Assembly: GCA_016190445.1 (NCBI GenBank)
Contig: JACPQL010000051.1
Span: 38,505 to 102,504 of the forward strand
DNA length: 64,000 nucleotides
Origin: Chloroflexota bacterium
Lineage (GTDB): Bacteria; Chloroflexota; Dehalococcoidia; Lucifugimonadales; JACPQL01
Direction of reading: 5' to 3'
Part shown: in pieces, positions 1 through 64,000 of the stretch
How the letters are laid out: each line of letters starts with the position of its first letter
Position numbering within the stretch: position 1 is the stretch's first letter
Notes under the pieces: generated by a model
What the model was told of the DNA's origin: nothing
What the model saw: only the letters and a program-made list of their open reading frames with translations
Databases searched by the model: none
Made by a program: the position numbers and the translations under genes

Positions 1-44
1 GACCCCGCAGGGCCAGCGCCCACGACAATCAGATCGTAGTCCAT
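1..44 (-). CDS. 5' end of a FAD/NAD(P)-binding oxidoreductase (partial, runs off the window)
   Basis: The reverse strand reads ATG (44..42) then MDYDLIVVGAGPAG, a GxGxxG dinucleotide-binding N-terminus. A GAGGAAA purine run lies 9 nt upstream. Only 14 codons are visible. Confidence 0.4.
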   Translation of the reverse strand, partial: MDYDLIVVGAGPAG

Positions 45-132
45 CCCGTCTCGTTTCCTCTCTGTAATAGGATGGCAGCCACCGGGCGCGGCCACCGTAC
101 CCTACTTCGGCGGCCGCCACATTGCCCAAAGT

Positions 133-3100
133 TCACTCTTGCCCCGTTGGCCGCCGTACCAGACGCCGGTAGAGCAGATATGCCATTGCCGCCACGACAA
201 CTGTCACCAGGACGCCCGACAACGCCCACGCCCAGGCACCAAGCAAGCTCGACCTTGCCAGGACGGTGAAGGTCGCCGTCAGCTCTTCCACCGATACCTG
301 ATAGGTACCGGGCTGGTCGCGCACAATTGAAAAGGTCAGTGTCCGCCTCTCCCCTGCGTCCAGGGATACTCCTTGCACCGCCTCTGATACCCCGTTGACC
401 TCCAGAGTGACGGTGGTATCCCCTCTAGCATCGCCCCGGTTGCGCACCTCCAGCCGCGCCACCACCGGCTCGCCTGCCGGTGCCTCGCCTGGCTCCACGG
501 CTAGCCCGCCCAGAACAATGTCAGCGCGGGCCAGCGGCCTCACCAGGAACTCACCCCTCAGACCTTCAATCTCAACCACGTGACGGCCTGGACTCTCCGC
601 CTTTACACTAAAGCTCACTGGCACCGTGGCGAGCCCCGGCACCGAGAGCGGCCTCTCCTCCACAGGAAGCCCGTCCACGCTCAAGCGCACGGCGTACTCA
701 CCCTCAAGCTCACCCAGATTGGCCAGCAACACCCGCACTTGGACCAGGTCGCCCGGCCCTACCTCCCTGGGTGTCACATCCAGCCGGACCAGCTCAAAGG
801 TGGGCAGCGCCAGAGGGCGCGTCGCCAAAAACTGGGCTGTCCGCACCGACGCCACAGAGCCGCCCTGAGGAGTAACCACTAACTCCACGTTATGCAGGCC
901 AGGGGTGTCCACAGATATAGTCGCGGTGAAAGCGCGTAGCTCGCCTGGGTTTAGGGACACAGCACCCTCATCCCTCACAACGTCGTTGATTTTGAGCAAC
1001 ACCGTGCCATTCAACAGCCTTCCGGTCACGTTCTGGACCTCGGCCAGCACCGTCACGGGCGTGCCCCCGGGGGCGACCGCCGGCTCTACCATGAGCGACA
1101 TGACCACCAGGTCCGTTGGTGGCCTCAGCGCCACCTTGAACACATCCTTTAGCCCGTCCACCCTCACCGCGTAGCTTCGGGTATCCTGGCGCTGCACCTG
1201 AAAGGTCACCGGAATGAGGGTAAGCCCCTCCACACGCACCGTCCGCTCGGCCACAGTGGCCTCGTCAATCCACAGCCGCACCGTGTGCTCGCCCGGCTCT
1301 TCCCCCACGTTGGCCAACAGCACACGCACGGTCACAACCTCCTGCGGCCTGGCCAACGCTGGCCGCACCTCCAGCTCTCTCACCTCCAAGGCGGCAGGCC
1401 GGGGAGGGCGCGCCACCTCCAGCTCCCCGCGCAGGCCAGCCAGCCCCACCCTATAGGTGCCAGCGGCCCTGGGGACAAACCGGAACTCCACTCGCGTGGC
1501 GCTGGGGGCCTCAACGTATTGCCGGGACACCTGCATGGGCACACCATTCACCTCCAGCTCTAGCCACACCAGCCTGTCCGCCCCGCTGGCGTTAAGCACC
1601 AGGGCAGAGACAACCACCGGCTCACCCACCAGAGCGGTGAGTGGTGAGATGCGCAGCTCCTGGAAACCGGTCTGCCCTGGAGCCGCTGCGGGTGCCACGC
1701 GCAGGAACCTCTGCACGCCCTCCACCTCCAGGCGGTACAGGCCCGGACGCGGCGCCACGAAAGTGAACCGGGCCACCGCGCCGCCGTCTGCCCTGGCCTC
1801 CAGGGGTCGTGCGTCTGCCAACTCCCCGTCCACGCGCAGGAGCAGATTGACGGCAGGCCGGGTCCCAGAGTCTCCCAACCCCGCCTCGACACGCACCGGC
1901 TCCCCAGGCTCAGCCACCTGGGGCGAAAGGGTCACCTTAGACACGGCTATCTGAGGAAAGTCGGCCATGCTCACTATAGCCACAAACTCATCGCCGGGCA
2001 CGTTGGGCCCTGCCGCCTCCAGCAGAACGCGCCCCTGAGGGTCATCTCCCAGAGAGCGTAGCTCCATAGGGGCGGCGCCCTCCTTGCCAATACGCACGGC
2101 ACGCAGCTCCCCCAGGCCACCGCTGCGCTCCACCAGTTCGGGGGCCACCGCCAGCAGCGTGCGGGGTTGGGCCCCGGCAGGAAGGTTGCGATGGGCAGCA
2201 CGCACCGCCAGTGCTACGCTGGACACCGTCTTGCCCTGCTGTCGGGCCAGCACTTCAAGGGCGGCACTGGCCCAGCCCGGAAGGTCCACAGTGGGCGTGA
2301 GGTGCAGGAGGCCGTTGGTGGGAAAGCCACTCAGCTCCACCCCCAGGCCCACACCCACGCGCTCCTTGAACCCGTCCTCCCGGGACAAGACCGCATCCCG
2401 CATCTCCGCCTCCACCAATGCCGCATGGACCCTGACCGTGACCAAGCCCTCTCCAGTCACCTGGGCTCCCTGGGCCAAGACCCGGCCAACCACCTGGTAC
2501 AGCGGCCCGCGCAATGGAAGCTCCACCCGACCATCCTGGAAAGCCACTCCGGAGATAGGATCATGAAAGGAGGCCATGGCTTGACCCGGCTTCAACGCCA
2601 CAGGAAAGAGAAAGTCCAGCCCGCCCTGGGCCACAGTTGCTACCACGACGGCATCACCCACGATAGGCAGAGGTTGTCCCTCCGCATCCAAGGCCGACGC
2701 CATCGCGGTGCTGATGGGGACACGAGGTGGGAGGGGCAGGTCCACAACAGGGGCCGCCACCTGGAAATCACCTGTGAGCCCCTCCATGCTGACGGCGTGC
2801 GCCCCCACTTGCGTATCGCGCACGGGCAACACCATCTCTCTGCTCTCCCCAGGCTGGAGCACGCCCTCTATGCGCCTTTCCACCTGGCCATTCACCATGA
2901 GGGTGGTGCGAAAGCGGCCCACCGACATCCCCAGGTTCCGGGCCCTAACGGTGACCTCCACCGGCTGGCCAGGCACCACCGTCGAGGGGCGTACCACGAG
3001 GTCCGAGAAGACGATCTCGGAGGAGAACACCCGGAACACGTCCATCTGGCTGCCCACCTGGACAACGTAGCTATCGGGGATGGGCCTGACCACTCGGCCC

Positions 3101-3444
3101 GCTAGAATGCGGCCAGCCCCGCCAGGAAGCTCCCCGGTCCAGCGGTGCTCCACCACTCCATTTACCAGCAGCGGCACCGAGTACTCCCGGGCCGAAGAGC
3201 CGTAGTTGCGAAGAGTAGCCCGTACCTCGACAGGCTCTCCAGCGGGCACCTCATGGGGTGAGACAGAGACATCGGTGACGGCGATGACCTCGGCCTGGGC
3301 AGAGGATTCCAGAGGAGGGGCCAGCGAGGCAGCAAGTGCCTGGCCTGGCGACGACCCTGGCCCAAGTAGAGTGGCCCCCAGCAGAAGGGCGGCGCCCGCT
3401 ATCAGCCTGCGCCTGATGAAACACAGCCCCGGCTGCCACGTCAC
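133..3444 (-). CDS. Large surface protein made of repeated CARDB-like beta-sandwich domains with a C-terminal TM anchor
   Basis: ORF 133..3603. I place the start at GTG 3444, which forms a GTGA overlap with the stop of the upstream gene and directly precedes a signal peptide (RRRLIAGAALLLGATLLGPGSSPGQALA). About 100-aa units recur (V.V.A.L.N.G...G.Y.V.L.V.G). The C-terminus is hydrophobic, ending in LLYRRLVRRPTGQE. Confidence 0.8.
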   Translation of the reverse strand: MTWQPGLCFIRRRLIAGAALLLGATLLGPGSSPGQALAASLAPPLESSAQAEVIAVTDVSVSPHEVPAGEPVEVRATLRNYGSSAREYSVPLLVNGVVEHRWTGELPGGAGRILAGRVVRPIPDSYVVQVGSQMDVFRVFSSEIVFSDLVVRPSTVVPGQPVEVTVRARNLGMSVGRFRTTLMVNGQVERRIEGVLQPGESREMVLPVRDTQVGAHAVSMEGLTGDFQVAAPVVDLPLPPRVPISTAMASALDAEGQPLPIVGDAVVVATVAQGGLDFLFPVALKPGQAMASFHDPISGVAFQDGRVELPLRGPLYQVVGRVLAQGAQVTGEGLVTVRVHAALVEAEMRDAVLSREDGFKERVGVGLGVELSGFPTNGLLHLTPTVDLPGWASAALEVLARQQGKTVSSVALAVRAAHRNLPAGAQPRTLLAVAPELVERSGGLGELRAVRIGKEGAAPMELRSLGDDPQGRVLLEAAGPNVPGDEFVAIVSMADFPQIAVSKVTLSPQVAEPGEPVRVEAGLGDSGTRPAVNLLLRVDGELADARPLEARADGGAVARFTFVAPRPGLYRLEVEGVQRFLRVAPAAAPGQTGFQELRISPLTALVGEPVVVSALVLNASGADRLVWLELEVNGVPMQVSRQYVEAPSATRVEFRFVPRAAGTYRVGLAGLRGELEVARPPRPAALEVRELEVRPALARPQEVVTVRVLLANVGEEPGEHTVRLWIDEATVAERTVRVEGLTLIPVTFQVQRQDTRSYAVRVDGLKDVFKVALRPPTDLVVMSLMVEPAVAPGGTPVTVLAEVQNVTGRLLNGTVLLKINDVVRDEGAVSLNPGELRAFTATISVDTPGLHNVELVVTPQGGSVASVRTAQFLATRPLALPTFELVRLDVTPREVGPGDLVQVRVLLANLGELEGEYAVRLSVDGLPVEERPLSVPGLATVPVSFSVKAESPGRHVVEIEGLRGEFLVRPLARADIVLGGLAVEPGEAPAGEPVVARLEVRNRGDARGDTTVTLEVNGVSEAVQGVSLDAGERRTLTFSIVRDQPGTYQVSVEELTATFTVLARSSLLGAWAWALSGVLVTVVVAAMAYLLYRRLVRRPTGQE

Positions 3445-4139
3445 GCCAACAGCCCTTGCCCCACCGCCTCCCCCACTTCCCGCAGGTCCTTGGCGGTGTC
3501 CACTGCCCGCCAGAAGCCACCACACCTCAGGCCGAGCAGCCGATGCTGGGCAGCCAGAAGGGGAAACGTCTCGGTCTCGTGGTCCCCCACCTTCGGGAGC
3601 CACTCTGTGATCCCCCGGGAGAGGACATAGATGCCGCCGTTAATCCAGTACGGCAGGCGGGGCTTCTCCTCGAACCCACGAATGGTGCCCTCCTCCGACA
3701 CGTCCACGACGCCGAAGGAACTCCACAGAGGTGCCAGAAGCAGCGTGGCCATGGCTCCCGCCTTGGAGCGGTGAAGCTCCAGCATGGGTGCCAGAGGCTG
3801 GGTAGTCAGCACATCACCGTTGGTGGCGATCACCTCCTGCACGTCACCTGGAAGGGCCTCCAGGCCGCGCCTGATAGCGCCGCCTCGCCCCAGGGGAGTC
3901 TCCTCCACCAGGTAGTCCATCTTCAGTCCCACGCCAGCGCCGTCGCCGAAGTAGTCTGCGATTACCTCATGCAAGTACCCGCAAAGGAAGGTAACATGGC
4001 TTACACCGTTCAGTCGCAGCCAGTCCACATGGTAAGCCAGGATGGGCCTGCCACAGACCTCCACCATGGGCTTGGGCCTGCTATCGGTATGAGGGCGAAG
4101 ACGCTCGCCACGACCCCCAGCTAGTACCAGCGCGTGCAT
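3441..4139 (-). CDS. Sugar-1-phosphate nucleotidyltransferase (NTP_transferase family)
   Basis: The N-terminus MHALVLAGGRGERLRPHTDSRPKPMVEV matches the G-x-G-x-R-L-x-P...KP motif of glucose/mannose-1-phosphate nucleotidylyltransferases. Length is 232 aa. Confidence 0.85.
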   Translation of the reverse strand: MHALVLAGGRGERLRPHTDSRPKPMVEVCGRPILAYHVDWLRLNGVSHVTFLCGYLHEVIADYFGDGAGVGLKMDYLVEETPLGRGGAIRRGLEALPGDVQEVIATNGDVLTTQPLAPMLELHRSKAGAMATLLLAPLWSSFGVVDVSEEGTIRGFEEKPRLPYWINGGIYVLSRGITEWLPKVGDHETETFPLLAAQHRLLGLRCGGFWRAVDTAKDLREVGEAVGQGLLA

Positions 4140-5904
4140 CGAAAGACATTATAGTATCCGCCACACCCCTGGGCAACGAGACCGAAGCCCCGCTGCGGCG
4201 CACCTCGAAGAGCACCACCCGCTCCCACTTCGCCACCTCCTCAAACAGCTCCGGCTGGCCTCTTAGCTCGTCCAGGAAGGCCTGGGGGTGCTCCACTCGG
4301 TAGTAGTCAAACACCATCACATAGCGGCCCTCCAACTCGTCCAGCAACTGGTAGAGCCGCGGCCCGTCCGCCTCACCTGACCACATCATGTGGCGTATCT
4401 CCAGGACGGGCCGCCAGTTTCGGGCGCCCTCATCGTACCACCCGGCCACCACGGGGCGACCGGCGTAGTAGGGCACCAGAAAGTTGTCCCAGTGCCAGAA
4501 ACCAACTCCCAATACCCGGCCCTCAGTGCCGTTCTCCTCAAGCCACGAAAGTGCCTGGCGGACGGATGAGTCCACAACGTACGGCCGCATCAGCCGTTGA
4601 GAGGCCACCAGGGCATCCCGCAAGGGTATGACCATGAGCAGCGCCAGGGCCGCCAGAGCAAGGCCCACCAGCCACTCCCGGCGCCACCTCTGGCCCAGCG
4701 CCTGCTTCGCCTCCTCCCACACCCCCTGGAGCATGCCGACGCCCAGGATGATGAAAAAGGGTGCCGCGTACACGGGAAACCGCGCCACGTCCGTCCTATT
4801 AAACGGGGGAAGGCGGATCAGGGGATTCACCTGTTCACCCAGGCCCAGTGCCACCAGCACCAGGGCAGCCACCGCTGTGCCACTGAGACGCCCGGGGTGC
4901 ATCGCCGCCCACAACATGCCCCCGACCCCCAGGGCTAGGTGAACGATGCCCACGTATGAGGGATACGTGTACTTCCCTATGAAGCGCGGGTCAACCGGGG
5001 CCCGCACGAAAGCCTGAAGGGACACCGCCCAGAGCCCCGGCACCTCCCGCACGAAGTCCACCTGTGCCACCTGGCGCACAAAGAGGATCAGCCACCAGCC
5101 GCTCACCACGGCCGTGCCTGCGGCGAACAGCCCCGCCGCAAGCACCAGCTCCCGAGGGCGATATACCCTGGCCACCAGGTAGAAGGCCCCCCATGCCAGC
5201 AGGGCAACGCCCACCCCGAAGGAGGTCGTATGATGGGTCAGGACCACGAGCCCAAAGACAACCCCCGCCACCACCGTCAGCCGCCGGCTCCGGAGACGCA
5301 ACCCTCGCTCCAGAAGGGCCCAGGACACGATGGCAAAAGGCAGGGCAGCCACGGTGGTGTACCATCCCCAGAGCCCCACGCCCGTCATCACGGGGTAGGC
5401 CGCCACCGCCATGAGGCCAGCCAGGGTAGCCAGAAGCCTGGACACACCCATCTCCAGGGCCAGATAGTAGACGGCCAGGCCAAGACCGGCGTAGGCCGCC
5501 AGGAGGGCCGCGGTGTAGGCCCCAGCCAGGCTCACGCCAGGCAGCAGGGCCAGCACAGCCACCAGGGTGTAGCTGAGGGGTGGATAGGCAAAAAGGGGGG
5601 AGAAGCCGCCATACCAGTACGGGTCGGTCAGGCCGCGCTCCGCCCCGGTGAGCAACCGGTTGACGAACCAGCTCATGTGCAGGAAGGTGGGTGTGTCGTT
5701 CCCAGGCGCAAACCCTGGCCGTAGCAGCGGCCAGGCCAGGAACAGGGAGAGGCCCACCACCAGGGCCATGCCCAGGCCGTGGGGACGCAGCACCCCTCCG
5801 AGGGAGCGGAGCCAGGCAACAAACACAGCAGCGAAACGCATCGGGAGCAGTTTAGCTGGTGCCGGAAGCAGCGGCAAGGAAAAACGGCGAAGAGGTCCTG
5901 CCAC
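4081..5904 (-). CDS. Polytopic membrane protein, GT-C-fold glycosyltransferase-like (PMT/ArnT/YfhO type)
   Basis: 607 aa. There are about 11 hydrophobic helices in the first ~400 aa, then a soluble C-terminal domain of roughly 190 aa. GTG start lies 6 nt after the stop of the giant upstream gene. The 3' end overlaps the nucleotidyltransferase start by 59 nt. The family call rests on architecture only. Confidence 0.55.
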   Translation of the reverse strand: MAGPLRRFSLPLLPAPAKLLPMRFAAVFVAWLRSLGGVLRPHGLGMALVVGLSLFLAWPLLRPGFAPGNDTPTFLHMSWFVNRLLTGAERGLTDPYWYGGFSPLFAYPPLSYTLVAVLALLPGVSLAGAYTAALLAAYAGLGLAVYYLALEMGVSRLLATLAGLMAVAAYPVMTGVGLWGWYTTVAALPFAIVSWALLERGLRLRSRRLTVVAGVVFGLVVLTHHTTSFGVGVALLAWGAFYLVARVYRPRELVLAAGLFAAGTAVVSGWWLILFVRQVAQVDFVREVPGLWAVSLQAFVRAPVDPRFIGKYTYPSYVGIVHLALGVGGMLWAAMHPGRLSGTAVAALVLVALGLGEQVNPLIRLPPFNRTDVARFPVYAAPFFIILGVGMLQGVWEEAKQALGQRWRREWLVGLALAALALLMVIPLRDALVASQRLMRPYVVDSSVRQALSWLEENGTEGRVLGVGFWHWDNFLVPYYAGRPVVAGWYDEGARNWRPVLEIRHMMWSGEADGPRLYQLLDELEGRYVMVFDYYRVEHPQAFLDELRGQPELFEEVAKWERVVLFEVRRSGASVSLPRGVADTIMSFDARAGTSWGSWRASSPSYR

Positions 5905-5910
5905 CTGGTC

Positions 5911-8900
5911 TTAGGCGGCAGGGGCGCGCCGACGGCGGTACAGCAGGAAGCCGACAGCACCCGCTGCCAGCAGCACGACGACTATGGGTATGATGACCAG
6001 GAAGATGGGGAAGGGCTTCTCCGGCGCCACCACTACCTCGAAGGTGCCCCGCAGCCCGTCCACAGCCACGTTGTAGGTCCCGACCTGGTCCCGCGAGACC
6101 TGGAAGGACACCCTCTGGGACTGGCCCGCCGCCAGGGTCACCTCACGGCTCTCCACCACTGTCCCGTTGATCTCCAGCGTGACTGTGCGCGACCCGGCGG
6201 CGCCGCCCTTGTTGGTCACCTCCAGGCTTATAGAGACCAGCTCACCAGGCCGCACCTGGCGAGGCTCATAGGTCAGGCTCTCCACCACCAGCTCAGCCCT
6301 GGCAGGCGGCGCCCTCACCACAAACGTCTTGCTCAAGCTCTCCACCTGCACCACGTAGGCGCCAGGCTGGTCGCGCTTGACCTCGAACACCACAGGCGCC
6401 GAGGAGAGACCCTCAACCTCCACGCTCCGCGTCTCTGCCACATCCCCATTGACCAGCAGCCTCAAAGCGTAGGTGCCTTTAGTCTCTCCCTGGTTGGCGA
6501 GATTGAAGACCACCACCACCGTCTGGCCGGGGTCCACCTCCGATGGCCTGATGCTCAGATCAGAGACCACGAACTTGGCCGGAGATGGCGGCCGGACTAC
6601 GGAGAACCCACTCTTCAGGCCCAGCACCTCTACCTCATAGGCGCCCTCCTGCTGCCGCGTAACGTTGAACACGGCCCGGCGGGTGCCACGCGCCGGAATA
6701 GAGACAGAGGTCTCGTCCACCGGGACCCCGTTCACCCGCAGATCGAGGTCCACCTTGCCCGCCTGGTCGCCGGTGTTCGCCACCTGAATCGAGACCTCCA
6801 CCACCTGGCCAGGGGCCGCCTCCTGGGGTGAGACGCGCAGGTCGCTGGCCTGGACCAAGGCCGGGCTGAGGGGCCTGGCTACCTCAAAGGAGGACTGCTG
6901 GTCCTCCACGGTCACCCGGTAGACCGCCTCTCGCTGCCGCACCACAAAGAAGACCACCGCCACCTCCCTGCCCGCGCCCACCCCCACATTGCGGGCATCC
7001 TCCGCCACGCTGTCCACGGTCAGCAGCACCGTGAAGCCTGCTTCCACCTGGCTCTCGTTCTTCACCACCGCTTGAATCTGGACCTCCTGGCCTGGCTCAG
7101 CCACCTTGGGGACTACGCTCAACGCGGTTACTTTGAAGGTGGGTGCAGGCACTGCTGCGACCAGGGAGAAGATGGAGAACCCGTTGGGAGAGACGCCCAC
7201 GCACTCCACCTCTGCACCCACGACGGTACAGGTGGTGCTCAGCGCCTCCGGGTTACCTGCGTCGTCGCGGCGGGTCATCTGTATGGCGTCTATGCCGCCA
7301 TTCTGGTCCACCCACTGCCGACTCACCCGTATCCTCATCCGGACCTCGCCCACATCCACGCCGTTGTCCAGGTTCTCCCGCTCCACCACCAGGCCTGGGC
7401 CCACGGCCGCTACCGTGTTTCCCGCACCTCTGGCGATGAGTTCGAAGCCGGCGCGGGCGTCCTCCGGCAAGCGCCCGGTCGGATTGACCCGCAGGCGCGC
7501 GTTATTGGGCAGCCGCAGCAGATTCGCCTCCACGCCGAAGCTGACCCGCGCCAGGGCAGGGTCGGCGGCGGACATATCAACCGTCGCCTCCTCGGTACGG
7601 AGCGCCAGCCTCTTGACACGGGCCCGCCCCTTGTTCCCAGTGCCCACCACGCCCGCCTCGGTCTCGGCGATGAGCCGCATGGTGATGCGGCCCTGCTCAT
7701 CGCGTATCGGTATCTCCACCTGGTTGCCGTCAACCTTCACGCCTGTGGTAGGGTCTGTGAAGCTTCCAAGCTTCTCGCCCGCGGGCAGATCCAGGGGGAA
7801 GTCTATGTCTACCTTCCCATCGGGCGTCTCCTCCATCTCCACCGAGTCCCCGTTCAGGGCGACCGCGTTGCCCTGGGCGTCCAGGGCCCTGGCCGCCGCC
7901 CGGTCAATGCTGGCCGACGTGGGCAACGCCTGGTCCACCAGCGGGGCCAGCACGGTGAAGGAACTCCTTAGCCCGTCCACCTCCACCGCGTACGTGCCCG
8001 GCTCGTCTCTCTTGACCATGAAACGCAGTAGCCGCGTTTGCCCAGGCAGCAGGCGGCCTGTGCTCGCCGCATCCACAACGCCCCCTACCGCCACGCGGAC
8101 CTCGAACGGGCCGGGTGACCCGCCCACGTTGGCGACCCGAACGGTGACCTCCACGGGCTCACGAGGCGCCACAGTGCGCGGCGAGACCTGGAGATCGGAC
8201 AGCCTCATCAGAGGGGGCAACACCGCGAAGCTCACCGACTGGTCGCCGATCTGCACCACATAGGGACCGGGCTCCACGCGGGAGACGGTGAACCGGAGCA
8301 CCCGGGATGCGCCCGCTTGGATGCGGCCCTGCCTGGAGCCCTCCGCCGCTCCGTTCACAAAGAGCGTCAGGTCGTAATCAATGGCGGCGTTGCCGGTGTT
8401 GGTGACAGTCACCTCCACCTGCACGGGCGTGCCTGCGGCCACCTCGTTGACCGATACCGAGAGACCGCTGAGCGCCAGGCCCGCTGGCAGAGGCGTGGGC
8501 GTGGCTCCGGGCGCCGGCGTGGGTGTCGGGGTCGGCGTGGGCGTGGCCAGCGGCGGCGGAATCCGCGTCGGCGTGGGCGTGGGTGTAGGCCCAGGCGTCG
8601 GCGTGGCCGTCGGCGTGGGCGTGAAACCAGGTGGGAAGGGCGTGAGGGTGGGTGTGGGCGTTGGCACCGGCGCCACCGTGAACGAGCCCGACAGTGCTCC
8701 CACCGCCACGCTGTACGTCCCAAGCTCTGTTCGCGCAGTTGTCAAGGACAAGGTCTGGGACGCTCCAGGGGCCAGTGGGCCCACGTTGAGCGTCTGCTCC
8801 ACTGCCCCATTTATCAGCACGTTGACCGTGGTGTTGAGCAGCCCACCCCCCGTGTTGGACGCCACGAAGGAGATGGTCACCGACTGCCCAGGCAACACCG

Positions 8901-11900
8901 TGCCCGGGGAGACCGTCAGGCCCGAAAGGGTCAGCACGCCCACCGGAGTTGGCCCCGGGCCTGGGCCAGGGCCCGGCCCCGGCCCAGCCGCAGCCTGGAT
9001 ATCGAAGGCCAGGGAAGCCGTGACACTGCGGTTGGCCGCCTCGTCAACGGCGCGGACGGCGAAGGTGTGAGAGCCCACCGCTAGCGCCGTGGACACCGTG
9101 GTGCTGGTCACATCCCCAACGTTCACAAAGGCGCCGCCATCTACGCTGGTCTCATAGCTCACCACGTCGGTGGAGGCGGAGGCGTCCCAGGCGAAGCTGG
9201 GGGTAGTCACCGTGGCCGCCGACGTGCGGCGCAAGTTCGTGGGTGGCGCCGGCGGAGTGGCGTTCACGGTGAACGCCTTGGCCGCCGAGGCGCTGCGGTT
9301 GCCCGCCCTGTCCACCGCTCGCACAGCGAAGCTGTGGGCCGCATCCGACAGGGCCGTGGTCAGCGTGGTGCTCAGCACCAGTCCAATATCCTGGAAGGCT
9401 GCACCATCCACGCTGGTTTCATAGCTGACCACGTCGCTGGAAGTGGAGGCGTCCCAGGCAAAGCTGGGAGTGGCGTCGGTCGTCAACGACGTGTCCACCA
9501 CCAGGCTAGTGAGCCGCAAGTTAGTCGCCGGAGCGGGCGCCACCAGGTCCACAGTGAAAGCAAGAGAGGCATTCGGGCCCGTGGTGCTCTGGGTGTTGGT
9601 GGCACGAACCTGCACTGTGTGCGGCCCATCCGCCAGGGGGTCCCCCGCTGTCACACCAATGCGCGCCTGGAGCACGTTCCCTATGTTCTGGAACGCACCA
9701 CCATCTATGGCTATTTCGTAGAAGGCTATGGTCCCCGTCAGGCCGGTGGGCGGCTGCCAGACCACTAGCGGCGTGCTGGTGTTCACGAAAACGGCAGGCG
9801 GCTCCAGTCGAAGACCCTGCGGCGCGCCCGCCGGCGACGCTGCCAGTTGGAACACGAGCTCCGCCGGCACACTCCTGTTCCCGGCCTTGTCCACCGCCTC
9901 GACCTCCAGCTTGTATGTCCCATCGGCCAGAGGAGGTGTGGGCCCAAAGTTGAGCCCGGTCGTCTCGTCCGACAGCAGCTTGGTTTCACCGCTCCATATC
10001 TCCACGTGGTAGAAGGCGACCCCTATGTTGTCCACCGCCGCGTCCCACGCGAACGCAGGGGTGGAGGTGGTAGCTGGAGTAATCATCCGCAGGTTCGCGG
10101 GCGGCTGCGGTGGTGTCGTGTCCACAGTGAAGGTGAGGGAAGCCGCCGCGCCAATGGCCGCCAGGTTGTTGACTGCCAGCACCTGCACAGTGTGCAGTCC
10201 GTCCGCCAAGGGGCTCCCCACCGTCACCCCGATCCGCGCCTGGAGCACGTTCCCTATGTTCTGGAATGCCCCACCATCAATGGAGAACCCGTAGAAGGCA
10301 ACAGTCCCGGTAATCACTAGAGGTGGCTGCCAGACCACCAGCGGCGTGCTGGTGGTCACATAGACCGCAGGCGGCTCCAACCTCAGCCCCTGAGGCGCCT
10401 CCGGAGAGGCCACCGTGATGGTGAACACCAACTCGGCGATGGCACTCCGGTTCCCGGCCTTGTCCACCGCCACCACCTGCAACTTGTATGTCCCATCGGC
10501 CAACTGAGCCGTCGGCCCAAAGGTAAGCCCCGCGGTCTGTCCCGACAGGACCACCGTGGCACCGCTCAGCACCTCCACCAGGTAATGCGAGACCCCAATG
10601 TTGTCCACCGCTGCGTCCCACGCGAACGCCGGAGTGGAGATGGTGGCTGGGGTGGTCATCCGCAGGTTCGTGGGTGGGCCCGGCGGCGTTACGTCCACCG
10701 TGAAGATGAGGGAGGCAACCGGACCCGTGGTCCCCAGGTTGTTGGTCGCCCGGACCTGCACCGTGTGCTGCCCATCCGCCAAGGGACTCCCCACTGTCAC
10801 ACCGATGCGCGCCTGGAGCACGTTTCCTATGTTCTGGAACGCCCCACCGTCAATGGATATCTCGTAGAAGGCTATGGTACCGGCGAGGCCCGTGGGCGGC
10901 TGCCAGACTACCAGCGGCGTGCTTGCGGCCACAAACACGGCGGGCGGCTCCAACCGCAGCCCCAAGGGCATGTCGTCTGGCCCCAGGGCCAGCTCAAACG
11001 CCTGCTCCGCGGGCGTGCTCTGGTTCCCCGCCAGGTCTACCGTGACCACCCGCAGGGTGTGCATCCCGTCGGTAAGGGCCGAGGTAGGCCCAAAGGTGAG
11101 CCCTGCCGTCTGGCCTGACACCACCACCTGGCCCAGCGTGAGGACCTCCACCAGGTAGTAAGAGACACCCACGTTATCCGTGGCGGCGTCCCAGGCGAAG
11201 GCAGGTGTGGAAGTCGTGGCCGGGGTGGTCATCCGAAGATTCGTCGGCGGATTAGGCAGCGTGAGGTCTATGTTGAAGCCCAGGCTGATGGTGGTGCTGG
11301 TGTTGCCCACGTTGTCCTGCGCCAGCACATTGAAAGTATGGGGCCCTGCTGCCAGGTCAGCGGCGGGCGCGATGCCCGTGGCGACCACAAACTGGGGCGC
11401 CGCCGCGTCAACCCACCACTGATAGCCCGCGATGCCACTCCCCGGCGCCGGGTCGCTGGCAGCAGGCCATGAGAAGCTCGGACGCGGGTCGTTGGTCGGC
11501 GAGGAGGGGACCATAGTAACAGGCCCGGCAAGAACAGGCGCCACGGTGTCAATAGTGAAGGCAACGGCGGCGGCAGGTCCCGTGGTGCCCAACTTGTCAT
11601 AGGCACGCACGGAGAAGGTATGCGGGCCATCGGCAACCGCGGCAGCGGGCTGGAAGACGGTCGCGGTCCCTATGGACGTGAAAACGCCGCCACCGGCCAG
11701 GTCTATGGCCACCTCGTAGCCGCCGATGCCCCCGGGCGTGGAGGATGGCGCGGTCCATGTGAAGATAGGCCGGGCCTCTCTGCTCACCGCCGCTGGCGAC
11801 ACCGCCAAGTCCCGCGGCTCCGACGGCGCGGCGAATGCCTCTACCGACAGGTCCAGCCGGGTGGAGCCGCCTGGCGTAAAGGTGGCGGTCCCCCCCAGCA

Positions 11901-12285
11901 GGCCCTCCACATACAGATTGACCCGCTCGCCCTCCCGGCCTCCCTCGCGCACCGCAGCCGTGTCCAGGTCATCGCCCGGAACGCGGAAAGCATCCGCCAC
12001 CCCGTAGGTGCCGCCCTCAGCAGTAATGCCACTGGCGAAGGTGCCCACCTCCACAAAGGAGCCGTCAGGCTGCTGTGCAGCCACCCTGGCAGTGATAGTC
12101 AGACCGGGAGGGGCCAGAGCGCCTCCCCTGAAAACGCTCTCACCTCCCACACCCCCGGTGATGGTGACGTGGCCGAAGAAGGCGTTGTCCGCAACAGGCA
12201 CCGCCCCCAGAGGCGAAACGAGGAGAAACACGGCGGTACCGAGGAGGGCCACCAGAGTAGTGCCAAGGACTATTACTCTACGCAC
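5911..12285 (-). CDS. Giant (2124 aa) secreted surface protein: Ig/FN3-like tandem repeats, PT- and GP-rich linkers, CARDB-like repeats, C-terminal TM anchor
   Basis: GTG start followed by a signal peptide ([28 protein letters not shown]). Near-identical ~190-aa repeats are present ([23 protein letters not shown]..., [11 protein letters not shown]...[24 protein letters not shown]). The C-terminal third has CARDB-like units. The C-terminus reads [32 protein letters not shown]. Confidence 0.85.
   Translation of the reverse strand: [2124 protein letters not shown]
8480..8990 (-). repeat. Low-complexity coding repeats inside the giant gene: Pro/Thr-rich linker (about 8480-8675) and a (Gly-Pro) run (about 8951-8985)
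   Basis: The protein reads [62 protein letters not shown] and [17 protein letters not shown]. The + strand shows ggcccngg-type periodicity and GVGVGV shadow ORFs. Confidence 0.85.
9050..11270 (-). repeat. Tandem coding repeats, period about 573-582 bp (three two-domain units), then two shorter ~270-bp single-domain units
   Basis: Shadow ORFs on the + strand recur at 11180, 10598, 10025, 9443 and 9170 with near-identical peptides (ASHANAGVE.VAGV.IRRF.GG). The sense-strand protein repeats are visibly more than 80 percent identical. Boundaries are approximate. Confidence 0.75.
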
Positions 12286-12542
12286 CGAGCACCGGCTTCA
12301 TCGTTGCTGCCACCCACTGCTCCCAACCTTCAACTACAAAGGAGAGCCCTCCTTGACGGACGCTCCTGTGCAGGGTAGCCATTGGCCAAGGAGGACTCTC
12401 TAACAAGCTACTACCGCCGGGCCCCACATCCCGGCCTTCCGGCCGCTTTGTGGGCCCCACCCATCCTCACACCCAGCCTAGGACTCTCTCGGCTCCTATT
12501 TTTCTTAGTCGCACTCTCTTCACGAGCAGGCACACCCCGCCG

Positions 12543-15500
12543 CTACGGCGTGATCACGCCCGCCAGTGTGAAGAGCCAGAAGCCCTCCCCAGGATTGGAG
12601 TTATCCGTCTCGGTCAGCCGACGGAACACGCCAAGATATATCTGCAACTCCGCACCCTCCTCAAAGGGGAACACGATCTCGTTATCATAGGTGAGCAGGG
12701 AGGACCACTTCACCGTGGGCACTGTGAGGCCGCGGAGGAACTGGCTTACCAGCACCGTCTTCTCCGAGTGCAGGCCCACCAGGTTCCAACCGTCCACCAC
12801 ATTGAAGGTGGGCGGGACAGCGCCAGGAGCCAGGAACTGACCGCCAATGGTCGCCTTTATGGGAGCCGGCGTGCCCGTTGCCCCTGGCAGCAGGGCCTCT
12901 GACTGCTTGAACACCCGTACTGGCCTGGCGCCGGGCGTCCCGTCTATGACCGCCTGGGTCCCTGTCGCCCCGGCGTTGTTGATCCAGATCACATCTCCGG
13001 TGGCGGGATTCTTCAAGAACTCTCGCGCCCTTACCCAGAACCCGTTGCCCACGTTCCACTTGTTGGGCGGCGCAGCGGTGAACTCCACGTCGTCAAATGG
13101 GTCCACGGTGGAGTCCAGCGGGCTGGCGGTGAAGTAACCTTTGAACGCGCCGACCCCGGAAACACCACCACTCCACCAGGTCACAGACTCCACTACGTGC
13201 TTCAGCTTCACCGTGCTGATACCGGTGACCGCCTGGAAGTCTGGATTGACGTTAGGCACCACCTGCTCCAGCACCTCCGCCACCGTATCGTAGCTCGCGT
13301 CGGGCTGAAGAGGCATAGAGACCAGGTTAAAGCCAGGCATCAGGTAGATGTTGAACGCTTGCAACGTAGCGACGATAACCGCCTGCACCTGCCCCACAGC
13401 CACGTTGCCGGAGGCATCCGTAGCCTTGATGTTGAGCGAGAAGGTGCCGGGCGGCGTCCCTGAAGGCACCAGGATAGGCAACACGTAGTTGGCCAACAGG
13501 CTAATTTGCCACTGGTCTCTCACGGCTCCAGGTATGTTGGCCACCGGCTCCAGGGCCTGCGTGGTGCCGCTACCGGGCAACACGAACTCCACCGTCTTCA
13601 CCCCGCTGAAGTCATCCGCTGCCGTGACCTGGAAGACCACCGGGTCCTTCTGCCGCGCCGAGATGTTACCCACCGGGTAGATCACCGGCAGTACGGTCAG
13701 GGTTGGTGCAGTCACGTCCAGCACCAGGATCAGATCCGCGCAGCCAAACAGGCCGCCCTTGTCCTCCATTACCGCCATCACCAGGTTGTACCCTGAGCCC
13801 AGGGAAACGATCTGCGAGAACGTGGTGGTGGCATCGAAGACCTTCTTGCTGAACACGGGCTTCTCAAGCAGCCCCAGACTACTGATCAACGTGTTCAGCG
13901 AGGTCGCCTCGGCGGCAGTGATCTTCCCGTCAGCGCAGGTAGACCGCCGCAGCGCCTGCACCTGTGCCACCGCGCTGCTGGACGAGGAGGTGACAATGCT
14001 CATGTCCAACTGCTTCGGGTTGTCCTCCACATAGCTACCGCTCACCGTCTCCGCGGGTGTCTTAGTGGGATACACCACCAGCGCGCCCAGCATGGTGGAC
14101 GACAGGGCCACCGACAGAGTCACCTGGGGCGGCTTGCTGTCCAGGTACACCGTGTTTGTCTTGGTCGCAAGGAGGATGGGATCATAGGCTTTCCTGGTAG
14201 CGCTGGCGGTGACCGCGTTTTCGCCCTCCGCCAGAGGGAACTTGGCGGTGAACAGGAGCTGGCCCGGGTCCGCGGGGTCCACGTTCACGGTGATGTCACT
14301 CGCCGCCACGAAACCCGCGCCCAGCACCTTCACGTCGTCTACCAGCCAGCCTCGCCCATCGTTGCCCCAGGGGTCCCAGCTATCGAACAGGAACCGTATG
14401 AAGCCAGTCTTCCCCACCTGGCTGCTCAGGTCCAGGGTCACAGCCACCAGGTCTGGGGCTGGCATGGGGCCCGCGACCCAGAAGTTGGGGATAAAGACCA
14501 CAGCCCACGACTTGCCAGGAAGCGAGTCTGGAGGGTAGACCTTCCCCGGCTGCGGGAACTCGCCCGGCGCAGGCGGGACCGGCGGGAAGTCAATGATCTG
14601 GGCCAGGGTGGTGCATGCGCCACCCGTCTCGCAGAACTGTATGAGCTTGCGGTCAAACTGGTCGCCGCCTTCGGTATCGTACCAGGTCTTGAACTCCAGG
14701 CTAGTGCCCTGGATGGTCATGGTCGCGGTGTCCAGCGCCCCCGCGTTGGCAAAGCCTGGCGTGTTGAAGCTGTTCTGGGGCTCGATGCCGTAGTACCAGA
14801 GAGGGTTGCCGGGCGCGTCATCGCCCGGGGCCACGACAGTGGTCGCGTGCCACAGGGAAGGCTCCGACGCCGGACGGTACGAGAATGGCGCCCCTGGCCC
14901 CCCGCCAATGACGCTGCTCTTCCCGTACTGGGCCACATCCGGGGCGCTTATGGAGCCCGGCGTGCCCAGGGTAGATGCCCCGGTCTTGGCAGGATTACCG
15001 AACAGTACAGTCTCAGGAAGCAGTACCCCGACCACTACGTCCGTGGTGGCCACCGAGGGGTCGTTGACGGTGCCAGTGACCGGGATCTTGCCGCCCACCA
15101 GCTCAGGGGAGTCCGGCGTGAAGGCAGCGCCGTCCGCGGGAGAGGTGATGGTCACCGCGAACTCCTCCGGGGTGACCTTCCTCACTTCAAAGCTCTTGGC
15201 CTGGCTCACGGGGGCCTCACCAGTCACGTTGGCGATGAGGGTGGCAGTCCAGAGGCCAACGGAGGTCTTCTCCACCACCGCTCCGGGCTTGAACCCCTTG
15301 TACACCGCGGGGGGAAACTCGTAGATATCCGCGTAGTAGAGGACGTTGCCGTCCACCCCCAGGCCTTCTACTCCAGAAGGAGGAGCAGGGGCCATGAAGC
15401 CCTGGAGGAAGTTGACCGGCGGCGTGACGTCCGTGGGGTCAATGACCTGGAACGTTTGCCCCTTCATGATGAACAGGTTGCTACCCACTGTAGCCGCATC

Positions 15501-17357
15501 TGCACCCACGGCCTGGATGTCCGGGTTCGGGTCGCCAGGAGGCCCGTTCACCTTCACCGATTGGATGACGTTGCCCGTGGCGGGGTTGATAACGTGGTAC
15601 TCGGTAAAGGAGTAACCGCCACCGAAGTCATAGCCCGCGGACTCCTCCACCGCCAGTATGTTGCCGCCATACGTGGCCAGGGCGCCGATGGCGTCCACGT
15701 CCGTGCCGCTCACTGCCAGGATAACGGGCGTGGTGGTAAGCGTTCCTCCAGACAGGATGGCGAACTTCCACAAGCTGGGTGGGTAGGTCGAGTTGTCCGC
15801 CAGGTACAGGTTGCTCCCCACCACCGTCGCCCCTTTAATCTGGTCGGAGGAGGTGCCTGCGGCGGTGATCACCTCCACCGTCTGGAGGAGCCCAGTGCCC
15901 GTGCCCACCACCGCGTTGGGGTCCACCACCTGGGCCGGGTCAATCACCTCCACGAAATCGGCAGGCGCACCGTCCACCGCCACATAGAGTGGGCTGGAGG
16001 CGCCTGCCAGGGCGTGAGGTGTGGGGGTGGGCGGTGAGGCCGCGGCAGGAAGCACGCTGTAGTACAGCTTATCGGTGTCGCCGTCCGCGAAGATGAGCCT
16101 GCCGAGCGTGGCATTGTACGCCACACCTTCCAGGTCCGTCAGACTCACCGTCGCCGTAGATAGCGTGGAGCCGTCCCCGGGGTTCTGGAACACCACCCGG
16201 TTGCCCCCCACGCCGACTACGGCACCTATGTAATAAGGCTCGAAGGCCATACTGCTGTAGCCATCGGCACCGCCGAAAACGGCCAGCGGCGCGCTCCAGA
16301 CCGTCGGCGCAAAGGGGTCCCAGAGAAGCGGGTCCTCAAGGTAGACCGGCGCGCTCCCAGGCGGCGTCCGGAGGCCACCCAGCACCAACTGGCCCGCCCA
16401 CGGATCAAAGGCCATGCCGCCAGTGGGCGAGGCCACCGGCGAGTCAACCGGGTACGCCTGGCCGTCCAGGAACCCCATGGGGAACCCGGTTGCCGGGTCC
16501 AGCGCCTCCACCTTCATAAGCCCGCCATCCAGGTACGAGACGAAGAGGACGGGCGTCACTCCACCCACCAGCCCAAAGGTGATCGCCTGGGCCTGGTCGT
16601 TGGGGGCATCGGCCCAGCCTATCAGCGAGCCGTCAAACTCGTTCAGCGCCAGGATCTTGTCGGGCTGCCCCACATCCCCCTGCACCAGCAGGAACAACTC
16701 CCCTGCCGCGTCGTAGGAGGTCAGGTCAATGGGCTCCGTCGTCGCACCTGCCGCCAGGGGTATTTCCGCGAAGAGCTTGACCTTGGGGAGCACGTCGCTG
16801 GGCACTGGCGTCGCAAGGCGGAAGGCCAGCGGCTTGTTCGGCTCGTTGGGGAAAGGCAACTCCACCGGCACAGGGTACTTCTTGATAGGGGGCTTGAACT
16901 TCAGCGTGTACTTGATCTTGCCCGTGATGCCAGGGGGAACGTAGCCGTACCCGTATCCTCCTGGTGGCACCACAATGTCCTCATAGGTTACGGTCACGCT
17001 CAGCGTCCCCAGGGGGTTGCCGCTCCCGTCCTTGGGAAGCGAGCCGGTCATGTCCGTGGTCCCAGGGACCATCGGCAGAGCGAGGTTGCTCAAGAAAGCG
17101 GCAAAGGGACTGGGGCCCGCAACGGTCAGCTTAACGGAGGTAAGAGCCAGAAACTCGGCAGGGTCCACAGTGACCGTGCCATTGAGAGTCACAACCTCGT
17201 TCAACTTGTACTGAGGAGGCGCTCCTGCCTTGGTGGTACCCAGCGTGACCCCGGAACCCAGGGCCGGCCCCGCAGCTAGCAGCAAAGCGAGGATAATACC
17301 TAAAGTGACCGCTACCGGACCGAGGACCCGACTCCGCCGCCAGATACTTTTCCTCAT
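12543..17357 (-). CDS. Large secreted multidomain surface protein (beta-propeller-like repeats, MAM/InhA-like beta-sandwich, Ig-like domains)
   Basis: ORF 12543..17432. I prefer ATG 17357 (MRKSIWRRSRVLGPVAVTLGIILALLLAAGPALG), which has an AAGGAAGG RBS 6 nt upstream. Motifs recur (LYYSV, LYVAVDG, SNLYLADNS, NVLYYADIY). The block LEFKTWYDTEGGDQFD...GFIRFLFDSWDPWGNDGRGWLVDDVKV resembles MAM or immune-inhibitor-A type domains. No C-terminal TM anchor. Confidence 0.7.
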   Translation of the reverse strand: MRKSIWRRSRVLGPVAVTLGIILALLLAAGPALGSGVTLGTTKAGAPPQYKLNEVVTLNGTVTVDPAEFLALTSVKLTVAGPSPFAAFLSNLALPMVPGTTDMTGSLPKDGSGNPLGTLSVTVTYEDIVVPPGGYGYGYVPPGITGKIKYTLKFKPPIKKYPVPVELPFPNEPNKPLAFRLATPVPSDVLPKVKLFAEIPLAAGATTEPIDLTSYDAAGELFLLVQGDVGQPDKILALNEFDGSLIGWADAPNDQAQAITFGLVGGVTPVLFVSYLDGGLMKVEALDPATGFPMGFLDGQAYPVDSPVASPTGGMAFDPWAGQLVLGGLRTPPGSAPVYLEDPLLWDPFAPTVWSAPLAVFGGADGYSSMAFEPYYIGAVVGVGGNRVVFQNPGDGSTLSTATVSLTDLEGVAYNATLGRLIFADGDTDKLYYSVLPAAASPPTPTPHALAGASSPLYVAVDGAPADFVEVIDPAQVVDPNAVVGTGTGLLQTVEVITAAGTSSDQIKGATVVGSNLYLADNSTYPPSLWKFAILSGGTLTTTPVILAVSGTDVDAIGALATYGGNILAVEESAGYDFGGGYSFTEYHVINPATGNVIQSVKVNGPPGDPNPDIQAVGADAATVGSNLFIMKGQTFQVIDPTDVTPPVNFLQGFMAPAPPSGVEGLGVDGNVLYYADIYEFPPAVYKGFKPGAVVEKTSVGLWTATLIANVTGEAPVSQAKSFEVRKVTPEEFAVTITSPADGAAFTPDSPELVGGKIPVTGTVNDPSVATTDVVVGVLLPETVLFGNPAKTGASTLGTPGSISAPDVAQYGKSSVIGGGPGAPFSYRPASEPSLWHATTVVAPGDDAPGNPLWYYGIEPQNSFNTPGFANAGALDTATMTIQGTSLEFKTWYDTEGGDQFDRKLIQFCETGGACTTLAQIIDFPPVPPAPGEFPQPGKVYPPDSLPGKSWAVVFIPNFWVAGPMPAPDLVAVTLDLSSQVGKTGFIRFLFDSWDPWGNDGRGWLVDDVKVLGAGFVAASDITVNVDPADPGQLLFTAKFPLAEGENAVTASATRKAYDPILLATKTNTVYLDSKPPQVTLSVALSSTMLGALVVYPTKTPAETVSGSYVEDNPKQLDMSIVTSSSSSAVAQVQALRRSTCADGKITAAEATSLNTLISSLGLLEKPVFSKKVFDATTTFSQIVSLGSGYNLVMAVMEDKGGLFGCADLILVLDVTAPTLTVLPVIYPVGNISARQKDPVVFQVTAADDFSGVKTVEFVLPGSGTTQALEPVANIPGAVRDQWQISLLANYVLPILVPSGTPPGTFSLNIKATDASGNVAVGQVQAVIVATLQAFNIYLMPGFNLVSMPLQPDASYDTVAEVLEQVVPNVNPDFQAVTGISTVKLKHVVESVTWWSGGVSGVGAFKGYFTASPLDSTVDPFDDVEFTAAPPNKWNVGNGFWVRAREFLKNPATGDVIWINNAGATGTQAVIDGTPGARPVRVFKQSEALLPGATGTPAPIKATIGGQFLAPGAVPPTFNVVDGWNLVGLHSEKTVLVSQFLRGLTVPTVKWSSLLTYDNEIVFPFEEGAELQIYLGVFRRLTETDNSNPGEGFWLFTLAGVITP

Positions 17358-17681
17358 TAGAGCCTTCCTTAGCTTGCTCCAGGAACTGCACCCCAGGACC
17401 ACCCCCCCACCCACAATAGTGATACCCATCACCTATGCATTCGGCTTGGCAGCTTACGCTCCCAAACCCCCACTGTCAAGCGCCCCTGGGCACAAGAAGG
17501 CGTTCCATTCCCCGTGCGTCGCCAGATTCCCAGGGCGATCAGCCACTGCCACCGCCAGCAGCTACTCCAAAACTCCCTCGGGGTCCCAGGCCAGGGCCTC
17601 TCCCCAACGTAGCATCGTCCTGCCCTGCGAGCACTACGCCCAACGGCGCCAGTGCTCCCGGGCGTGGGCCTCTTGGCACTG

Positions 17682-18143
17682 CTAAGGAGGTGCCAGCAGA
17701 GGGCCAGCCACGCGCTTCCTTGTCTCCAGATTGACAAAGGTCTCGGTGTGCCGAACGCCTGGGATGACTCCAACCTTGGTGTGCAGAAGGACAGCCAGCT
17801 CCGCAGCAGAGGCCACGTGCACCCAGATGAAAAGATCGTATGAGCCCGTTGTGATAGCCACATACTCAGCCTCTGCAAGCTGTGCCAGTTGTCCCGCTGC
17901 GGCCTCGACCTGCGACGGGTCCACCTGAAGCCCCACCAGCGCCGAGGTATGATAACCAAGCTTGGTCGGTTCAGCCACCGCCACTACCCGGATTATCTCC
18001 TCCTGGAGCAGTCGCCCCAGCCGCCTCCGTATGGTGCCCTCGCTCACCTCCAGCTCCCTGGCCATCTGCGCGTGAGAGGCCCTCCCATCCCGTTGAAGCT
18101 CAACTATTATCTTCCGGTCCAGGTCATCCAACTGTACTGGCAT
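17682..18143 (-). CDS. Lrp/AsnC family transcriptional regulator
   Basis: MPVQLDDLDRKIIVELQRDGRASHAQMARELEVSEGTIRRRLGRLLQEEII is the AsnC-type HTH. An RAM/ACT-like C-terminal domain follows. Length is 153 aa. Confidence 0.9.
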   Translation of the reverse strand: MPVQLDDLDRKIIVELQRDGRASHAQMARELEVSEGTIRRRLGRLLQEEIIRVVAVAEPTKLGYHTSALVGLQVDPSQVEAAAGQLAQLAEAEYVAITTGSYDLFIWVHVASAAELAVLLHTKVGVIPGVRHTETFVNLETRKRVAGPLLAPP

Positions 18144-18469
18144 TTCTCACCTCCGGCAGTGCAGCATCCTACCCCCGTACTCCGCACGTGTCAACGCACT
18201 TGAGCAGCGACTTTGGGCGATTGGAGAGTGTTATCCGTACCTCGGCAGGACTCCCACGCCTTCACCCACACCGAAAAGGAACGGAAAGCGCCCGGACCGT
18301 TTGCCCTCCGCCTGGGACGCTGGCCATGGTATACTTATGAGCCGGTGCTATTTCTGATGACAAGCAGGAGAGTCAGCGCGCGTGGCCCCCTCCGGTCGAG
18401 GAAGGCCAACTGAAATGCCAAGCCCCCCCTCCCCCCGGCGTGGTCTTGCCTCAAAACCCAAGGAAAGTG

Positions 18470-18511
18470 CAGAGAACCAAGGTTCTCTGCCGGGGTCTGG
18501 GGTGTCCCCAG
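18470..18511. repeat. REP-like hairpins in the lrp/ccmH divergent intergenic region
   Basis: cagagaacc-aa-ggttctctg (18470..18489) and ctgggg-tgt-ccccag (18497..18511). The reverse complement (atctggggacaccccagaccccggcagagaacc) closely matches 37513..37547 (atctgggggacacccccagacccccgccagagagg). Confidence 0.6.
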
Positions 18512-18564
18512 ATACAAAACCCTCTCGGGTGGGTTGGGTGGGAAAGAAGTCGCTAGCCTTTTTC

Positions 18565-19095
18565 ATGACTTTTTGGGGCAAAGCCCCCCGGCGTGGCCTG
18601 GTCCTGACAGCCATCCTCTTACTCGCCGCCCTGTTGCTCCAGACCGCAGGATGCACCAGCCAGAAGGGCCCGCCCTCGTTGGAAGAGCAGGCCCAGGCCC
18701 TTGACAAGAGCCTGATATGTCCCGTATGCCCCGGCGAGACCCTGGACCAGTCCCGTGCAGAGCTGGCCAACCAGATGCGCGCCATCATCAGGGAGAAGCT
18801 GGCCCAGGGTGAGACGCCCGAGTCCATCCGGCAGTTCTTTGTGGACAGGTACGGGCCCAGCGTGCTGGCAGCACCTCCACGACAGGGATTCCAATTGACG
18901 GTGTGGCTGGTGCCGCCGGTAGCCGTGGCTGTAGGGGGTCTGCTGCTGGTCATGGTGCTGCGCCACCTGCGCCGCATCCCCCAGGCAGAGCAGCCAGTCT
19001 CCTCTGAGGAGGCCCTCCAGCCTTATCTGGCCATGGTAGACAAGGAGATGGAGGAGCAAATAGAGCGACCCAGCGGTGCACAGGAGGATGAATGA
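18565..19095 (+). CDS. ccmH: Cytochrome c-type biogenesis protein CcmH
   Basis: Internal ATG 18565 gives a signal/lipoprotein-like N-terminus (MTFWGKAPRRGLVLTAILLLAALLLQTAGC). The CxxC block ICPVCPGETLDQSRAELANQMRAIIREKLAQGETPESIRQFFVDRYG is followed by a C-terminal TM helix. Confidence 0.85.
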   Translation: MTFWGKAPRRGLVLTAILLLAALLLQTAGCTSQKGPPSLEEQAQALDKSLICPVCPGETLDQSRAELANQMRAIIREKLAQGETPESIRQFFVDRYGPSVLAAPPRQGFQLTVWLVPPVAVAVGGLLLVMVLRHLRRIPQAEQPVSSEEALQPYLAMVDKEMEEQIERPSGAQEDE

Positions 19096-21110
19096 ACGCG
19101 GCTGACATCGGCTCGGCGGCGCTCTGGGGCGCCCTGGCCCTCGCGAGCTACGCCGCTGTGGGCTCGGTGCTGGGAGTGTTGCAGCGACGCCCCCCCCTGG
19201 TGGAGAGCGCCCGGTATGCCGCTTACCTCACGGTGCCTCTTCTGGGAATCGCGGTGGCGAACCTGGTGGGCGCCTTCCTCACCCACGATTTCCAGATCGC
19301 CTATGTCTTCGATCACAGCAACACTGCCATGCCGCGCGCCTACACCTGGGTGGCCTTCTACGCCGGCAACCAGGGCTCTCTCCTTTTCGTCGCCTTTGTC
19401 ATGGCTTCCTTCTCGTCCCTGGCAGTGTGGCGCAGCCGCCACTCGGCCTCGCCCAGCCTCGCCTACTCCACCGCCGTGATGATGGGCGTGCTCACCTTCT
19501 TCACCGCAGTACTGATAGTCCTGGCCAACCCCTTCGAACTCCTTCCTTCTGCGCCCCTGGGCGGGCGGGGCATCAATCCGCTCCTCACCCACCCCGGCAT
19601 GTTCCTCCACCCGCCAGCGCTGATGACCGGGCTGACAGCGGTGACGGTGCCTTTTGCCTTCGCCATGGGCCACCTGCTGGCGCGCCCCGGCGCCGACCAG
19701 AACGAGTGGCTGGAGCCTGCCCGCACCTGGGCGATGGTCTCCTGGGCCTTGCTGGGTGCGGGAAACCTTCTCGGGGCCTGGTGGGCCTACACCATACTCG
19801 GCTGGGGCGGCTACTGGGGCTGGGACCCGGTGGAGAACGCGGGCTTCATGCCGTGGCTGGCCATGACGGCATTCGTCCACTCCCTCGTCGTCCAGAAGCA
19901 GCGCCGCATGTTCCATCGCTGGACCATGTCTCTCATCATCATCGCCTTCGCCCTGGCCAACTTCGGCGTCTTCATCAACCGGGGTGGCCCAGTCCCCTCG
20001 GTCCACTCTTTCGGCGCGTCCACCCTGGGATGGGTCTTCCTCCTCTTCCTGGGAATCAGCATTGTCGCCTCTCTGCTGCTCTTCTTCCTGCGCTATCCCT
20101 CGCTGGGGAACGCCCAGAGAATGGAATCCACCCTCTCCAGGGAGGGGGCCTTCCTGGTCAACAACATGCTCCTTCTCGCCATCACCTTCGTCACCTTCTG
20201 GGGAGAGATCTATCCCCTTATTTCGGACGCCTTTACCGGTACCACGGTGACGGTGGGGGCACCCTTCTACAACCAGGTGAATGGCCCCTTGATGCTGGCC
20301 CTCATATTGACCATGGGCGTGGGGCCTCTCCTCCCCTGGCGGCGCGCCTCCATGGCGAACCTCACCCGAACGCTCATGGTCCCCGGGCTGGTGGCCGTCC
20401 TGGTGGTGTCCGCCCTCGCCCTGCTGGGGGTGCGCAACGTCTATGCCCTTCTCTCTTTCGCGCTGATATCTACGGTGGCGGCCGGGATCATAGGTGAATG
20501 GACGCGGGGCACCCGGTCGAGGCACCGCCGCGGAGAGTCATATCCCGCAGCCTTCCTGCGACTCATCGCAGCCAACCGGCGCAGGTACGGCGGCTACATT
20601 GTTCACCTGGCCATTTTGTTGTTGGCCCTGGGCATAACAGGCTCCCGTTTCTACGGCATCCAGAGGGACGTGGCCCTGGCACCCGGGGAGCAGGCCACCA
20701 TAGGTAACTACCAGGTACAGTTCGTCGGGGCCACCTCCCTCACCTACCCTGACCGGCTGGAGCGGGTGGCCACCCTCCGCGCCTCCAACGGCGGCTCCGA
20801 CCTGGGCACTCTCACCGCGTGGCGCGCTTTTTATCCTGCGTTCAACATGGCCTCCACCCGGGCGGCCATCCGGTCCACGCCCCTGGAGGACCTGTACATC
20901 ATATTCGGCCAGGAACAGGAGAGCGGCGGTGCCACCTTCCGCCTGATGGTGAACCCTCTGGTCTGGTGGCTATGGCTGGCAGGCCCCATCTTCATCCTGG
21001 GGACGCTGGTAGCCCTCTGGCCGCAGCGGCTCCGCCCGCCGGGCCACATTGCCCGCCTCCAGCGGGAACGAGTGGCGACGCCTTCTTCAGCAATGGAGCG
21101 CCAAGAGTGA
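19092..21110 (+). CDS. ccmF: Cytochrome c heme lyase subunit CcmF
   Basis: 672 aa and polytopic. It carries the WWD-type motif WGGYWGWDPVENAGFMPWL. ATGA overlap with the ccmH stop. Confidence 0.9.
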   Translation: MNAADIGSAALWGALALASYAAVGSVLGVLQRRPPLVESARYAAYLTVPLLGIAVANLVGAFLTHDFQIAYVFDHSNTAMPRAYTWVAFYAGNQGSLLFVAFVMASFSSLAVWRSRHSASPSLAYSTAVMMGVLTFFTAVLIVLANPFELLPSAPLGGRGINPLLTHPGMFLHPPALMTGLTAVTVPFAFAMGHLLARPGADQNEWLEPARTWAMVSWALLGAGNLLGAWWAYTILGWGGYWGWDPVENAGFMPWLAMTAFVHSLVVQKQRRMFHRWTMSLIIIAFALANFGVFINRGGPVPSVHSFGASTLGWVFLLFLGISIVASLLLFFLRYPSLGNAQRMESTLSREGAFLVNNMLLLAITFVTFWGEIYPLISDAFTGTTVTVGAPFYNQVNGPLMLALILTMGVGPLLPWRRASMANLTRTLMVPGLVAVLVVSALALLGVRNVYALLSFALISTVAAGIIGEWTRGTRSRHRRGESYPAAFLRLIAANRRRYGGYIVHLAILLLALGITGSRFYGIQRDVALAPGEQATIGNYQVQFVGATSLTYPDRLERVATLRASNGGSDLGTLTAWRAFYPAFNMASTRAAIRSTPLEDLYIIFGQEQESGGATFRLMVNPLVWWLWLAGPIFILGTLVALWPQRLRPPGHIARLQRERVATPSSAMERQE

Positions 21111-21454
21111 CGATTCTGCTGAGCCTCCTCCTCGCTGCGGCATGCCTCTGGGTGCTCGCCTTGCCGTTCCGCCAGCGTCGTCAACAGGGGCCCGATACCC
21201 AGCCTGACCCGGTACAGGAGCTACGTGTCCAGAGGCAACGCATCTACGACGAAATAAGGACGCTGGGCCTGGAGCGGGACCTGGGGACCATCGGTGAAGA
21301 GGAGTACCAGTCGCGTCTGCGTTCGGCCCGCCTGCGGGCAGCGACAAACCTGCGAGACCAGGAGCAACTGGAGGAGCAGTTGCAAAGGCTGTCTGAGCAA
21401 CTGGAGGCCGAGGTGCAAGAGGTCCGGACCTCGCGGCGGAGGCGAGGCGCATGA
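21107..21454 (+). CDS. Small membrane-anchored coiled-coil protein of unknown function (ccm operon member)
   Basis: The GTG start forms a GTGA overlap with the ccmF stop. One N-terminal TM helix (VTILLSLLLAAACLWVLALPF) is followed by a charged helical tail containing GTIGEEEYQSRLRSARL (SHOCT-like). I recognise no family. Confidence 0.5.
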   Translation: MTILLSLLLAAACLWVLALPFRQRRQQGPDTQPDPVQELRVQRQRIYDEIRTLGLERDLGTIGEEEYQSRLRSARLRAATNLRDQEQLEEQLQRLSEQLEAEVQEVRTSRRRRGA

Positions 21455-22689
21455 GCACTCGCGCCCGAAGCCCGGCCCTGCGTACGATAACGGTGGCTAT
21501 CGCTGCCATCGCGCCTGCGCTCCTGGTAGCGCTCATGGCGCTTGCTCCCGCTCAGGCACAGGAGGCTCAGACCACCATCCAGGGGGCCGTCGCCAACGGG
21601 ACGCCGGGGGCGGCGCCGCCAGAGGGCGTCCCCGTGGCCCTTCACGTGGCCCGCCAGGGCGACCTCCTAGATGTGCGGGCAACCACCACATCCGCCCAGG
21701 GCAACTTCACTTTCGACAACGTCACTGCGGGCGAGGGAGTAGTCTACCGAGTGGTGGTTGTCTACCTGAACGCCATCTACTCCGCCATATTGGACCAGTC
21801 AGACCTCTCCCAACCGGTCCAGCTTACGGTGTACGAAGCCGGCGGTGACCCCGGGCTCGTCAGGGTGCCAACCAACACTGTCCTGGTGCAGTCCGCCGAC
21901 CGCGACCTCCAGCTTCTCACCGTGCTGGAGCTGGTGGCCCTGGACAACTCCGACCTTCGCGCTGTGGCGGCAGACAAGACCCCCCTTCTTCTCCCCCTGC
22001 CCCGAGGCGCCACCGACCTGCGGGCCTCCCTGGACCAGTTTGACGCGCAGGTGGTCCAGGTACAGGAGGGACTAGCCCTCACATCGGTGCTGGCTCCAGG
22101 CACCCACGAGCTTCTCCTCAGCTACAAGGTGGCCTACGGAGGCTCCGAGGCGGACCTGGCGCGCTCCTTCTTCCTCCCCACCGACAGTGTGCGCCTGCTG
22201 GTGCCAGCCATGCTGGCCCGGGTCCGCACCAGCGGACTGGCCCAGGAGCCGACAGTGAGTATGGGGGCCACGGACTACCTCTCCTTCCGGGCAACGGGCC
22301 TCCGCCAAGGCGACAGGGTGGAAATCCGCCTGGAGAGGCTACCAGCGTCATCCCCGCTCCTGCGTCTATGGCGGGCACTGGAGCGGACCACAGGGCGCAT
22401 CCTGCTGCCTGTCGCCCTTGGCCTGGGACTGGCTGCGCTCGCGGTCTACGGGCTGGTCTCGCGGCGACCGGCGGAGGGCTCCCTGCCCCAAGCCGCAGCT
22501 CCCACCGACCGCGCCTCCCTGGTGGCCGCACTGGCCGACCTGGACGACCGCTTCTCCACCCACAGCATAGGCCAGCAGGAGTACCGCGCACAGCGCGAAA
22601 CTCTCAAAGACCGCCTGCTGCGCCTGGAGCTTGGGCAAAGGGCTTCCCAGGCACAGCCTGCGGGCCAGGAACCCGCCCAGAACCCATAG
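21451..22689 (+). CDS. Secreted/membrane-anchored protein of unknown function (ccm operon member)
   Basis: ATGA overlap with the upstream gene. It has a signal peptide (ALLVALMALAPAQAQE) and a carboxypeptidase-regulatory-like beta domain (TTIQGAVANGTPG...GNFTFDNV). A late TM helix (LLPVALGLGLAALAVYGLV) precedes a tail containing HSIGQQEYRAQRETLKDRLL. Confidence 0.6.
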   Translation: MSTRARSPALRTITVAIAAIAPALLVALMALAPAQAQEAQTTIQGAVANGTPGAAPPEGVPVALHVARQGDLLDVRATTTSAQGNFTFDNVTAGEGVVYRVVVVYLNAIYSAILDQSDLSQPVQLTVYEAGGDPGLVRVPTNTVLVQSADRDLQLLTVLELVALDNSDLRAVAADKTPLLLPLPRGATDLRASLDQFDAQVVQVQEGLALTSVLAPGTHELLLSYKVAYGGSEADLARSFFLPTDSVRLLVPAMLARVRTSGLAQEPTVSMGATDYLSFRATGLRQGDRVEIRLERLPASSPLLRLWRALERTTGRILLPVALGLGLAALAVYGLVSRRPAEGSLPQAAAPTDRASLVAALADLDDRFSTHSIGQQEYRAQRETLKDRLLRLELGQRASQAQPAGQEPAQNP

Positions 22690-22781
22690 CGCGGCTGCGA
22701 GAGCAGACTGGTATAATTCTTGGATGTGGAGGAGGCGCAGGCCCCCTCACCACCCCGGAGGCCCAAGGTAGACATAAGGCT

Positions 22782-23645
22782 ATGAAGCACATGGAGCAGG
22801 AAACACCCGCCACTGCACGCCCCCAGGCCACCCGAACGGTGGCCGGCCGCCTGGGGGCATACGCCGTTGCAGGCGCCATCACCGCAGGGATGATCGCGCT
22901 GCTACTCGCGCTCAAAGGCGGCGCCCAGGGGACCCTGGCCCAGGCGGCGGGGCTACTCCCGTTTGGGTACGCCTTCGCCGCTGGGATGGTAGCGAGCGTC
23001 AACCCCTGCGGCTTTCTCCTGCTGCCATCCTACCTCTCATACCACCTGGGCATCGAGGAGAAGGGGTTCTTCACCTCCCCGGTGTACGTGCGTGGATATA
23101 GGGCCATGAGTCTCGGCCTGGCAGCCACGGCAGGCTTCGTCGTCGTCTTCTCGCTGGTGGGCGCTGTCATTGCCCTCGGAGGACGGTGGCTCGTCAGCCT
23201 CTTCCCCTTCGCAGGCCTGGGCATAGGGGTGGCCCTGGCGAGCCTGGGAGCGTGGCTCCTGATAACGGGGCGCTCTCTGGGCATCGCCTCCGCCAGCCGG
23301 ATCAGCGTGGCCCCCAGAAAGAACCTGGCCAACGTCTTCCTCTTTGGCATCGCCTACGCAATCTGCTCCCTCAGTTGCACGCTCCCCGTCTTCCTGGTGG
23401 TGGTGGGAAGCGCCCTGGCCACTCGAGGCGCCGCCGACTCCTTTGCCCAGTTCATCAGCTACTCCCTCGGCATGGGGGCTGTCCTGGTGAGCATCACCAT
23501 GGTCGCCGCGCTGTTCCGTGGGGCCGCCAGCCGGCCCCTTCGCTGGCTCATGCCGCACGTCCACGTCATCAGCGCAATGTTTCTCACGGGAGCCGGCGCG
23601 TACATCATCTTCTACTGGATACGGTACGGAGACCTGTTCTCCTGA
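22782..23645 (+). CDS. ccdA: Cytochrome c biogenesis thiol-disulfide transporter CcdA (DsbD_2 family)
   Basis: Internal ATG at 22782. The two conserved TM cysteines are present (VNPCGFLLLPSYL and AYAICSLSCTLPVFLVV). Polytopic. Confidence 0.8.
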   Translation: MKHMEQETPATARPQATRTVAGRLGAYAVAGAITAGMIALLLALKGGAQGTLAQAAGLLPFGYAFAAGMVASVNPCGFLLLPSYLSYHLGIEEKGFFTSPVYVRGYRAMSLGLAATAGFVVVFSLVGAVIALGGRWLVSLFPFAGLGIGVALASLGAWLLITGRSLGIASASRISVAPRKNLANVFLFGIAYAICSLSCTLPVFLVVVGSALATRGAADSFAQFISYSLGMGAVLVSITMVAALFRGAASRPLRWLMPHVHVISAMFLTGAGAYIIFYWIRYGDLFS

Positions 23646-24223
23646 TGCAGCACAAGACCAGCCGCCGCCCCCGCGTCCTTTTTCTGCTCTCCATCATCCC
23701 ATTCGTTGCGCTCATCGTCCTCTTCGCCTGGGCGCTGAACCGCACCGGCGGCCAGCCCGGCGGCCTGGCAATCAAGAACGTCCTGGGCGAGATCAAGGTG
23801 GAGCAGCAGCCCGCGCCAGACTTCACTCTGACCACCTTTGATGGCCAGGAGCTGCGGCTGGCGGACCTCCGGGGCAAGGTAGTCATGATTGACTTCTGGG
23901 CCTCCTGGTGCCCCCCGTGCCGGCAGGAGGCGCCCCTTCTGGCCCAGGTATACCAGGAGTACCGTGGCCGGGGGGTGGAGTTCGTGGGGGTAGACATCTG
24001 GGACGACGAGAGAGACGCCAGAGAGTTCATTCGCAGGTATGGGGTGACCTACCCCAACGGCCTGGACTCCAAGGGCACCATCGCCATCAACTACGGCGTC
24101 ACCGGCGTCCCTGAGAAGTACTTCCTGGACCGAGAGGGCTTCCTGGCAAAGAGGTTCGTGGGCCCCATGAACTCCACCAAGCTGCATTCGATCCTGGACG
24201 ACCTTCTGGCCCGCACCCCCTGA
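23645..24223 (+). CDS. Membrane-anchored thioredoxin-like protein (TlpA/ResA/CcmG type)
   Basis: The TGATG junction overlaps the ccdA stop. An N-terminal TM anchor is followed by DFWASWCPPCRQEAP (WCxxC) and YGVTGVPEKYFLD. Confidence 0.85.
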   Translation: MQHKTSRRPRVLFLLSIIPFVALIVLFAWALNRTGGQPGGLAIKNVLGEIKVEQQPAPDFTLTTFDGQELRLADLRGKVVMIDFWASWCPPCRQEAPLLAQVYQEYRGRGVEFVGVDIWDDERDAREFIRRYGVTYPNGLDSKGTIAINYGVTGVPEKYFLDREGFLAKRFVGPMNSTKLHSILDDLLARTP

Positions 24224-24237
24224 CCCTCCCTGCCTGC

Positions 24238-24266
24238 TTGACAAACTCCCGCTTTCTGTATATAAA
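24238..24266 (+). promoter_or_regulatory. Sigma70-like promoter upstream of the HTH-MenA-like gene
   Basis: TTGACA (24238..24243), 17 nt, TATAAA (24261..24266), about 58 nt before the ATG at 24324. Confidence 0.55.
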
Positions 24267-24323
24267 TGAGCCAGCCTGATCACTCCTGTAACAGGTCGTT
24301 GGCCTTACATTACGTCCATTACA

Positions 24324-25481
24324 ATGGAACAGACGCACCTGGCAACTGACCGGAGCCTGAGCGTGCAGCAGGTGGCAGCTCGCCTCGGCGTGACGCCGGT
24401 GACGGTCTATCGCCACCTCAGGCGTGGCACCCTTCCCCACTTCCGCTTTGGGGGAACGTTGCGTGTGCTGGAGACTGACCTGGACGCCTTTATACAGCGG
24501 GGACGACGCCACGGCGTATCCCCGATTCCACCGGAGAGGGCAAACGTACCAACGGCAAACACCCTGCCACAGCGCAGCCGGGCCTGGGCGGAGCTTGTGC
24601 GCCCCTCTTCCTGGACAGCCTCCCTGGTGCCTGTGCTGCTGGGCACAGCCATCGCCTGGAAGGACGGCCACCTCAACCCCATCCTTGTGGGGCTGGCGCT
24701 GGTGGGCGCCACCCTGTTGCACGCCGCCACCAACGTGATCAACGAACTGTTCGACGTCCGCCAAGGCGTGGACGCGGTCGAGTCTGCCGGCGGCAGCAAA
24801 ATGGTAGCCCAGGCCAGACTCCTCCCCGGCGAGGTGTACAAAGGGGGGCTGCTGCTGTTCGGCATGGCGGTGCTGGTGGGCGCCTACCTGGCCACGGTGC
24901 GCGGCTATTACATCGTGCTCGTCGGCACGGCTGCGGTGCTGGCTGGCTACTTCTACACTGCACCGCCGTTCCACTACAAGTACCGCGCCCTCGGCGTGCC
25001 CGTGGTGCTCGTTATGATGGGCCCCCTCATGGTGCTGGGCACCTATTTCGTGATGACAGGCACGGTCACCGCCCAGGCAGTGCTGGCCTCCATCCCGGTG
25101 GGGGTCCTGGTGGCCTCAATCTTCCATGCCAAGGACATCCGAGACGTGGAGAACGATGCCCGGGCCGGGTCCACCACCCTGGCCACGCTCATGGGGCAGA
25201 GGTCCGCTGGCAGGCTGTACACCGTCATGACCTTTGGCTGCTACGCCATCACGGTGCTCCTCGTCGCGCTGAGAACCTTGCCCGCCTGGTCTCTCATCAC
25301 GTTGCTGGCGTTGCTGGTGGCCATGCCAGCCTCACTGCACATGGAGCGCGGCACGCGGCCCCAGGGCGGTCCCACCCTCGCGCTGGCTGCCATTGACACC
25401 GCCACTGTCCGGCACCACCTGCTGTTCGGGGTGCTCCTCAGCATAGCCTTCGTTCTCCAGAGGGCCACAAGCTCATGGTGA
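24324..25481 (+). CDS. Fusion protein: excisionase/MerR-type HTH DNA-binding domain plus UbiA-superfamily (MenA-like) prenyltransferase
   Basis: The N-terminal ~60 aa (LSVQQVAARLGVTPVTVYRHLRRGTLPHFRFGGTLRVLETDLDAFIQRG) match the HTH_17/excisionase pattern. The rest is polytopic with Asp-rich motifs NVINELFDVRQGVD and DIRDVENDARAG. One uninterrupted ORF of 385 aa. Confidence 0.75.
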   Translation: MEQTHLATDRSLSVQQVAARLGVTPVTVYRHLRRGTLPHFRFGGTLRVLETDLDAFIQRGRRHGVSPIPPERANVPTANTLPQRSRAWAELVRPSSWTASLVPVLLGTAIAWKDGHLNPILVGLALVGATLLHAATNVINELFDVRQGVDAVESAGGSKMVAQARLLPGEVYKGGLLLFGMAVLVGAYLATVRGYYIVLVGTAAVLAGYFYTAPPFHYKYRALGVPVVLVMMGPLMVLGTYFVMTGTVTAQAVLASIPVGVLVASIFHAKDIRDVENDARAGSTTLATLMGQRSAGRLYTVMTFGCYAITVLLVALRTLPAWSLITLLALLVAMPASLHMERGTRPQGGPTLALAAIDTATVRHHLLFGVLLSIAFVLQRATSSW

Positions 25482-26188
25482 CCAGCCAGGAAACCCAGGC
25501 CAAGGCGCAATACGTAGGCTCCATGTTCGCCCGCATCGCCCGCCGCTACGACTTCGTGAACTCGGTCATGACCGCCGGTCGGCACGGGGCGTGGCGCCGG
25601 ATGGCGCTGGCCATGGCGGACCCGCCAGAGGGCGCCTTGGGGCTGGACGTGGCCTGCGGCACCGGCGATTTTGCCCTGGCACTCGCCCGCCGCCCGGTGC
25701 TCGGCGTGGTTGCCGCGGACTTCTGCCAAGAAATGCTGTCGGTGGCCAGAGAGAAGGCAAGCCGTCGTGGGGCTCAGGACCAGGTCCACTTCCAGATGGC
25801 CGATGCCCTGTCGCTCCCCTTTCCCGATGACCAGTTCCACTGTGTGACCATCGGTTTTGCGCTGCGCAACGTCGCCTCCATTGACCGCTGCCTCGCCGAG
25901 CTGTTCAGGGTGACTCGCCCCGGAGGGCGCACCGTCAGCCTGGAGCTGACCTCTCTGGGACGGGGGCCCCTGGCGCCTCTGGTGCACATCTACCTCAAAA
26001 AGGCCATCCCTATGTTGGGTGGCCTTCTCACCGGGCAGCGAGAGGCATACCGGTACCTGCCCAACTCGGTGATGGGCTTCCCCAGCCCGGAGAGACTGGC
26101 GGAGATGATGCGAAAGGCGGGCTTCTCCAGGGTGTGGTCCCGGCAGCTTGCCCTGGGCGCTGTCGCCATTCACGTGGGAGAGAAATAG
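25475..26188 (+). CDS. ubiE: Demethylmenaquinone/ubiquinone C-methyltransferase (UbiE/MenG)
   Basis: YDFVNSVMTAGRHGAWRR and LDVACGTGDFA (SAM-binding) are present. 237 aa. The start overlaps the upstream stop (ATGGTGA). Confidence 0.9.
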   Translation: MVTSQETQAKAQYVGSMFARIARRYDFVNSVMTAGRHGAWRRMALAMADPPEGALGLDVACGTGDFALALARRPVLGVVAADFCQEMLSVAREKASRRGAQDQVHFQMADALSLPFPDDQFHCVTIGFALRNVASIDRCLAELFRVTRPGGRTVSLELTSLGRGPLAPLVHIYLKKAIPMLGGLLTGQREAYRYLPNSVMGFPSPERLAEMMRKAGFSRVWSRQLALGAVAIHVGEK

Positions 26189-26240
26189 ACAGCCGAGCCG
26201 GACACCGGCATACGTTGCTTACCATAATTTAGGAGGTGTG

Positions 26241-27815
26241 ATGCCTACTCCCAGATCAGATGCATACGATGTGGTGGTCATAGGCGCGGGCCTGGCGGGC
26301 ATGACCGCCGGCGCCCTGCTGGCCCAGAACGGGATGCGGGTGCTGGTGGCGGACCACCGGCCCTCGCCCGGTGGCGTGTGTCACAGCTTCCAGCGTGATG
26401 GCTTTACCTTCGACGTGGGCCCCCACCTCCTCAGCGGCTGTGGCGACGGCTGGGTGGTGGACAAGGTCCTGCGCCGCATAGGTGGCCGGGAGAAGGTGGA
26501 GTTCCTCTCCGTGGACCCTCTGGCCCGGGTCACCTTCCCCGAACTCTCCTTCGACCTGCCCGCCAGGGGAGAGGAGTTCCTGGAGACCATCTCCCAGCGC
26601 TTCCCCTCAGAGAGCCGCCAGCTCGGGATGCTCTATCGTGAGATGCTGGCCATGTACCAGGAGGTGGACCAACTCCCGCACAGCTTTGGCATCTGGCAGT
26701 ACCTGAAGGTGCCCGTCAACCAGCCCATCTTCATGAAATACCCCTCCAAGACCTACCAGGCGAGCATGGACGACTTCCTCCTGGACCCACGCTTGAAGGC
26801 CGCCATCGCCTCGCTGTGGGTCTACTTCGGACTCCCGCCCTCCCGGATATCGGCGGTCTTCTGGACCATTGTCATGATGACCTACTTCCTGGGAGGCGGC
26901 TTCTACCCCAAGGGCGGGCTGGCGCAGCTTGCGCGGGCCTTCGCTGCGGGGCTGGAGAACAGCGGCGGGGAGCTGCTCCTCAACTCCCGCGCCGAGCGGA
27001 TCATGGTATCCAGAGGGCGAGTGGAGGGCGTCCAGTTCCGGGACGTCTCCGGCCAGTGGCTGCCTGGAGGAATGGCGGCGGGCCCGGACGCGCCTGCGGG
27101 CGAGACCTTCGTGGTGAAGGCTGACCACGTGGTGTCCGCCGGAGATGCCGTCAGCACCTTCCTGGACATGGTAGGAGAAGAACACCTGCCTGGCGGGTTC
27201 GTCAAAGGGCTCAGGAGATCGGAGCCGTCCCTTTCCCTGGTGAAGGTAGCCCTGGGAGTGGAGATGGACATGGTAGCCGCCGGGTTCGGGCGACACGACA
27301 CCGTCGTCTACGATAGCTACGACATGGACGCCGTCTTCGCCCGCATGAGGTCAGGGCTTCCCGATGCCCCGTGTGATGTAACCATCCCCTCGGTGACCGA
27401 CCCCTCCCTGGCACCCAAGGGGGCCCACACCGTCTACCTGTGGAACTACGCCCCCTACTCCGCGACCCAGGACTGGCAGGCCACTGGAGAGAAGGTTGCC
27501 GAGCAGTTCATCGGATGGATGGACGCCAGGGCTCCGGGCTTCGCGCGGGCGGTGCGACAGCGCCTCATCAACACGCCACAGACTTTCAGGGAATATGCCC
27601 TGACAGTGGACGGAGCGCCGTACGGATGGGCCTTCACCCCCAAGCAGATGGGCTTCAACAGGCTCCAGCCCAGGACGCCCATCAAGGGCCTGTATCTGGC
27701 AGGGCACTGGACCACGCCCGGCGCGGGAGTGGCCGGCGTGGTCATGTCGGGAGAGCGCACGGCGGACATAGTAGCGGCAAAGGAGGGATTCGCCCTATGG
27801 CGGAAGAGCGCGTAG
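26241..27815 (+). CDS. Phytoene-desaturase (CrtI)-family FAD-dependent oxidoreductase
   Basis: ATG 26241 has an AGGAGG 5 nt upstream. The N-terminus reads YDVVVIGAGLAGMTAGALLAQNGMRVLVADHRPSPGG. The C-terminal GLYLAGHWTTPGAGVAGV is typical of the CrtI/amine-oxidase fold. 524 aa. Confidence 0.8.
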   Translation: MPTPRSDAYDVVVIGAGLAGMTAGALLAQNGMRVLVADHRPSPGGVCHSFQRDGFTFDVGPHLLSGCGDGWVVDKVLRRIGGREKVEFLSVDPLARVTFPELSFDLPARGEEFLETISQRFPSESRQLGMLYREMLAMYQEVDQLPHSFGIWQYLKVPVNQPIFMKYPSKTYQASMDDFLLDPRLKAAIASLWVYFGLPPSRISAVFWTIVMMTYFLGGGFYPKGGLAQLARAFAAGLENSGGELLLNSRAERIMVSRGRVEGVQFRDVSGQWLPGGMAAGPDAPAGETFVVKADHVVSAGDAVSTFLDMVGEEHLPGGFVKGLRRSEPSLSLVKVALGVEMDMVAAGFGRHDTVVYDSYDMDAVFARMRSGLPDAPCDVTIPSVTDPSLAPKGAHTVYLWNYAPYSATQDWQATGEKVAEQFIGWMDARAPGFARAVRQRLINTPQTFREYALTVDGAPYGWAFTPKQMGFNRLQPRTPIKGLYLAGHWTTPGAGVAGVVMSGERTADIVAAKEGFALWRKSA

Positions 27816-28747
27816 CAACTGAACAACGGGCCAGCCGGCCCTCGCTGCGGTCCCGGTGGTACAGGGAGATACGGGCCCCGTTCCTCACAGCCTCCATCGT
27901 GCCTGTGCTCCTGGGCACTACCCTGGCCTGGGCCCGGGGGGGTGGGTGGAGCTGGGGCCTGTTCCTCCTGGCCATGATGGGAGCGGTCCTCCTGCACATC
28001 GGGACCAACGTCCTCAACGACTACTTCGACTACCGGGCAGGCACTGACAACGTCAACTTCGAGTTCCTGCGCCCCTACAGCGGGGGCAGCCGCATGATCC
28101 AGCTCCAGATGATGTCTCCCAGGGAGGTGCTGCTGGAGGCCATCCTGGCCTTCGCAGGTGCCACCATCGTTGGGGTGGCCCTCCTGTTCCTGGTGGGGCT
28201 ACCCATCCTGTACTTCGGCCTGGTGGGTATGCTCTCGGGCATCCTCTACACCGTGTGGCTGGTGAAGATAGGCATCGGCGAGGTGTTCGTGGGGCTCAAC
28301 TTCGGCGTCCTCATGACCGTTGGCGCCTATTACGTCCAGACCCGCACCATCTCCACAGAGGTGGCGGTGGCCTCCATCCCCATCGCGCTCCTCATAGCCC
28401 TGGTGCTGTTTATCAACCAGTTCCAGGACTACCAGGCAGATAAGGCAACAGGCAAGCGCCACCTGGTGGTCCGCATGGGCAGGGCACGCTCCGCCTGGGT
28501 GTACGTGGCGGGACTCGCGGCGACCTACGTGTCGCTGGTGGTGGGTGTGGCCGCCTTCGGCGTCACGCCCTTCGCCCTCCTGGCTCTGGTGACGGTGCCC
28601 ATAGCATGGAAGGCAGTGAGGACCGCCCGGCGCTTCTACGACGACTATCTTCGCCTCGCCCCGGCCAACCAGGCCACCATAATGGTCCACATGTTCGTGG
28701 GCCTGCTCATGACCGTGGGCTACCTCATACAGCGGGCCGTGGGGTAG
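27797..28747 (+). CDS. UbiA-superfamily prenyltransferase, MenA-like (second copy)
   Basis: ATG 27797 overlaps the upstream gene by 19 nt. Motifs NVLNDYFDYRAGTD and FQDYQADKATGKRHL are present. 316 aa, polytopic. Confidence 0.8.
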   Translation: MAEERVATEQRASRPSLRSRWYREIRAPFLTASIVPVLLGTTLAWARGGGWSWGLFLLAMMGAVLLHIGTNVLNDYFDYRAGTDNVNFEFLRPYSGGSRMIQLQMMSPREVLLEAILAFAGATIVGVALLFLVGLPILYFGLVGMLSGILYTVWLVKIGIGEVFVGLNFGVLMTVGAYYVQTRTISTEVAVASIPIALLIALVLFINQFQDYQADKATGKRHLVVRMGRARSAWVYVAGLAATYVSLVVGVAAFGVTPFALLALVTVPIAWKAVRTARRFYDDYLRLAPANQATIMVHMFVGLLMTVGYLIQRAVG

Positions 28748-28764
28748 CCCCGGGGAGGAGCGCG

Positions 28765-29967
28765 ATGACGCCATTCGATAGGTGCGGCCTGTTGGATGGC
28801 ATCGCCGTCCTGGACCTCTCCCAAGGCGTGGCCGGGCCGTACTGCACCCGGCTGATGGCCGGGCTGGGCGCCGACGTGGTGAAGGTGGAGCCGCCGGGGA
28901 CTGGGGATGTGACTCGGCGCCTGGGCCCCTTCTACCAGGACGACCCTCACCCAGAGAAGAGCGTCCCCTTCCTCTACTTGAACACAGGCAAGCGCAGCGT
29001 GACGCTGGACCTGGAGACGGCCAGCGGTAGGCACATCCTGCGGCGCCTGGCGAGCACCACACACCTGATTGTGGAGAGCTTCCCCCCGGGGACCCTGGAC
29101 GGCTGGGGACTGGGGTACGCAGACCTGGAGCGGGAGAACCCGGCGCTGGTGCTGTGCTCGGTGACGCCCTTCGGCCAGACAGGCCCCTACTCGCGGTTCC
29201 AAGCTACCGAGATGGTGGCGCAGGCAGCCAGCGGGCTGATGTATATCACTGGGGACCCGGAGCGGGAGCCGGTGAAGACCGGAGGCCACCTGGCAGGCCA
29301 CGCCGCGGGGCAGACGGCGTTCCTGGGAGCGGTAGTCGCGCTGTACCACGCACTGATGACGGGCCAGGGGCAGCACGTGGACATCTCCGAAGTGGAGGCC
29401 AGCACCGACCTCCTGGACCGGTGGATGATGGGGCCCTTCCAGGGCCAGGTGATGCGCCGACTGGGAAAGCGCCACCAGGTGGGATACCCCCACGAGCTTT
29501 TCCCCTGCCAGGACGGCCATGCCTATATCTGCAACCAGCCATCCTCCTGGTCGGTCATGACGGCGTTGCTGGGCAGGCCCGACCTGGACACTCCCCGCTA
29601 TCAAGAGCCCAAGGGCCGCATGGCCGACCGGGCTGCCCTGGACCCGGTGATCCTGGAGTGGACGCGGCAGCGCACCAAGAAGGAGGTCTTTCAGAAAGGC
29701 CAGGCCCACCGCATGGCCTTCGGCTACGCCGCAACGGTGGAGGACCTGGTGAACTCGGAGCAGTTGCAGGAGCGACAGTTCTTCGTTGAAGTGGACCACC
29801 CCTGCGTGGGAGCCCACCAGTACCCTGGCCCACCCTTCCGCTCCAGCGCCGCTCCGTGGCGACACGGGCGGGCGCCGCTGCTGAGCGAGCACACAGCGGA
29901 GGTGCTCTTGCCCCTGGGCTACTCCCGCCAGGACCTGGTGCTTCTGCGGGCCCAGGGGGTCATATAG
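28765..29967 (+). CDS. Family III CoA-transferase (CaiB/BaiF type), copy 1
   Basis: ATG 28765 has a GGAGGAG RBS upstream. The N-terminus LDGIAVLDLSQGVAGPYCTRLMAGLGADVVKVEPPGTGD is the family-III Rossmann signature. 400 aa. Confidence 0.9.
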   Translation: MTPFDRCGLLDGIAVLDLSQGVAGPYCTRLMAGLGADVVKVEPPGTGDVTRRLGPFYQDDPHPEKSVPFLYLNTGKRSVTLDLETASGRHILRRLASTTHLIVESFPPGTLDGWGLGYADLERENPALVLCSVTPFGQTGPYSRFQATEMVAQAASGLMYITGDPEREPVKTGGHLAGHAAGQTAFLGAVVALYHALMTGQGQHVDISEVEASTDLLDRWMMGPFQGQVMRRLGKRHQVGYPHELFPCQDGHAYICNQPSSWSVMTALLGRPDLDTPRYQEPKGRMADRAALDPVILEWTRQRTKKEVFQKGQAHRMAFGYAATVEDLVNSEQLQERQFFVEVDHPCVGAHQYPGPPFRSSAAPWRHGRAPLLSEHTAEVLLPLGYSRQDLVLLRAQGVI

Positions 29968-29969
29968 CC

Positions 29970-31271
29970 ATGCCCATCGGACATCAACGGGCCAGCCCTC
30001 TTCGCGGCGTGCGCGTGCTGGACCTGTCCCAGGTATGGGCCGGCCCCCGGTGCACCAAGCTCCTCTCCGACCTGGGGGCCGAGGTCATCAAGGTGGAGCA
30101 CGCCCGCCGCCCCGACCCCAACCGCGGCGTGATGGAGAGCCGCCGCGCTGCTGCTCCCACCCTCATGACCGAGCAGGAGCAGCGGGAGAGGTCCCGGGCC
30201 TCGGCGACGGAAGAACTCAACCGCAACGCCCTGGGGCTCTCCCTGGACCTGGCCACCACTGATGGCAAGCGCCTGTTCCTGGAGCTGGTCAGGGTGTGCG
30301 ACGTGGTGGCCAACAACTTCAGCTTTGGGGTGATGGACCGTCTGGGGCTAGGGTACGATGCCCTCAGAGAGGTGAGGTCTGACATCATCGTCATCGCCAT
30401 GCCCGCCTTCGGCGCCTCCGGGCCGTGGCGAGACCTGCTGACCTACGGCGCGGTGCTGGAGGCGATGGCGGGTATCTCCACCCTCACCGGCTACCCCGAC
30501 AGCGAGGTGCCCACCAAGTCGGGGGCCAACGTGGGCGACCCCATGAACGCCAACCACGCCGCAGGCGCCATCCTGGCAGCCCTCCTCTACCGCGCCCGCA
30601 CCGGTCGTGGCACCTTAATAGACTTCTCCCAATACGAGTCCATGGTGTCGGTCATCGGAGATGTCATCACCGACTATACCCTCAACGGGCGCGTCGCCAC
30701 CCGGCAGGCCAACCGCCACCCTACCTGGGCGCCCCACGGAGTGTACCGCTGCTCCGGCGACGACCGCTGGGTGGCCATCGCCGTGACCAGCGACCGGGAG
30801 TGGCGGGCCCTTTGCCAGGCCATGGGCCAACCCGCCCTGGCCGAGGACAGGCGCTTCGCCGACGCCGCCAGCCGCTGGCGCAACCAGGAGCAGCTCACCC
30901 CCATCATCAAAGGCTGGGCCTGCCGGCGCAGCCACTACGAGGCGATGCAATCGCTCCAGCAAGCGGGCGTCCCCGCCACCGCCCTGCTGGACACCCAGGA
31001 GGTTCAGGCAGACCCCCACGGGCAGGCGCGGGAGCGGGTGGTGCGGCTGCGCCACCCCGACGGCGTGGAGCACCCCTACTTGAGCACGCCCATCCACCTC
31101 TCACGGACGCCGCCCCACATCCGCGCACCGGCCCCGCTGCTAGGCGAGCACAACCGGCGCATCCTCCACGAGTTGCTGGGTATTCCGGGCAACGAGGTGG
31201 CCCGCCTGGAGGCGTCGGGGGTGTGCGCCACCCTCACGGCGCCGCCGGAGGGCCGCCCTGGCAGGGGCTAG
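29970..31271 (+). CDS. Family III CoA-transferase, copy 2 (adjacent to copy 1)
   Basis: The start lies 2 nt after the copy-1 stop. The N-terminus reads LRGVRVLDLSQVWAGPRCTKLLSDLGAEVIKVEHARRPD. 433 aa. Confidence 0.9.
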   Translation: MPIGHQRASPLRGVRVLDLSQVWAGPRCTKLLSDLGAEVIKVEHARRPDPNRGVMESRRAAAPTLMTEQEQRERSRASATEELNRNALGLSLDLATTDGKRLFLELVRVCDVVANNFSFGVMDRLGLGYDALREVRSDIIVIAMPAFGASGPWRDLLTYGAVLEAMAGISTLTGYPDSEVPTKSGANVGDPMNANHAAGAILAALLYRARTGRGTLIDFSQYESMVSVIGDVITDYTLNGRVATRQANRHPTWAPHGVYRCSGDDRWVAIAVTSDREWRALCQAMGQPALAEDRRFADAASRWRNQEQLTPIIKGWACRRSHYEAMQSLQQAGVPATALLDTQEVQADPHGQARERVVRLRHPDGVEHPYLSTPIHLSRTPPHIRAPAPLLGEHNRRILHELLGIPGNEVARLEASGVCATLTAPPEGRPGRG

Positions 31272-32641
31272 GCGCTGCGCCGTGAGGGCACACGCGGTCG
31301 CCGCAGCAAAGCGAAGGTGATGGCGCCTGCTCCCATGACCCCCACGAATATCCAGATGGCCATGGTGTAGCTACTGGTGCGGTCGAATATGGCCCCAGCC
31401 ACCACAGGCAGGGCCACCATCCCCCAGCTATACACCAGGCCCAAAATGCCCCGCAACGTGGCGAAGTTGCGTCGCCCAAAGAAATCGCCCACAATGGCCC
31501 AGTTCAGCGGGCTCAGGGCATCCACCACCGACAGGACAGCCACAAAAGCCCATAACTGCCACAGGCTACTGGCACCCTGAAGGAGGAGCAGAGCCAGGAC
31601 CCCCAGGGCCATGCCCCCGGCGATCATCATGGGACGGGACCACTTGTCCCCCAGCCACCCCAGGGCAATGCGCAAGGGAATGCTGAGAAAGGCCATGATG
31701 GCCAGAAGAAAAGCGCCAGTGGGCTCGCTCACACCCCTCCACACCATGATGGGCACAAAGTGCACCACCATGGTGCCCAGAACGCCGGTGCGCAGCATGG
31801 TGCCCACGGCCAGGACCCAGTAGGCGGGAGTGCGCAGCGCCTCCCTCACCGTAAACTCCTCGGAAACATCCGAGGCCACAGCGCCACTCCTTGACGAAGA
31901 GGCGGCATCCGTGAGGTCGCCATCCGGCCGCAGCCCAATGGACTCTGGAGAGCGATGCACCAGGCGTGCCACCGGGACCACTACGACCATTAGGACAATG
32001 CCAGCCAGGGCTGCCGTGGTGCGCCACCCCAGGTAAAGGATGCCGACCGCCAGCAACGGCGTTACCAGGGCCCCGCCCAAGCCGAAGGCGGAGATGGATA
32101 TGCCCATGGCCAGCCCCCTGCGCCGGACGAACCAGTTGTTCACCGCGGCCATGGTGGCGGCGCTAAAGCCACCGTTGAAGGCGATAGAGATGAGACCCAG
32201 GTAGACCAACAGGAACGCCACGAAGCCATTGACCCGGGAGAGGAGCACATAACCCACACCCATCACGACCACACCTACCATAACCATCGCCCGCGGGCCG
32301 AAACGGTCAATGAGGTAGCCTGCTGCCGGTCCCTCCACCGCTCCCTCCGCTCGGGAAAGGGAGAAGACCAGAGATGTGGCAGCGCGGCTCAGCCCCAGGT
32401 CGCGGCTAAGGGGTAGAAAGAAGACAGTGAAACCATAGAAGTAGACGCCCCCACCCAGAGCGTTGATCACACACGTGGCCGCCACCACCCACCACCCATA
32501 GAACACCCTGGCGGGCCAGCGCGGGGAAAGGATGCTCTTCACAATAAAAGTTGCTTTCTGGCCAAGAGTAACTGGGCCGCCCCAAATAGGGCGGCGCGCA
32601 ACCTCGCTAATATACCACGCCCCCACGCCGACCGCACCCAA
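31268..32641 (-). CDS. MFS transporter (oxalate/formate-antiporter-like subgroup)
   Basis: About 12 hydrophobic helices. The N-terminal motif FYGWWVVAATCVINALGGG is typical of this subgroup. The exact start is uncertain. Convergent with the CoA-transferase gene, with a 4-nt overlap. Confidence 0.8.
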   Translation of the reverse strand: MGAVGVGAWYISEVARRPIWGGPVTLGQKATFIVKSILSPRWPARVFYGWWVVAATCVINALGGGVYFYGFTVFFLPLSRDLGLSRAATSLVFSLSRAEGAVEGPAAGYLIDRFGPRAMVMVGVVVMGVGYVLLSRVNGFVAFLLVYLGLISIAFNGGFSAATMAAVNNWFVRRRGLAMGISISAFGLGGALVTPLLAVGILYLGWRTTAALAGIVLMVVVVPVARLVHRSPESIGLRPDGDLTDAASSSRSGAVASDVSEEFTVREALRTPAYWVLAVGTMLRTGVLGTMVVHFVPIMVWRGVSEPTGAFLLAIMAFLSIPLRIALGWLGDKWSRPMMIAGGMALGVLALLLLQGASSLWQLWAFVAVLSVVDALSPLNWAIVGDFFGRRNFATLRGILGLVYSWGMVALPVVAGAIFDRTSSYTMAIWIFVGVMGAGAITFALLRRPRVPSRRSA

Positions 32642-32727
32642 GCACCAATCTTGACCTGGCCACTGCCTCAGCCTATAGTCGCTCTATGGGGAGGTAGCAG
32701 AGCCCCTTGACGGTCAGGTGTGAAGCC

Positions 32728-33159
32728 ATGTCTCTGGAAGACCATCTGGACCCGGGCGAGCAGATCATCTCCAGATGCCATCCTTTCTACGCCACCTCCA
32801 AACGGGTGCTCCGGTACGGGAAGAAGGGGCAGATGGAGCAGGTAGAACACCTGCCTTATGCCCGTCTCTCCTCGGTGGAGCTCGTGGAGAGGCCCAGCCA
32901 CAAGGTGATGGTGACCGGGACGCTGATAGCCATCCTGGGGGTTGTACTGGCCACCATGGGGCTGGTCACGTCCATTCTGGCACTGGTGGCGGGCGTCGCT
33001 CTGGTGGCGTATGGAGGGATAGGCAGGCCAGGCTACTACCAGTTCCGCGCTCACAACATGAGTAAGGCAGAGGAGGGGCGATGGCGCATGGACCACCGAG
33101 TGGCGCCAGCGTTCATCGCCACCATAAGGACCATCATTGGGGAGCGCCGCGGCCTCTAG
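32728..33159 (+). CDS. Small membrane protein with bacterial PH-like N-terminal domain (hypothetical)
   Basis: MSLEDHLDPGEQIISRCHPFYATSKRVLRY... is followed by two hydrophobic helices (VMVTGTLIAILGVVLATMGLVTSILALVAGVALVAY). The start could also be TTG 32707. Confidence 0.45.
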   Translation: MSLEDHLDPGEQIISRCHPFYATSKRVLRYGKKGQMEQVEHLPYARLSSVELVERPSHKVMVTGTLIAILGVVLATMGLVTSILALVAGVALVAYGGIGRPGYYQFRAHNMSKAEEGRWRMDHRVAPAFIATIRTIIGERRGL

Positions 33160-33190
33160 AGGACAATGAACGGCACCCAACCATTGGTGA

Positions 33191-33219
33191 TTGCAGTCCA
33201 GTCGTTGGTTTGTTATACT
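33191..33219 (+). promoter_or_regulatory. Sigma70-like promoter upstream of the PAS-LuxR gene
   Basis: TTGCAG (33191..33196), 17 nt, TATACT (33214..33219), 36 nt before the ATG at 33255. Confidence 0.5.
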
Positions 33220-33254
33220 CACACCGGACACTTGACCGGGAGCGTAAGAACGAT

Positions 33255-33935
33255 ATGCCAAGGGAGCCAAAGAGCAACTTGCCGGAGGCCGCGTGGCTGG
33301 ATATGGTAACCCACGATGGCCTCTTCTCCGTGGACTCACACCAGCGGATTGAACACTGGAGCGAGAGCGCCCAACGTATCTTGGGCCATAGACCAGAGGA
33401 CGTGGAAGGCAAGCTGTGCTATGAGGTGGTCGGTGGAAGGGACTCCCAAAACCACCGCTTCTGTCGCCGCAACTGCCCGGTCATGGTCAACGCCCGTCGG
33501 CGCCGTCCGACGCCGGACTTCGACCTCCTCTGCGCTACCCCTGGCGAAGAAGCGCGGTGGATCAACGTTAGCGTGGCCGTTCCCAAGAAGGACAGTGGCG
33601 CCGTGGGGGCGGTACACATGTTCCGGGACGTGAGCCACCGCCGTCGCACAGAGGAGTTCGCCCGCAAAGCGACCAGTTCCCTCCGCGCGCTCCTGGGCGA
33701 TGACGCCTCCACCCAAGAGCCCGAGCCTAGCCCCACACCTGTACCCAAGCTCTCGCCCAGAGAGGTCCAGGTATTGAGGCTGCTCGCCACGGGCGTGACC
33801 ACCCCGCAAATAGCTGAGACTCTTCGGGTCAGTCCTGTTACGGCGCGCAATCACGTTACCAGGCTGCTGAGCAAGCTGGGTGCAAAGAGCCGCCTCCAGG
33901 CAGTGGTCTACGCCTCCCAGCGGGGCATCATCTAG
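33255..33935 (+). CDS. PAS-domain / LuxR-type HTH transcriptional regulator
   Basis: The PAS-like N-terminus (DGLFSVDSHQRIEHWSESAQRILGHRPEDVEGKLCYEVV) is followed by a C-terminal LuxR HTH (LSPREVQVLRLLATGVTTPQIAETLRVSPVTARNHVTRLLSKLG). It has a Cys cluster, C-x15-C-x3-C. Confidence 0.85.
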   Translation: MPREPKSNLPEAAWLDMVTHDGLFSVDSHQRIEHWSESAQRILGHRPEDVEGKLCYEVVGGRDSQNHRFCRRNCPVMVNARRRRPTPDFDLLCATPGEEARWINVSVAVPKKDSGAVGAVHMFRDVSHRRRTEEFARKATSSLRALLGDDASTQEPEPSPTPVPKLSPREVQVLRLLATGVTTPQIAETLRVSPVTARNHVTRLLSKLGAKSRLQAVVYASQRGII

Positions 33936-34080
33936 CCGCTCCCTCCTCCCCTTTTCCGCTTCTCTCGCCGTTGCCTGCCCAGGAAATTGGTGCGTTTGCA
34001 CCTTTTCTTGGCTGTTCCCCTCGGCCAAGATATCCTGTGGGCCAGTTCATCATGTCCTACCTCCCGACTGGAGGCCGGTC

Positions 34081-34824
34081 CTGAAGAGAGACGTCCTCAT
34101 CGTCGCCCTTCTCTGGGCGGTCCTGACCGCTGCGGGCGAGGTCCTGGTGACAAAGTGGGACCTTTTTCCTCTGGCCGCCGCCGAGGAGGCCAGAGTGGTG
34201 GACGACGCCTTCCGCGTCCTCATGATAATGTCCGTCCCCGTCTTCACTTTTGTGCTGGCGGCCTTGCTCTACGCCATTCCCCGTTTTCGCAAGGGAGGAG
34301 AACCCGCCGGCGACGGCCCGGCCATCCACACCCACGGACCCACGGTGGCCACGTGGTTCCTGGCCACCACCGCCCTGACACTGCTGGTCATTGTCTTTCC
34401 CGGCACCACCGGCCTGCTGGAGCTGAGACATCACGCCGCCAGAGAGCCGGACCTGGTGGTCAAGGTGGAGGGGACTCGCTTCTTCTGGAAAATGACATAC
34501 CCGCAGCAAGGCGTTTTGTCCGTGACGGAGTTGGTACTTCCCGTGGGGAAGAGGGTACGCTTCGAGGTCACCGCCACCGACGTGGTACACTCCTTTTGGA
34601 TACCAGCCTTCCGCACCAAGATAGACGCCGTCCCCGGGCTGGTCACCACCACCCACGTAACCCCCGACAAAACGGGCTCTTTCCAGGAGGACTCCTTCTT
34701 TCGGCTACAGTGCGCCGAGCTGTGCGGCGTGGCCCACTCCCTGATGCAGACCCCCGTCCGTGTGGTAGAGCAGAGCGAGTTTGAGTCCTGGGTCGCCAAG
34801 CAAGTCCCGGCGCCCAGCTCATAG
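34081..34824 (+). CDS. coxB: Cytochrome c oxidase subunit II (CuA type, no fused cytochrome c)
   Basis: CuA ligand pattern: HSFWIPAFRTKIDAVPG...CAELCGVAHSLM. There are two N-terminal TM helices. The start is uncertain. The frame has no ATG/GTG/TTG between the LuxR stop and TM1. I placed it at CTG 34081 because GGAGG (34070..34074) sits 6 nt upstream. ATG 33880 would overlap the LuxR gene by 56 nt. Confidence 0.75.
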   Translation: MKRDVLIVALLWAVLTAAGEVLVTKWDLFPLAAAEEARVVDDAFRVLMIMSVPVFTFVLAALLYAIPRFRKGGEPAGDGPAIHTHGPTVATWFLATTALTLLVIVFPGTTGLLELRHHAAREPDLVVKVEGTRFFWKMTYPQQGVLSVTELVLPVGKRVRFEVTATDVVHSFWIPAFRTKIDAVPGLVTTTHVTPDKTGSFQEDSFFRLQCAELCGVAHSLMQTPVRVVEQSEFESWVAKQVPAPSS

Positions 34825-34833
34825 GAGGATGGG

Positions 34834-36678
34834 ATGGCCCTTCTGCCACTGGTGAGAGGGCTAAGCTTGGGTGCGGTCGGATTCCTGCTGGGAGGCGGGC
34901 TGGCCGCTGGCATCAGGGGTCTCATGGGCCTGGACCCATGGTCAGCAGAGCCGGTCATTGTCGTGGGATATGTCTTCGGCCTCATCGGATGGCTCCTGGG
35001 GGTGGGCCTTTGGGGTACCTGGGCCAGGGAGTGGCTCGGTCTTGCCCCCAAGAAGGACCACGTCCACGACTGGCGACGCTACTTCCGCTTCTGCACTGAC
35101 CACAAGGTCATCGGCGTGCAATACCTGGTCACCTTCATGGTGATCATGCTGCTGGGCGGCCTGCTGGCGGTCCTCATGAGGGTAGAGCTGATGCAGCCGG
35201 GGAAGACCCTTATGGGACCCGGCCAGTTCAACAACGCCATGAGCCTCCACGGCATCCTGATGGTCGCCGTGGCTGTGGCCACCATCATGGGTGGGTTCGC
35301 CAACTTCCTGGTGCCGCTTCTCATCGGCGCCGAGGATGTGGCCTTTCCCCGCCTCAACGCCCTCAGCTATTGGATCATCCCACCGGTGGCGGTGCTTCTG
35401 CTGGCCACACCCCTGATGGGAGGATTTGACGCGGGCTGGACCGCCTACCCGCCCTTGAGTGTGATCAACGCCCCCGGCCAGACGCTCTACCTCCTGGCCT
35501 TCCTCACCTTTGGGATCTCCTCCATCGTAGGCGGAATGAACTTCCTGGCCACAATAATCACCCTGCGCGCACCGGGGATGAGCTGGTCCCGGCTGCCCAT
35601 CTTCGTCTGGTCCATTTTCGCCGCGGCCCTCATCAGCCTGACAGCCACCCAGTTCGTGGCCTACGGGCTACTGATGATAATCCTGGAGAGGGTCGCTGGT
35701 ACGTCCTTCTTCAACTCCGCCCAGGGGGGAGCCCCACTTCTGTACCAGCACATCTTCTGGTTCTACTCCCACCCTGCGGTGTACATCATGATCCTGCCCG
35801 CCTTCGGTGTGGTCCTGGAGGTGCTGGCCCACTTCTCCCGCAAGCCCCTCTTCGCCTACAAGTGGGTGGTAGGCGCGTTCCTGAGCATTGTGGTGCTCAG
35901 CTTCTTTGTCTGGGCCCACCACCTGTTCACCAGCGGCATGGCCGACTACCTCCACCTCCCATTCATGGTCACCACCGAACTAATCTCCATACCTACCGGC
36001 GTAGTGTTCCTGGCGGGCCTGGGCACCATCTGGCTGGGGCGCCTGTGGCTGACCACCCCCATGCTCTTCGCCCTGGGGTTCCTCTTCAACTTCCTCATCG
36101 GCGGCATCACCGGCATCTTCCTGGCCGATGTCCCCACTGACATCCAGTTGCAGGACACCTATTTCGTCGTCGCCCATTTCCACTACACCATCATGGGGGG
36201 CGAGGTCTTTGCCATCATGGCCGGGGGCTACTACTGGTTTCCCAAGATCACCGGTCGCATGTACAACGACCGGCTGGGCAAGCTCCATTTCTGGTGGATG
36301 CTGGTGACGTACAATCTCACCTTTCTCCCCATGTTCTGGGCCGGAGTGCAAGGGATGAACCGTCGGGTCGCGGACTTCCCTCCTGAGCTGGCCGGGGTCA
36401 ACCTCTTCGCCAGCATCGCCTCCTTTTTCCTGGCGGCCAGCTTCGTGGTGCTGGTGTACAACCTGGTGGTCTCCTGGAAGCGGGGGCCCGTAGCCGCAGC
36501 CAACCCCTGGAGGGCCCGGACCCTGGAGTGGCAGACCACCTCCCCACCCCCGCTAGAGAACTTCCCCGCCGAGCCCCAGGTAATGGGCTCCCCCTACGAT
36601 TACGGCGTCCCAGGGTCGGTCCACAGCCGGCCAGGCATCGCCGGAGGGGCCCAAGAGGTGAAACATGCGCAGGGCTAG
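34834..36678 (+). CDS. coxA: Cytochrome c oxidase subunit I (heme-copper oxidase)
   Basis: TDHKVIGVQYL, WFYSHPAVYIMILPAFGVV, WAHHLFTSGM and HFHYTIMGG are the canonical His-ligand blocks. 614 aa, with about 70 extra N-terminal residues containing two hydrophobic segments. Confidence 0.9.
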   Translation: MALLPLVRGLSLGAVGFLLGGGLAAGIRGLMGLDPWSAEPVIVVGYVFGLIGWLLGVGLWGTWAREWLGLAPKKDHVHDWRRYFRFCTDHKVIGVQYLVTFMVIMLLGGLLAVLMRVELMQPGKTLMGPGQFNNAMSLHGILMVAVAVATIMGGFANFLVPLLIGAEDVAFPRLNALSYWIIPPVAVLLLATPLMGGFDAGWTAYPPLSVINAPGQTLYLLAFLTFGISSIVGGMNFLATIITLRAPGMSWSRLPIFVWSIFAAALISLTATQFVAYGLLMIILERVAGTSFFNSAQGGAPLLYQHIFWFYSHPAVYIMILPAFGVVLEVLAHFSRKPLFAYKWVVGAFLSIVVLSFFVWAHHLFTSGMADYLHLPFMVTTELISIPTGVVFLAGLGTIWLGRLWLTTPMLFALGFLFNFLIGGITGIFLADVPTDIQLQDTYFVVAHFHYTIMGGEVFAIMAGGYYWFPKITGRMYNDRLGKLHFWWMLVTYNLTFLPMFWAGVQGMNRRVADFPPELAGVNLFASIASFFLAASFVVLVYNLVVSWKRGPVAAANPWRARTLEWQTTSPPPLENFPAEPQVMGSPYDYGVPGSVHSRPGIAGGAQEVKHAQG

Positions 36679-36871
36679 CCCGCGAGTTGCCCTGCGCCGG
36701 GGACTGTGGGTCTTCATCGCCCTGGTGGTGCTGGCGGTGGTGGAGTACCTGTTGACCCTGGTCATGAAAAGCGGGAACCTGCCCTGGATGGTGATCATGA
36801 ACATCATAGACGCAGGCCTCATCGCCTACTTCTTCATGCACATTGCCCAGCTCTGGCGACGGGAGGAGTAG
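36665..36871 (+). CDS. Small two-helix membrane protein, probable oxidase subunit IV-like
   Basis: 68 aa with two TM helices (LWVFIALVVLAVVEYLLTLV and MVIMNIIDAGLIAYFFMHI). It overlaps the coxA stop by 14 nt and abuts the subunit III start. The assignment rests on position and size only. Confidence 0.5.
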   Translation: MRRASPRVALRRGLWVFIALVVLAVVEYLLTLVMKSGNLPWMVIMNIIDAGLIAYFFMHIAQLWRREE

Positions 36872-37441
36872 ATGGCAGTCCACGCTCCAGCCGAGGCGCG
36901 ACGCCATGTCAGCCGCCTCGCCATAAACCGGCTCGGGCTCTGGCTTTTCCTGCTCTCGGAGGGCTTCCTTTTCGCCGCCATCATCTCCAGCCGCTACTAC
37001 CTCCAGGGGCTCAACCGGCCCGAAACGCTGAACCAGGTGCTGGGCCTGGGCATCACCATCGTTCTCATCGCCAGCAGCCTCAGTGCCTACCGTGCTGAGA
37101 CCTCCGCCGCCCACGGCGACCAAAAGGGCTTCTCAAGGAATACTCTTGCCACCATCATCTTTGGTGCCCTCTTTCTGGTGGGGGTCAGCATAGAGTGGAG
37201 AGAGGCATTCCACCAGTTTCCCCCCTACACAGGCTTCGGCACCATCTTCTTCACCATGACCGGCATACACGCCTTCCACGTCCTCACCGGCCTTCTTGCC
37301 CTGGGAGTGGTCTTCTTCCTGGGCCGCGATGGCCGCTTCACCAAAGGCGCCTCCTGGGGTGTGGAGGGTACCGTCAAGTACTGGCACTTCGTGGACGTGG
37401 CCTGGGTGTTCATCTACCCCACGCTCTACCTGGTGAACTAG
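36872..37441 (+). CDS. coxC: Cytochrome c oxidase subunit III
   Basis: FFTMTGIHAFHVLTGLLAL and YWHFVDVAWVFIYPTLYLV are subunit III signatures. 189 aa. Confidence 0.85.
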   Translation: MAVHAPAEARRHVSRLAINRLGLWLFLLSEGFLFAAIISSRYYLQGLNRPETLNQVLGLGITIVLIASSLSAYRAETSAAHGDQKGFSRNTLATIIFGALFLVGVSIEWREAFHQFPPYTGFGTIFFTMTGIHAFHVLTGLLALGVVFFLGRDGRFTKGASWGVEGTVKYWHFVDVAWVFIYPTLYLVN

Positions 37442-37473
37442 AAGCTATTCGGAAAACCCTCACCCCCTTTGGT

Positions 37474-37531
37474 CCCCCTCTCCCTTGCCAAGGGAGAGGG
37501 GGAGAAGAGTGAATCTGGGGGACACCCCCAG
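37474..37531. repeat. REP-like GC-rich hairpin pair downstream of the cox operon
   Basis: A 13-bp stem ccccctctccctt-gcc-aagggagaggggg (37474..37502) and a 7-bp stem ctggggg-aca-cccccag (37515..37531). An outer inverted 8-mer pair ttcggaaa (37448) / tttccgaa (37578) brackets them. Confidence 0.7.
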
Positions 37532-37681
37532 ACCCCCGCCAGAGAGGGCACCCCCCCTGGACTCCCCCGAAAGGGCATTTCCGAACAGCCGAAAGTTGGC
37601 AAAAGGCCGCAATGCTGCTACCCTACTGGCGCCGGGGCGCAGACCCCCGAGCGGGCGATGGCATTGAGAGGAGGAGCCCAC

Positions 37682-38491
37682 ATGCGGGAGAACAGGGTCA
37701 AGGCCAGAATGAAGCAGGGGAAGCTTTCCATTGGCATGCACGCCGGCTTCGCAGACCCCGCCATAGTAGAGATCATCGGGCTGGCTGGTTTCGACGCTGC
37801 CTTCATTGACATGGAGCACGGACCACTGGACCTCGGCTTGGTGGAGGAGATGGGCCGTGCCGCCGACCTGGTCGGCATAGTCTCTCTTGTCCGAGTCCCA
37901 GACAACAACCCCAAGACCATCCTGCGCCTCCTGGACGCGGGCATCCAGGGCATCTATGTACCCCACATCCGCAACCGGGAGGACGCGGTGGCAGCGGTGA
38001 ACGCCGCTCGCTACGCCCCATTGGGCGAGCGCGGTATGCACGCTGTAACCAGGGCCAGCAGCTACGGCTCCGTGCCCGTGGAGAAACACATCGCTTCCTC
38101 CAACGAGCAGGTACTCCTGGCAGTGATGGTGGAGGACAAGGAGGCGCTGGAGGAGATCGAAGGGATCGGCTCCGTGGACGGCGTGGACCTGGTGGCCGTG
38201 GGGCCCTCGGACCTCTCCCAGGCCCTGGGCGTCACGGACCCCACCGACCCACGCCTCCGCAGCGCGGTGGAGCGCATAGCCAGCACCCTCAAGCGAATAG
38301 GCAAGGCCCGCCTGGCCTTCCCCCTGGGCCATCCTGCCTTCCCCAAGGGCCCCAGCGAACTCCAAGCCATGGGCGTCGCCTACTCCAACTGCAACCCTCA
38401 CCCTTACAAACGCATACTGGACTCGATGCGGGAGCAGGTGGACAAGATCCGCTCCCAGCTCGGGGAGCGGCCCGCTAGCACCAGGGCGTAG
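37682..38491 (+). CDS. HpcH/HpaI-family class II aldolase (2-keto-3-deoxy-acid / 4-hydroxy-2-oxo-acid aldolase type)
   Basis: ATG 37682 has an AGGAGGAG upstream. KLSIGMHAGFADPAIVEIIGLAGFDAAFIDMEHGPLD and RVPDNNPKTILRLLDAGIQGIYVPHI match the HpaI/RhmA-type TIM barrel. 269 aa. Confidence 0.85.
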   Translation: MRENRVKARMKQGKLSIGMHAGFADPAIVEIIGLAGFDAAFIDMEHGPLDLGLVEEMGRAADLVGIVSLVRVPDNNPKTILRLLDAGIQGIYVPHIRNREDAVAAVNAARYAPLGERGMHAVTRASSYGSVPVEKHIASSNEQVLLAVMVEDKEALEEIEGIGSVDGVDLVAVGPSDLSQALGVTDPTDPRLRSAVERIASTLKRIGKARLAFPLGHPAFPKGPSELQAMGVAYSNCNPHPYKRILDSMREQVDKIRSQLGERPASTRA

Positions 38492-38530
38492 GGCCCTCCG
38501 AAGCCAAGGCGTGAAGGGAGGAGGCCAACT

Positions 38531-39508
38531 GTGCCGGACTACAAGGTGGCATTCCTGACCATGTTCCCCGCCGAAACGGCGCGGCTCATCATAGAGCCGG
38601 TGCCATCGGGGTTCCAAGTCACTACTGAACACACCTCGGCGCCAGAGGCGCGGAAGATAGAGATACTGAAGGACGCCGACTTCGTGATACTGTTCGGTGA
38701 GCGCCCCACCGACGCCATGCTGAAGGCGTGCCACAAGGCCCGCATGGTGCAGTTGCTAAGCGCGGGCTTCGACGCAGTGAACGTGGGCCTGCTGGGTGAG
38801 ATGGGCATCCCTGTAGCCAACGTTGGGGGTGTTAACCGCATCGCCGTGGCCGAGCACGCGGTGACGCTGATGCTGTCGGTCCTGCGGAAGCTGCCGCAGC
38901 GGATAGAGGCGGTGAAAACGGGCAACTGGCGCGCCGACGTCTCGGGGCTGGACACCTTTGAGCTGTACAACAAGCAGGTGGGCATAGTGGGGCTGGGGAA
39001 GATAGGGAGCTGGGTGGCCGGCATTCTCAAGGGCTTCCAGACCCACGTCGTATACCACGATATCCGAGACATACCCAAGAAAGAGGAACAGGAGCTAGAG
39101 GTGACCCGCGTGCCCTTTGAGGATCTGCTACGCACCTCGGACATCGTGACGCTGCATGTGCCCCTGGACAACACCACCCGGGACATGATTTCCACGCGGG
39201 AACTGGCGATGATGAAGCCCACCGCCGTCCTCGTCAACACGTGCCGTGGCCCGGTGGTGGACGAGCCCGCCCTCTATCAAGCCCTGAAAGACCGTCGCAT
39301 CTGGGCGGCTGGACTGGACGTGCTGGTGAAGGAGCCGCCAGACATGAGCAACCCCATCCTCACCCTGGACAACGCGATTATCACCCCTCACGCGGCAGGG
39401 TCCGCGCGCGACAACATGCCACGCCGAGGCAAGTTTGCCTTCCAGAACTTCCAGAGGCTCCTCAGCGGCCAGGAGCCTCTTTCCCTGGTCACGCCCACCG
39501 CAAAGTAA
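38531..39508 (+). CDS. D-isomer-specific 2-hydroxyacid dehydrogenase (NAD-binding)
   Basis: GTG start preceded by GGAGGAGG. VGIVGLGKIGSWVA (GxGxxG), LVNTCRGPVVDEPAL and ITPHAAGS are family hallmarks. 325 aa. Confidence 0.9.
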   Translation: MPDYKVAFLTMFPAETARLIIEPVPSGFQVTTEHTSAPEARKIEILKDADFVILFGERPTDAMLKACHKARMVQLLSAGFDAVNVGLLGEMGIPVANVGGVNRIAVAEHAVTLMLSVLRKLPQRIEAVKTGNWRADVSGLDTFELYNKQVGIVGLGKIGSWVAGILKGFQTHVVYHDIRDIPKKEEQELEVTRVPFEDLLRTSDIVTLHVPLDNTTRDMISTRELAMMKPTAVLVNTCRGPVVDEPALYQALKDRRIWAAGLDVLVKEPPDMSNPILTLDNAIITPHAAGSARDNMPRRGKFAFQNFQRLLSGQEPLSLVTPTAK

Positions 39509-39533
39509 GCGCTCATCCCCCACCCCTTACCCC

Positions 39534-39567
39534 GGGCCCAGGCAGGACAACTGCCTGGGCCCTTTGT
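39534..39567 (+). terminator. Rho-independent-type terminator after the dehydrogenase gene
   Basis: A perfect 12-bp stem gggcccaggcag-gacaa-ctgcctgggccc is followed by tttgt. Confidence 0.7.
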
Positions 39568-39650
39568 CTGCCTCTCCCGCCAGTGGCCGACAACAACCTT
39601 TTCGCGATGCTTCGCCCTTCCGTTTGCGATAAGATTCACAAGCAGGGGTC

Positions 39651-39680
39651 TTGACAACGCCGTCGGTGACATCCAAAATT
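39651..39680 (+). promoter_or_regulatory. Candidate sigma70-like promoter for SBP copy 1
   Basis: TTGACA (39651..39656) is followed after 17-18 nt by CAAAAT/AAAATT. This leaves a leader of about 200 nt before ATG 39883. The -10 box is weak. Confidence 0.4.
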
Positions 39681-39882
39681 ACCCCATTCTGGGTTCAGCC
39701 AACCATACAGGCTCTCCGCCTTTGGCCTGGCAAACCGAACGTGCAGTCTACAATTGGTGCGCTTTCCCCGCCCACGCAGGCGCATGTTATAGGGTTCTCG
39801 CAACCACAGGCTGCGAGACGCCCACCGAGGGGATGAGGCCCAGCGGCCGGAAGGGGCCATGGATGGGAGGAGGAGAAAACCG

Positions 39883-41673
39883 ATGAAGGCAAACACCTGG
39901 ATTCGCCCCAGAGCCCTCTTGGTACTGGCAGGGCTGCTTGCGCTCCTGGCACTGCTGGGCGCCTGCGCCGGCGCCGAGCCCACCGCCACACCCACCTCCA
40001 CGCCGACACCGACCACGGCTGTGGGGCCCGCGCCTACCCCTACCCCTAAGCCCTCCCCCACGCCTACGCCTACGCCCCGAGTGGTGATGGTGGCCACGCC
40101 CACACCCACCGCCACGCCGGGCGCCGTCCAGCCCACCGTCCGGACCCCCAAGGGCAGCATCACCGTGGCTAGCGGCCCACTATCACAATACACTCACTCA
40201 CCGGACCGGCGTTTCAGCGTATCCGCCGACTCCTTCTTCCAGGGCATCGCCTTCGAGTGGCTGGTGGGGGTGACCCCGGAGCACGAGATTGTCACGATGC
40301 TGGCAGAGAGCTGGGAGACCCCGGACAACGGCCACACCTGGGTCTTCAAGCTGCGCAAGGGGGTCAAGTTCCACAACGGCAAGGAGATGACCGCCGAGGA
40401 CGTGGTCGCCAGCCATAACAGCGCCCAGCAGGTGGGCACAAGTAGCTACTCTGGATGGGCCAAGGAGAACCTGAACCCGTGGGAGGGGGTGGACAAGTAC
40501 ACCGTCCGCACATCTCTCAAAGAGGAGGGGCGTCGCCTCTTTGTACCCGCCTATCTTGCCCGCTCCTCCTGGTTCGCCCAGATCATGTCCCCCAAGGAGA
40601 TGTTCGACAAGTACCCCGACAAGCCTTGGCCCGTGGCTGACGCCATTGGCACCGGCCCCTACCGCCTGGTGGAGCTGGTCCGCGGCGAGAAGATGCGCGG
40701 CGTCGCCCTGGACCCCAAGTCTGACTGGGCCCACTGGCGCGTCGTCCCTGCCTTCAAGGAGATTACCCTCCGCCCAGTGAAAGAGGACGGCACCCGCATC
40801 GCCATGCTGAAGACCGGTGCCGCCGACCTCATTGACGTTCCCACCGCCCTCAAGAAAGAGGTGACCAACTTCACCAACGTCAGCGCCAAACACGGCGCCA
40901 CGGCGGGCATGGCAAACATGGAGGGCTTGGACCACGAACTCAGCAAGTGGTGGAAGGTCAAGGAGTTCCGCATGGCCCTCAATCTGGCCATTGACCGCCA
41001 GGAGATCGCCGACTTCCTCTTCAATGGCGAGGCCGAGCCCATTGCCGCCATGCACTTCTCCCCAGGAGCCGAGGGATTTGACCCGAGCCTGAAGCCCTAC
41101 CCCTACGACCCGGCCAAGGCCCGTCAACTTCTAAAGGACATCAACTTCGACTTCAACCACACCTTCAACGTCTGGCTCCGTGGCATGGGAGGTGTGCCCG
41201 AACTCCAGGCCCTGGGGGAGGCTATTGCGGCAAAGTGGGAGCGTGAGCTCGGTCTCAAGACCAAGCTCATCCCCACCGACGCCACGGTCAGCCAGAACGC
41301 TATGCGCGCCCATGATCCCACCATCGTGGGCCACTTCATCACCTTCCGCTCCACCAACTTCCCAGACCTGTCCGTGCCCATCACCACCTTCTCCTCCGAC
41401 CCAGAGCTAAGGGGGCAGCACCAGATCATCCCCTGGCACGGGAAGGCGGCCACCCACGACACGCTGGTGGCACTCGCGGGGGCGGCGGACCCAAAGGAGC
41501 GAGCCCGCCTGGCCGGGGAGATACAGCGCTATCTGTACGAGAACTACGTCCACGTCCAGGGATGGTCGGTCCACGTGCTGTACGCCTTCAACCCCAAGAC
41601 CATCAAAGAGTTCAAGCCCCTACAGGGCTCCACCTACCTCAACTTCCTGGAGTACCTGGAGCCGCCAAGCTAA
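39883..41673 (+). CDS. ABC transporter substrate-binding lipoprotein, family 5 (DppA/OppA type), array copy 1 (class A)
   Basis: ATG 39883 follows GGGAGGAGGAG. Lipobox-like LLALLGAC is followed by a PT-rich tether. Signature FKLRKGVKFHNGKEMTAEDV. Class A motif SPDRRFSVSADSFFQG. 596 aa. Confidence 0.9.
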   Translation: MKANTWIRPRALLVLAGLLALLALLGACAGAEPTATPTSTPTPTTAVGPAPTPTPKPSPTPTPTPRVVMVATPTPTATPGAVQPTVRTPKGSITVASGPLSQYTHSPDRRFSVSADSFFQGIAFEWLVGVTPEHEIVTMLAESWETPDNGHTWVFKLRKGVKFHNGKEMTAEDVVASHNSAQQVGTSSYSGWAKENLNPWEGVDKYTVRTSLKEEGRRLFVPAYLARSSWFAQIMSPKEMFDKYPDKPWPVADAIGTGPYRLVELVRGEKMRGVALDPKSDWAHWRVVPAFKEITLRPVKEDGTRIAMLKTGAADLIDVPTALKKEVTNFTNVSAKHGATAGMANMEGLDHELSKWWKVKEFRMALNLAIDRQEIADFLFNGEAEPIAAMHFSPGAEGFDPSLKPYPYDPAKARQLLKDINFDFNHTFNVWLRGMGGVPELQALGEAIAAKWERELGLKTKLIPTDATVSQNAMRAHDPTIVGHFITFRSTNFPDLSVPITTFSSDPELRGQHQIIPWHGKAATHDTLVALAGAADPKERARLAGEIQRYLYENYVHVQGWSVHVLYAFNPKTIKEFKPLQGSTYLNFLEYLEPPS

Positions 41674-41753
41674 CAACTGCCGCTGGTCCCCCAGTTGAAG
41701 GACCAGCACACGGAAGCTGCCTCGGTCAAGCTGGAACAGGAGGTAACCGGACA
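41674..41753 (+). repeat. Conserved short inter-SBP spacer (type 1 of 3 copies)
   Basis: It shares gaaggaccagcacacg...ggaacaggaggtaac(c/t)ggacaATGaaagcgag with 43545..43622 and 47446..47523. It contains the RBS and shows no terminator hairpin. Confidence 0.8.
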
Positions 41754-43544
41754 ATGAAAGCGAGAGCCAGGGGTCATTTTAGAATACTTTGGGGTCTGGC
41801 CGGAGCGCTGGCCGTCCTGGCACTGCTGGGCGCCTGCGCCGGCGCCGAGCCCACCGCCACGCCCACCTCCACTCCGACACCGACCACGGCTGTAGGACCC
41901 GCTCCAACGCCAACCCCCAGGCCCTCACCCACGCCAACGCCGACAACCCGCGTGGTGATGATCGCGACGCCCACCCCCACCCCCACGCCGGGCGCAGTGC
42001 AACCCACCACCAGGACACCCAGGGGCAGCATCACCGTGGCCAGTGGGCCCCTGGCTGCCTACCCCCACTCGCCAGACTATCGCTTCGGGACCTCGGGGGA
42101 TGCCTTCTTCCTGCATCTGGCCTTCGAGTGGCTGGTGGGGGTCACCCCTGAGCACCAGCTTGTACCCATGCTGGCGGAGAGCTGGGAGAGCCCAGATGGT
42201 GGCCACACCTGGGTCTTCAAGCTGCGCAAGGGGGTCAAGTTCCACAATGGCAAGGAGATGACCGCAGAGGACGTGGCCACCAGCTATAACAGCACCAGGA
42301 AGAGTGGCACCAGCACCAGTGCTGGGTGGGCGCGGGCGAACCTTACTGACTTTGTCGTCGTGGACAAGTACACCGTCCGCACTACCATGGCACGGGAAGG
42401 TCAAAAGCTCTTCCTGCCCGCCTATCTCGGGCGCTCCTCCTGGTACGCTCAGCCGATTTCCCCCAAGGAGATGTTCGACAAGTACCCCGACAAGCCCTGG
42501 CCCGCCTCTGACGCCATCGGCACCGCCCCCTATCGCCTGGCGGAGGTGGTGAGAGGCGAGAAGATGCGCGGCGTGGCCCTGGACCCCAAGACAGATTGGG
42601 CCCACTGGCGCATTGTCCCCGCCTTTAAGGAGGTCACCGTCCGCCCGGTGAAAGAGGATGGCACCCGAATCGCCATGCTGAAGACCGGCGCCGCAGACCT
42701 CATTGACGTGCCCACCGCCCTCAAGGGCGAGCTGGCGGCCTTTGCCAAAGCCTCCGCTAAGAACGGGGCCACCGCGGGCCTGGCCAACATCATGGGCATG
42801 GACCACCCCCTCAGCAAGTGGTGGCAGGTCAAAGAAGTGCGAATGGCGCTCAACATGGCCATTGACCGCCAGGAGATTGCCGACTTCCTGTTCAATGGAG
42901 AGGCGGAGCCCATCGCGGCCCTGCACTTCGGCCCCGGCACTGAGGGGTTCGACCCTAATCTCAAGCCCACCGCGTACGACCCGGTCAAGGCACGCCAGCT
43001 CCTCAAGGACGCAGGCTACGACATGAACTTCGTGTGGAATATCTGGCTCCGAAGCATGGCCGGGGTGCCGGAGCTTCAGGCCCTGGGTGAGGCCATCGCC
43101 GCCAAATGGGAAAAGGAGCTGGGCATCAAGACCAAGCTCATCCCCACCGACTCCACCGTCAGCGATAGAGCTATGCGTGACCACGATCCGGCCATCGTGG
43201 GCCACTTCCTGACCCGGCGCTCCACCAACTTCCCGGACGTCTCCCTGCCCATCAACACCTTCTCCGTCTCAACCGTCGTGAGAGGCAGCCATAGCATCGT
43301 CCCGTGGCATGAGGCAGGCCCCACAGACAAGCTTTACCTCGATCTGTCGGCTGCCGCCGACCCCAAGGAACGGGCCCGCATAGCCGGGCAGATACAGCGC
43401 TACCTGCACGACGAGTATGTCCACGTGGACGCCTGGTCGGTGAATGTGCTCTATGCCTATAACCCCAAGACCATAGGCAAGTGGACGCCCCTCCAGGGCT
43501 CTACCTATCTGCACTTCCTGGAGTACGCCGAGCCGCCAAGCTAA
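41754..43544 (+). CDS. Family-5 SBP lipoprotein, array copy 2 (class B)
   Basis: ATG 41754 (MKARARGHFRILWGLAGALAVLALLGAC). PT tether. SPDYRFGTSGDAFFLH. FKLRKGVKFHNGKEMTAEDV. 596 aa. Confidence 0.9.
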   Translation: MKARARGHFRILWGLAGALAVLALLGACAGAEPTATPTSTPTPTTAVGPAPTPTPRPSPTPTPTTRVVMIATPTPTPTPGAVQPTTRTPRGSITVASGPLAAYPHSPDYRFGTSGDAFFLHLAFEWLVGVTPEHQLVPMLAESWESPDGGHTWVFKLRKGVKFHNGKEMTAEDVATSYNSTRKSGTSTSAGWARANLTDFVVVDKYTVRTTMAREGQKLFLPAYLGRSSWYAQPISPKEMFDKYPDKPWPASDAIGTAPYRLAEVVRGEKMRGVALDPKTDWAHWRIVPAFKEVTVRPVKEDGTRIAMLKTGAADLIDVPTALKGELAAFAKASAKNGATAGLANIMGMDHPLSKWWQVKEVRMALNMAIDRQEIADFLFNGEAEPIAALHFGPGTEGFDPNLKPTAYDPVKARQLLKDAGYDMNFVWNIWLRSMAGVPELQALGEAIAAKWEKELGIKTKLIPTDSTVSDRAMRDHDPAIVGHFLTRRSTNFPDVSLPINTFSVSTVVRGSHSIVPWHEAGPTDKLYLDLSAAADPKERARIAGQIQRYLHDEYVHVDAWSVNVLYAYNPKTIGKWTPLQGSTYLHFLEYAEPPS

Positions 43545-43622
43545 CAACCGCCTGACCCTTTCGCCGAAGGACCAGCACACGCACGCTGCCTCGGGCAAGC
43601 TGGAACAGGAGGTAACTGGACA
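43545..43622 (+). repeat. Conserved short inter-SBP spacer (copy 2)
   Basis: Nearly identical to 47446..47523, and related to 41674..41753. Confidence 0.8.
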
Positions 43623-45413
43623 ATGAAAGCGAGCGACAGGGTCCACCTAAGAGTCCTTTTCGGCCTGGCCGGGCTGCTTGTGCTCCTGGCGCTTCTGGGC
43701 GCCTGCGCCGGCGCCGAGCCCACGCCGACGCCAACCCCCACGCCCACCCTGGCGCCGGGCGCACCCACGCCGGCGCCTACGCCCAGGCCTTCTCCTACCC
43801 CTACTCCAACGCCCCGAGTGGTGATGGTGGCCACGCCGACCCCCACGGCCACGCCAGGCGCGGTGAAGCCCAGCGTCCGGGAGCCCAAGGGCAGCATCAC
43901 CATAGCCAACGGAAGCTTTGTGAGCGCCGCCCATTCCCCAGACCGGCGGTTCAGCTCCTCAGCCTCCGACTACTTCTACCAGCAGTTGGCCTTTGAGTGG
44001 CTGGTGGACGTCAACCCGGAGCACCAGAATTTCTCCATGCTGGCGGAGAGCTGGGAGACGCCAGACCAGGGCCACACTTGGATATTCAAGCTCCGCAAGG
44101 GGATCAAGTTCCACAACGGCAAGGAGATGACCGCCGAGGACGTGGCCGCCAGCTACATCAGCAACCAGAAGGTGGGCCAGGGGAGCGGCGCCGACTGGCA
44201 AAGGGCGAACGTCGGACTGGTAGAGTCAGTGGACAGGTACACGGTGCGCTTCGTCCTGAAGCCCGAGGACCGCCGGGCGTTCCTGCCGCCCTACCTTGGC
44301 CGCTCCTCCTGGTTCTCCCAGGTCATCTCCCCCAAGGAGATGTTCGACAAGTACCCAGACAGGCCGTGGCCCGCTCAGGACGCCATAGGCACGGGCCCCT
44401 TCCGCCTGGTGGAGGTGGTGAGGGGTGAGAAGATGCGCGGCGTGGCCCTGGACCCCAAGACCGACTGGACCCACTGGCGAATCGTCCCCGCCTTCAAGGA
44501 GGTAATCGTACGCCCAGTCAAGGAGGACGGCACCCGCATCGCCATGTTGAAGACGGGAGCCGCTGACCTCATTGACGTGCCCACTGCCCTCAAGAAGGAG
44601 GTGGCTGCCTACCGCCTTGTCCGCTCCAAGCATGGTTCCACCGCTGGCCTGGCCAACTTCATGGGCATGGACCACCCACTGAGCAAGTGGTGGAGCAAGA
44701 AAGAGGTCCGCATGGCCCTCAATCTGGCCATTGACCGACAGGAGATCGCCGACCACATCTTTGGAGGCGAGGCCGACGTCATAGCGGCCACCCACTTCTA
44801 CCCAGGGGTGGAGGGGTTCGACCCGGACCTCAAGCCCTATCCCTACGACCCGGCCAGGGCACGCCAGCTCCTCAAAGACGCGGGCTACGACTTCAACAAC
44901 GTGTTCAACGTCTGGCTTTACGCTGCTAGCGGCGTGCCAGAACTCCCCGACCTGGGTGTAGCCATCGCCGCCATGTGGGAAAAGGAGCTAGGGGTGAAGA
45001 CCAAGCTCATCCCCACCGACTCTCCCACATTCACCAACATGGGGAAAGTCCACGACCCCTCTGTCGTGGGCCACTTCTGGACCCGCCGCTCCAGTAGCTT
45101 CCCGGACCTCACGGTGCCCGTCTCCACCTTCTCCGTCTCGCCAAAGATGCGAGGCGACCACCGCAACATCCCGTGGCACTTTGAGTCACCCACCGATGCG
45201 CTTGTAGTGGCCTTGCAGGCGGAGGCAGACCCCAAGGAGCGCGAGCGGCTCGCCAGACAGCTACAACGCATACTCTACGAGGACTACGTCCATATTCAGG
45301 GTTGGTCGGTGCCCGTGCTCTACGCCTTCAATCCGAAGACCATCAAGGAGTACGAGCCACTCAACGGCTCCACCTACCTGAACTTCCTGGAGAACCTGGA
45401 GCCGCCAGGCTAG
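43623..45413 (+). CDS. Family-5 SBP lipoprotein, array copy 3 (class C)
   Basis: MKASDRVHLRVLFGLAGLLVLLALLGAC. PT tether. SPDRRFSSSASDYFYQQLAFEWLVDVNP. IFKLRKGIKFHNGKEMTAEDV. 596 aa. Confidence 0.9.
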   Translation: MKASDRVHLRVLFGLAGLLVLLALLGACAGAEPTPTPTPTPTLAPGAPTPAPTPRPSPTPTPTPRVVMVATPTPTATPGAVKPSVREPKGSITIANGSFVSAAHSPDRRFSSSASDYFYQQLAFEWLVDVNPEHQNFSMLAESWETPDQGHTWIFKLRKGIKFHNGKEMTAEDVAASYISNQKVGQGSGADWQRANVGLVESVDRYTVRFVLKPEDRRAFLPPYLGRSSWFSQVISPKEMFDKYPDRPWPAQDAIGTGPFRLVEVVRGEKMRGVALDPKTDWTHWRIVPAFKEVIVRPVKEDGTRIAMLKTGAADLIDVPTALKKEVAAYRLVRSKHGSTAGLANFMGMDHPLSKWWSKKEVRMALNLAIDRQEIADHIFGGEADVIAATHFYPGVEGFDPDLKPYPYDPARARQLLKDAGYDFNNVFNVWLYAASGVPELPDLGVAIAAMWEKELGVKTKLIPTDSPTFTNMGKVHDPSVVGHFWTRRSSSFPDLTVPVSTFSVSPKMRGDHRNIPWHFESPTDALVVALQAEADPKERERLARQLQRILYEDYVHIQGWSVPVLYAFNPKTIKEYEPLNGSTYLNFLENLEPPG

Positions 45414-45434
45414 GACAGCCATGGCCACCATCCC

Positions 45435-45468
45435 AGGTCCCGCCCCGGGGGACATCGGGGCGGGACCT
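45435..45468 (+). terminator. Hairpin terminator candidate after SBP copy 3
   Basis: A 13-bp stem aggtcccgccccg (45435..45447) pairs with cggggcgggacct (45456..45468) across an 8-nt loop. The downstream T-tract is weak. Confidence 0.55.
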
Positions 45469-45482
45469 GTTATCCCTACCAG

Positions 45483-45512
45483 TTGACAATGATGACATAG
45501 GTCAGCTAGACT
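45483..45512 (+). promoter_or_regulatory. Sigma70-like promoter for SBP copy 4
   Basis: TTGACA (45483..45488), 18 nt, TAGACT (45507..45512). The leader is about 135 nt. Confidence 0.55.
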
Positions 45513-45651
45513 CGTCGCACCACGCGCCAGAGTGGGCCTTTGAGTCCGCATGTGTGCGCTTGCGGGACGAATTTCGTAGCGCCTGTATCCCTCCCGGCAC
45601 CTAGCCCAGGGGAGGGAGTGACCGGGGTTGTCCCCCAGGAGGAGGTAGGCA

Positions 45652-47445
45652 ATGCAACTCACCACCAGGATTCGACCCAAGGCCCTCTGGGCACTGGCAG
45701 GGCTGCTGGCGCTCCTGGCACTGCTGGGGGCCTGTGCCGGTGCCGAGCCCACCGCCACGCCCACCTCCACTCCGACACCGACCACGGCTGTAGGGCCCGC
45801 TCCGACGCCCACACCCAAGGCTTCGCCCACCCCTACCCCAACGCCCCGCGTCATCCTTGTGGCAACCCCCACGCCCACGCCCACGCCGGGGGCTGTGAAA
45901 CCTGCCGTCCGCGAGCCCAGGGGAGGTATCACCGTGGCCAACGGGCCTCTGGCCAACTACCCCCAGTCACCGGACTACCGGTTCGGCGTGTCCGGCGACG
46001 TCTTCTTCCTGCACCTCGCCTTCGAATGGCTGGTGGGGGTAACCCCGGACCACCAGCTCGTCTCCATGCTGGCGGAGAGCTGGGAGACCCCCGACAACGG
46101 CCACACCTGGGTCTTCAAGCTGCGCAAGGGCGTCAAGTTCCACAATGGCAAGGAGATGACCGCCGAGGACGTGGCCACCAGCTATAACTCATGCGCCGCG
46201 AAGGGCACGAACACCACCCTCTGCGGCTGGAACAGGAGCACCCTGACCGCCTTTGAGGTGGTGGACAAGTATACGGTGCGCACCTCCCTCAAGCGCGAAG
46301 GGGACAAGCTCTTCCTGCCGGCCTACCTTGGCCGCTCCTCCTGGTACGGTCAGGTGATCTCGCCCAAGGAGCTTTTCGAAAAGTACCCCGACAGGCCGTG
46401 GCCTGGGGGCGAATCTATAGGCACGGGCCCTTACAGACTGGTGGAGGTGGTGAGGGGCGAGAAGATGCGGAGCATTGCCCTGGACCCCAAGACTGACTGG
46501 GCCCAATGGCGCGTCGTCCCAGCCTTCAAGGAGGTCAACGTCCTCCCAGTCAAGGAAGATGGCACCCGCATAGCCATGCTCAAGACAGGCGCCGCCGACC
46601 TCATTGACGTCCCCACCGCCCTCAAGAAGGAGGTGGCGTCCTACGCCAAAGCCTCGGCCAAGCACGGCGCCACCGCTGGCCTGGCCAACATCATGGGCAT
46701 GGACCACCCCCTCAGCAAGTGGTGGAGCAAGAAAGAGGTCCGCATGGCCCTAAACCTGGCCATTGACCGCCAGGAGATCGCCGACTTCCTCTTCAACGGC
46801 GAGGCCGAGCCTATCGCCGCCCTCCACTTCTCCCCCACCGCGGAGGGGTTCGATCCCAACCTGAAGCCCCACCCGTACGACCCGGCGAAGGCTCGCCAGC
46901 TCCTCAAGGACGCCAACTACGACATGAACTTCGTGTGGAACATATGGCTTCGCGCCATGGGCGGGGTCCCCGAGCTCCAGGCACTGGGAGAGGCCATCGC
47001 CGCCAAGTGGGAGAAGGAGCTGGGCCTCAAGACCAAGCTCGTCCCCACTGACGCCACCGTCAGCCAGAGTGCCATGGAGAAGCACGACCCGGCCATCGTG
47101 GGCCACTTCCTTACTCGGCGCTCCACCAACTTCCCCGATCTCTCCGTGCCCATCAACACCTTCTCAGTCTCCGCAGCGCTGAGGGGCAGCCACACCACAA
47201 TACCCTGGCACGAGGCTAGCCCAATAGACCCGCTCAACCTCCAGCTCGCAGCGGCGTCGGACCCCAAGGAGCGGGCCCGCATAGCCGGGCAGATACAGCG
47301 CTACCTGCACGACGAGTTCGTGCACGTGGGCGACTGGTCGGTGCACGTGCTGTACGCCTACAACGCCAAGACCATAGGCAAGTGGACGCCCCTCCAGGGC
47401 TCCACCTATCTGCACTTCCTGGAGTACGCCGAGCCGCCAAGCTAA
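45652..47445 (+). CDS. Family-5 SBP lipoprotein, array copy 4 (class B)
   Basis: GGAGGAGG RBS. MQLTTRIRPKALWALAGLLALLALLGAC. SPDYRFGVSGDVFFLH. The C-terminus GKWTPLQGSTYLHFLEYAEPPS is identical to copy 2. 597 aa. Confidence 0.9.
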   Translation: MQLTTRIRPKALWALAGLLALLALLGACAGAEPTATPTSTPTPTTAVGPAPTPTPKASPTPTPTPRVILVATPTPTPTPGAVKPAVREPRGGITVANGPLANYPQSPDYRFGVSGDVFFLHLAFEWLVGVTPDHQLVSMLAESWETPDNGHTWVFKLRKGVKFHNGKEMTAEDVATSYNSCAAKGTNTTLCGWNRSTLTAFEVVDKYTVRTSLKREGDKLFLPAYLGRSSWYGQVISPKELFEKYPDRPWPGGESIGTGPYRLVEVVRGEKMRSIALDPKTDWAQWRVVPAFKEVNVLPVKEDGTRIAMLKTGAADLIDVPTALKKEVASYAKASAKHGATAGLANIMGMDHPLSKWWSKKEVRMALNLAIDRQEIADFLFNGEAEPIAALHFSPTAEGFDPNLKPHPYDPAKARQLLKDANYDMNFVWNIWLRAMGGVPELQALGEAIAAKWEKELGLKTKLVPTDATVSQSAMEKHDPAIVGHFLTRRSTNFPDLSVPINTFSVSAALRGSHTTIPWHEASPIDPLNLQLAAASDPKERARIAGQIQRYLHDEFVHVGDWSVHVLYAYNAKTIGKWTPLQGSTYLHFLEYAEPPS

Positions 47446-47523
47446 CAACTGCCTGGCCCTTTCGCCGAAGGACCAGCACACGCAAGCCGCCTCAGCCAAG
47501 CAGGAACAGGAGGTAACTGGACA
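47446..47523 (+). repeat. Conserved short inter-SBP spacer (copy 3)
   Basis: See 43545..43622. The homology continues into the 5' end of copy 5, matching that of copy 3 (ATGaaagcgagcg.cagggtccacctaagagtcctttt). Confidence 0.8.
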
Positions 47524-49314
47524 ATGAAAGCGAGCGCCAGGGTCCACCTAAGAGTCCTTTTTGGCCTGGCAGGTATGCTGGCGCTCCTGGCGCTGCTGGG
47601 GGCCTGTGCTGGTGCCGAGCCCACGCCGACGCCAACCCCCACGCCCACCCTGGCGCCGGGCGTGCCCACGCCGACGCCTACACCCAGACCCTCCCCCACC
47701 CCTACTCCAACGCCTCGCGTCATCCTTGTGGCAACCCCCACGCCCACAGCTACGCCCGGCGCTGTCCAGCCCACCGTCCGCACCCCCAGGGGGAGCATCA
47801 CGGTGGCCAACGCCAGTTTCGCCGGTGGCGCCCACTCGCCAGACCGGCGCTTCAGCAACTCGGCCTCTGACTACTTCTACCAGCACCTGGCCTACGAATG
47901 GCTGGTGAACGTGAACCCCGACCACCAGCTCCTCTCCATGCTGGCCGAAAGCTGGGAGAGCCCAGACGGTGGCCACACCTGGGTCTTCAAGCTCCGCAAG
48001 GGCGTCAAATTCCACAACGGCAAGGAGATGACCGCCGAGGACGTGGCCGCCAGCTTCAACAGCAACATGAAGGTCGGTCTGGGTAGCGGCGCCGACTGGC
48101 AGCGCGGAGCGCTCCAACCGGTAGAGGCGGTGGACAGGTACACCGTCCGGTTCACCTTCAAGGAGGCGAGCCGCCGCATGTTCGTTCCCGCTTACCTGGG
48201 GCGCTCCTCCTGGTTCTCCCAGGTGATCTCCCCCAAGGAACTGTTCGACAAGTACCCGGACAAGCCCTGGCCCGGTGACGAGTCCGTCGGCACAGGCCCC
48301 TTCCGCCTGGTGGAGGTTGTACGAGGGGAGAAGATGCGCAGCGTTGCCCTGGACCCCAAGACCGACTGGACCCACTGGCGTGTAGTGCCTGCTTTCAAAG
48401 AGATAATCCTCCGCCCGGTGAAGGAGGACGGCACCCGCATCGCCATGCTCAAGACTGGCGCCGCCGACCTCATTGACGTTCCAACCGCTCTCAAGGGCGA
48501 GGTCTCCAAGTACACCATCGTCAGGTCCAAGGCCGGCTCCACCGCGGGACTGGGGAACTTCGAGGGCATGGACCACCCCCTCAGCAAGTGGTGGAAGATC
48601 AAAGAGTTCCGCATGGCCCTCAACCTGGCCGTCAACCGCCAGGATATAGCGGACTTCATCTTCTACGGAGATGCCGAGCCCATCGCCGCCCTACACTTCT
48701 CTGCGGAGGTAGGGGGGTTCGACCCGGACCTGAAGCCATACCCCTACGACCCGGCCAGGGCACGCCAGCTCCTCAAGGACATCAACTTCGACTTCAACCA
48801 CGTCTTTAACGTCTGGCTGTACCCGCAGGGCGGCGTGCCAGAACTCGCGGCCCTGGGCACGGCCATCGCCGCCATGTGGGAGAGGGAGCTGGGAGTCAAG
48901 ACCAAGCTCATCCCCACCGATTCGCCCACCTTCACCAAGCTGGTGACCAACCACGACCCATCCGCGGTGGGCCACTTCTGGGCGCGCCGGTCAAGCAACT
49001 TCCCTGACGTGGCACTACCCATCAGCACCTTCTCCGTCTCGCCAGTGATCCGTGGCGCCCACCGCCTCATCCCCTTCCATGAGAGCGCCCCCATAGATGA
49101 CCTCGTCAAGGCGCTGGAGGCCGAGGCGGACCCGGCACAGCGGGCAAAGATCGCCCGCCAGATACAGCACTTCCTGTACGACAACTACGTGCACGTGGAG
49201 GGATGGTCGGTGAACGTGGTGTATGCCTTCAATCCGAAGACCATTAAGGAGTACGAGCCCCTCAATGGCTCCACCTACCTGAACTTCCTGGAGAACTTGG
49301 AACCGCCCAGCTAG
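47524..49314 (+). CDS. Family-5 SBP lipoprotein, array copy 5 (class C)
   Basis: MKASARVHLRVLFGLAGMLALLALLGAC. SPDRRFSNSASDYFYQHLAYEWLVNVNP. The C-terminus KEYEPLNGSTYLNFLENLEPPS resembles copy 3. 596 aa. Confidence 0.9.
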   Translation: MKASARVHLRVLFGLAGMLALLALLGACAGAEPTPTPTPTPTLAPGVPTPTPTPRPSPTPTPTPRVILVATPTPTATPGAVQPTVRTPRGSITVANASFAGGAHSPDRRFSNSASDYFYQHLAYEWLVNVNPDHQLLSMLAESWESPDGGHTWVFKLRKGVKFHNGKEMTAEDVAASFNSNMKVGLGSGADWQRGALQPVEAVDRYTVRFTFKEASRRMFVPAYLGRSSWFSQVISPKELFDKYPDKPWPGDESVGTGPFRLVEVVRGEKMRSVALDPKTDWTHWRVVPAFKEIILRPVKEDGTRIAMLKTGAADLIDVPTALKGEVSKYTIVRSKAGSTAGLGNFEGMDHPLSKWWKIKEFRMALNLAVNRQDIADFIFYGDAEPIAALHFSAEVGGFDPDLKPYPYDPARARQLLKDINFDFNHVFNVWLYPQGGVPELAALGTAIAAMWERELGVKTKLIPTDSPTFTKLVTNHDPSAVGHFWARRSSNFPDVALPISTFSVSPVIRGAHRLIPFHESAPIDDLVKALEAEADPAQRAKIARQIQHFLYDNYVHVEGWSVNVVYAFNPKTIKEYEPLNGSTYLNFLENLEPPS

Positions 49315-49334
49315 CATGACCCCACCACCCCTCG

Positions 49335-49366
49335 AGGCCCACCCTGGCGGGTGGGCCTCCTTTTTT
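49335..49366 (+). terminator. Rho-independent terminator after SBP copy 5
   Basis: aggcccaccc-tggc-gggtgggcct is followed by cc-tttttt-g. Confidence 0.8.
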
Positions 49367-49473
49367 GCTTTCCCGCAATTGTTGCGCCGCTTCCGTCGGT
49401 TGTTGCCACCACCATCCCAGCCCCCAATGTCAGGACGGCCCGTCATCTGTGCAGAACCTCATGAACCCGCAAT

Positions 49474-49502
49474 TTGACAGGACACAGGGGGCCAAATATC
49501 CT
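49474..49502 (+). promoter_or_regulatory. Sigma70-like promoter for SBP copy 6
   Basis: TTGACA (49474..49479), 17 nt, TATCCT (49497..49502). The surrounding block gaacccgcaatttgacaggaca.agggggccaaatatcct is duplicated at 51491..51532. Confidence 0.6.
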
Positions 49503-49551
49503 GGGCGCGTCTAGTTACGAATACACACTACTCCACGGAGGAGGTTGAGGC

Positions 49552-51342
49552 ATGAGACTGAACGTACGGATTCGTCCCCAGGCCCTATGGGGACTGGTCG
49601 GGATGCTGGCGCTCCTGGCGCTACTCGGCGCCTGCGCCGGCGCCGAGCCCACCGCCACCCCGACCCCCACTCCTACCCTGGCCGCAGGGGCACCCACGCC
49701 GACCCCTACGCCCAGGGGTTCCCCCACTCCCACGGCCACACCCCGCCTTGTGGTGGTAGCGACCCCCACGCCCACAGCTACGCCCGGCGCGGTCCAGCCC
49801 ACGGTGCGGGTCCCCAGCGGCAGCATCACCGTGGCCAGCGGGCCCTTGGCCGCCTACACCCACTCCCCAGACTTCCGCTTCGGCGTCTCCGGTGACGTCT
49901 TCTTCCTCCACCCCGCCTTCGAGTGGCTGGTGGGAGTGACCCCAGAGCACGAGCTGGTCTCCATGCTTGCCGAGAGTTGGCAGACACCGGACAACGGCCA
50001 CACCTGGATATTCAAGCTGCGTCAAGGTGTCAAGTTCCACAACGGCAAGGAGATGACCGCTGAGGACGCGGCCGCCAGCTATAACACCTGCTTTAAGAGT
50101 GTCACCACAGGCACCCCGTGCGCCTGGGCCAGAGAGGCCCTCAATCCCTTTGAGGCAGTGGACAAGTTCACCCTTCGCGTAACACTGAAAGAGGCAGGGA
50201 GTAAGATATTCGTGCCTGCCTACTTCGCCCGCTCGTCCTGGTACGGCCAGGTCATCTCGCCCAAGGAGATGTTCGACAAGTACCCTGAAAAGCCCTGGCC
50301 CGTCCAGGATGCCATCGGCACAGGCCCCTACCGCCTGGTGGAGGTGGTGCGCGGAGAGAAGATGCGGCTGGTGGCCCTGGACCCGAAGGCCGACTGGGCC
50401 CACTGGCGCGTCCAGCCCGCCTTCAAGGAGATCATCGTACGCCCCGTCAAGGAGGACGGCACCCGCATCGCCATGATGAAGACCGGCGCCGTTGACCTCA
50501 TTGACGTCCCCGCCGCCCTCAAGAAAGAGGTGGCAGCCTTCACCTTCAGCCGCGCCAAGAACGGGGCCACCGCTGCTCTCCAGAACTTCGAGGGCATGGA
50601 CAACCCCCCCAACGGGTGGTGGAGCAAGAAAGAGGTCCGCATGGCCCTCAACCTGGCCGTTGACCGCCAGGAGATCGCAGACTTCCTCTTCAACGGCGAG
50701 GCCGAGCCCATTGGGGCCCTGCACTTCGGCCCCGGCACGGAAGGGTATGACCCAAGCCTCACACCCTACCCTTACGACCCCGCCAGGGCGCGCCAACTCC
50801 TCAAAGACGCCAACTACGACATGAACTTCGTGTGGAACGTCTGGCTGCGCGGCATGGGCGGCGTCCCCGAACTCCAGGCCTCTGGCGAGGCCATCGCCGC
50901 CAAGTGGGAGCGAGAGCTGGGCCTCAAGACCAAGCTCATCCCCACCGACGCCGCCGTCAGCGCCGCCGCCATGAACAACCATGACCCTGCCATAGTGGGG
51001 CATTTCATCACCCAGCGCTCCACCAACCACCCGGAGGTCACCATCCCCATCGTCACCCGCTCCGTAGGGCCGGCGGTGAGAGGGAAGCACGAATTGCTGT
51101 CGTGGCATGGCGTTGCCCCCACCGACGAGCCCACCAGGCAGCTTCAGGCAGCGACAGACCCCAAGGAACGGGTGCGCCTGGCCCAACAGATACAAAAAAT
51201 CCTCTACGACGAGTACGTCCATGTGGAGGGATGGGCGGTGAATGTGCTCTATGCCTACAACCCTAAGACTATCAAGGTGTTCAACACGCTCCAGGGCTCC
51301 ACATACCTCCACTTCCTGGAGAGCCTGGAACCGCCCAGCTAG
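49552..51342 (+). CDS. Family-5 SBP lipoprotein, array copy 6 (class B)
   Basis: GGAGGAGG RBS. MRLNVRIRPQALWGLVGMLALLALLGAC. SPDFRFGVSGDVFFLH. IFKLRQGVKFHNGKEMTAEDA. 596 aa. Confidence 0.9.
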   Translation: MRLNVRIRPQALWGLVGMLALLALLGACAGAEPTATPTPTPTLAAGAPTPTPTPRGSPTPTATPRLVVVATPTPTATPGAVQPTVRVPSGSITVASGPLAAYTHSPDFRFGVSGDVFFLHPAFEWLVGVTPEHELVSMLAESWQTPDNGHTWIFKLRQGVKFHNGKEMTAEDAAASYNTCFKSVTTGTPCAWAREALNPFEAVDKFTLRVTLKEAGSKIFVPAYFARSSWYGQVISPKEMFDKYPEKPWPVQDAIGTGPYRLVEVVRGEKMRLVALDPKADWAHWRVQPAFKEIIVRPVKEDGTRIAMMKTGAVDLIDVPAALKKEVAAFTFSRAKNGATAALQNFEGMDNPPNGWWSKKEVRMALNLAVDRQEIADFLFNGEAEPIGALHFGPGTEGYDPSLTPYPYDPARARQLLKDANYDMNFVWNVWLRGMGGVPELQASGEAIAAKWERELGLKTKLIPTDAAVSAAAMNNHDPAIVGHFITQRSTNHPEVTIPIVTRSVGPAVRGKHELLSWHGVAPTDEPTRQLQAATDPKERVRLAQQIQKILYDEYVHVEGWAVNVLYAYNPKTIKVFNTLQGSTYLHFLESLEPPS

Positions 51343-51362
51343 AATGGTCGTGGCCACCGTTC

Positions 51363-51396
51363 AAGGCCCACCCTGGCGGGTGGGCCTTCTTTTTTG
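51363..51396 (+). terminator. Rho-independent terminator after SBP copy 6
   Basis: aaggcccaccc-tggc-gggtgggcctt is followed by c-tttttt-g. It is homologous to the terminator at 49335. Confidence 0.8.
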
Positions 51397-51503
51397 CTTT
51401 CCTGTGGTTTTCGCTCTGCCTCCTTGGGGTTGTTGCCACCGCGGCCGGAGTCCCCGGTGCAAGAGCTACCCGCCATTTGTGCAGCACATCCCGAACCCGC
51501 AAT

Positions 51504-51532
51504 TTGACAGGACAGAGGGGGCCAAATATCCT
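51504..51532 (+). promoter_or_regulatory. Sigma70-like promoter for SBP copy 7
   Basis: TTGACA (51504..51509), 17 nt, TATCCT (51527..51532). Confidence 0.6.
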
Positions 51533-51587
51533 CTCCCGCGGCTGGTTACGAAGAACCACGGCTTCAGTAGAAGGAGGACTAGGCACA

Positions 51588-53375
51588 ATGCCGGGCACAT
51601 GGATTCGTATCAAAGCCCTCTGGGCGCTGGCAGGGATGCTCGCACTTGTGGCGCTGCTGGGAGCATGCGCAGGCGCCGAGCCCACTGCCACCCCGACCCC
51701 CACTCCCACCCTGGCCGCAGGGGCGCCTACGCCGACCCCCACACCCAAGGGTTCCCCCACACCCACACCAACACCGCGACTGGTGATCATAGCCACGCCC
51801 ACACCCACTCCCACGCCGGGCGCGGTCCAGCCCACGGCAAGGACCCCCAAGGGCAGCGTCACAGTGGCCAGTGGGCCCCTCTCCGCCTACTCCCACTCCC
51901 CAGACCGGCGCTTCAGCGTCGCTGCCGACTCCTTCTTCCAGGGCATCGCCTTCGAGTGGTTGGTGGGGGTGACCCCGGAGCACGAGCTGGTCTCCATGCT
52001 GGCCGAAAGCTGGGAGAGCCCTGACGGCGGCCACACCTGGATATTCAAGCTACGCCAGGGAGTCAAGTTCCACAATGGCAAGGAGATGACCGCCGAGGAC
52101 GTGGCCGCCAGCTTCAACAGCGACATGCAGGTGGGCACGGGCACGGCCAGCGCGTGGGCCAGGGAGAACCTGACCCCTTACGAGGTGGTGGACAAGTACA
52201 CCGTGCGCGTTTCCCTCAAGGGGGAAGGACGCCGCCTCTTCGTCCCCGCCTACATCGGCCGCTCCTCCTGGTTCGCCCAGGTCATCTCCCCCAAGGAGAT
52301 GTTCGACAAGTACCCCGATAAGCCCTGGCCCGTCTCCGAAGCCATAGGCACCGGCCCCTACCGCCTGGTGGAGGTGGTAAGAGGCGAGAAGATGCGCGGT
52401 GTCGCCCTCGACCCCAAGACCGATTGGGCCCACTGGCGTGTGGTGCCTGCCTTCAAGGAGATCACCCTCCGCCCCGTCAAAGAGGACGGCACCCGCATTG
52501 CCATGTTGAAGACCGGCGCCGCGGACATCATTGACGTCCCCACCGCCCTCAAGAAAGAGGTGGCGGGCTTCACCTTCAGCCGTGCGAAACACGGCGCCAC
52601 CGCTGGCTTGCTGAACACCGAGGGCATGGACAGCGACCTGAGCAAGTGGTGGAAGGTCAAAGAGGTCCGCATGGCCCTCAACCTGGCCATTGACCGCCAG
52701 GAGATCGCCGACTTCCTCTTCAACGGCGAGGCTGAGCCCATCGCAGCCATACACTTCTCCCCCGGCGCCGAGGGGTTCGACCCAAGCCTGAAACCCTATC
52801 CCTACGACCCAGCGAAGGCACGCCAGCTCCTCAAGGACGCTGGCTACGACATGAACTTCGTGTGGAACGTCTGGCTGCGCGGCATGGGCGGCGTCCCCGA
52901 GCTCCAGGCACTGGGTGAGGCCATTGCAGCCAAGTGGGAGCAGGAGCTGGGCGTCAAGACCAAGCTCATCCCCACCGACGCCACCGTCAGCGGCAACGCC
53001 GCCACCAAGCACGACCCGACCATCATCGGCCATTTCATCACCTTCCGCTCCACCAACTTCCCGGACATCTCAGTGCCCATCACCACTTTCTCCGGCGACC
53101 CGGACATAAAGGGGCGCCACGAACTGGTCCCCTGGCACGGAAAGGGGACCATCCACGACAACCTTGTGGCCCTTGGTGGAGCCGCGGACCCCAGGGAGCG
53201 CGCCCGCCTGGCTGGAGAGATACAGAAGACCCTCTACAACGACTATGTCCACGTGCAGGGTTGGTCGGTGCACGTGCTCTACGCCTTCAACCCCAAGACC
53301 ATCAAAGATTTCAGGACTCTCCAGGGCTCCACCTACCTCAACTTCCTGGAGTACCTGGAGCCCCCCACCCCGTAG
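51588..53375 (+). CDS. Family-5 SBP lipoprotein, array copy 7 (class A)
   Basis: ATG 51588 follows AAGGAGGA. MPGTWIRIKALWALAGMLALVALLGAC. SPDRRFSVAADSFFQG. HFITFRSTNFPD. 595 aa. Confidence 0.9.
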   Translation: MPGTWIRIKALWALAGMLALVALLGACAGAEPTATPTPTPTLAAGAPTPTPTPKGSPTPTPTPRLVIIATPTPTPTPGAVQPTARTPKGSVTVASGPLSAYSHSPDRRFSVAADSFFQGIAFEWLVGVTPEHELVSMLAESWESPDGGHTWIFKLRQGVKFHNGKEMTAEDVAASFNSDMQVGTGTASAWARENLTPYEVVDKYTVRVSLKGEGRRLFVPAYIGRSSWFAQVISPKEMFDKYPDKPWPVSEAIGTGPYRLVEVVRGEKMRGVALDPKTDWAHWRVVPAFKEITLRPVKEDGTRIAMLKTGAADIIDVPTALKKEVAGFTFSRAKHGATAGLLNTEGMDSDLSKWWKVKEVRMALNLAIDRQEIADFLFNGEAEPIAAIHFSPGAEGFDPSLKPYPYDPAKARQLLKDAGYDMNFVWNVWLRGMGGVPELQALGEAIAAKWEQELGVKTKLIPTDATVSGNAATKHDPTIIGHFITFRSTNFPDISVPITTFSGDPDIKGRHELVPWHGKGTIHDNLVALGGAADPRERARLAGEIQKTLYNDYVHVQGWSVHVLYAFNPKTIKDFRTLQGSTYLNFLEYLEPPTP

Positions 53376-53397
53376 ACCAGCAGCCGCCGCGCAGGAG

Positions 53398-53430
53398 GGC
53401 CCGCTCCGGTGTGACCGGAGCGGGCCTTTC
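53398..53430 (+). terminator. Hairpin terminator after SBP copy 7
   Basis: A 12-bp stem ggcccgctccgg-tgtga-ccggagcgggcc is followed by tttcc. Confidence 0.65.
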
Positions 53431-53510
53431 CTCTGCCACCTGCAACCCTTGCCACGATGCCATCCCCGGTACCTTTCCCCAGCCCTCCAGCAAATCCACG
53501 CGCACCCCAC

Positions 53511-53540
53511 TTGACAAAAGCGCCGATAGCCCCCTACACT
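53511..53540 (+). promoter_or_regulatory. Sigma70-like promoter for SBP copy 8
   Basis: TTGACA (53511..53516), 18 nt, TACACT (53535..53540). The leader is about 150 nt. Confidence 0.55.
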
Positions 53541-53691
53541 CCCCCTACTACCCACTTCTGGAAGGGCACCAGAGGTTGGTACCGTCTACACCCTCGACGC
53601 TTCGAGACGGATTTCGTACCCCACTCCTCCTGCTCCGGGGTAGCGTCACGGGAAAGCCATAACGGCCCACATATCATCTGGGAGGTGCATA

Positions 53692-55482
53692 GTGAAACGT
53701 AGATACTGGATTCGACCCAAGGCCCTCTGGGCACTGGCGGGGCTGCTGGCGCTTGTAGCGCTGCTCGGCGCCTGCGCCGGCGCCGAGCCCACCGCCACAC
53801 CCACTTCCACTCCCACACCCACCACGGCGGTAGGGCCCGCGCCAACACCCACACCCAGGCCATCACCCACCCCAACACCTACACCCCGCATCGTCGTGGT
53901 GGCAACGCCCACTCCCACACCCACGCCGGGCGCGGTCAAGCCCACCGTCCGCGAGCCCAAGGGGAGCATCACCTTCGCCAGCGGGCCCCTCTCCGCATAC
54001 TCGCACTCCCCGGACCGCCGCTTCAGCGTGGCCGCCGACTCCTTCTTCCAGGGCCTCGCCTTCGAGTGGCTGGTGGGAGTGACCCCCGACCACCAGCTCG
54101 TCTCCATGCTGGCAGAGAGCTGGGAGAGCCCTGACAACGGCCATACCTGGATCTTCAAGCTGCGCAAGGGGGTCAAGTTCCACAACGGCAAGGAGATGAC
54201 CGCCGAGGACGTGGCCGCCAGCTTCAACAGCGCCGCGGCTGTAGGCACGGGCACCTCCGCCGCGTGGCCCCGGTCCAACCTCACCCCCTTTGAGGTGGTG
54301 GACCAGTACACCGTTCGCACCTCGCTGAAGACAGAGGGGCGCCGGATGTTCGTGCCGGCCTACCTTAGCCGCTCCTCCTGGACGGCCCAGGTCGTCTCCC
54401 CCAAGGAGATGTTCGAGAAGTACCCCGACAAGCCGTGGCCTGTCTCCGACGCCATCGGGACCGGCCCCTACCGGCTGGTGGAGGTGGTTCGTGGCGAGAA
54501 GATGCGCGGCGTCGCCCTGGACCCCAAGACCGACTGGACCCACTGGCGAATCGTCCCCGCCTTCAAAGAGGTAATCGTCCGCCCGGTCAAGGAGGATGGC
54601 ACACGAATCGCCATGCTGAAGACCGGGGCCGCCGACCTCATTGACGTGCCCACCGCCCTCAAGAAGGAGGTGGCCGCCTTCACCAACGTCAGCGCCAAGG
54701 GCGGCGCCACCGCGGGCCTGATTAACCACGAGGGCATGGACGCCGAGGTGAGCAAATGGTGGAAGGTCAAAGAAGTCCGCATGGCCCTCAACCTGGCCAT
54801 TGACCGCCAGGAGATCGCCGACTTCCTCTTCAACGGCGAGGCCGACCCCATCGCCGCCATGCACTTCTCCCCAGGAACCGAGGGGTTCGACCCATCCCTC
54901 CAGCCGTACCCCTATGACCCCGTCAAGGCGCGCCAGCTCCTCAAGGACGCCAACTACGACATGAACTACGTGTGGAACATCTGGCTGCGCGGCATGGGCG
55001 GCGTCCCCGAGCTACAGTCCCTGGGCGAGGCCATCGCTGCCAAGTGGGAGCAGGAGCTGGGCGTCAAGACCAAGCTCATCCCCACCGACGCCACCGTCAC
55101 CGGCAACCTTATGGACAAGCACGACCCCAGCATCGTTGGGCAGTTCGTCACGTTCCGCTCCACCAACCATCCCGACGTATCGCTGCCCATCGTGACCTTC
55201 TCCGCCGACCCGGAGCTGTACGGGCGGCACGAGCTGAACCCCTGGCACGGCACTGCGCCCACCCACGACAACATTGTGGCTCTTGGCGCAGAGTCCAACC
55301 CCAAGGAGCGCGACCGCATTGCTCGAGAGCTACAGCGCTACCTGTATGATAACTACATCCACGTGCAGGGCTGGTCGGTAAACGTCCTGTACGCCTACAA
55401 CCCCAAGACCGTAGGCAAGTTCACCCCACTCCAGGGCTCCACCTACCTCAACTTCCTGGAGTACATCGAGCCCTCCAGCTAG
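53692..55482 (+). CDS. Family-5 SBP lipoprotein, array copy 8 (class A)
   Basis: GTG start after GGGAGG. MKRRYWIRPKALWALAGLLALVALLGAC. SPDRRFSVAADSFFQG. QFVTFRSTNHPD. 596 aa. Confidence 0.9.
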   Translation: MKRRYWIRPKALWALAGLLALVALLGACAGAEPTATPTSTPTPTTAVGPAPTPTPRPSPTPTPTPRIVVVATPTPTPTPGAVKPTVREPKGSITFASGPLSAYSHSPDRRFSVAADSFFQGLAFEWLVGVTPDHQLVSMLAESWESPDNGHTWIFKLRKGVKFHNGKEMTAEDVAASFNSAAAVGTGTSAAWPRSNLTPFEVVDQYTVRTSLKTEGRRMFVPAYLSRSSWTAQVVSPKEMFEKYPDKPWPVSDAIGTGPYRLVEVVRGEKMRGVALDPKTDWTHWRIVPAFKEVIVRPVKEDGTRIAMLKTGAADLIDVPTALKKEVAAFTNVSAKGGATAGLINHEGMDAEVSKWWKVKEVRMALNLAIDRQEIADFLFNGEADPIAAMHFSPGTEGFDPSLQPYPYDPVKARQLLKDANYDMNYVWNIWLRGMGGVPELQSLGEAIAAKWEQELGVKTKLIPTDATVTGNLMDKHDPSIVGQFVTFRSTNHPDVSLPIVTFSADPELYGRHELNPWHGTAPTHDNIVALGAESNPKERDRIARELQRYLYDNYIHVQGWSVNVLYAYNPKTVGKFTPLQGSTYLNFLEYIEPSS

Positions 55483-55506
55483 GGCCACCGCGGAACTGCC
55501 CGGCAA

Positions 55507-55542
55507 AGGGCCCGCCCCGGTGTTATCGGGGCGGGCCCTTCC
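55507..55542 (+). terminator. Hairpin terminator after SBP copy 8
   Basis: A 13-bp stem agggcccgccccg (55507..55519) pairs with cggggcgggccct (55527..55539), followed by tcctt. Confidence 0.65.
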
Positions 55543-55570
55543 TTATCGCAAGCGCCGCCGCCCAAACGCC

Positions 55571-55600
55571 TTGACAATGTTCATAGGAGGCGGCTACACT
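55571..55600 (+). promoter_or_regulatory. Sigma70-like promoter for the permease pair
   Basis: TTGACA (55571..55576), 18 nt, TACACT (55595..55600). The -10 hexamer is the same as in the copy-8 promoter. Confidence 0.55.
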
Positions 55601-55670
55601 GGCGGCATCCTTGCGGGGTCGCAGCAACGGATCGAAATGCCGTTGGCGGGACGCGGGAGGGAGAGGGTAA

Positions 55671-56588
55671 GTGCAAGGCTACATTTTGCGGCGGGTACTG
55701 GAGGGGCTGGCTGCCATACTCCTCATGACGGTCATAGTGTTCGCACTGGCACGCCTTTCAGGCAGCCCAGTGGACCTGGTGGCCGGCGAGTACGCCACCG
55801 ACGAGGACAGGGCCCGAGTTACCCACATGCTGGGACTGGACCGACCGGTGGCCCTGCAATACTGGATATTCCTCAAGAACTTCATGCGAGGTGACCTGGG
55901 GGAGTCTATCCGCACCCGTGAGAAGGTCACCGCCTCCATTCTGCACCGCTTTCCCGCCACGCTTCAACTGGCGGGAGGATCCCTCTTGGTGGCCCTTGTT
56001 ATAGCCGTTCCCCTGGGAGTGATCACCGCGGTCAAACGGGACACCAACATAGACACTGCGGGCAAGACCTTTGCCGTTTTGGGCCTGGCTCTGCCCAGCT
56101 TCTGGCTGGGCCTGGTGTTCATTGCCATCTTCGCAGTCAGGCTCCACTGGCTGCCTGCGGCCGGCAGAGGCGGGTTTAGCTACATGATCTTGCCTGCCGT
56201 GGCTATGGGGTGGCACGTCTCTGCTGGCATCCTGCGCCTGGTGCGTGGCAGCATGCTGGAGGTGCTGGACAGCGAGTACATCAAGCTGGCACGCATCAAG
56301 GGACTGCCGGAGTGGAAAGTGGTGTGGAAACACGCCCTGCGCAACGCCGTCATCGCCCCCATAACCTTCACTGCGGTCTACCTGGGCACCTTGCTCGCTG
56401 GCTCGGTAGTGATCGAAACGGTGTTCGTCTGGCCCGGGGTGGGCTTGCTGGCCATCGAGGCCTTCGGCTGGAGAGACTACCCGCTGGTACAGGGCATCAT
56501 CCTCTACATGACTGTTCTGTATATCTTCCTGAACTTGCTGGTGGACATTCTGTACGCTTACGTGGACCCGCGTATCCGGCTGACGTAA
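55671..56588 (+). CDS. ABC transporter permease, DppB/OppB-like
   Basis: GTG start after GGGAGGGAGAGGG. MQGYILRRVLEGLAAILLMTVIVFALARLSG is the typical N-terminus. The binding-protein-dependent transport inner-membrane component region is present (SEYIKLARIKGLPEWKVVWKHALRNA). 305 aa. Confidence 0.9.
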   Translation: MQGYILRRVLEGLAAILLMTVIVFALARLSGSPVDLVAGEYATDEDRARVTHMLGLDRPVALQYWIFLKNFMRGDLGESIRTREKVTASILHRFPATLQLAGGSLLVALVIAVPLGVITAVKRDTNIDTAGKTFAVLGLALPSFWLGLVFIAIFAVRLHWLPAAGRGGFSYMILPAVAMGWHVSAGILRLVRGSMLEVLDSEYIKLARIKGLPEWKVVWKHALRNAVIAPITFTAVYLGTLLAGSVVIETVFVWPGVGLLAIEAFGWRDYPLVQGIILYMTVLYIFLNLLVDILYAYVDPRIRLT

Positions 56589-56603
56589 CCCTCTGGAGAG
56601 CTG

Positions 56604-57500
56604 ATGGTGGATACTACTACTGCTGCCCCAATCCCTGGGCGGATCAACACCAGGACTCAGATGTTCCGCCATCTGCGGCGGATGCCCATCCTGCCGGCCG
56701 TGATCATAGTAGTCATGGTGGGAATGGCCGTGCTGGCGCCTGTGCTTTCCCCCCATTCACCCACCAGTGGCATACTGCGCGACCAGCTCAAGCCCCCCAT
56801 GTGGCTGGAGGGTGGCAGCGGTGAATACCCGCTGGGCACAGACCGCTTCGGACGAGACATCCTCTCTCGCATGATGCACGGTGCAAGGATATCGCTCATT
56901 GTGTCGCTGGTCTCCCTGGCGATAGGTGCCACCGTGGGCGCCACCCTGGGGCTCATATCGGGCTACCTGGGACGCTGGGTGGACGCCCTCATCATGCGCA
57001 TCGTGGACATGACGCTGTCCCTCCCGTTGTTCCTCATGGCCATAGTCCTGGCAGTGATCCTGGGGCCCAACCTCCTGAACGTGATCATCATAGTGGCCTT
57101 CCTGATATGGGCACGCTACGCCCGCATCATCCGGGGGGAGGTGCTCTCCCTTAGAAGCAGGGACTTCGTGGCTCTGGCTAGGGTGGCAGGTGCCTCCCAC
57201 ACACGTATCATTGTCAAGCACCTCTTCCCCAACGTGGCGCACACCCTCGTCATCCTCATAACCCTTCAGGTAGGGTGGGTCATCTTGCTGGAATCATCCC
57301 TCAGCTTCCTGGGCGTGGGCATCCCACCGCCCACCCCAGCCTGGGGCCTGATGGTGGCCGACGGCCGGAACTACGTGGACACGGCCTGGTGGATCTCGGT
57401 GGTCCCTGGCATCGCCATCGCGCTGATCGTTCTCTCCCTCAACCTGGCCGGCGACTGGCTGCGGGATGTGCTGGACCCCAGGCGCCGCCAGATGGCCTAG
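56604..57500 (+). CDS. ABC transporter permease, DppC/OppC-like
   Basis: PLGTDRFGRDILSRMMHGARISL is the OppC N-terminal motif. The EAA-like loop SRDFVALARVAGASHTRIIVKHLFPN is present. 298 aa. Confidence 0.9.
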   Translation: MVDTTTAAPIPGRINTRTQMFRHLRRMPILPAVIIVVMVGMAVLAPVLSPHSPTSGILRDQLKPPMWLEGGSGEYPLGTDRFGRDILSRMMHGARISLIVSLVSLAIGATVGATLGLISGYLGRWVDALIMRIVDMTLSLPLFLMAIVLAVILGPNLLNVIIIVAFLIWARYARIIRGEVLSLRSRDFVALARVAGASHTRIIVKHLFPNVAHTLVILITLQVGWVILLESSLSFLGVGIPPPTPAWGLMVADGRNYVDTAWWISVVPGIAIALIVLSLNLAGDWLRDVLDPRRRQMA

Positions 57501-57537
57501 CATCCTACCCGGCCTCTGATTCAGTCCTGGGCACACC

Positions 57538-57572
57538 AAAAGGCCCGCCCCAATGGGGCGGGCCTTTCCTTT
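57538..57572 (+). terminator. Terminator after the permease pair
   Basis: aaa-aggcccgcccc-aat-ggggcgggcct-ttcctttg: an 11-bp stem with A-rich 5' and T-rich 3' flanks. Confidence 0.75.
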
Positions 57573-57647
57573 GCCGGAGTGGCCCCACTCACACCTCAGC
57601 GCACGAATGGCCTTTCTGAATTGCGGAAAACTTCACAAGCTGACAGG

Positions 57648-57676
57648 TTGACAAGGGAAATAGGCCGCAATATACT
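57648..57676 (+). promoter_or_regulatory. Sigma70-like promoter for the SBP copy 9 / acyl-CoA dehydrogenase / CoA-transferase unit
   Basis: TTGACA (57648..57653), 17 nt, TATACT (57671..57676). Confidence 0.6.
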
Positions 57677-57776
57677 CTGGCCCTGTTGACCGCGGCCACA
57701 CCCCAGGACTCCCCAAAGGAGACACACCACGAAACCGAGCATCCACATCCGCTTCAATGTCTTTCTGCCACTGGTT

Positions 57777-59522
57777 GTGATACTGGCTCTTGTAGCGCTG
57801 CTCGGCGCCTGCGCTGGCGCTGAGCCCACCGCCACACTCGCTCCAACTCCCACGCCCACCCTGGCTCCCGGGGCGCCCGCGCCAACGCCCACGCCCAGGC
57901 CTTCTCCTACCCCTACACCAACACCCCGAGTGGTGATGGTGGCCACGCCGACCCCCACGGCCACGCCAGGCGCGGTGGCACCCACCGTCCGGGAGCCCAA
58001 GGGGAGCGTCACTGTGGCCTGGGCAGCCTTTGCCACAGACGCCAACTCGCCAGACAGGCGCTTCAGCCCATCGGGCTCAGACGCCGTCTTCCAGAGCCTC
58101 GCCTTCGAGTATCTGGTGGGTGTTACCCCCGAGCACCAGCTCGTCTCCATGCTGGCGGAGAGCTGGGAGAGCCCAGATAACGGTCATACCTGGGTCTTCA
58201 AACTGCGAAAGGGGGTCAAGTTCCACAACGGCAAGGAGATGAGCGCCGAGGACGTAGCCGCGACCTTCAACAGCTACATGAAGGTGGGCAGAGGCTCATC
58301 TGGCACGTGGTCCAAGGCGAACCTGAACCCCTACGAGGTGGTGGACAAGTACACAGTGCGCACCTCCTTCAAGCAGGAAGGCGTTCGGATGTTCCTGCCA
58401 GCCTACCTTGGCCGGTCTTCCTGGTTCGCCGGGGTGGTCTCCCCGAAGGAGATGTTCGAGAAGTACCCGGACAAGCCCTGGCCTGCGAGTGAGGCCATAG
58501 GCACCGGCCCCTACCGGCTGGCGGAGCTTGTCCGAGGCGAAAAGGTACGGCTGGTGGCCCTGGACCCCAGGACCGACTGGGTCCAGTGGCGAATCATCCC
58601 AGCCTTCAAGGAGATAATCGTCAAGCCGGTCGCCGAGGACGGCACACGGATTGCCATACTCAAGACCAGCGCCGCCGCCCTGATAGACGTCCCCACGTCG
58701 CTGAAGGGCGAGGTCTCCGGGTATACCCTCGCCAGGGCCGACGCGGGCGCCACCCTGGCCGTCTCGAACCACGAGGGGATGGACAACCCCCCGGACGGGT
58801 GGTGGACCAAGAAAGAGTTCCGCATGGCCCTTAACCTGGCTGTGGACAAACAGGCGGTGGCCGACTTCATTTTCAATGGCGAGGCCAAAGTCACACCTGC
58901 GTACCACTTCTATCCAGGAGCGGAGGGGTTTGACCCCGACCTGAAGCCCTACCCCTACGACCCGGCCCGGGCACGCCAGCTCCTCAAGGACATCAACTAC
59001 GACTTCAACTACGTGTTCAACGTATGGCTCTACAAGTGGAGCGGCGTGCCCGAGCAGCGGGAGTTCGGCACAGCGGTTGCCGCCATGTGGGAACGGGAGC
59101 TGGGCATCAAGACCAAGCTCATCCCCTCTGACACCTCCTCGTACCCGTTATTCCAGAACCACGACCCGCAGACAGTTGGCCAGTTCTTCGCCTCTCGCTC
59201 TACCAGTTTCCCCGACCTGTCGGTGCCAATCATGACCTTTTCCGTCTCAGCAGGGCTGAAAGGCCAACACAGGAACACTCCGTGGCACGGCAAGGGGCTC
59301 ACCGACGATCTCACGGTGGAGCTTGCTGCCGCCGTGGACCCGGCTGAGCGAAGCCGCATCGCCCGCCAGATAGAGCGCGTCCTGTACGACGAATACGTCC
59401 ACGTCCAGGGGTGGGCTGTGAACGTCCTCTTCGCCTACAACCCCAAGCAGATCAAGGAGTTCAAGCCCCTCCAGGGCTCCACCTATATGAACTTCCTGGA
59501 ATACCTGGAACCACCCAGCTAG
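57777..59522 (+). CDS. Family-5 SBP lipoprotein, array copy 9 (class C, most divergent)
   Basis: ALVALLGAC lipobox plus PT tether. SPDRRFSPSGSDAVFQSLAFEYLVGVTP. FKLRKGVKFHNGKEMSAEDV. The only canonical start is GTG 57777, which leaves an n-region-less signal peptide (see findings). 581 aa as called. Confidence 0.85.
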   Translation: MILALVALLGACAGAEPTATLAPTPTPTLAPGAPAPTPTPRPSPTPTPTPRVVMVATPTPTATPGAVAPTVREPKGSVTVAWAAFATDANSPDRRFSPSGSDAVFQSLAFEYLVGVTPEHQLVSMLAESWESPDNGHTWVFKLRKGVKFHNGKEMSAEDVAATFNSYMKVGRGSSGTWSKANLNPYEVVDKYTVRTSFKQEGVRMFLPAYLGRSSWFAGVVSPKEMFEKYPDKPWPASEAIGTGPYRLAELVRGEKVRLVALDPRTDWVQWRIIPAFKEIIVKPVAEDGTRIAILKTSAAALIDVPTSLKGEVSGYTLARADAGATLAVSNHEGMDNPPDGWWTKKEFRMALNLAVDKQAVADFIFNGEAKVTPAYHFYPGAEGFDPDLKPYPYDPARARQLLKDINYDFNYVFNVWLYKWSGVPEQREFGTAVAAMWERELGIKTKLIPSDTSSYPLFQNHDPQTVGQFFASRSTSFPDLSVPIMTFSVSAGLKGQHRNTPWHGKGLTDDLTVELAAAVDPAERSRIARQIERVLYDEYVHVQGWAVNVLFAYNPKQIKEFKPLQGSTYMNFLEYLEPPS

Positions 59523-59534
59523 CAAGGAGACAGC

Positions 59535-60716
59535 ATGGACTTCCGCTTCACTCCTGAGCAGGAGACCTTTCGCAAGGAGGTGCAGGAGTTCATTGCCCGG
59601 GAGACCACTCCAGAGCTACTGAAGGAGATGGACCCGGGGCTGGCCGGTGAGGCCAGCGGCCACGGCCCTCACACCAAGGCATTCATCAAAAGGCTGGGCC
59701 AGCAGGGATGGCTGGGCCTCGCTTGGCCCAAGGAGTATGGCGGCCAGGGCCGCTCCATGATCTACCAGTTCATTCTGGTGGAGGAGCTATCCGGCGCCCT
59801 GGTGCCCACCCCTGGCCTGACCCTCACCTCCGTGGGCCCCACCATAATGCGGGTGGCCAACGAGGAGATCAGAGGAGAGTTCCTGCCCGGCATCCTGAGA
59901 GGGGATATAGAGTTCGCCATCGGCTATACGGAGCCGGGCGCAGGCTCTGACCTGGCCTCCCTCCAGACGAGGGCGGTGCGCGACGGTGACGACTACGTCA
60001 TAAACGGCCAGAAGATGTTCACCACCGACGCCCACCACGCCACCCACGTGTGGCTACTCACCCGCACCGATACCGAGGTGCGCAAGCACCGGGGTATCTC
60101 GATGTTCATCGTGCCCCTGGACACCCCTGGCATAAGCGTGCGGCCCCTCTGGCATATTGGCGAGGGTCGCACCAACGAGACCTTCTACGACAATGTTCGG
60201 GTGCCAGCCCGCTACCTGGTGGGCGAGGAGAACATGGGCTGGTACTACGCCGCCATGGCCCTGGACTACGAGCGGGTGGGTGTGGCACCCTTCTCCCGGT
60301 ACGTGCGCACCTGGCGCCTCCTGGTGGACTTTTGCAAGGAGACCGCCTGGGACAGCAAGCCTCTCATAGCGGACCCGTGGGTGCGCAGCGCCCTGGCCCA
60401 GATGGGGGTGGAGGTGGAGGCGGCCCGCCTCCTCGCCTACCGCACCGCCTGGATGATTGACCAGGGACAGGTGCCTAACTATGAGGCCTCGGCCCAGAAG
60501 GTGTTCGCCACGGAGCTGGTCCAGCGCATGGCCAACACGGCCACCCAGATTCTGGGTCTGTACGCCCAGCTCATGACAGGCTCCAAGTGGGCACCCACCG
60601 ACGGCAAGTGGGAGCGCCTCTACCGCTCCGTCCGCAACCGCACCGTGGGCGGCGGCAGCAGCCAGATGCAGCGCAATATCATAGCCCTTCGTGGCCTGGG
60701 CCTGCCCAGGGGGTAA
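59535..60716 (+). CDS. Acyl-CoA dehydrogenase (IVD/LCAD-like catalytic-base arrangement)
   Basis: The AAGGAG RBS lies in the 12-nt gap after SBP copy 9. GYTEPGAGSDLASLQTRAVRDGDDYVINGQKMFTT is present. LDYER and VGGGSSQMQRN replace the MCAD-type YEGT. 393 aa. Confidence 0.9.
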   Translation: MDFRFTPEQETFRKEVQEFIARETTPELLKEMDPGLAGEASGHGPHTKAFIKRLGQQGWLGLAWPKEYGGQGRSMIYQFILVEELSGALVPTPGLTLTSVGPTIMRVANEEIRGEFLPGILRGDIEFAIGYTEPGAGSDLASLQTRAVRDGDDYVINGQKMFTTDAHHATHVWLLTRTDTEVRKHRGISMFIVPLDTPGISVRPLWHIGEGRTNETFYDNVRVPARYLVGEENMGWYYAAMALDYERVGVAPFSRYVRTWRLLVDFCKETAWDSKPLIADPWVRSALAQMGVEVEAARLLAYRTAWMIDQGQVPNYEASAQKVFATELVQRMANTATQILGLYAQLMTGSKWAPTDGKWERLYRSVRNRTVGGGSSQMQRNIIALRGLGLPRG

Positions 60717-60786
60717 GAGCGCACCCGGGGCCACGGCCCTGGCGACAGCCAGCCTTTGCCAAGCTTCGTCCGTCGAAAGGGGCGTC

Positions 60787-62013
60787 TTGTTTCCAGAGAA
60801 AGGAGAGGAACAGCCTCTATCGGGAGCACGGGTCCTGGAGGTAGGCAACTACATCGCCGGGCCCTTCTGCACCAAGCTGCTGGCCGACTTCGGCGCCGAG
60901 GTCATCAAGGTGGAGCACCCGGGCCGGGGCGACCTGGCGCGCCACGCAGGGCCCTTTCCCGATGACCTGCCGGACCCGGAGACCAGCGGGCTCTTCCTGT
61001 ACCTGAACGCCGGCAAGAAGAGCATCACCCTGGACCTGAGCACTCCCAGCGGTGCTCGCTACTTCCGGGAGCTGGCCTGTAGGGCCGACGCCGTGGTGGA
61101 GAGCCTGCGGCCGGGCGTCATGGCCCGCTGGGGGCTGGACTACCCGTCCCTCAGCACGGGCAGGCCGGGCCTCAGCAGCAGCAACCCCCGCCTGGTTATG
61201 GCCTCGGTCACCGACTTCGGGCAGACCGGCCCTTACCGGAACTACCCTGCCAGCCACCTGACCCAGTGCGCACTGGCGGGCTGGGCCTGGTATGCGGGGG
61301 AGCCCCAGCGACCGCCACTCCAGGCTGGCGGGCACTTCACACACTACTTGGTGGGTGCCGTGGCAGCAATGGGAATGCTGGCGGCGCTCTATCACCAGGC
61401 GGAGACGGACGAGGGCCAGTTCTTGGATATCGGCGGCCTGGAGGCGCTGGTCAGCGTCATAGCCCCGGCGGTCACCGCCTCAGCCATGGGGAGCGATAAC
61501 CCCGGTCGCCAGGGGAACGCCTTTCCAGGCACGGTGGAGTGCCAGGACGGCTATGTAGGCATCAACGCCCTGAGCTACGGGCACTGGGTGAGCGTGTGCC
61601 GCCTGCTGGGTCTGGAGGAGCTGCTGGATGACCCCCGCTTCGACAGCAGCTTTGGGCGTCAGCGCCACGGCCAGAAGCTGGTCGAGCAGGCACGCCCCTG
61701 GCTCATGGCCCGTACCAAGGAGCAGGTGTTCCAGGAAGGCCAGGAGCACCGCATTCCCACCGCCTACGTCAACACCCCGGAGGACCTGGTGCGCTCCCCT
61801 CACCTGGATGCCCGCCACTACTTCCGGCAGGTGGAGCACCCCCGGCTAGGACACGTAAAGGTGCCCGGACCACCGTTCCGGCTGGACGCCTCCAGGCCGC
61901 AGCCCGTGGCCTCGGCGCCGCGCCTGGGAGAGCACACCGCTGCGGTGCTGGAAGCCGAGTTCGGCCTTGACCGCGACGACCTCCGCCGTCTGCGCGCGGA
62001 GGGAGTGATCTAG
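60787..62013 (+). CDS. Family III CoA-transferase, copy 3
   Basis: LSGARVLEVGNYIAGPFCTKLLADFGAEVIKVEHPGRGD. I prefer the start at TTG 60787, whose N-terminal length matches the paralogs. ATG 60691 would overlap the ACAD gene by 26 nt. About 408 aa. Confidence 0.85.
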   Translation: MFPEKGEEQPLSGARVLEVGNYIAGPFCTKLLADFGAEVIKVEHPGRGDLARHAGPFPDDLPDPETSGLFLYLNAGKKSITLDLSTPSGARYFRELACRADAVVESLRPGVMARWGLDYPSLSTGRPGLSSSNPRLVMASVTDFGQTGPYRNYPASHLTQCALAGWAWYAGEPQRPPLQAGGHFTHYLVGAVAAMGMLAALYHQAETDEGQFLDIGGLEALVSVIAPAVTASAMGSDNPGRQGNAFPGTVECQDGYVGINALSYGHWVSVCRLLGLEELLDDPRFDSSFGRQRHGQKLVEQARPWLMARTKEQVFQEGQEHRIPTAYVNTPEDLVRSPHLDARHYFRQVEHPRLGHVKVPGPPFRLDASRPQPVASAPRLGEHTAAVLEAEFGLDRDDLRRLRAEGVI

Positions 62014-62014
62014 A

Positions 62015-62107
62015 AACTGCTGCAAAAGTCCTGAGGACTTTTGCAGCAGTTATCCCCACCCCCAGAGGGAGCGGGGGACCCCGTTGCAAAACTCCGTTTT
62101 GCAACGG
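62015..62107. repeat. Twin perfect palindromes between the paired CoA-transferase genes
   Basis: A 37-nt palindrome aactgctgcaaaagtcct-g-aggacttttgcagcagtt (62015..62051) and ccgttgcaaaac-tcc-gttttgcaacgg (62081..62107). Both have a TGCAAAA...TTTTGCA core. Confidence 0.85.
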
Positions 62108-62124
62108 CCTGTAGGAGGTAGTCC

Positions 62125-63366
62125 TTGAGAAGACTGCCGCTGGAAGGTATCAGAGTCCTGGACGCCACCCACTTCTGGGCCGGCCCATCCGCCACGGGCA
62201 TCCTGGGAGACCTGGGCGCCCAGGTGGTCAAGGTTGAGTCCATCCAGCGATACGATGCGGGCCGCACCCTCCAGGTTGACCTCTCCCAGGAGAAGGGGTA
62301 TGAACGAGCCCCCGCCTTCCAGGCGTTCAACCGCAACAAGCTGGGGGTGACCCTGAACCTGGGAGACGAGCGCGGCGTCCGGGCCTTTCGCGCTCTGGCC
62401 CGCGTCTCTGACCTGGTGATGGAGAACTTCAGCGCCGGCGTCATGGACCGCCTGGGGGTAGGCTATCAGGCACTGCGCCGGGAGAACCCCACGCTGGTCA
62501 TGATATCCATGTCCGGCTACGGCGCCACTGGCCCCTGGCGGAGCTATGTGGCCTTCGCCACCCCCATAGCCCAGGTGTCGGGCATCGCCCACCTCACCGG
62601 CTATCAGGGCGGCCCGCCACTGAGCAGGTTCAGCGCCTCGGGAGTGGACCCCATAGTCGGGCTTTTCGGGGCCATGGCAGCACTGGTCGCCCTCCATCAG
62701 CGGCGGCGCACTGGTCGCGGCTTTTACCTGGACTTCAGCCAGCACGAGGCCATCGTCAGCCTCATGGGCACACCCCTTATGGACTATGTGCTGAACGGGC
62801 GGAACCAGGCCCGACAAGGGGACCGCAACCCGGTGGCGGCCCCCCACGGCTGCTATCCCAGCCGGGGCGAGGACCGCTGGGTGAGCATAGCTGTCTTCAA
62901 CGACGACCAGTGGGAGCGCCTCTGTCATGCCCTGGAAAACCCGGAGTGGTGCAGGGATAGGCGCTTCGCCGACGCCGTGGGCCGCCACCGGCATCAGGAC
63001 GACTTGGACCAGCACATCACCAGGTGGACCTCCCAGCGGGACGCCCAGGAGACGGCCCGGCTGCTCCAGGAGGCGGGGGTCCCCGCCAGCCCTGTCCGCA
63101 ACTGCCGGGAGGTGCTGGATGACTCTCACCTGGAAGCGAGAGAGTTCTTTCTGGAGATGGACCATCCGGTGGCGGGCCGCCACAGGCAGCCTCGCCACCC
63201 TGTCCTCTACTCCAAAACTCAGCCACCACCGCCACGGCCAGCCCCCCTTCTGGGAGAGCACAACCAGGCCATCCTGAGTGGTCTGTTGGGCCTGAGTCGA
63301 GAGACCCTAGAGGAGCTGGAGCAGGACCAGGTAATCGGGACCGTCCCATTGCGGACCAAGGTGTAG
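62125..63366 (+). CDS. Family III CoA-transferase, copy 4
   Basis: TTG start after AGGAGG. LEGIRVLDATHFWAGPSATGILGDLGAQVVKVESIQRYD. 413 aa. Confidence 0.9.
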   Translation: MRRLPLEGIRVLDATHFWAGPSATGILGDLGAQVVKVESIQRYDAGRTLQVDLSQEKGYERAPAFQAFNRNKLGVTLNLGDERGVRAFRALARVSDLVMENFSAGVMDRLGVGYQALRRENPTLVMISMSGYGATGPWRSYVAFATPIAQVSGIAHLTGYQGGPPLSRFSASGVDPIVGLFGAMAALVALHQRRRTGRGFYLDFSQHEAIVSLMGTPLMDYVLNGRNQARQGDRNPVAAPHGCYPSRGEDRWVSIAVFNDDQWERLCHALENPEWCRDRRFADAVGRHRHQDDLDQHITRWTSQRDAQETARLLQEAGVPASPVRNCREVLDDSHLEAREFFLEMDHPVAGRHRQPRHPVLYSKTQPPPPRPAPLLGEHNQAILSGLLGLSRETLEELEQDQVIGTVPLRTKV

Positions 63367-63411
63367 TCCCCTCAGAGTCTTTCAAAGTTGTGGATTCGAC
63401 CCCCATCCTGA

Positions 63412-63468
63412 CCTTCCCCCGCAAGCGGGGGAAGGGACATATCCTCTCCCCCGTTGCACGGGGGAGAG
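63412..63468. repeat. REP-like GC-rich hairpin pair
   Basis: ccttcccccgc-aa-gcgggggaagg (63412..63435) and ctctcccccg-ttgca-cgggggagag (63444..63468). The CTCTCCC...GGGAGAG style matches 37474..37502. Confidence 0.7.
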
Positions 63469-63558
63469 TCCGAGAAGGGGCAAGAGCTGAAAGATCCCAG
63501 TAGTCCACACCCTTGCTTGCGGAGCTAGCGGCGCCCTGCTACAGTACAGGCAGGGTCA

Positions 63559-63650
63559 GGAGGGATCGCATAGTGGCCTAGTGCGCCCGCCTGCTAAGCG
63601 GGTTGGGGGCGATAGTCCCCTCACGGGTTCGAATCCCGTTCCCTCCGCCA
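63559..63650 (+). tRNA. tRNA-Ser (anticodon GCU), class II with long variable arm, CCA encoded
   Basis: Acceptor stem GGAGGGA/TCCCTCC. 3-bp D stem GCA/TGC with a GG-containing loop. Anticodon stem CCCGC/GCGGG with loop CUGCUAA. Variable arm GGGGG..CCCCU. T arm ACGGG-TTCGAAT-CCCGT. Discriminator G plus CCA. Confidence 0.9.
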
Positions 63651-63754
63651 CCTCTTTCATCTCACATCGCACCGCCACGGCCCAGCCGCATCAGCCAATT
63701 GGCGCCTCACTCTGTCCCGCCAGAGGCAGGCTACTTGGCCTGGTCTTCCGGCCA

Positions 63755-64000
63755 TCACCGAGCGGTAACATCTATGAAGGTGCGGGCCGTATAAAGCCTC
63801 TTGCCCGTGACCCAGTGGAAGAAGTCGAAGGCGACGGGGAACCGGCCGGGCTCCGTGGGCCTGATGAGCGCATCGCCGCGCATGGCTGCGGTGATACGGA
63901 TAGGCTCGCCCGCGGGAAGATTGATGGGGCGCGAATACTTCCCTGCGGGGGGCACCCCCCGGGGATAGCCGTCCACGGCGATGAGCTGGAGTGGCAGCCC
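63755..64000 (-). CDS. 3' end of a hypothetical protein (partial, open to the window edge)
   Basis: The reverse frame stays open from the window edge to the stop at 63755 (...LQLIAVDGYPRGVPPAGKYSRPINLPAGEPIRITAAMRGDALIRPTEPGRFPVAFDFFHWVTGKRLYTARTFIDVTAR). I recognise no confident family. Confidence 0.35.
   Translation of the reverse strand, partial: GLPLQLIAVDGYPRGVPPAGKYSRPINLPAGEPIRITAAMRGDALIRPTEPGRFPVAFDFFHWVTGKRLYTARTFIDVTAR

Follow-up and report, generated by a model that had tools for sequence, protein, structure and literature searches.

A Dehalococcoidia gene string with an oligosaccharyltransferase-like GT-C protein and anchored CARDB surface proteins: possible elaboration of a conserved envelope operon

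A minus-strand string of five genes at positions 133-17357 of the window (the whole 64,000-nt stretch of Chloroflexota DNA that was analysed) may be the elaborated, lineage-specific form of an envelope operon that is conserved in Dehalococcoidia and uncharacterised. In this reading, which we prefer but hold tentatively, the operon would be centred on an outward-facing, oligosaccharyltransferase-like GT-C protein, and the co-encoded envelope proteins would be its likeliest acceptors. The argument starts from the fold, topology, gene content and synteny of the locus, which are established below. The features of the region, in window coordinates, are as follows.

1-44, minus strand: first codons of a gene for an FAD-dependent geranylgeranyl-reductase-like protein, cut by the window edge (contig L007 continues past it)
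133-3444, minus strand: p1103, a type-I membrane-anchored surface protein (PF07705 CARDB, E 5e-24; annotated 'hypothetical', HYY00_08810)
3441-4139, minus strand: short (232 aa) sugar-1-phosphate nucleotidyltransferase (PF00483, E 3.6e-29, residues 3-224)
4081-5904, minus strand: integral membrane protein of predicted GT-C fold, PF10131 (PTPS_related) family, from homologue profiles, an AF2 model and Foldseek
4148-4176, minus strand: sigma-70-like promoter match TTGCCC-17-TATAAT, a consensus match only, reaching to 8 nt before the nucleotidyltransferase ATG and lying inside the GT-C coding sequence
5911-12285, minus strand: p2124, a composite surface protein (Big_13, E 5e-50 in 6 stretches; CARDB, E 3e-34; fn3)
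5911-8472, minus strand: residues 1272-2124 of p2124, a paralogue of p1103 and of the GT-C protein's conserved CARDB partner, from tblastn
8473-8679, minus strand: PT-rich linker of p2124 (residues ~1203-1271), with 25 of 30 residues P or T at its peak, the sole strongly PT-rich segment in the cluster
9504-11295, minus strand: three tandem 573-nt (191-aa) double Ig-domain units in p2124 (repeat families D1 and D2, spacing 573 nt, 63-80% identity)
12543-17357, minus strand: p1604, a near-orphan that has a signal peptide but lacks a C-terminal anchor (no profile match above family cutoff)
17682-18143, minus strand: Lrp/AsnC-family regulator (PF13404, E 6e-14; PF13412; PF01037, E 2e-11)

All five consecutive open-reading frames described in the initial annotation are present, with products of 1103, 232, 586 or 607, 2124 and 1604 aa, and the three giant proteins, put at about 4,800 aa, sum to 4831 aa. 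The p1103 frame begins at a GTG that overlaps the upstream stop codon (maximal frame to 3603), the GT-C frame encodes 607 aa from a GTG or 586 aa from the ATG at 5841 annotated by NCBI, and p1604 has 1604 aa in a maximal frame that extends to 17432. The NCBI call for p1604, at 1553 aa, would be without the signal peptide. Direct reading of the sequence bore out both of the close junctions described initially, namely a GTGA coupling at 3441-3444, where the start GTG of p1103 (3444-3442) overlaps the TGA stop of the nucleotidyltransferase gene (3443-3441), and a 6-nt gap (gaccag, 5910-5905) between the TAA stop of p2124 (5913-5911) and the GTG of the GT-C gene at 5904. The GT-C frame also runs 59 nt (4081-4139) into the start of the nucleotidyltransferase gene, and a gap of 257 nt (12286-12542) separates the p1604 gene from the other four, so that it may be its own transcription unit. 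Sigma-70-like consensus matches numbered 4 in the region against 1.5 expected. Integrity of the frames was checked with Logan contigs from three SRA runs, which are 100% identical to positions 1-9691 and 10237-18474 of the window and thus show no frameshifts over those positions; positions 9692-10236, within the threefold 573-nt tandem repeat, are supported by the MAG assembly alone. The short-read contigs break inside this repeat array of p2124, at 9691 and 10237. The source organism is a groundwater Chloroflexi bacterium. A horizontally transferred genomic island was considered and found no support, the GC content of the region (0.62-0.68) being that of the window as a whole (about 0.62-0.68), and no mobile-element genes were found among the adjoining genes examined.

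The membrane protein of the string is, on its AF2 model (pLDDT 86.5, pTM 0.87), of GT-C fold. Secondary structure in the model, taken with the positive-inside rule, places 11 transmembrane helices with the N-terminus inside and the C-terminus outside, in agreement with the approximately 11 helices counted initially. The first external loop spans residues 41-104, an alpha/beta C-terminal domain of ~130 aa is extracytoplasmic, and the last ~36 residues are a non-conserved read-through into the next gene. In a Foldseek search of the PDB the 39 best matches were all GT-C proteins, as were all 26 matches at E <= 1e-3, with the oligosaccharyltransferases STT3, AglB and PglB at the top (E 9e-11 to 2e-9, TMq 0.54-0.63) and the glycan- or lipid-modifying enzymes AftA, AftD, ArnT and Emb among the further significant matches. 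The window's own protein matches no Pfam family, even at E <= 1, and so lacks the GT-C profile signature whose absence the initial annotation had named as a refutation, but 24 of its 34 homologues (32-48% identical) match PF10131 with a best E of 1.6e-16, and this result and the uniformly GT-C structural matches override the silence of the single sequence. PF10131 is a member of the GT-C clan CL0111 and is of unknown function (PMC7801869). PMT_2 was matched by one of the 34 homologues (E 1.8e-5) and PF02516 (STT3) by none of them, a Pfam scan found no PMT or MIR domain in the window's protein, and PDB sequence searches with the protein and with its family profile returned no glycosyltransferase, the one match being at chance level (E 0.95). 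The conserved residues all lie in outside loops or in the outside C-terminal domain: D49 (GVDTP), conserved in at least 90% of the 34 homologues, and the invariant D73 (DPYWYGG), both present in the window's protein, as well as the invariant H203/H204, R265/E266, D351/R354 and W468-x-D470-E471-G472. The invariant motif of the C-terminal domain is G-W-x-D-E-G, about 15 residues after F-W-H-W-D.

Loci carrying the GT-C gene were compared among 27 Dehalococcoidia and Chloroflexota species over the available flanks of up to 10 kb. A 545-aa Ig-like lipoprotein (Ig544) is encoded next to the GT-C gene in 16 of the 27 and a CpsB phosphatase in 14, and a CARDB surface protein of 1000-1160 aa, the orthologue of p1103, is found there in 8. 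In 8 species a single operon encodes CpsB, GT-C, Ig544, VanZ and the CARDB protein, its genes separated or overlapping by 1-4 nt, the GT-C proteins of these species being 43-46% identical to that of the window, and the adjacency of GT-C and Ig544 persists where the GT-C protein is only 38-41% identical. Each of the 14 Ig544 proteins examined has a lipobox-like Cys and, after it, a tether rich in S/T/P/G. The GT-C protein and p1103 are plausibly tied in function, since 8 related species keep orthologues of both genes close together in the same operon. Synteny, a check suggested at the outset, bears out the pairing of GT-C with a CARDB protein (8 of 27 loci) but not that with the nucleotidyltransferase, the N-terminal part of p2124 or p1604, each of which was found next to the GT-C gene in 0 of 27. 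In the organism studied here, contig L007, which is 100% identical to window positions 1-9691, carries genes for an Ig544 lipoprotein, CpsB, an h229-like protein and DUF4012 just past the left edge of the window, the CpsB_CapC assignment resting on PF19567 (E 9e-47). Ig544, CpsB, h229 and DUF4012 are the conserved core of the cluster. This core lies outside the window and was not part of the initial annotation.

The CARDB, Big and fn3 domains anticipated for the giant proteins were found in p1103 and p2124. Scores for PF07705 were 84.9 bits in p1103 and 117.6 bits in p2124 against a gathering cutoff of 22.7 bits, and an iterated HMM counted 8 CARDB-like units in p1103 and 7 in p2124 (residues 1120-2082). 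p1103 consists of a signal peptide, 2 CARDB-like units, a central domain of ~270 aa, 6 further CARDB-like units, a C-terminal transmembrane helix and a basic tail. In p2124 a signal peptide is followed by an N-terminal domain, Big_13/fn3-type Ig repeats, one CARDB unit, the PT-rich linker and a paralogue of p1103, itself composed of 2 CARDB units, the central domain, 4 CARDB units, a transmembrane helix and a basic tail. The C-terminal half of p2124 shows 34% identity to p1103 across 823 aa, and in tblastn the CARDB proteins of three relatives (L002, L004 and L006) matched window positions 8478-6034 at 30-31% identity over ~820-835 aa; p1103 shares about 30% identity, across ~960 aa, with the operon CARDB protein (~1000-1160 aa) of the 8 Dehalococcoidia species. 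The C-terminal helix and basic tail are common to p1103, p2124 and all 8 p1103 orthologues, indicating that p1103 and p2124 are membrane-anchored rather than freely secreted. The initial description of the giants as secreted therefore holds for p1604, with its signal peptide and no anchor, but not for p1103 or p2124.

The PT-rich linkers had been proposed as the glycosylation substrates, a proposal that finds no support, since the linker occurs in p2124 only and none is present in the conserved partner p1103 or its 8 orthologues. A 42-nt tandem repeat at 8492-8623, the sole find of TRF, falls in this linker. N-X-S/T sequons are not enriched, numbering 3 in p1103 and 1-4 in each of the 8 orthologues against ~2 expected from Asn and Ser/Thr content. 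Pfam searches found no SLH domain, and a PDB sequence search with p1103 gave no match. The archaeal surface-protein domain TIGR04213 (PGF-pre-PGF) was matched by 15 of 50 relatives of the p1103/p2124 central domain, with a best E of 5.9e-8, and by neither p1103 nor p2124 themselves at E <= 0.01; a poor AF2 model of this domain (pLDDT 56, from a 2-sequence alignment) gave no Foldseek match at E <= 1e-3. The CARDB repeats, the central domain with some relatives that match TIGR04213, the transmembrane helix and the basic tail of p1103 and p2124 recall archaeal S-layer-type glycoproteins (CARDB/COG1361, PGF-pre-PGF, C-terminal anchor), but the proteins described here are bacterial, fall below the TIGR04213 threshold and have no PGF-CTERM or archaeosortase signal.

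The sugar-1-phosphate nucleotidyltransferase was correctly recognised at the outset, with LAGGRGERL at residues 6-14 as the N-terminal G-G-x-G-x-R motif. By sequence it is closest to the catalytic domain of GDP-mannose pyrophosphorylase (mannose-1-phosphate guanylyltransferase), the best PDB matches being 7whr, GMPPB (7d72_K) and 7x8j (E 1e-28 to 1e-30, residues 1-218) and the best NCBIfam match man1P_GTase_Rv (E 6.6e-44). That match scores 150 bits, below the 440-bit cutoff, and the protein ends at residue 232 with the C-terminal left-handed beta-helix domain of mannose-1-phosphate guanylyltransferases absent, so the sugar specificity is a putative one. The enzyme had been described as dedicated to the locus, and this is not supported, given its absence from all 27 GT-C loci and the 80 loci that carry its relatives, none of which has a GT-C, CARDB, Ig544 or CpsB gene; the neighbours of those relatives are unrelated, though some of the relatives have a second NTP_transferase and a GHMP kinase beside them. 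Enzymes of the GT-C superfamily are known to draw on donors linked to polyprenyl phosphate and not on nucleotide sugars. A bridging DPM1/GtrB-like GT2 was not found in the window by tblastn, nor did Pfam detect a flippase or other glycosylation genes among the remaining window genes, and the direct supply of activated sugar to the transferase proposed earlier is not supported.

The assignment of p1604 to the glycoprotein system could not be maintained either. No Pfam or NCBIfam model matched it above the curated cutoff, the weak sub-cutoff matches being Ig-like (Big_7 and an OmpL47-type barrel, E about 1e-3), and a PDB sequence search gave no match. Its one detectable homologue (P0043, with 30% identity across 69% of the query) lies in an unrelated context without a GT-C gene, and at the 27 GT-C loci p1604 is represented only by a 163-aa patch in L030. 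The Lrp/AsnC-family regulator is confirmed by PF13404 and PF01037 and precedes p1604 by 324 nt on the same strand, with a sigma-70-like site beside it at 18194-18166 (a consensus match only). This adjacency recurs neither at the locus of the p1604 homologue nor at any of the 27 GT-C loci.

For the GT-C protein we infer catalytic activity, donor type, sugar identity and acceptor as follows. The 11-helix PF10131-family protein would be the enzymatic centre, with its conserved polar residues facing outward, and by analogy with characterised GT-C enzymes it would pick up its sugar or glycan on the outside face of the membrane, where a polyprenyl-phosphate carrier presents it, and pass it to an extracytoplasmic acceptor. 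The likeliest acceptors would be the membrane-tethered p1103 (CARDB/pre-PGF-like), the paralogous module of p2124 and the lipoprotein Ig544; none of the tests that were run identified an acceptor. In this organism the GDP-mannose-pyrophosphorylase-like gene appears to be an insertion that separates the GT-C gene from p1103, and its product plausibly boosts the cytoplasmic nucleotide-sugar pool that would feed a lipid-linked donor via a GT2 whose gene lies elsewhere. In p2124, the N-terminal half with its Ig repeats and the PT linker would be lineage-specific additions, and p1604 is probably an unrelated neighbour.

A comparable route exists in actinobacterial protein O-mannosylation, in which GDP-mannose is used by the polyprenyl-phosphate-mannose synthase Ppm1 and the mannose is then transferred by the GT-C enzyme Pmt (GT39) to Pro/Thr-rich linkers of secreted proteins and lipoproteins. 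The window resembles this system in that its GT-C gene adjoins a mannose-1-phosphate guanylyltransferase-like gene, Ig544 has an S/T/P-rich tether and p2124 a long PT linker, but differs from it in that the GT-C protein has no PMT or MIR domain (PMT_2 appearing in just the one homologue), Pmt structures match it less well (E 1.6e-4, TMq 0.44), the window has no Ppm1-like GT2 and the conserved partner has no PT linkers.

The acceptor could instead be a glycan or glycolipid, with the operon (CpsB, GT-C, Ig544, VanZ, CARDB, h229, DUF4012) building or decorating an envelope polysaccharide or lipoglycan and the Ig and CARDB giants serving as scaffolds or polymer binders, an arrangement that we consider possible if somewhat unlikely. 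AftA, AftD, ArnT and Emb are also significant structural matches, and the YfhO, ArnT, Emb and Aft enzymes act on teichoic acids, lipid A or arabinan. The neighbouring proteins carry neither a sequon nor a linker signature, and S/T/P-rich lipoprotein tethers are common and not a specific sign of glycosylation. CpsB_CapC (PF19567) is a capsule-regulating phosphatase family, and CpsB and DUF4012 are otherwise tied to capsule/EPS loci, DUF4012 being found beside a priming transferase and Wzz in a Bifidobacterium longum CPS/EPS cluster and linked to envelope polysaccharide in Gram-positives and Chloroflexi (PMC5412050, PMC6744442); this association leans toward a glycan, not a protein, acceptor. 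CpsB_CapC and DUF4012 genes flank the conserved Dehalococcoidia operon and are also present in Gram-positive capsule/EPS loci, but the priming transferase, flippase, polymerase, Wzz and BY-kinase of those loci are absent near the GT-C operon, and no priming phosphotransferase, Wzx/Wzy, Wzz, BY-kinase or cytoplasmic GT1, GT2 or GT4 lies within 10 kb in the loci with Pfam-annotated gene calls, namely L002, L004, L006 and, from this organism, L007. The best structural matches are, moreover, protein-modifying oligosaccharyltransferases, and the tightest neighbours of the GT-C gene are extracytoplasmic proteins.

Simple co-location, with adhesin-like or envelope giants lying by a housekeeping GT-C and a housekeeping nucleotidyltransferase and no dedicated link through glycosylation, strikes us as improbable. 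It would account for the 27 GT-C loci having neither p1604 nor the nucleotidyltransferase nor the N-terminal half of p2124, for the loci that lack Ig544 (11 of 27, flanks up to 10 kb) or the CARDB protein (19 of 27), and for the many unrelated contexts of the nucleotidyltransferase family, but not for the 1-4-nt packing of CpsB, GT-C, Ig544, VanZ and CARDB that recurs in 8 species at 43-46% GT-C identity, for the GT-C-Ig544 adjacency kept at 38-41%, or for the single overlapping gene string that holds the window's GT-C and p1103.

The window's GT-C protein matches the structures of STT3/AglB/PglB (GT66) along its entire chain (E 9e-11, TMq up to 0.63). Like them it has its N-terminus inside, a conserved Asp in a long first external loop and a conserved Glu in a flexible one (R265/E266 in the window's protein), and it ends in an extracytoplasmic alpha/beta domain in which a Trp-rich motif follows the first strand and which shows local profile similarity to theirs. 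In hhalign this domain aligned with STT3/PglB at Prob 60% and a pairwise E of 8.6e-5 over 45 columns only, the aligned piece being a helix-strand unit matched to the region just past WWDYG. A true bacterial STT3/AglB/PglB orthologue, transferring a lipid-pyrophosphate glycan en bloc to Asn sequons of archaeal-type surface proteins, would agree with these likenesses, with the position of FWHWD where WWDYG sits in oligosaccharyltransferases and with the resemblance of the partners to archaeal PGF-pre-PGF surface glycoproteins, but is very improbable given 11 helices rather than 13, a much smaller C-terminal domain (~130 aa), a W-x-W-D in which several family members have E, H or S in place of the Asp, leaving WWDYG unconserved, no sequence match to PF02516 or to PDB oligosaccharyltransferases, a full-length hhalign of the family with PglB at Prob 2.7%, and a sequon count in p1103 and its orthologues close to that expected by chance.

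Groundwater, sediments and the deep ocean are rich in Dehalococcoidia and related Chloroflexota, and the cell envelopes of these bacteria are poorly understood. Protein glycosylation has been seen in the phylum as O-glycans on a Chloroflexota archaellum, with the enzyme not identified (PMC12488501). Returning to the preferred reading of an envelope operon around an outward-facing GT-C, an extension of it, on which we would place little weight, is that the Dehalococcoidia PF10131-type GT-Cs form an unrecognised, oligosaccharyltransferase-related family of protein glycosyltransferases that decorates archaeal-style anchored surface proteins (CARDB and pre-PGF-like) and a partner lipoprotein. If the protein is not a protein glycosyltransferase, the locus is an ordinary envelope gene cluster. 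If it is one related to oligosaccharyltransferases, enzymes of that type would have a wider bacterial distribution, and if PF10131 proteins do decorate archaeal-style surface proteins, they would be the bacterial equivalent, in simply enveloped organisms, of the S-layer glycosylation that depends on AglB. The locus offers an uncharacterised GT-C family (PF10131) with defined extracytoplasmic partners and candidate catalytic motifs (D49, D73, H203/H204, R265/E266 and W-x-D-E-G), and so supplies concrete candidates for the acceptor, the enzyme and the targets of mutagenesis.

The sequence of the window, which comes from a groundwater Chloroflexi/Chloroflexota metagenome-assembled genome (MAG; window GC ~0.65), contained all five of the consecutive minus-strand open-reading frames (locus tags HYY00_08810 to HYY00_08830) that had been claimed in the initial annotation, and both claimed junctions were read directly, the GTGA overlap of start and stop at 3444-3441 and the 6-nt spacer at 5910-5905. 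NCBI annotates one of the genes as 'nucleotidyltransferase family protein' and the other four as 'hypothetical protein'.

Genes of the cluster and the shared central domain
133-3444, minus strand, p1103 gene, 1103-aa ORF
1915-2802, minus strand, ~270-aa central domain of p1103, shared with p2124
3441-4139, minus strand, nucleotidyltransferase gene, 232-aa ORF
4081-5904, minus strand, GT-C gene, ORF of 607 aa from GTG or 586 aa from the annotated ATG
5911-12285, minus strand, p2124 gene, 2124-aa ORF
7096-7995, minus strand, ~270-aa central domain of p2124, shared with p1103
12543-17357, minus strand, p1604 gene, 1604-aa ORF

The GT-C ORF overlaps the start of the nucleotidyltransferase ORF by 59 nt, with a tail that is non-conserved and of low confidence in the AlphaFold2 model, and the 2124-aa gene is preceded by a 257-nt gap. 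Short-read contigs from three SRA runs matched the window with 100% identity over 1-9691 and 10237-18474, so the large ORFs in these stretches are not frameshift artefacts, while 546 nt between them had no contig coverage. This segment belongs to a tandem repeat (3 x 573 nt, 9504-11295) in the 2124-aa gene. The independent contigs end within that repeat, at 9691 and at 10237, and the copy number of the encoded 191-aa double Ig units is therefore given by the MAG assembly alone. It is the sole assembly uncertainty of the cluster.

The large proteins p1103 and p2124 had been described as secreted; both are extracytoplasmic but, rather than being freely secreted, are type I membrane-anchored. In p1103, a signal peptide is followed by two CARDB-like domains, the central domain, and six further CARDB-like domains; the protein ends in a TM helix and a basic tail. 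In its N-terminal half, p2124 has an N-terminal domain and Big_13/fn3-type Ig repeats (Big_13 E 5e-50), then a single CARDB domain and a PT-rich linker of 70 residues, after which comes a full p1103 paralogue (two CARDB, central domain, four CARDB, TM helix; 34% identity across 823 aa). p1604 carries a signal peptide but lacks an anchor. It gave nothing above cutoff in Pfam or NCBIfam (weak Ig-like matches only, E about 1e-3), matched no PDB sequence, and has one detectable homologue, in an unrelated locus. Representatives of 50%-identity clusters include 394 relatives of the central domain, which defines a widespread uncurated domain; the best 150 of these relatives occur in proteins of 142-4218 aa. 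Among 50 sampled relatives, 10 carried CARDB and 15 matched TIGR04213 (PGF-pre-PGF, archaeal surface proteins), a model not reached by p1103 and p2124 themselves in the NCBIfam search; the C-terminal half of the domain appears distantly related to this archaeal domain.

The surface-protein cluster appears to end at about 17.4 kb. Adjoining it, within 18382-26188 (plus strand), are CcmH and CcmF for cytochrome c maturation and a gene for a thioredoxin-like protein, followed by the quinone-biosynthesis genes UbiA and UbiE, with COX1 and COX3 at 34834-37441 (plus strand); these genes suggest that the organism respires aerobically. From 39859 to 55482 (plus strand), eight paralogous SBP_bac_5 genes for solute-binding proteins stand in tandem (596-660 aa, pairwise identity 65-83%), followed by two ABC permease genes (55671-57500, plus strand) and a ninth SBP_bac_5 gene (57777-59522, plus strand). 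For binding proteins of the peptide/oligosaccharide type, this local expansion (39859-59522) is unusually large. An acyl-CoA dehydrogenase gene (59535-60716, plus strand) and three family III CoA-transferase paralogues (within 28606-31271 and 60691-62013, plus strand) are also present.

The membrane protein encoded between the nucleotidyltransferase and p2124 had no Pfam or NCBIfam match of its own in profile searches, a result that the initial annotation had named as speaking against a GT-C enzyme. It was outweighed by the homologue set, the profile matches of those homologues, and the fold. The protein has 36 homologues at 34-48% identity (all those named being Chloroflexi/Dehalococcoidia), and 24 of 34 homologues matched PF10131 PTPS_related (best E 1.6e-16), a member of the GT-C clan CL0111 listed without known function (PMC7801869). 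The AlphaFold2 model built from the family alignment was confident (pLDDT 86.5, pTM 0.87), and its best 39 Foldseek matches in the PDB were GT-C enzymes only, led by STT3, AglB, and PglB (E 9e-11 to 2e-9, TMq 0.54-0.63) and followed by AftA, DPY19, AftD, ArnT, and Pmt4. Helix positions and the positive-inside rule gave 11 TM helices, N-in and C-out, which placed all invariant polar residues in outside loops or the outside C-terminal domain: D49 (in GVDTP), D73 (in DPYWYGG), H203/H204, R265/E266 (in a flexible loop), D351/R354, and the motif W468-x-D470-E471-G472. In the model, this arrangement is the one that GT-C enzymes show, with the active site on the extracytoplasmic side, and the protein is a predicted GT-C-fold enzyme with its conserved site facing outward.

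With one genome scanned per GTDB species, 27 GT-C loci were found, all in Dehalococcoidia/Chloroflexota MAGs (GT-C identity 32-46%), and markers were counted in the available flanks, up to 10 kb per side of the GT-C gene.

Markers near the GT-C gene
Ig544, the ~545-aa Ig-like protein: 16/27 loci
CpsB_CapC phosphatase: 14/27 loci
h229, a ~230-aa protein: 10/27 loci
p1103-type CARDB protein (seven CARDB units and the central domain): 8/27 loci
VanZ: 8/27 loci
DUF4012: 8/27 loci
Nucleotidyltransferase: 0/27 loci
p2124 N-terminal part: 0/27 loci
p1604: 0/27 loci (one 163-aa patch in locus L030)

The eight species that have the CARDB protein share the gene order CpsB, GT-C, Ig544, VanZ, CARDB protein, and where called-gene coordinates were available the gaps or overlaps were a few nt, except for 50-140-nt CpsB-GT-C spacers in two loci. 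The constant order and close spacing indicate that this string is a single putative operon. In all Ig544 proteins examined, an S/T/P/G-rich tether comes after a lipobox-like Cys, and they are thus lipoproteins; they carry Big_1/Big_2-like repeats. Operonic linkage of the GT-C gene to genes for membrane-tethered extracytoplasmic proteins is conserved. A contig identical to window 1-9691 (L007) extends beyond window position 1, and there (L007 9648-15214) a FAD/geranylgeranyl-reductase-like gene is followed by Ig544 and CpsB_CapC (opposite strand), then by a homologue of h229 and the beginning of a DUF4012 gene. The conserved core is thus present in the window's organism but rearranged, with the nucleotidyltransferase taking the slot held by Ig544 and VanZ in relatives. 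A similar FAD/geranylgeranyl-reductase-like gene lies ~4 kb upstream of GT-C in two relatives (L010, L013).

The nucleotidyltransferase is a bona fide NTP_transferase, as had been called (PF00483 E 3.6e-29, LAGGRGERL motif). By sequence match, the named proteins closest to it are mannose-1-phosphate guanylyltransferases: man1P_GTase_Rv of NCBIfam matched at E 6.6e-44, far under the curated cutoff, and the PDB matches were 7whr, GMPPB 7d72, and 7x8j (E about 1e-29). Since it was assigned by best match under the cutoff and consists of the catalytic domain only, GDP-mannose is a presumptive product. The translational coupling of this GDP-Man-pyrophosphorylase-like gene to p1103 is confined to this lineage; none of 80 metagenomic loci with relatives (29-57% identity) held the cluster's other genes, the neighbours being unrelated genes or other sugar-activation genes. 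The closest of these relatives (L106 6808-9698, L117 2363-4060) adjoin a second, 325-aa NTP_transferase, in L106 also with a GHMP-family kinase, which looks like a sugar-1-kinase and nucleotidyltransferase salvage module and not a surface-protein locus. A sigma-70-like match (TTGCCC-17-TATAAT, 4148-4176, minus strand) lies within the GT-C gene at its 3' end, stops 8 nt short of the nucleotidyltransferase ATG (4139), and could give a near-leaderless transcript of the nucleotidyltransferase and p1103 independent of the GT-C gene; the position of this putative site favours the 232-aa start rather than the 208-aa one picked by one gene caller.

GT-C enzymes use polyprenyl-phosphate-linked sugar donors, and the window's enzyme would transfer a sugar from such a donor to an envelope acceptor. 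The nucleotidyltransferase, proposed earlier as the locus's own activated-sugar supply, could feed a lipid-linked donor only by an indirect route, via a GT2 enzyme and a flippase. Searches of the 64-kb window found neither. The likeliest acceptor is one or several of the proteins encoded alongside the enzyme. A serious competing reading has a glycan or glycolipid in that role, as CpsB and DUF4012 are otherwise associated with capsule/EPS (PMC5412050, PMC6744442). The suggestion that the enzyme's substrates are PT-rich linkers agrees only with p2124 and, in a loose way, with the Ig544 tether, but not with the conserved CARDB partner.

The GT-C protein resembles oligosaccharyltransferases more closely than other GT-Cs in three respects: they are its best fold matches, its C-terminal domain aligns locally with STT3/PglB just past WWDYG (profile-profile, Prob 60%), and it has F-W-H-W-D at the WWDYG position, after the first strand of that domain. 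A true oligosaccharyltransferase is countered by its 11 TM helices instead of 13, an Asp in the W-x-W-D motif that varies across the family, sequence-level searches without a match to STT3 or to PDB oligosaccharyltransferases, and sequons at chance level, with no enrichment, in p1103 and its orthologues. The protein was therefore filed as a GT-C with an oligosaccharyltransferase-like fold and not as a demonstrated oligosaccharyltransferase.

Overall, what the initial annotation observed was confirmed and its interpretation was borne out in part. The components are of known kinds, namely a GT-C enzyme, CARDB/Ig surface proteins, and a nucleotidyltransferase, and a literature search found no description of the operon and no function for PF10131. 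The novelty lies in a conserved combination specific to Dehalococcoidia and in an oligosaccharyltransferase-like GT-C variant with a motif set of its own.

What the first reader, a model, noticed from the sequence alone, without database searches (positions are those of the whole stretch)
24324..25481. Excisionase-type HTH DNA-binding domain fused to a polytopic MenA-like prenyltransferase
Residues ~10-60 (LSVQQVAARLGVTPVTVYRHLRRGTLPHFRFGGTLRVLETDLDAFIQRG) fit the HTH_17/excisionase-MerR pattern. They continue in the same ORF, without any stop, into a full UbiA-superfamily membrane enzyme with Asp-rich motifs NVINELFDVRQGVD and DIRDVENDARAG. A good promoter (TTGACA-17-TATAAA) precedes the ATG of the HTH. 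A cytoplasmic DNA-binding domain tethered to a quinone-biosynthesis membrane enzyme is not an architecture I know to be described. It could couple quinone or prenyl status to transcription, or anchor DNA at the membrane. Alternatively, the enzyme could be translated from an internal start.
Basis: partly seen in the sequence, partly recalled or inferred. Interest (0 to 1): 0.6.

Follow-up and report, generated by a model that had tools for sequence, protein, structure and literature searches.

The report
DNA-binding domain fused to menaquinone prenyltransferase
A membrane enzyme that makes the respiratory quinone carries a conserved DNA-binding domain at its inner end, and a conserved DNA motif at the start of its own gene suggests, without proving, that the enzyme controls its own production from the membrane.

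Summary
ORF 24324-25481 (+) encodes 385 aa: an HTH_17 winged helix (residues 12-60, E=1.4e-13), a variable basic linker of about 25 residues, and a 9-TM MenA/UBIAD1-like UbiA prenyltransferase with both Asp-rich motifs.

It is not an artefact:
- The identical protein was assembled in four independent sequencing runs.
- Five further variants of the fusion (45-60% identical) occur in uncultured Chloroflexota/Dehalococcoidia.
- The HTH evolves under purifying selection (dN/dS about 0.25), while the linker is nearly neutral.
- No usable internal start codon precedes the invariant W88/E90.

New evidence: immediately after the -10 box of the fusion gene's own promoter lies a conserved element, CATGATTGATCACGATTG in relatives and GCCTGATCACTCCTGTAACAG at window 24273-24294. 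It has TG steps phased 10 bp apart. It is absent upstream of four HTH-less orthologues. The HTH models onto BldC and Xis, which bind direct repeats, and keeps BldC's base-contacting Arg30.

Best reading (about 50%): a membrane-tethered, self-regulating enzyme of the menA-menG operon. That would be a new variant of two known kinds, transmembrane transcription regulators and trigger enzymes. DNA binding, the direction of regulation and any sensed signal are untested.

The parts
24238..24266 (+). Promoter: -35 TTGACA (24238-24243), 17-nt spacer containing TG (24257-24258), -10 TATAAA (24261-24266)
   Evidence: Read. The same -35 / TG-extended -10 geometry aligns in L001, L005 and L041. Not scored by the tool because the hexamer ends in A.
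24273..24294 (+). Candidate operator AGCCTGATCACTCCTGTAACAG, overlapping the expected transcription start, with TG steps phased 10 bp apart (TGATCAC core at 24277-24283)
   Evidence: Conserved block against L001 19/25 (null maximum 18 in 200 shuffles). L001 against L005 21/25 (null 14.7+-1.0), including an exact 18-mer. Its distance to the -10 box is fixed, while its distance to the ATG varies from 24 to 51 nt. Absent upstream of four HTH-less orthologues. The core pattern occurs once in the window and, in the fusion loci, only at this position. No Rfam match and no consensus RNA fold.
24324..25481 (+). Complete ORF of the HTH_17-UbiA fusion protein (385 aa plus stop)
   Evidence: 100% identical to P0001, 'UbiA family prenyltransferase [Chloroflexi bacterium]'. 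Assembled identically in four independent runs.
24351..24509 (+). Winged-helix HTH_17 domain, residues 10-62 (b1 11-13, a1 14-21, a2 recognition helix 25-34, wing b2-b3 40-49, a3 50-62)
   Evidence: Pfam and NCBIfam. AF2 models. Foldseek: Pukovnik Xis 4j2n rmsd 1.1 A over 47 residues; BldC 6amk/6ama rmsd 1.3-1.4 A over 50 residues. Profile hit to BldC E=6e-4, with R30 aligned to BldC Arg30. dN/dS 0.22-0.26.
24510..24581 (+). Variable, basic, Pro-rich linker, residues 63-86
   Evidence: 10-24% identity among orthologues and dN/dS about 0.8-1.1. Length varies. Lower pLDDT, 67-72. Residues 61-93 contain 6 K/R.
24582..25478 (+). MenA/UBIAD1-like UbiA-superfamily prenyltransferase, nine TM helices, residues 87-385. 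Asp-rich motif 1 at 24732-24773, motif 2 at 25134-25157.
   Evidence: PF01040. The best NCBIfam models are MenA equivalogs, but all below cut-off. AF2 pLDDT 89, Foldseek UBIAD1 8djk_B target-normalised TM-score 0.80. K+R 6 on the N-terminal side against 1 on the other side.
25475..26188 (+). Co-transcribed UbiE/MenG-type quinone C-methyltransferase (start overlaps the fusion's stop, ATGGTGA)
   Evidence: PF01209 E=3e-57. TIGR01934 226 bits, above its 158 cut-off. A UbiE methyltransferase gene is also in the operon of fused (L001, L041) and HTH-less (L043, L044) orthologues.
26241..27815 (+). CrtI-family FAD oxidoreductase, same operon (function in this context unknown)
   Evidence: TIGR02734 203.6 bits, below its 238 cut-off; Amino_oxidase PF01593. 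Start ATG 26241 with AGGAGG.
27797..28747 (+). Second, HTH-less MenA-like UbiA paralogue (316 aa), overlapping the end of the CrtI-like gene
   Evidence: PF01040 E=9.5e-32. 31% identical to the fusion's enzyme part. Start ATG 27797 preceded by AAGGAGG.

Best explanation
The gene encodes one bifunctional inner-membrane protein. Its C-terminal 300 residues form a MenA/UBIAD1-type aromatic prenyltransferase. Together with the UbiE/MenG methyltransferase translated from the overlapping next gene, it most likely performs the last two steps of menaquinone synthesis. The locus sits among cytochrome c maturation and cytochrome oxidase genes.

Its N-terminal 60 residues form a BldC/Xis-type winged helix, held in the cytoplasm on a flexible basic tether of about 25 residues. 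I propose that this domain binds a direct-repeat operator with TG steps every 10 bp, so that all sites lie on one face of the helix. The operator starts a few bases after the -10 box of the gene's own promoter. The enzyme would thereby autoregulate the menA-menG operon while staying in the membrane. Repression is the most likely direction, given that the site overlaps the transcription start.

Shown: the fusion, its conservation, the selection on the HTH, its topology and fold, retention of BldC-type DNA-contact residues, and the conserved promoter-proximal element.

Inferred: that the HTH is what binds that element, the sign of regulation, and the identity of the quinone substrate.
For: Real, single polypeptide:
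- HTH_17 and UbiA lie in one ORF.
- The identical protein appears in four independent assemblies.
- There are six fusion variants at 45-60% identity: P0001-P0004, P0122 and P0271.
- HTH dN/dS is 0.22-0.26 with 63-76% amino-acid identity, against a linker dN/dS of about 1.
- No start codon lies between codons 48 and 92. HTH-less relatives begin about 8 residues before the invariant W88.

Cytoplasmic HTH:
- Two TM helices separate it from Asp-rich motif 1.
- K+R count is 6 against 1.

DNA-binding competence:
- The best solved matches are BldC (profile E=6e-4; rmsd 1.3 A) and Pukovnik Xis (rmsd 1.1 A).
- The invariant T27, R30 and R47 and the R/K at position 33 align with BldC's DNA-contact residues Thr27, Arg30, Lys33 and Arg48.
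- In BldC, Arg30 reads a 5'-YpG-3' step within direct repeats (PMC5859096).

Operator:
- There is a conserved block at fixed distance from the -10 box in the window, L001, L005 and L041.
- L001 and L005 share an exact 18-mer although their synonymous sites are saturated. Pairwise block tests exceed all 200 shuffles.
- GATTG repeats have a 10-bp period.
- The element is absent from four HTH-less orthologous promoters.
- There is no RNA structure or Rfam family.

Enzyme and pathway:
- UBIAD1 is the best structural match.
- A UbiE methyltransferase is in the operon in fused and unfused orthologues.
- The neighbourhood is respiratory: CcmF/CcmH, COX1-3.
Against: - There is no experimental evidence of DNA binding.
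- The operator inference rests on four informative loci, which form two fairly close pairs.
- The fifth locus (L003) shows only a non-significant resemblance, and its HTH lacks b1/a1.
- The window's own copy of the element is the most diverged. It has CCTG where the relatives have ATTG, so it lacks the AT-rich tetrad important for BldC.
- BldC Lys26 is not conserved (V/A here).
- Another regulator that binds direct repeats, such as an OmpR-type response regulator, could own the site.
- All NCBIfam MenA equivalog scores are below cut-off, and a second MenA-like paralogue sits in the same operon. The substrate is therefore not certain.
- Only short contigs were available, so a wider regulon could not be assessed.
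Confidence: 0.5

Rival explanations
1. The fusion is real, but the HTH is not a sequence-specific regulator of this promoter. It could serve as a protein-protein module (as the HTH of RodZ binds MreB; from memory). It could also tether the enzyme non-specifically to the nucleoid, as RacA anchors DNA. The conserved promoter element would then be bound by a different, unlinked transcription factor.
For: RacA, a chromosome-anchoring wHTH, is among the structural and profile matches. BldC Lys26 is not conserved. The window's element lacks the AT-rich tetrad. Direct repeats with a 10-11 bp period are also typical of response-regulator sites (established knowledge). L003 keeps a truncated HTH under constraint without a clear operator.
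Against: The element co-occurs with the HTH and is missing from four HTH-less orthologous promoters. No candidate regulator gene is conserved near the fusion loci. The residues corresponding to BldC's DNA contacts (T27, R30, R/K33, R47) are invariant or conservatively kept.
Confidence: 0.25
2. The two parts act as separate proteins. Either the prenyltransferase is translated from an internal start, or the linker is cleaved, for example by the Rce1-like CPBP protease encoded just downstream in most orthologous loci. Cleavage would release a soluble HTH regulator by regulated proteolysis.
For: The linker is long, variable and unconstrained. A CPBP-family gene overlaps the 3' end of the fusion gene in L001, L003, L041 and L042. 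L003 and L005 do contain in-frame ATG/GTG/TTG codons in the linker.
Against: The window gene and L001 have no in-frame start between the HTH and the invariant W88. The CPBP gene equally accompanies HTH-less orthologues and is absent from the window's operon, so it is not tied to the HTH. If the parts needed to be separate, selection would not have kept them in one frame across six diverged variants.
Confidence: 0.1
3. Artefact: a frameshift, misassembly or remnant of a mobile element has joined a stray excisionase gene to menA.
For: HTH_17 domains are common in prophages and integrative elements. GC3 of the HTH part (0.74) is somewhat lower than that of the enzyme part (0.87).
Against: The ORF is identical in four independent assemblies plus the MAG. 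There are six diverged orthologous fusions. The HTH is under purifying selection. The neighbourhood has no integrase or att context. The promoter and leader are conserved.
Confidence: 0.02

Closest known systems
BldC (Streptomyces; MerR-like wHTH; PDB 6AMA/6AMK) and phage/ICE excisionases (Pukovnik Xis 4J2N, RdfS)
   Same: Same minimal winged-helix fold, b-a-a-b-b-a (rmsd 1.1-1.4 A, 31-34% identity). BldC is the best solved sequence match (E=6e-4). The equivalent of BldC's guanine-reading Arg30 and of several phosphate and wing contacts is kept. The candidate target is a set of phased direct repeats rather than a palindrome, as for BldC and Xis (PMC5859096).
   Different: BldC and Xis are free proteins of about 60-70 aa. 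Here the domain is the N-terminus of a 9-TM enzyme. There is no recombinase or att context, so it is not a recombination directionality factor. Lys26 is not conserved. The repeat period appears to be 10 bp, against about 9 bp for BldC, and the AT-rich tetrad is weak in the window's own site.
Transmembrane transcription regulators (ToxR, TcpP, CadC, TfoS, ChiS; census in PMC10269533)
   Same: A cytoplasmic DNA-binding domain and membrane-spanning segments in one polypeptide, presumed to bind DNA without leaving the membrane. The census reports 27% of such regulators with more than two TM regions and 151 that use HTH_17.
   Different: The characterised examples are sensors, mostly with one TM helix and a periplasmic input domain. 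Here the membrane part is a complete biosynthetic enzyme whose active site faces the cytoplasm, and no sensory domain is present. 'UbiA' does not appear in the census supplements that are held (one file is truncated).
Trigger enzymes / bifunctional enzyme-regulators (BirA, NadR, PutA, archaeal RbkR)
   Same: An enzyme carrying its own DNA-binding domain that is proposed to control genes of its own pathway. Autoregulation through an operator in its own promoter resembles BirA and PutA (established knowledge; RbkR: PMC5397151, listed).
   Different: Those are soluble or peripheral proteins whose ligand or redox state gates DNA binding. This one is an integral polytopic membrane enzyme, and no ligand gating has been shown.
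MenA / UBIAD1 (1,4-dihydroxy-2-naphthoate polyprenyltransferase)
   Same: UbiA-superfamily fold with nine TM helices and two Asp-rich motifs. UBIAD1 is the best structural match (target-normalised TM-score 0.80, 27% identity). MenA models are the best NCBIfam hits. The gene is coupled to a MenG/UbiE methyltransferase gene.
   Different: Scores fall below every MenA equivalog cut-off (for example 194.5 against 277, and 102.1 against 102.15). The clade also contains about 660-aa LLM-oxidoreductase fusions. A second MenA-like paralogue is in the operon. Canonical MenA has no DNA-binding domain.

Membership tests
HTH_17 / excisionase-type winged helix (Pfam PF12728, TIGR01764) | Profile match above the curated threshold | tested here: met
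   PF12728 51.3 bits (cut-off 27), E=1.4e-13. TIGR01764 39.6 bits (cut-off 28.8).
HTH_17 / excisionase-type winged helix (Pfam PF12728, TIGR01764) | b-a-a-b-b-a winged-helix fold | tested here: met
   AF2 secondary structure E11-13, H14-21, H25-34, E40-42, E45-49, H50-62, the same in two models. Foldseek gives Xis and BldC at rmsd 1.1-1.4 A.
Excisionase / recombination directionality factor (functional class) | Association with an integrase and att sites of a mobile element | tested here: not met
   The neighbours are cytochrome c maturation, thioredoxin-like, UbiE, CrtI-like and UbiA genes. No recombinase is present in the window flanks or the orthologous loci.
BldC family | Conserved recognition-helix Arg that reads a YpG step, and basic wing residues | tested here: met
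   In the profile alignment to 6ama/6amk, the invariant R30 aligns to BldC Arg30, T27 to Thr27, R/K33 to Lys33 and R47 to Arg48. Lys26 is not conserved.
BldC family | Binds head-to-tail to DNA direct repeats | tested here: inconclusive
   The candidate operator has GATTG / nnnTG units at a 10-bp period. Binding itself cannot be tested here.
BldC family | Small stand-alone protein (about 68 aa) without other domains | tested here: not met
   The domain is fused to a 300-aa membrane enzyme.
UbiA superfamily of intramembrane prenyltransferases (PF01040) | Profile match above threshold and two Asp-rich motifs (NxxxDxxxD and DxxxD) | tested here: met
   104.4 bits (cut-off 34.2). N137, D144, D150, D274 and D278 are invariant across 20 homologues.
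UbiA superfamily of intramembrane prenyltransferases (PF01040) | Nine-TM fold with the active site on the cytoplasmic face | tested here: met
   AF2 pLDDT 89.3 with nine long helices. Foldseek finds UBIAD1, DGGGP synthase, AfUbiA and ApUbiA. The positive-inside count is 6 against 1. The side assignment is inferred.
MenA (1,4-dihydroxy-2-naphthoate polyprenyltransferase) equivalog | Score above an NCBIfam/TIGRFAM equivalog cut-off | tested here: not met
   NF004749 194.5 against 277. NF004751 179.6 against 264. TIGR00751 102.1 against 102.15.
MenA (1,4-dihydroxy-2-naphthoate polyprenyltransferase) equivalog | Pathway context: adjacent demethylmenaquinone methyltransferase | tested here: met
   The overlapping downstream gene scores 226 bits on TIGR01934 (cut-off 158). 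The same pairing is seen in L001, L041, L043 and L044.
MenA (1,4-dihydroxy-2-naphthoate polyprenyltransferase) equivalog | Prenylation of DHNA | not testable with these tools
   Needs an enzyme assay or complementation of a menA mutant.
Transmembrane transcription regulators | DNA-binding domain and TM segments in one polypeptide, with the domain in the cytoplasm | tested here: met
   There is no internal start.
Transmembrane transcription regulators | Regulates transcription by binding a promoter while membrane-anchored | not testable with these tools
   Only a conserved candidate operator at the gene's own promoter is available.
Trigger enzymes | Enzyme state (substrate, product or redox) gates the regulatory activity | not tested
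   No computation available here addresses this. The unconstrained linker argues against rigid allosteric coupling but does not exclude it.

The most novel reading that the evidence does not exclude
An integral-membrane trigger enzyme. Occupancy or turnover of the prenyltransferase active site (DHNA or polyprenyl diphosphate supply, or the redox state of the quinone product in the bilayer) would control whether the tethered BldC-like domains can assemble head-to-tail on the phased repeats at the menA-menG promoter. This would give a direct, one-protein feedback loop from the respiratory quinone pool in the membrane to transcription. Because the HTH is made first and the gene is drawn to the membrane during co-translational insertion, it could act mainly in cis.
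Probability: 0.15. Interest if true: 0.8.

Novelty: new variant of a known kind. Interest (0 to 1): 0.6.

Why it matters
How bacteria set the size of their respiratory quinone pool is poorly understood, and no dedicated transcription factor is known for menA-menG. A prenyltransferase that carries its own DNA-binding domain, with a matching conserved site on its own promoter, would be a compact and testable case of a polytopic biosynthetic enzyme regulating transcription from the membrane.

It would extend the idea of transmembrane transcription regulators from sensors to enzymes, and the trigger-enzyme idea from soluble to integral membrane proteins. It also provides a natural system for asking how a membrane-bound factor finds DNA: the sites are phased on one helical face, and the protein may act in cis during co-translational membrane insertion.

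Practically, it flags six database entries annotated only as 'UbiA family prenyltransferase' or 'DHNA octaprenyltransferase', or left unnamed, as two-domain proteins.

Tried and rejected
- Genome (GTDB representative) and metagenome scans with the N-terminal alignment returned only loci already known (L010 = L001, L015 = L003) plus unrelated stand-alone HTH_17 genes. L016 was checked and is a 69-aa stand-alone HTH. No extra promoters were gained this way. P0122 and P0271 came from the profile searches instead.
- The L003 'operator' is suggestive by eye (AATTG/ATATG/TATTG at a 10-bp period), but pairwise block tests are within the null. It is treated as uncertain.
- A PWM and pattern scan for further sites in the window, L001, L003 and L041 found none convincing. 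The runner-up hits are the reverse complement of the conserved TNVINE coding sequence, which is also present in HTH-less genes, so they were rejected as coding constraint.
- The RNA-element reading of the conserved leader was rejected. There is no Rfam hit at E<=1 and no consensus structure, and the spacing is fixed to the -10 box rather than to the start codon.
- FNR/CRP-type (TTGAT-N4-ATCAA) and Rex-type palindromes were considered from memory. The element is not an inverted repeat beyond the 6-bp TGATCA (one search found no inverted repeats).
- A Foldseek search of AFDB50 for other two-domain examples could not be run because the library is not installed.
- A neighbour-joining tree of the enzyme parts did not resolve whether the fused forms make one clade. 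The two fused groups interleave with HTH-less ones on short branches, so a single gain with later losses is inferred only from the shared HTH and operator.
Full report
OBSERVATION. Window 24324..25481 (+) is a single 385-codon ORF. Pfam finds HTH_17 at residues 12-60 (E=1.4e-13, 51 bits against a cut-off of 27) and UbiA at residues 101-336 (E=7.8e-30). NCBIfam adds the 'excisionase family DNA-binding' domain model above threshold. It ranks MenA equivalogs as the best enzyme models, all below their cut-offs. TTGACA-17-TATAAA is at 24238-24266. The scanner skipped it only because the -10 hexamer ends in A. An in-frame TGA at 24267 makes ATG 24324 the first possible start.

IS THE FUSION REAL?
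- The identical 385-aa protein is recorded from a Chloroflexi MAG and was assembled independently from four sequencing runs.
- Five further variants carry the same HTH_17+UbiA architecture. They are P0002 (60% identity, a Dehalococcoidia MAG), P0003 (53-54%), P0004 (48-49%), P0122 (45-46%) and P0271, whose contig begins inside the HTH.
- Codon-level comparison shows the HTH is at least as constrained as the enzyme. Its dN/dS is 0.22-0.26 at 63-76% amino-acid identity, against 0.20-0.35 at 49-61% for the enzyme. The linker of about 25 residues is close to neutral, with dN/dS 0.8-1.1 and 10-24% identity.
- The nearest HTH-less relatives (about 303 aa) begin about 8 residues before the invariant W88.
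- In the window gene no ATG/GTG/TTG lies in frame between codons 48 and 92, and GTG92 would remove the invariant W88/E90. A separately translated enzyme is therefore unlikely.
- None of four HTH-less orthologous loci has a separate HTH_17 gene next door.
- Sequencing artefact and a 'split gene' ancestry are rejected.

ANATOMY. An AlphaFold2 model built on 20 homologues (pLDDT 89.3) gives three parts. First comes a winged helix: b1 11-13, a1 14-21, a2 25-34, wing 40-49, a3 50-62. Then a lower-confidence linker. Then an amphipathic helix (81-92) and nine TM helices.

The enzyme part superposes best on human UBIAD1, with target-normalised TM-score 0.80 and 27% identity. Two TM helices separate the N-terminal region from Asp-rich motif 1, so the HTH and the active site lie on the same side. 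Loop K+R counts (6 against 1, plus 6 in residues 61-93) mark that side as cytoplasmic.

The isolated HTH model matches mycobacteriophage Pukovnik Xis (rmsd 1.1 A over 47 residues) and BldC (rmsd 1.3-1.4 A over 50 residues). A profile of the six HTHs hits BldC best among all solved structures (E=6e-4). In that alignment the invariant R30 falls on BldC Arg30, the residue that makes bidentate contacts to a guanine in a 5'-YpG-3' step. T27, R/K33 and R47 fall on BldC's phosphate and wing contacts Thr27, Lys33 and Arg48. Lys26 is not conserved (PMC5859096).

A CANDIDATE OPERATOR. When the upstream regions of the fusion genes are aligned, the -35 box and the TG-extended -10 box coincide. A conserved block follows directly after them:
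- L001 GCATGATTGATCACGATTGTAACAG
- L005 ACATGATTGATCACGATTGCGAAAG
- L041 TCATGATTGATCACGAGTGCAAAG
- window CCAGCCTGATCACTCCTGTAACAG (24270-24294; listed as a part from 24273)

L001 and L005 share an exact 18-mer, although their proteins are only about 50% identical and their synonymous sites are saturated. The best 25-mer matches are 21/25 for L001-L005 and 19/25 for window-L001. The null mean is about 14.6 and the null maximum is 18 in 200 dinucleotide shuffles. L005 and L041 are 67% identical over the upstream 75 nt, against 48% at four-fold degenerate sites.

The block has three notable properties:
- It keeps a fixed distance from the -10 box, while its distance to the ATG varies from 24 to 51 nt.
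- It has no consensus RNA fold and no Rfam match.
- It is built from GATTG-like units, of which only the TG is invariant, spaced 10 bp apart. There are three units in L005 and L041.

The block is absent upstream of four HTH-less orthologues. Its core pattern occurs once in the 64-kb window and, within the fusion loci, only at this position. The fifth fusion locus, L003, has only a non-significant resemblance, and its HTH has also lost b1/a1.

Phased direct repeats are what BldC- and Xis-type domains bind head-to-tail (PMC5859096). A 10-bp period puts all sites on one face of the helix, which is the geometry a membrane-anchored binder would need. That last point is inference.

FUNCTIONAL CONTEXT.
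- The next gene overlaps the fusion's stop codon and is a UbiE/MenG C-methyltransferase (TIGR01934, 226 bits).
- It is followed by a CrtI-family oxidoreductase and a second, HTH-less MenA-like paralogue that is 31% identical to the fusion's enzyme part.
- Upstream lie CcmH, CcmF and a thioredoxin-like protein. Downstream lie cytochrome oxidase subunits I-III.
- In the other fused and unfused orthologues the operon reads UbiA, Rce1-like CPBP, cupin, UbiE, ABC transporter, or simply UbiA then UbiE.
- This points to the last two steps of (mena)quinone synthesis, although membership of the MenA equivalog is not met by score.

BEST EXPLANATION AND RIVALS. I put about 0.95 on a genuine bifunctional polypeptide. 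I put about 0.5 on the specific mechanism: the tethered BldC-like domain binds the phased repeats at +1 of its own promoter and autoregulates the menA-menG operon from the membrane, probably by repression.

The main rival (0.25) is that the HTH has a non-regulatory role and the element belongs to another factor. Processing or an internal start gets 0.1. It is weakened by the lack of start codons and by the CPBP gene being equally present beside HTH-less orthologues and absent here. Artefact gets 0.02.

COMPARISON WITH WHAT IS KNOWN. Membrane-anchored transcription factors are an established class. A census found them widespread, with 27% having more than two TM regions and 151 using HTH_17 (PMC10269533). 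Soluble enzyme-regulator fusions, the trigger enzymes, are also established.

I found no paper that mentions an HTH_17-UbiA combination, and 'UbiA' is not in the held census supplements. Among 1.84 billion cluster representatives, only one protein matched the profile through the HTH, the linker and TM1. The nearest HTH relatives are tandem HTH_17 arrays, HTH_17-PAS-GAF regulators, an HTH_17-ParA-type ATPase fusion and stand-alone proteins.

The finding is therefore a rare, lineage-restricted new variant of known kinds. What is new is that the membrane moiety is a complete biosynthetic enzyme, and that a plausible cognate operator can be named.

VERDICT. Interest is 0.6.

Noticed in passing
proteins P0017-P0120 and P0274-P0333: The next-nearest relatives of this UbiA clade (about 40% identity) are very numerous proteins of about 660 aa. 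They fuse an N-terminal luciferase-like monooxygenase (PF00296) to the same MenA-like enzyme, and come from Chloroflexota, Actinomycetota, Dormibacterota and others. N-terminal cytoplasmic add-ons thus recur in this clade. Their function is unknown to me.
   Followed up: no
L001 6469-7104; L003 9104-9742; L041 4252-4908; L042 1101-1751; L038 4916-5575; L040 4955-5587; L043 3926-4561: An Rce1-like CPBP intramembrane protease gene directly follows the prenyltransferase gene in both HTH-fused and HTH-less orthologues, often with an overlapping start. A cupin, a UbiE methyltransferase and an ABC transporter usually come next. The window's operon lacks the CPBP and cupin genes. A prenyltransferase paired with a CAAX-protease-like protein is curious.
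   Followed up: partly
window 26241-27815 and 27797-28747: A CrtI-family FAD oxidoreductase overlaps a second MenA-like UbiA paralogue (31% identical to the fusion's enzyme part). Both have strong AGGAGG ribosome-binding sites, unlike the fusion gene. The pair resembles carotenoid desaturase/elongase gene pairs (from memory). It may make a different prenylated product.
   Followed up: partly
window 24724-24745 (-); also L001 5718, L003 8362, L038 4164, L040 4164: The reverse complement of the coding sequence for the conserved TNVINE active-site motif (TCGTTGATCACGTTGGT) resembles the candidate operator (TGATTGATCACGATTGT). It is the runner-up PWM hit in several loci. It also occurs in HTH-less genes, so it is most likely coding constraint and coincidence.
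   Followed up: partly
L003 7956-8040 (protein P0003): In this orthologue the HTH lacks strand b1 and most of helix a1: it reads '..RSLRMETLGVSEVTVYRHL', with only TTG or ATG starts available. Its promoter carries only a degenerate version of the repeat element. This may be a lineage in which the DNA-binding function is decaying.
   Followed up: partly
P0121, P0123-P0129, P0213: The closest sequence relatives of the HTH are proteins made of 4-10 tandem HTH_17 copies, for example 8 copies in the 479 aa of P0121. Others are HTH_17-PAS-GAF-HTH_17 regulators. Covalently linked arrays of a domain that binds direct repeats head-to-tail are notable in their own right.
   Followed up: no
window 39859-55482 and 57777-59522: A tandem run of at least seven paralogous family-5 solute-binding protein genes (SBP_bac_5, about 596 aa each) lies next to two ABC permease genes (55671-57500).
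   Followed up: no
window 5911-12285 (-) and 12543-17432 (-): Two very large ORFs (2124 and 1629 aa, GC3 0.81) on the minus strand were not examined.
   Followed up: no
window 24300-24326; L001 5300-5326; L005 250-271; L041 3080-3100: None of the fusion genes has a recognisable Shine-Dalgarno sequence before its start codon, whereas downstream genes in the window have AGGAGG. This may mean weak or specialised translation initiation for the regulator-enzyme.
   Followed up: no

Follow-up and report, generated by a model that had tools for sequence, protein, structure and literature searches.

The use of multiple receptors per importer is a known strategy, of which the locus described here would be an unusually large case. 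Borrelia OppA1-5 is an example of classical multi-receptor peptide uptake. In Pseudomonas aeruginosa several solute-binding proteins (SBPs) feed one Dpp translocator, and DppA1-A5 have distinct substrate profiles (PMC4206461, PMC12728205). The present locus, from the MAG of an uncultured groundwater Chloroflexota bacterium, resembles P. aeruginosa DppBCDF with DppA1-A5 in that paralogous family-5 SBP genes are clustered around DppB/C-type permease genes, but it has nine receptors instead of five, and the sharing of one translocator is presumed here. Whereas the P. aeruginosa operon includes the ATPases DppD and DppF and imports di- and tripeptides, no ATPase genes accompany the array, and its receptors, about 19% identical to DppA, are without the peptide-clamp residues. 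The P. aeruginosa SBPs are free in the periplasm; those of the array are lipoproteins on long PT linkers, encoded amid acyl-CoA metabolism.

Among solved cluster-C SBPs the best structural and sequence matches are NikA, GsiB (YliB), GbpA, AccA, MoaA and AgaA, which share their three-domain fold with the receptors of the array (Foldseek probability 1.0, target-normalised TM 0.72-0.82) and of which several bind anionic carboxylate-rich ligands (Ni-polycarboxylates, glutathione, opine acids). They are 18-23% identical to the array receptors, which reach no NCBIfam equivalog cut-off, and all are single-copy receptors, against nine here. Streptomyces MsiK is an unlinked multitask ATPase borrowed by ABC importers. 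MsmX of Bacillus subtilis is a precedent for a shared, unlinked ATPase, and its importers, like the array, have SBP and permease genes in an operon lacking an ATPase gene (PMC5730181). The MsmX and MsiK systems are CUT1 sugar importers coupled in trans to a single homodimeric ATPase, whereas the array has a Dpp/Opp-type pair for which supply in trans is surmised.

Gene content and receptor architecture

The window, the whole 64-kb stretch of DNA that was analysed, contains nine same-strand PF00496 lipoprotein genes flanking one DppB/DppC-like permease pair (Table 1). Gene content, Pfam matches, ORF calls and translations agreed with the original prediction of a tandem array of nine family-5 SBP lipoprotein paralogs with a single permease pair in this order. 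The ORFs are 595-597 aa long, with one of 581 aa. PF00496 was matched in a Pfam scan of S1 and S9 (208 and 186 bits; cut-off 32.4), and for the other seven (S2-S8) the assignment is that precomputed in a protein database.

Table 1. Positions of genes and of predicted regulatory features in the window
Feature	Position	Strand	Description
HpcH/HpaI-family aldolase	37469..38491	+	upstream neighbour
D-2-hydroxyacid dehydrogenase	38531..39508	+	upstream neighbour
Terminator hairpin	39534..39562	+	3' of 2-hydroxyacid dehydrogenase gene; sets S1 apart from upstream genes
Promoter-like site	39651..39679	+	5' of S1; TTGACA-17-CAAAAT
S1	39883..41673	+	SBP5 lipoprotein, motif class A; opens unit S1-S2-S3; ORF and translation, PF00496, AF2 model
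S1-S2 spacer	41674..41753	+	short; homologous to S2-S3 (43545-43622) and S4-S5 (47446-47523) spacers
S2	41754..43544	+	SBP5 lipoprotein, class B; 82% identical to S4
S3	43623..45413	+	SBP5 lipoprotein, class C; 78% identical to S5
Terminator hairpin	45434..45469	+	3' of S3; GC-rich, 15-bp stem, z = -3.8
Promoter-like site	45483..45512	+	5' of S4; TTGACA-18-TAGACT
Palindrome, 11 bp	45567..45577		ACGAATTTCGT in S4 leader; candidate operator
S4	45652..47445	+	SBP5 lipoprotein, class B; opens unit S4-S5; Cys181/Cys191 pair in variable block
S5	47524..49314	+	SBP5 lipoprotein, class C
Intrinsic terminator	49334..49359	+	3' of S5; 11-bp stem + T6
Promoter-like site	49474..49502	+	5' of S6; TTGACA-17-TATCCT
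S6	49552..51342	+	SBP5 lipoprotein, class B pocket motifs, weak tree placement; single-gene unit; Cys180/Cys190 pair
Intrinsic terminator	51363..51388	+	3' of S6; 11-bp stem + T6
Promoter-like site	51504..51532	+	5' of S7; TTGACA-17-TATCCT
S7	51588..53375	+	SBP5 lipoprotein, class A; single-gene unit
Terminator hairpin	53393..53432	+	3' of S7; GC-rich, z = -4.7
Promoter-like site	53511..53540	+	5' of S8; TTGACA-18-TACACT
Near-copy of S4-leader palindrome	53607..53617		ACGGATTTCGT in S8 leader; candidate operator
S8	53692..55482	+	SBP5 lipoprotein, class A; single-gene unit; GTG start
Terminator hairpin	55506..55540	+	3' of S8; GC-rich, 16-bp stem, z = -3.1
Promoter-like site	55571..55600	+	5' of permease pair; TTGACA-18-TACACT
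Permease B	55671..56588	+	DppB/NikB-like; BPD_transp_1_N + BPD_transp_1 (Pfam); NCBIfam matches under equivalog cut-offs
Permease C	56604..57500	+	DppC/NikC-like; OppC_N + BPD_transp_1 (Pfam)
Terminator hairpin	57539..57567	+	3' of permease C; GC-rich, 13-bp stem, z = -3.6
Promoter-like site	57648..57676	+	5' of S9; TTGACA-17-TATACT, 11/12 matches
S9	57729..59522	+	SBP5, most divergent copy, class C motifs
Acyl-CoA dehydrogenase	59535..60716	+	starts 12 nt 3' of S9
Family-III CoA-transferase	60691..62013	+	
Family-III CoA-transferase	62125..63366	+	

The lipobox-like LLGAC and the C-terminal ending (Q/N)GSTY(L/M)(N/H)FLE..EP are present in 9/9 copies, and the motifs quoted for classes A, B and C, which are conserved among the members of each class, were all found as originally described. 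One detail was wrong: FKLR in the SBP block is preceded by V or I, where F or I had been given. The proposed division into three classes of three holds for the pocket motifs and in part fails for phylogeny, since the neighbour-joining tree supports (S1,S7,S8) at 89.5% and (S2,S4) and (S3,S5) at 100% each, places S6 with S2/S4 at only 42% and leaves S9 unplaced. The AF2 model of S1 (pLDDT 87) has the cluster-C SBP fold, with residues 28-71 disordered, and matches NikA, DppA, GsiB and opine-binding proteins at Foldseek probability 1.0 and target-normalised TM of at most 0.82. The receptors are predicted to be membrane-tethered lipoproteins with a disordered Pro/Thr linker of about 60 residues.

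Protein identity between pairs of copies is 66-83% overall, rising to 70-88% beyond the variable blocks and falling to 40-72% within them; the expected blockwise variation was found, at values somewhat different from the 75-90% first estimated for the rest of each protein. Repeats are prone to misassembly and, the sequence being that of a MAG, fewer real copies might have been expanded or mis-joined. Against this, pairwise DNA identity is just 71-82%, no two of the nine copies match over 60 nt or longer at an identity of 88% or above, and flanking spacers, promoters and terminators differ copy by copy; such an artefact is exceedingly improbable. Judged from its sequence, the array is neither a chance nor an assembly product.

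Transcription units and energy coupling

By its predicted signals the array is divided into seven promoter- and terminator-bounded units, with receptors in six (S1-S2-S3; S4-S5; S6; S7; S8; S9 plus acyl-CoA genes) and the permease pair as the seventh. Seven perfect TTGACA promoters all lie within long spacers; promoter-like sites number 12, where 1.9 would be expected. S3, S5, S6, S7, S8 and PermC are each followed by a strong hairpin (z -2.4 to -4.7), and no significant one occurs in the three short homologous spacers; the S1-S2 spacer has neither promoter nor terminator, only a Shine-Dalgarno sequence. Because the units are bounded in this way, subsets of receptors could be induced independently and the channel expressed alone, and the units are probably individually regulated. 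Only S9 appears to be co-transcribed with catabolic genes, from which terminators divide S1-S8. A GTG, the first canonical start of S9, is present at 57777, where the gene had been predicted to begin, and would give a signal peptide without a charged n-region; where the other copies have their ATG, S9 has ACG (57729), and the Shine-Dalgarno sequence there is intact. Without a canonical start at the homologous position, S9 may be poorly expressed.

The possession of its own promoter by each unit, with the permease pair as a separate unit, would also suit receptors of which some or most serve permeases or sensor/chemotaxis partners elsewhere, the local pair serving one or few, and SBP5 arrays without a permease occur in Dehalococcoidia MAGs (L073, L052). 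This arrangement is considered distinctly unlikely: all nine receptors are clustered about one permease pair, they share 66-83% identity with each other and at most 38% with anything else, and their 70-88% identity outside the variable blocks is compatible with one docking partner. Docking of all nine on PermB/PermC is the arrangement that we infer.

Permease B is 58% identical to its closest outsider. A Dpp/Opp-type permease pair normally has two distinct ATPases, D and F, as its partners. No ABC ATPase gene was found in the cluster or anywhere within the window, in none of whose ORFs does a Walker A motif occur together with an LSGGQ signature. Adjacent ATPase genes are likewise absent at all three nearest outsider loci, and the ATPases of the array probably come in trans. 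Neither the absence of an ABC ATPase nor the division into seven units was mentioned in the original prediction.

Age of the copies and variation at the pocket

Among the nine copies dS is 0.47-0.9 and dN/dS 0.19-0.43. The low identity, dS of 0.5-0.9 and dN/dS of 0.2-0.4 indicate that they are old, selectively maintained duplicates under purifying selection. In the hypervariable blocks dN/dS is 0.26-0.59 and, because it stays below 1, these blocks may reflect relaxed constraint instead of adaptive diversification.

Pocket positions were mapped by homology alone, without 3D coordinates, from alignments of about 20% identity to NikA and DppA, with ligand-contact residues from PMC11091072 and PMC12136057; mapping with MAFFT and with hmmalign largely agreed. 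The 15 positions homologous to NikA/DppA ligand contacts had a mean entropy of 1.12 against 0.66 for the background (p = 0.007), and 60% were variable against 25%. The clustering of differences in blocks was thereby borne out, the blocks mapping onto ligand-contact segments. This variation fits the suggestion of a receptor battery that expands substrate range, of which the other part, shared docking on one pair, is presumed.

Gene dosage gain, or neutral amplification now drifting, could instead have left redundant copies with no meaningful differences in specificity, some of them, such as S9, decaying. The loss of the canonical S9 start, a dN/dS below 1 even within the variable blocks and a frameshifted SBP5 paralog (P0019) in the same MAG would agree with this. 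The duplicates are old by dS, however, and all are full-length under low dN/dS; their variation is non-random, being concentrated at pocket-homologous positions; class motifs are conserved inside classes; and separate promoters favour differential use. Redundancy was accordingly given a low probability.

Ligand class and metabolic context

Receptors of the OppA/DppA type with differing peptide preferences, served by a Dpp-type permease, would form a classical peptide-uptake battery. PF00496 membership, permeases like DppB/C, NikB/C and GsiC/D, and the documented multi-SBP Dpp systems (PMC4206461, PMC12728205) speak for it. The DppA residues that clamp the charged dipeptide termini (PMC12136057, PMC3295651) are, however, replaced in 9/9 copies, Arg355 aligning with M/Q/A/W and Asp408 with N/S, and the charge clamps of GbpA are not conserved either. 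Scores against the DppA and OppA equivalog models reach 35-73 bits, where the cut-offs are 947-1005, and peptidase genes are absent nearby, where CoA-transferases and acyl-CoA enzymes are found, as at the nearest relatives. Peptide uptake is therefore considered unlikely.

Receptors for metal chelates or metallophores of the NikA/CntA type, binding nickel, cobalt or other metal complexes, would account for NikA being among the best matches (TIGR02294, 95-98 bits), for Brucella NikA topping the Foldseek ranking and for the best permease models being the nickel-type Opp2B and Opp2C; NikA binds metal-polycarboxylate complexes (PMC11091072). All scores are nevertheless far under the equivalog cut-offs (393-800 bits), and in the alignment none of the nine copies has a counterpart of the metal-coordinating His416. 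Nine trace-metal receptors are hard to rationalise, and the window, whose context is carbon catabolism, encodes neither Ni enzymes nor metallophore synthesis. This reading is very unlikely. By these residues, and by scores far under cut-off for the DppA, OppA, NikA and GsiB models, the nine receptors are not predicted to be peptide or nickel binders.

Located 8 kb upstream are two further CoA-transferase genes and a carboxylate-type MFS transporter, which brings the family-III CoA-transferases of the window to four, and the cluster ends at a tRNA-Ser (63559-63650). The link of the CoA-transferases to the receptors is one of guilt by association. The nine copies form a private clade with nearest outsiders at 33-38% identity, and the closest outsider loci read ECH-SBP-PermB-PermC-CoAT, ACAD-CoAT-SBP-CoAT-SBP-PermB-PermC and SBP-PermB-PrpD-PermC. 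Together, the lost peptide-clamp residues and the genomic context, neither of them mentioned in the original prediction, favour CoA-activated carboxylic acids over peptides, so that the ligands are most likely a range of related organic acids.

The reading that we favour, at slightly better than even confidence, is a lineage-specific battery of nine separately promoted receptors around a single DppB/DppC-type permease pair, each binding one of several small organic acids of similar chemistry, (di)carboxylates or hydroxy-acids being the likeliest. The loaded receptor would dock on the common PermB/PermC channel, and import would be powered by ATP-binding subunits whose genes lie at another place in the genome. 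Once inside, the acid would be activated by the family-III CoA-transferases encoded next to the array and passed to acyl-CoA dehydrogenase, aldolase and 2-hydroxyacid dehydrogenase.

In the available sections of a paper on SAR202 genomes, the expansion of CaiB/BaiF CoA-transferase paralogs in these Chloroflexota is read as broad acyl-compound catabolism (PMC5395668). Phylum and abundant family-III CoA-transferase paralogs are common to SAR202 and the array, as is the logic of many paralogs for many related acyl substrates (PMC5395668, PMC10444878). The sections of PMC5395668 deal with families of paralogous enzymes and with numbers of transporters and make no mention of tandem arrays of SBP receptors; here it is uptake that has expanded, in a groundwater MAG and not in marine SAR202.

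The predicted excess of receptors over classical cases holds when P. aeruginosa DppA1-5 (PMC4206461) is the comparison but is tempered by tandem arrays in other Dehalococcoidia MAGs, with at least six genes (L073) and four (L052), and by a second array, of four, in the MAG that carries the nine. None reaches nine in the available sequence, and no permease pair lies within 21 kb of sequence at L073 or L052. Like the nine, these are same-strand, tandem, diverged family-5 SBP lipoprotein paralogs; their proteins share 25-35% identity with the nine and, at 33-70% identity among themselves, are more diverged from each other. L052 adjoins an HpcH aldolase gene, as the present array does, and a further SBP5 gene in the MAG of the nine-gene array adjoins two CoA-transferase genes.

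The receptor array and its predicted transcription units

Nine family-5 (PF00496, SBP_bac_5) solute-binding lipoprotein genes, numbered S1 to S9 along the DNA, and a single pair of DppB/DppC-like permease genes, PermB and PermC, lie within 19.6 kb in the order S1 to S8, PermB, PermC, S9, the clustering of paralogous binding proteins expected of a multi-receptor importer. The proteins are 595-597 aa long in S1 to S8 and 581 aa in S9. A Pfam scan of S1 and S9 gave PF00496 scores of 207.8 and 185.8 bits, respectively (gathering cut-off 32.4 bits), and the other seven copies, S2 to S8, all carry a precomputed PF00496 assignment. An L-G-A-C lipobox, a Pro/Thr-rich linker, the FKLR(K/Q)G(V/I)KFHNGKEM block and a common C-terminus are present in nine of nine copies; each thus has the signal peptide and lipobox cysteine of an exported lipoprotein, and the permease genes are adjacent. 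Every NCBIfam match of PermB and PermC fell below its equivalog cut-off.

The ORFs, their translations and PF00496 bore out the original prediction of nine tandem genes, coordinates included, and PermB and PermC were confirmed as the only dppB/dppC-like permease pair. The family-5 block motif held for FKLR...KFHNGKEM, but the residue preceding FKLR is V or I and not F or I as predicted.

Features of the array and its flanks
Feature	Coordinates	Strand	Annotation or position	Promoter-like site
HpcH/HpaI aldolase	37469-38491		upstream of S1	
D-2-hydroxyacid dehydrogenase	38531-39508		upstream of S1	
S1	39883-41673	+	ORF	39651
S2	41754-43544	+	ORF	
S3	43623-45413	+	ORF	
S4	45652-47445	+	ORF	45483
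S5	47524-49314	+	ORF	
S6	49552-51342	+	ORF	49474
S7	51588-53375	+	ORF	51504
S8	53692-55482	+	ORF	53511
PermB	55671-56588	+	BPD_transp_1, Dpp/Nik/Gsi type	55571
PermC	56604-57500	+	BPD_transp_1, Dpp/Nik/Gsi type	
S9	57777-59522 (from GTG)	+	ORF	57648
Acyl-CoA dehydrogenase	59535-60716		12 nt after S9	
Family-III CoA-transferase	60691-62013		downstream of acyl-CoA dehydrogenase	
Family-III CoA-transferase	62125-63366		followed by tRNA-Ser	

The nine copies are 66-83% identical in protein and 71-82% in DNA. No pair has a segment of 60 nt or longer matching at 88% identity or above, and the spacers of the array all differ from one another, which makes an assembly expansion of fewer copies very unlikely.

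Where the other eight copies begin with ATG, S9 has at the homologous site an ACG, at 57729 (window 57700-57800), which has an intact AAGGAG 8 nt upstream and lies exactly 28 codons before the lipobox cysteine, as does the start of S1. The first canonical start is a GTG at 57777, which is without a Shine-Dalgarno sequence and yields a shortened signal peptide without a charged n-region. The predicted start at 57777 is therefore the first canonical start of S9 but not the homologous one. S9 may be weakly expressed, use non-canonical initiation, be an incipient pseudogene or contain a consensus error.

A perfect TTGACA -35 element with an acceptable -10 was found in each long spacer, and promoter-like sites numbered 12 against 1.9 expected. 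Perfect GC-rich hairpins of 11-18 bp (z -2.4 to -4.7) lie 3' of the upstream dehydrogenase gene, S3, S5, S6, S7, S8 and PermC. The short spacers S1-S2, S2-S3 and S4-S5 (78-80 nt) are mutually homologous and contain neither a promoter nor a significant hairpin. Seven transcription units are predicted from these signals: S1-S2-S3, S4-S5, S6, S7, S8, PermB-PermC, and S9 with the acyl-CoA dehydrogenase and CoA-transferase genes and onwards. An antigenic or phase-variation cassette was rejected as an explanation of the array, since there is a promoter on every unit and reading through the spacers turned up neither an invertible nor a slippage element.

Rfam matched only the tRNA; the long leaders contain no RNA that it recognises, riboswitches included. 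The S4 leader contains the 11-bp palindrome ACGAATTTCGT (45567-45577), with a near-copy, ACGGATTTCGT, in the S8 leader (53607-53617), and TTACGAA half-sites directly follow the -10 of the S6 (49515-49521) and S7 (51546-51552) promoters. The 64 kb contain eight TACGAA/TTCGTA hexamers, five of them in or beside array leaders. The palindrome and half-sites hint at a candidate operator for a common regulator.

Divergence of the copies and the mapped pocket

The alignment of the nine copies has 256 invariant columns out of 601, and identity is 40-72% inside five variable blocks and 70-88% outside them. Every copy is full length, with pairwise dS of 0.47-0.9 and dN/dS of 0.19-0.43. Block-wise Nei-Gojobori analysis gave a dN/dS of 0.26-0.59 in the five hypervariable blocks versus 0.14-0.28 elsewhere, never exceeding 1; these values lend no support to pervasive diversifying selection.

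The copies had been predicted to form three classes of three, A (S1, S7, S8), B (S2, S4, S6) and C (S3, S5, S9). This scheme is exact in the motifs (A, SPDRRFSV.ADSFFQG; B, SPD(Y/F)RFG.SGD.FFLH; C, SPDRRFS.S.SD) but was recovered only in part by phylogeny: an NJ tree with outgroups contained (S1,S7,S8) at 89.5% and both (S2,S4) and (S3,S5) at 100%, but joined S6 to S2/S4 at only 42% and left S9 unplaced. With identities of 82% between S2 and S4 and 78% between S3 and S5, and with homologous spacers, S2-spacer-S3 and S4-spacer-S5 have the appearance of a two-gene unit that was duplicated. The spacers S5-S6 and S6-S7 match at 79% identity over 763 nt, including the subsequent 5' coding regions. 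A search for strong gene conversion or mosaicism showed only mild discordance, both in sliding-window best-partner analysis and between leader and mature parts, and no recent conversion tracts, and the idea was rejected. S9 and S3 are 85% identical in the leader and 71% identical in the mature part.

An AlphaFold2 model of S1 (117-sequence alignment, pLDDT 87.4) has a disordered PT linker at residues 28-71 followed by a typical cluster-C fold. Foldseek searches of the PDB returned NikA, DppA, GsiB/YliB, GbpA and the opine binders AccA, MoaA and AgaA (probability 1.0, identity 18-23%), and target-normalised TM scores of 0.72-0.82 to NikA, DppA, GsiB, AccA and MoaA place the protein in the bilobed, three-domain fold of about 500 residues. 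A PDB sequence search gave the same set, with all characterised homologs at most about 23% identical. Taking the ligand from the nearest solved structures was uninformative: at about 20% identity the matches bind very different ligands (nickel, peptides, glutathione, opines and sialic acid) and do not identify that of S1-S9.

The pocket was mapped from the NikA contacts Tyr22, Thr23, Met27, Arg97, Trp100, Arg137, Tyr382, Arg386, Trp398, Tyr402, Ser415 and His416 (PMC11091072) and from DppA Arg355 and Asp408 (mature numbering), whose charges clamp the C-terminus and the N-terminus of the peptide, respectively (PMC12136057, PMC3295651). E. coli NikA and DppA were aligned to the family profile by two methods, the mapping being one of homology and not of 3D coordinates. 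DppA Tyr357 and Trp386, which we take to be contact residues, were added. The 15 mapped positions (S1 residues 110, 111, 117, 187, 190, 229, 435, 437, 467, 471, 475, 488, 492, 494 and 510) had a mean entropy across the nine copies of 1.12 bits versus a background of 0.66 (permutation p = 0.007), and 60% of them were variable, compared with 25% of the background. The pocket is bimodal: Arg110, Phe111, Ser229/Trp230, Gly437 and Pro494 are invariant, and positions 117, 190, 471, 475 and 488 are among the most variable of the protein. The class-defining SPDxRF... loop aligns to the NikA Tyr22-Met27 loop, the block after EDVA to NikA Arg97/Trp100, and the TD....HDP helix to both the NikA alpha-11 helix (Tyr382/Arg386) and DppA Trp386; the TFS...PWH loop aligns near NikA Ser415/His416. 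Homology to NikA and DppA contacts therefore supports the prediction that the variable blocks line the binding cleft. Because the alignments are at about 20% identity, the result is suggestive, and not decisive, of specificity diversified around a constant anchoring core.

A pair of cysteines ten residues apart occurs only in S4 (181/191, ~46192-46224) and S6 (180/190, ~50089-50121), within the variable block aligned to NikA Arg97/Trp100 (S1-equivalent region 40423-40455). A disulfide-stapled pocket loop, found in no other copy, is the probable result.

Relatives, gene neighbourhood and ligand class

Exhaustive HMMER searches of 1.84 billion cluster representatives placed S1-S9 in a single 50% cluster, with the next protein only 38% identical; no orthologous array was found in relatives in the searched databases, and no match above 36% among GTDB species representatives, a set that does not include this MAG. 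Judged by this gap in identity, the nine-gene array is a lineage-private expansion. Eight of the nine array proteins are database entries (accessions MBI287xxxx, locus tags HYY00_), all from a single contig of 185,593 bp. For the permease, the nearest relative is 58% identical and lies on the same small contig (L001) as a 37% identical SBP.

Further SBP5 genes were found on other contigs of the same MAG: a second tandem array of four paralogs (P0010, P0014, P0013 and P0009, MBI2871799-802), which are 65-80% identical to one another and 33% identical to S1-S9, one dispersed gene (P0011), and one apparently frameshifted after about residue 320 (P0019). SBP5 receptor expansion thus appears to be genome-wide in the source organism. 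Two Dehalococcoidia MAGs contain at least six same-strand SBP5 genes running past the locus edge (L073 2-11809) and four same-strand SBP5 genes preceded by an HpcH aldolase gene (L052 4213-13841), with permease genes absent at both within the 21 kb examined. These arrays, together with the second one of the same MAG, make tandem SBP5 expansion a recurrent feature of Chloroflexota and not a singular oddity. The claim of far more receptors than in classical cases accordingly stands against Pseudomonas aeruginosa DppA1-5, which the nine copies exceed, but is tempered by the Chloroflexota arrays of four and at least six genes. At a further locus, L029, two permease pairs lie next to a single ATPase pair.

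The post-lipobox cassette C-AGAEPTATPTP...R(V/I)V(M/L/V)(V/I)ATPTPTPT (39964-40150, S1 residues 28-90) is nearly the same in S1-S9 and also in the second SBP5 family of the MAG (P0009-P0014, P0018, P0019), whose mature domains are only about 33% identical. A short hydrophobic RVVxVA stretch lies inside the disordered PT linker of the cassette.

Scores against peptide and nickel equivalog models were far from their cut-offs: 57-73 bits for DppA (cut-off 1005), 35-55 bits for OppA (947) and 95-98 bits for NikA TIGR02294 (393), with the GsiB, CntA and SapA models also far under cut-off. In all nine copies, DppA Arg355 is replaced by M/Q/A/W (S1 435) and Asp408 by N/S (S1 492), as found by both alignment methods. 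The metal-coordinating His416 of NikA falls in an insertion without counterpart in S1-S9, in a loop of uncertain alignment.

The best matches of the CoA-transferases in the window, all sub-threshold, were succinyl-CoA:mesaconate, succinate-glutarate and formyl-CoA/oxalate transferases, and those of the acyl-CoA dehydrogenase, likewise sub-threshold, were pimeloyl-CoA and glutaryl-CoA dehydrogenases; all of these enzymes belong to dicarboxylate metabolism. A CoA_transf_3/acyl-CoA neighbourhood recurs beside relatives of the array. At L002 (SBP 38% identical) the gene order is enoyl-CoA hydratase, SBP, PermB, PermC, CoA-transferase; at L003 (33%) it is acyl-CoA dehydrogenase, CoA-transferase, SBP, CoA-transferase, SBP, PermB, PermC, followed by LUD, ChsH2 and thiolase genes; and at L086, in the same MAG, an SBP5 gene (P0018, 6051-7802) directly follows two CoA-transferase genes. 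L001 has PrpD/MmgE instead (SBP, PermB, PrpD/MmgE, PermC). No ATPase gene adjoins the permeases at L001, L002 or L003. CoA-transferases are also present at 10 of 80 more distant loci.

In SAR202 Chloroflexota, expansion of family-III CoA-transferase paralogs has been read as a capacity to activate many acyl compounds (PMC5395668). On the strength of this interpretation and of the CoA-transferase context, that is, through guilt by association, the ligands may be a series of related carboxylic acids, a reading that we hold to be a real possibility falling just short of probable.

A proposed shared translocator and other features of the window

No ABC ATPase was found in the 64-kb window, either by Pfam searches of the large ORFs or by a six-frame scan for Walker A and LSGGQ motifs, so that PermB and PermC have no linked ATPase there, in contrast to importers such as DppA1-5/DppBCDF, whose cognate DppD/DppF-type ATPase genes are clustered with them. 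In the proposed mechanism, nine lipid-anchored receptors on flexible linkers, each set for different acids, would hand these to the single PermB/PermC channel, with ATPases coming from elsewhere in the genome. Separate promoters would allow independent induction of receptor subsets, and the permease pair would have its own. If this mechanism holds, an uncultured groundwater Chloroflexota would broaden its diet at uptake, with one channel, nine separately promoted receptors and a link to ATP-free activation by CoA-transferases. Hypervariability at pocket-homologous positions lends indirect support to the idea of distinct substrate profiles served through a shared permease.

Among ABC translocators with several SBPs, the best example is DppBCDF of P. 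aeruginosa with its receptors DppA1-5 (PMC4206461, PMC12728205); the present array is larger, with nine tandem copies. The ATPase supply proposed for PermB/PermC is likened to that of MsmX, which is supplied in trans and shared by several Bacillus subtilis sugar importers (PMC5730181). As the principle of several SBPs per importer is already established, the array would extend known biology and not constitute a new mechanism. The array stands out by its size, by its clustering round one permease pair without an ATPase, by a layout with one promoter per unit, by the loss of residues that mark peptide and nickel binders, and by its tight link to CoA-transferase catabolism. ATPase sharing is established for sugar importers, and we know of no case among Dpp/Opp-type transporters; the locus draws attention to permease pairs of this type without linked ATPases.

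The SBP5 clade and the CoA-transferase-linked SBP5 of Chloroflexota could, on a broader and rather unlikely reading, represent an unrecognised use of Dpp/Opp importers, namely to capture diverse carboxylic acids with high affinity, such as the dicarboxylate/alicyclic fraction of refractory DOM, by arrays of individually regulated, surface-tethered receptors with shared ATPases encoded elsewhere. If this is true, the nine-gene array would match, on the side of uptake, the expansions of catabolic paralogs that have been proposed for Chloroflexota, and would be a natural series on re-tuning of the family-5 pocket. Substrates of family-5 binding proteins are notoriously hard to predict, and nine receptors that are 66-83% identical, with their differences in a few pocket segments, make a good panel for ligand screening and specificity rules.

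Other features were observed elsewhere in the window. Four consecutive, very large ORFs of 1156, 607, 2124 and 1629 aa occupy 133-17432 on the minus strand; two of the four contain CARDB, Big_13 or fn3 repeats, Pfam matches nothing in the ORFs of 607 and 1629 aa, and the group is presumably a cell-surface/adhesin-like cluster. The ORF at 24324-25481 joins an N-terminal HTH_17 DNA-binding domain to a UbiA prenyltransferase, which, provided that the gene is called correctly, is an unusual fusion; its neighbours are UbiE and another UbiA gene. Two more family-III CoA-transferase genes and a divergent MFS transporter gene (best matches lactate and oxalate/formate carriers) at 28606-32641 make up, by gene content, another putative carboxylate uptake/activation module 8 kb upstream of the array. 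The stretch 33081-37441 holds a gene for a PAS-LuxR regulator and, immediately after it, a cytochrome c oxidase operon (COX2, COX1, COX3), and ccmF/ccmH genes are found at 18382-21110; the presence of this operon and of ccmF/ccmH points to an aerobic lifestyle of the MAG.
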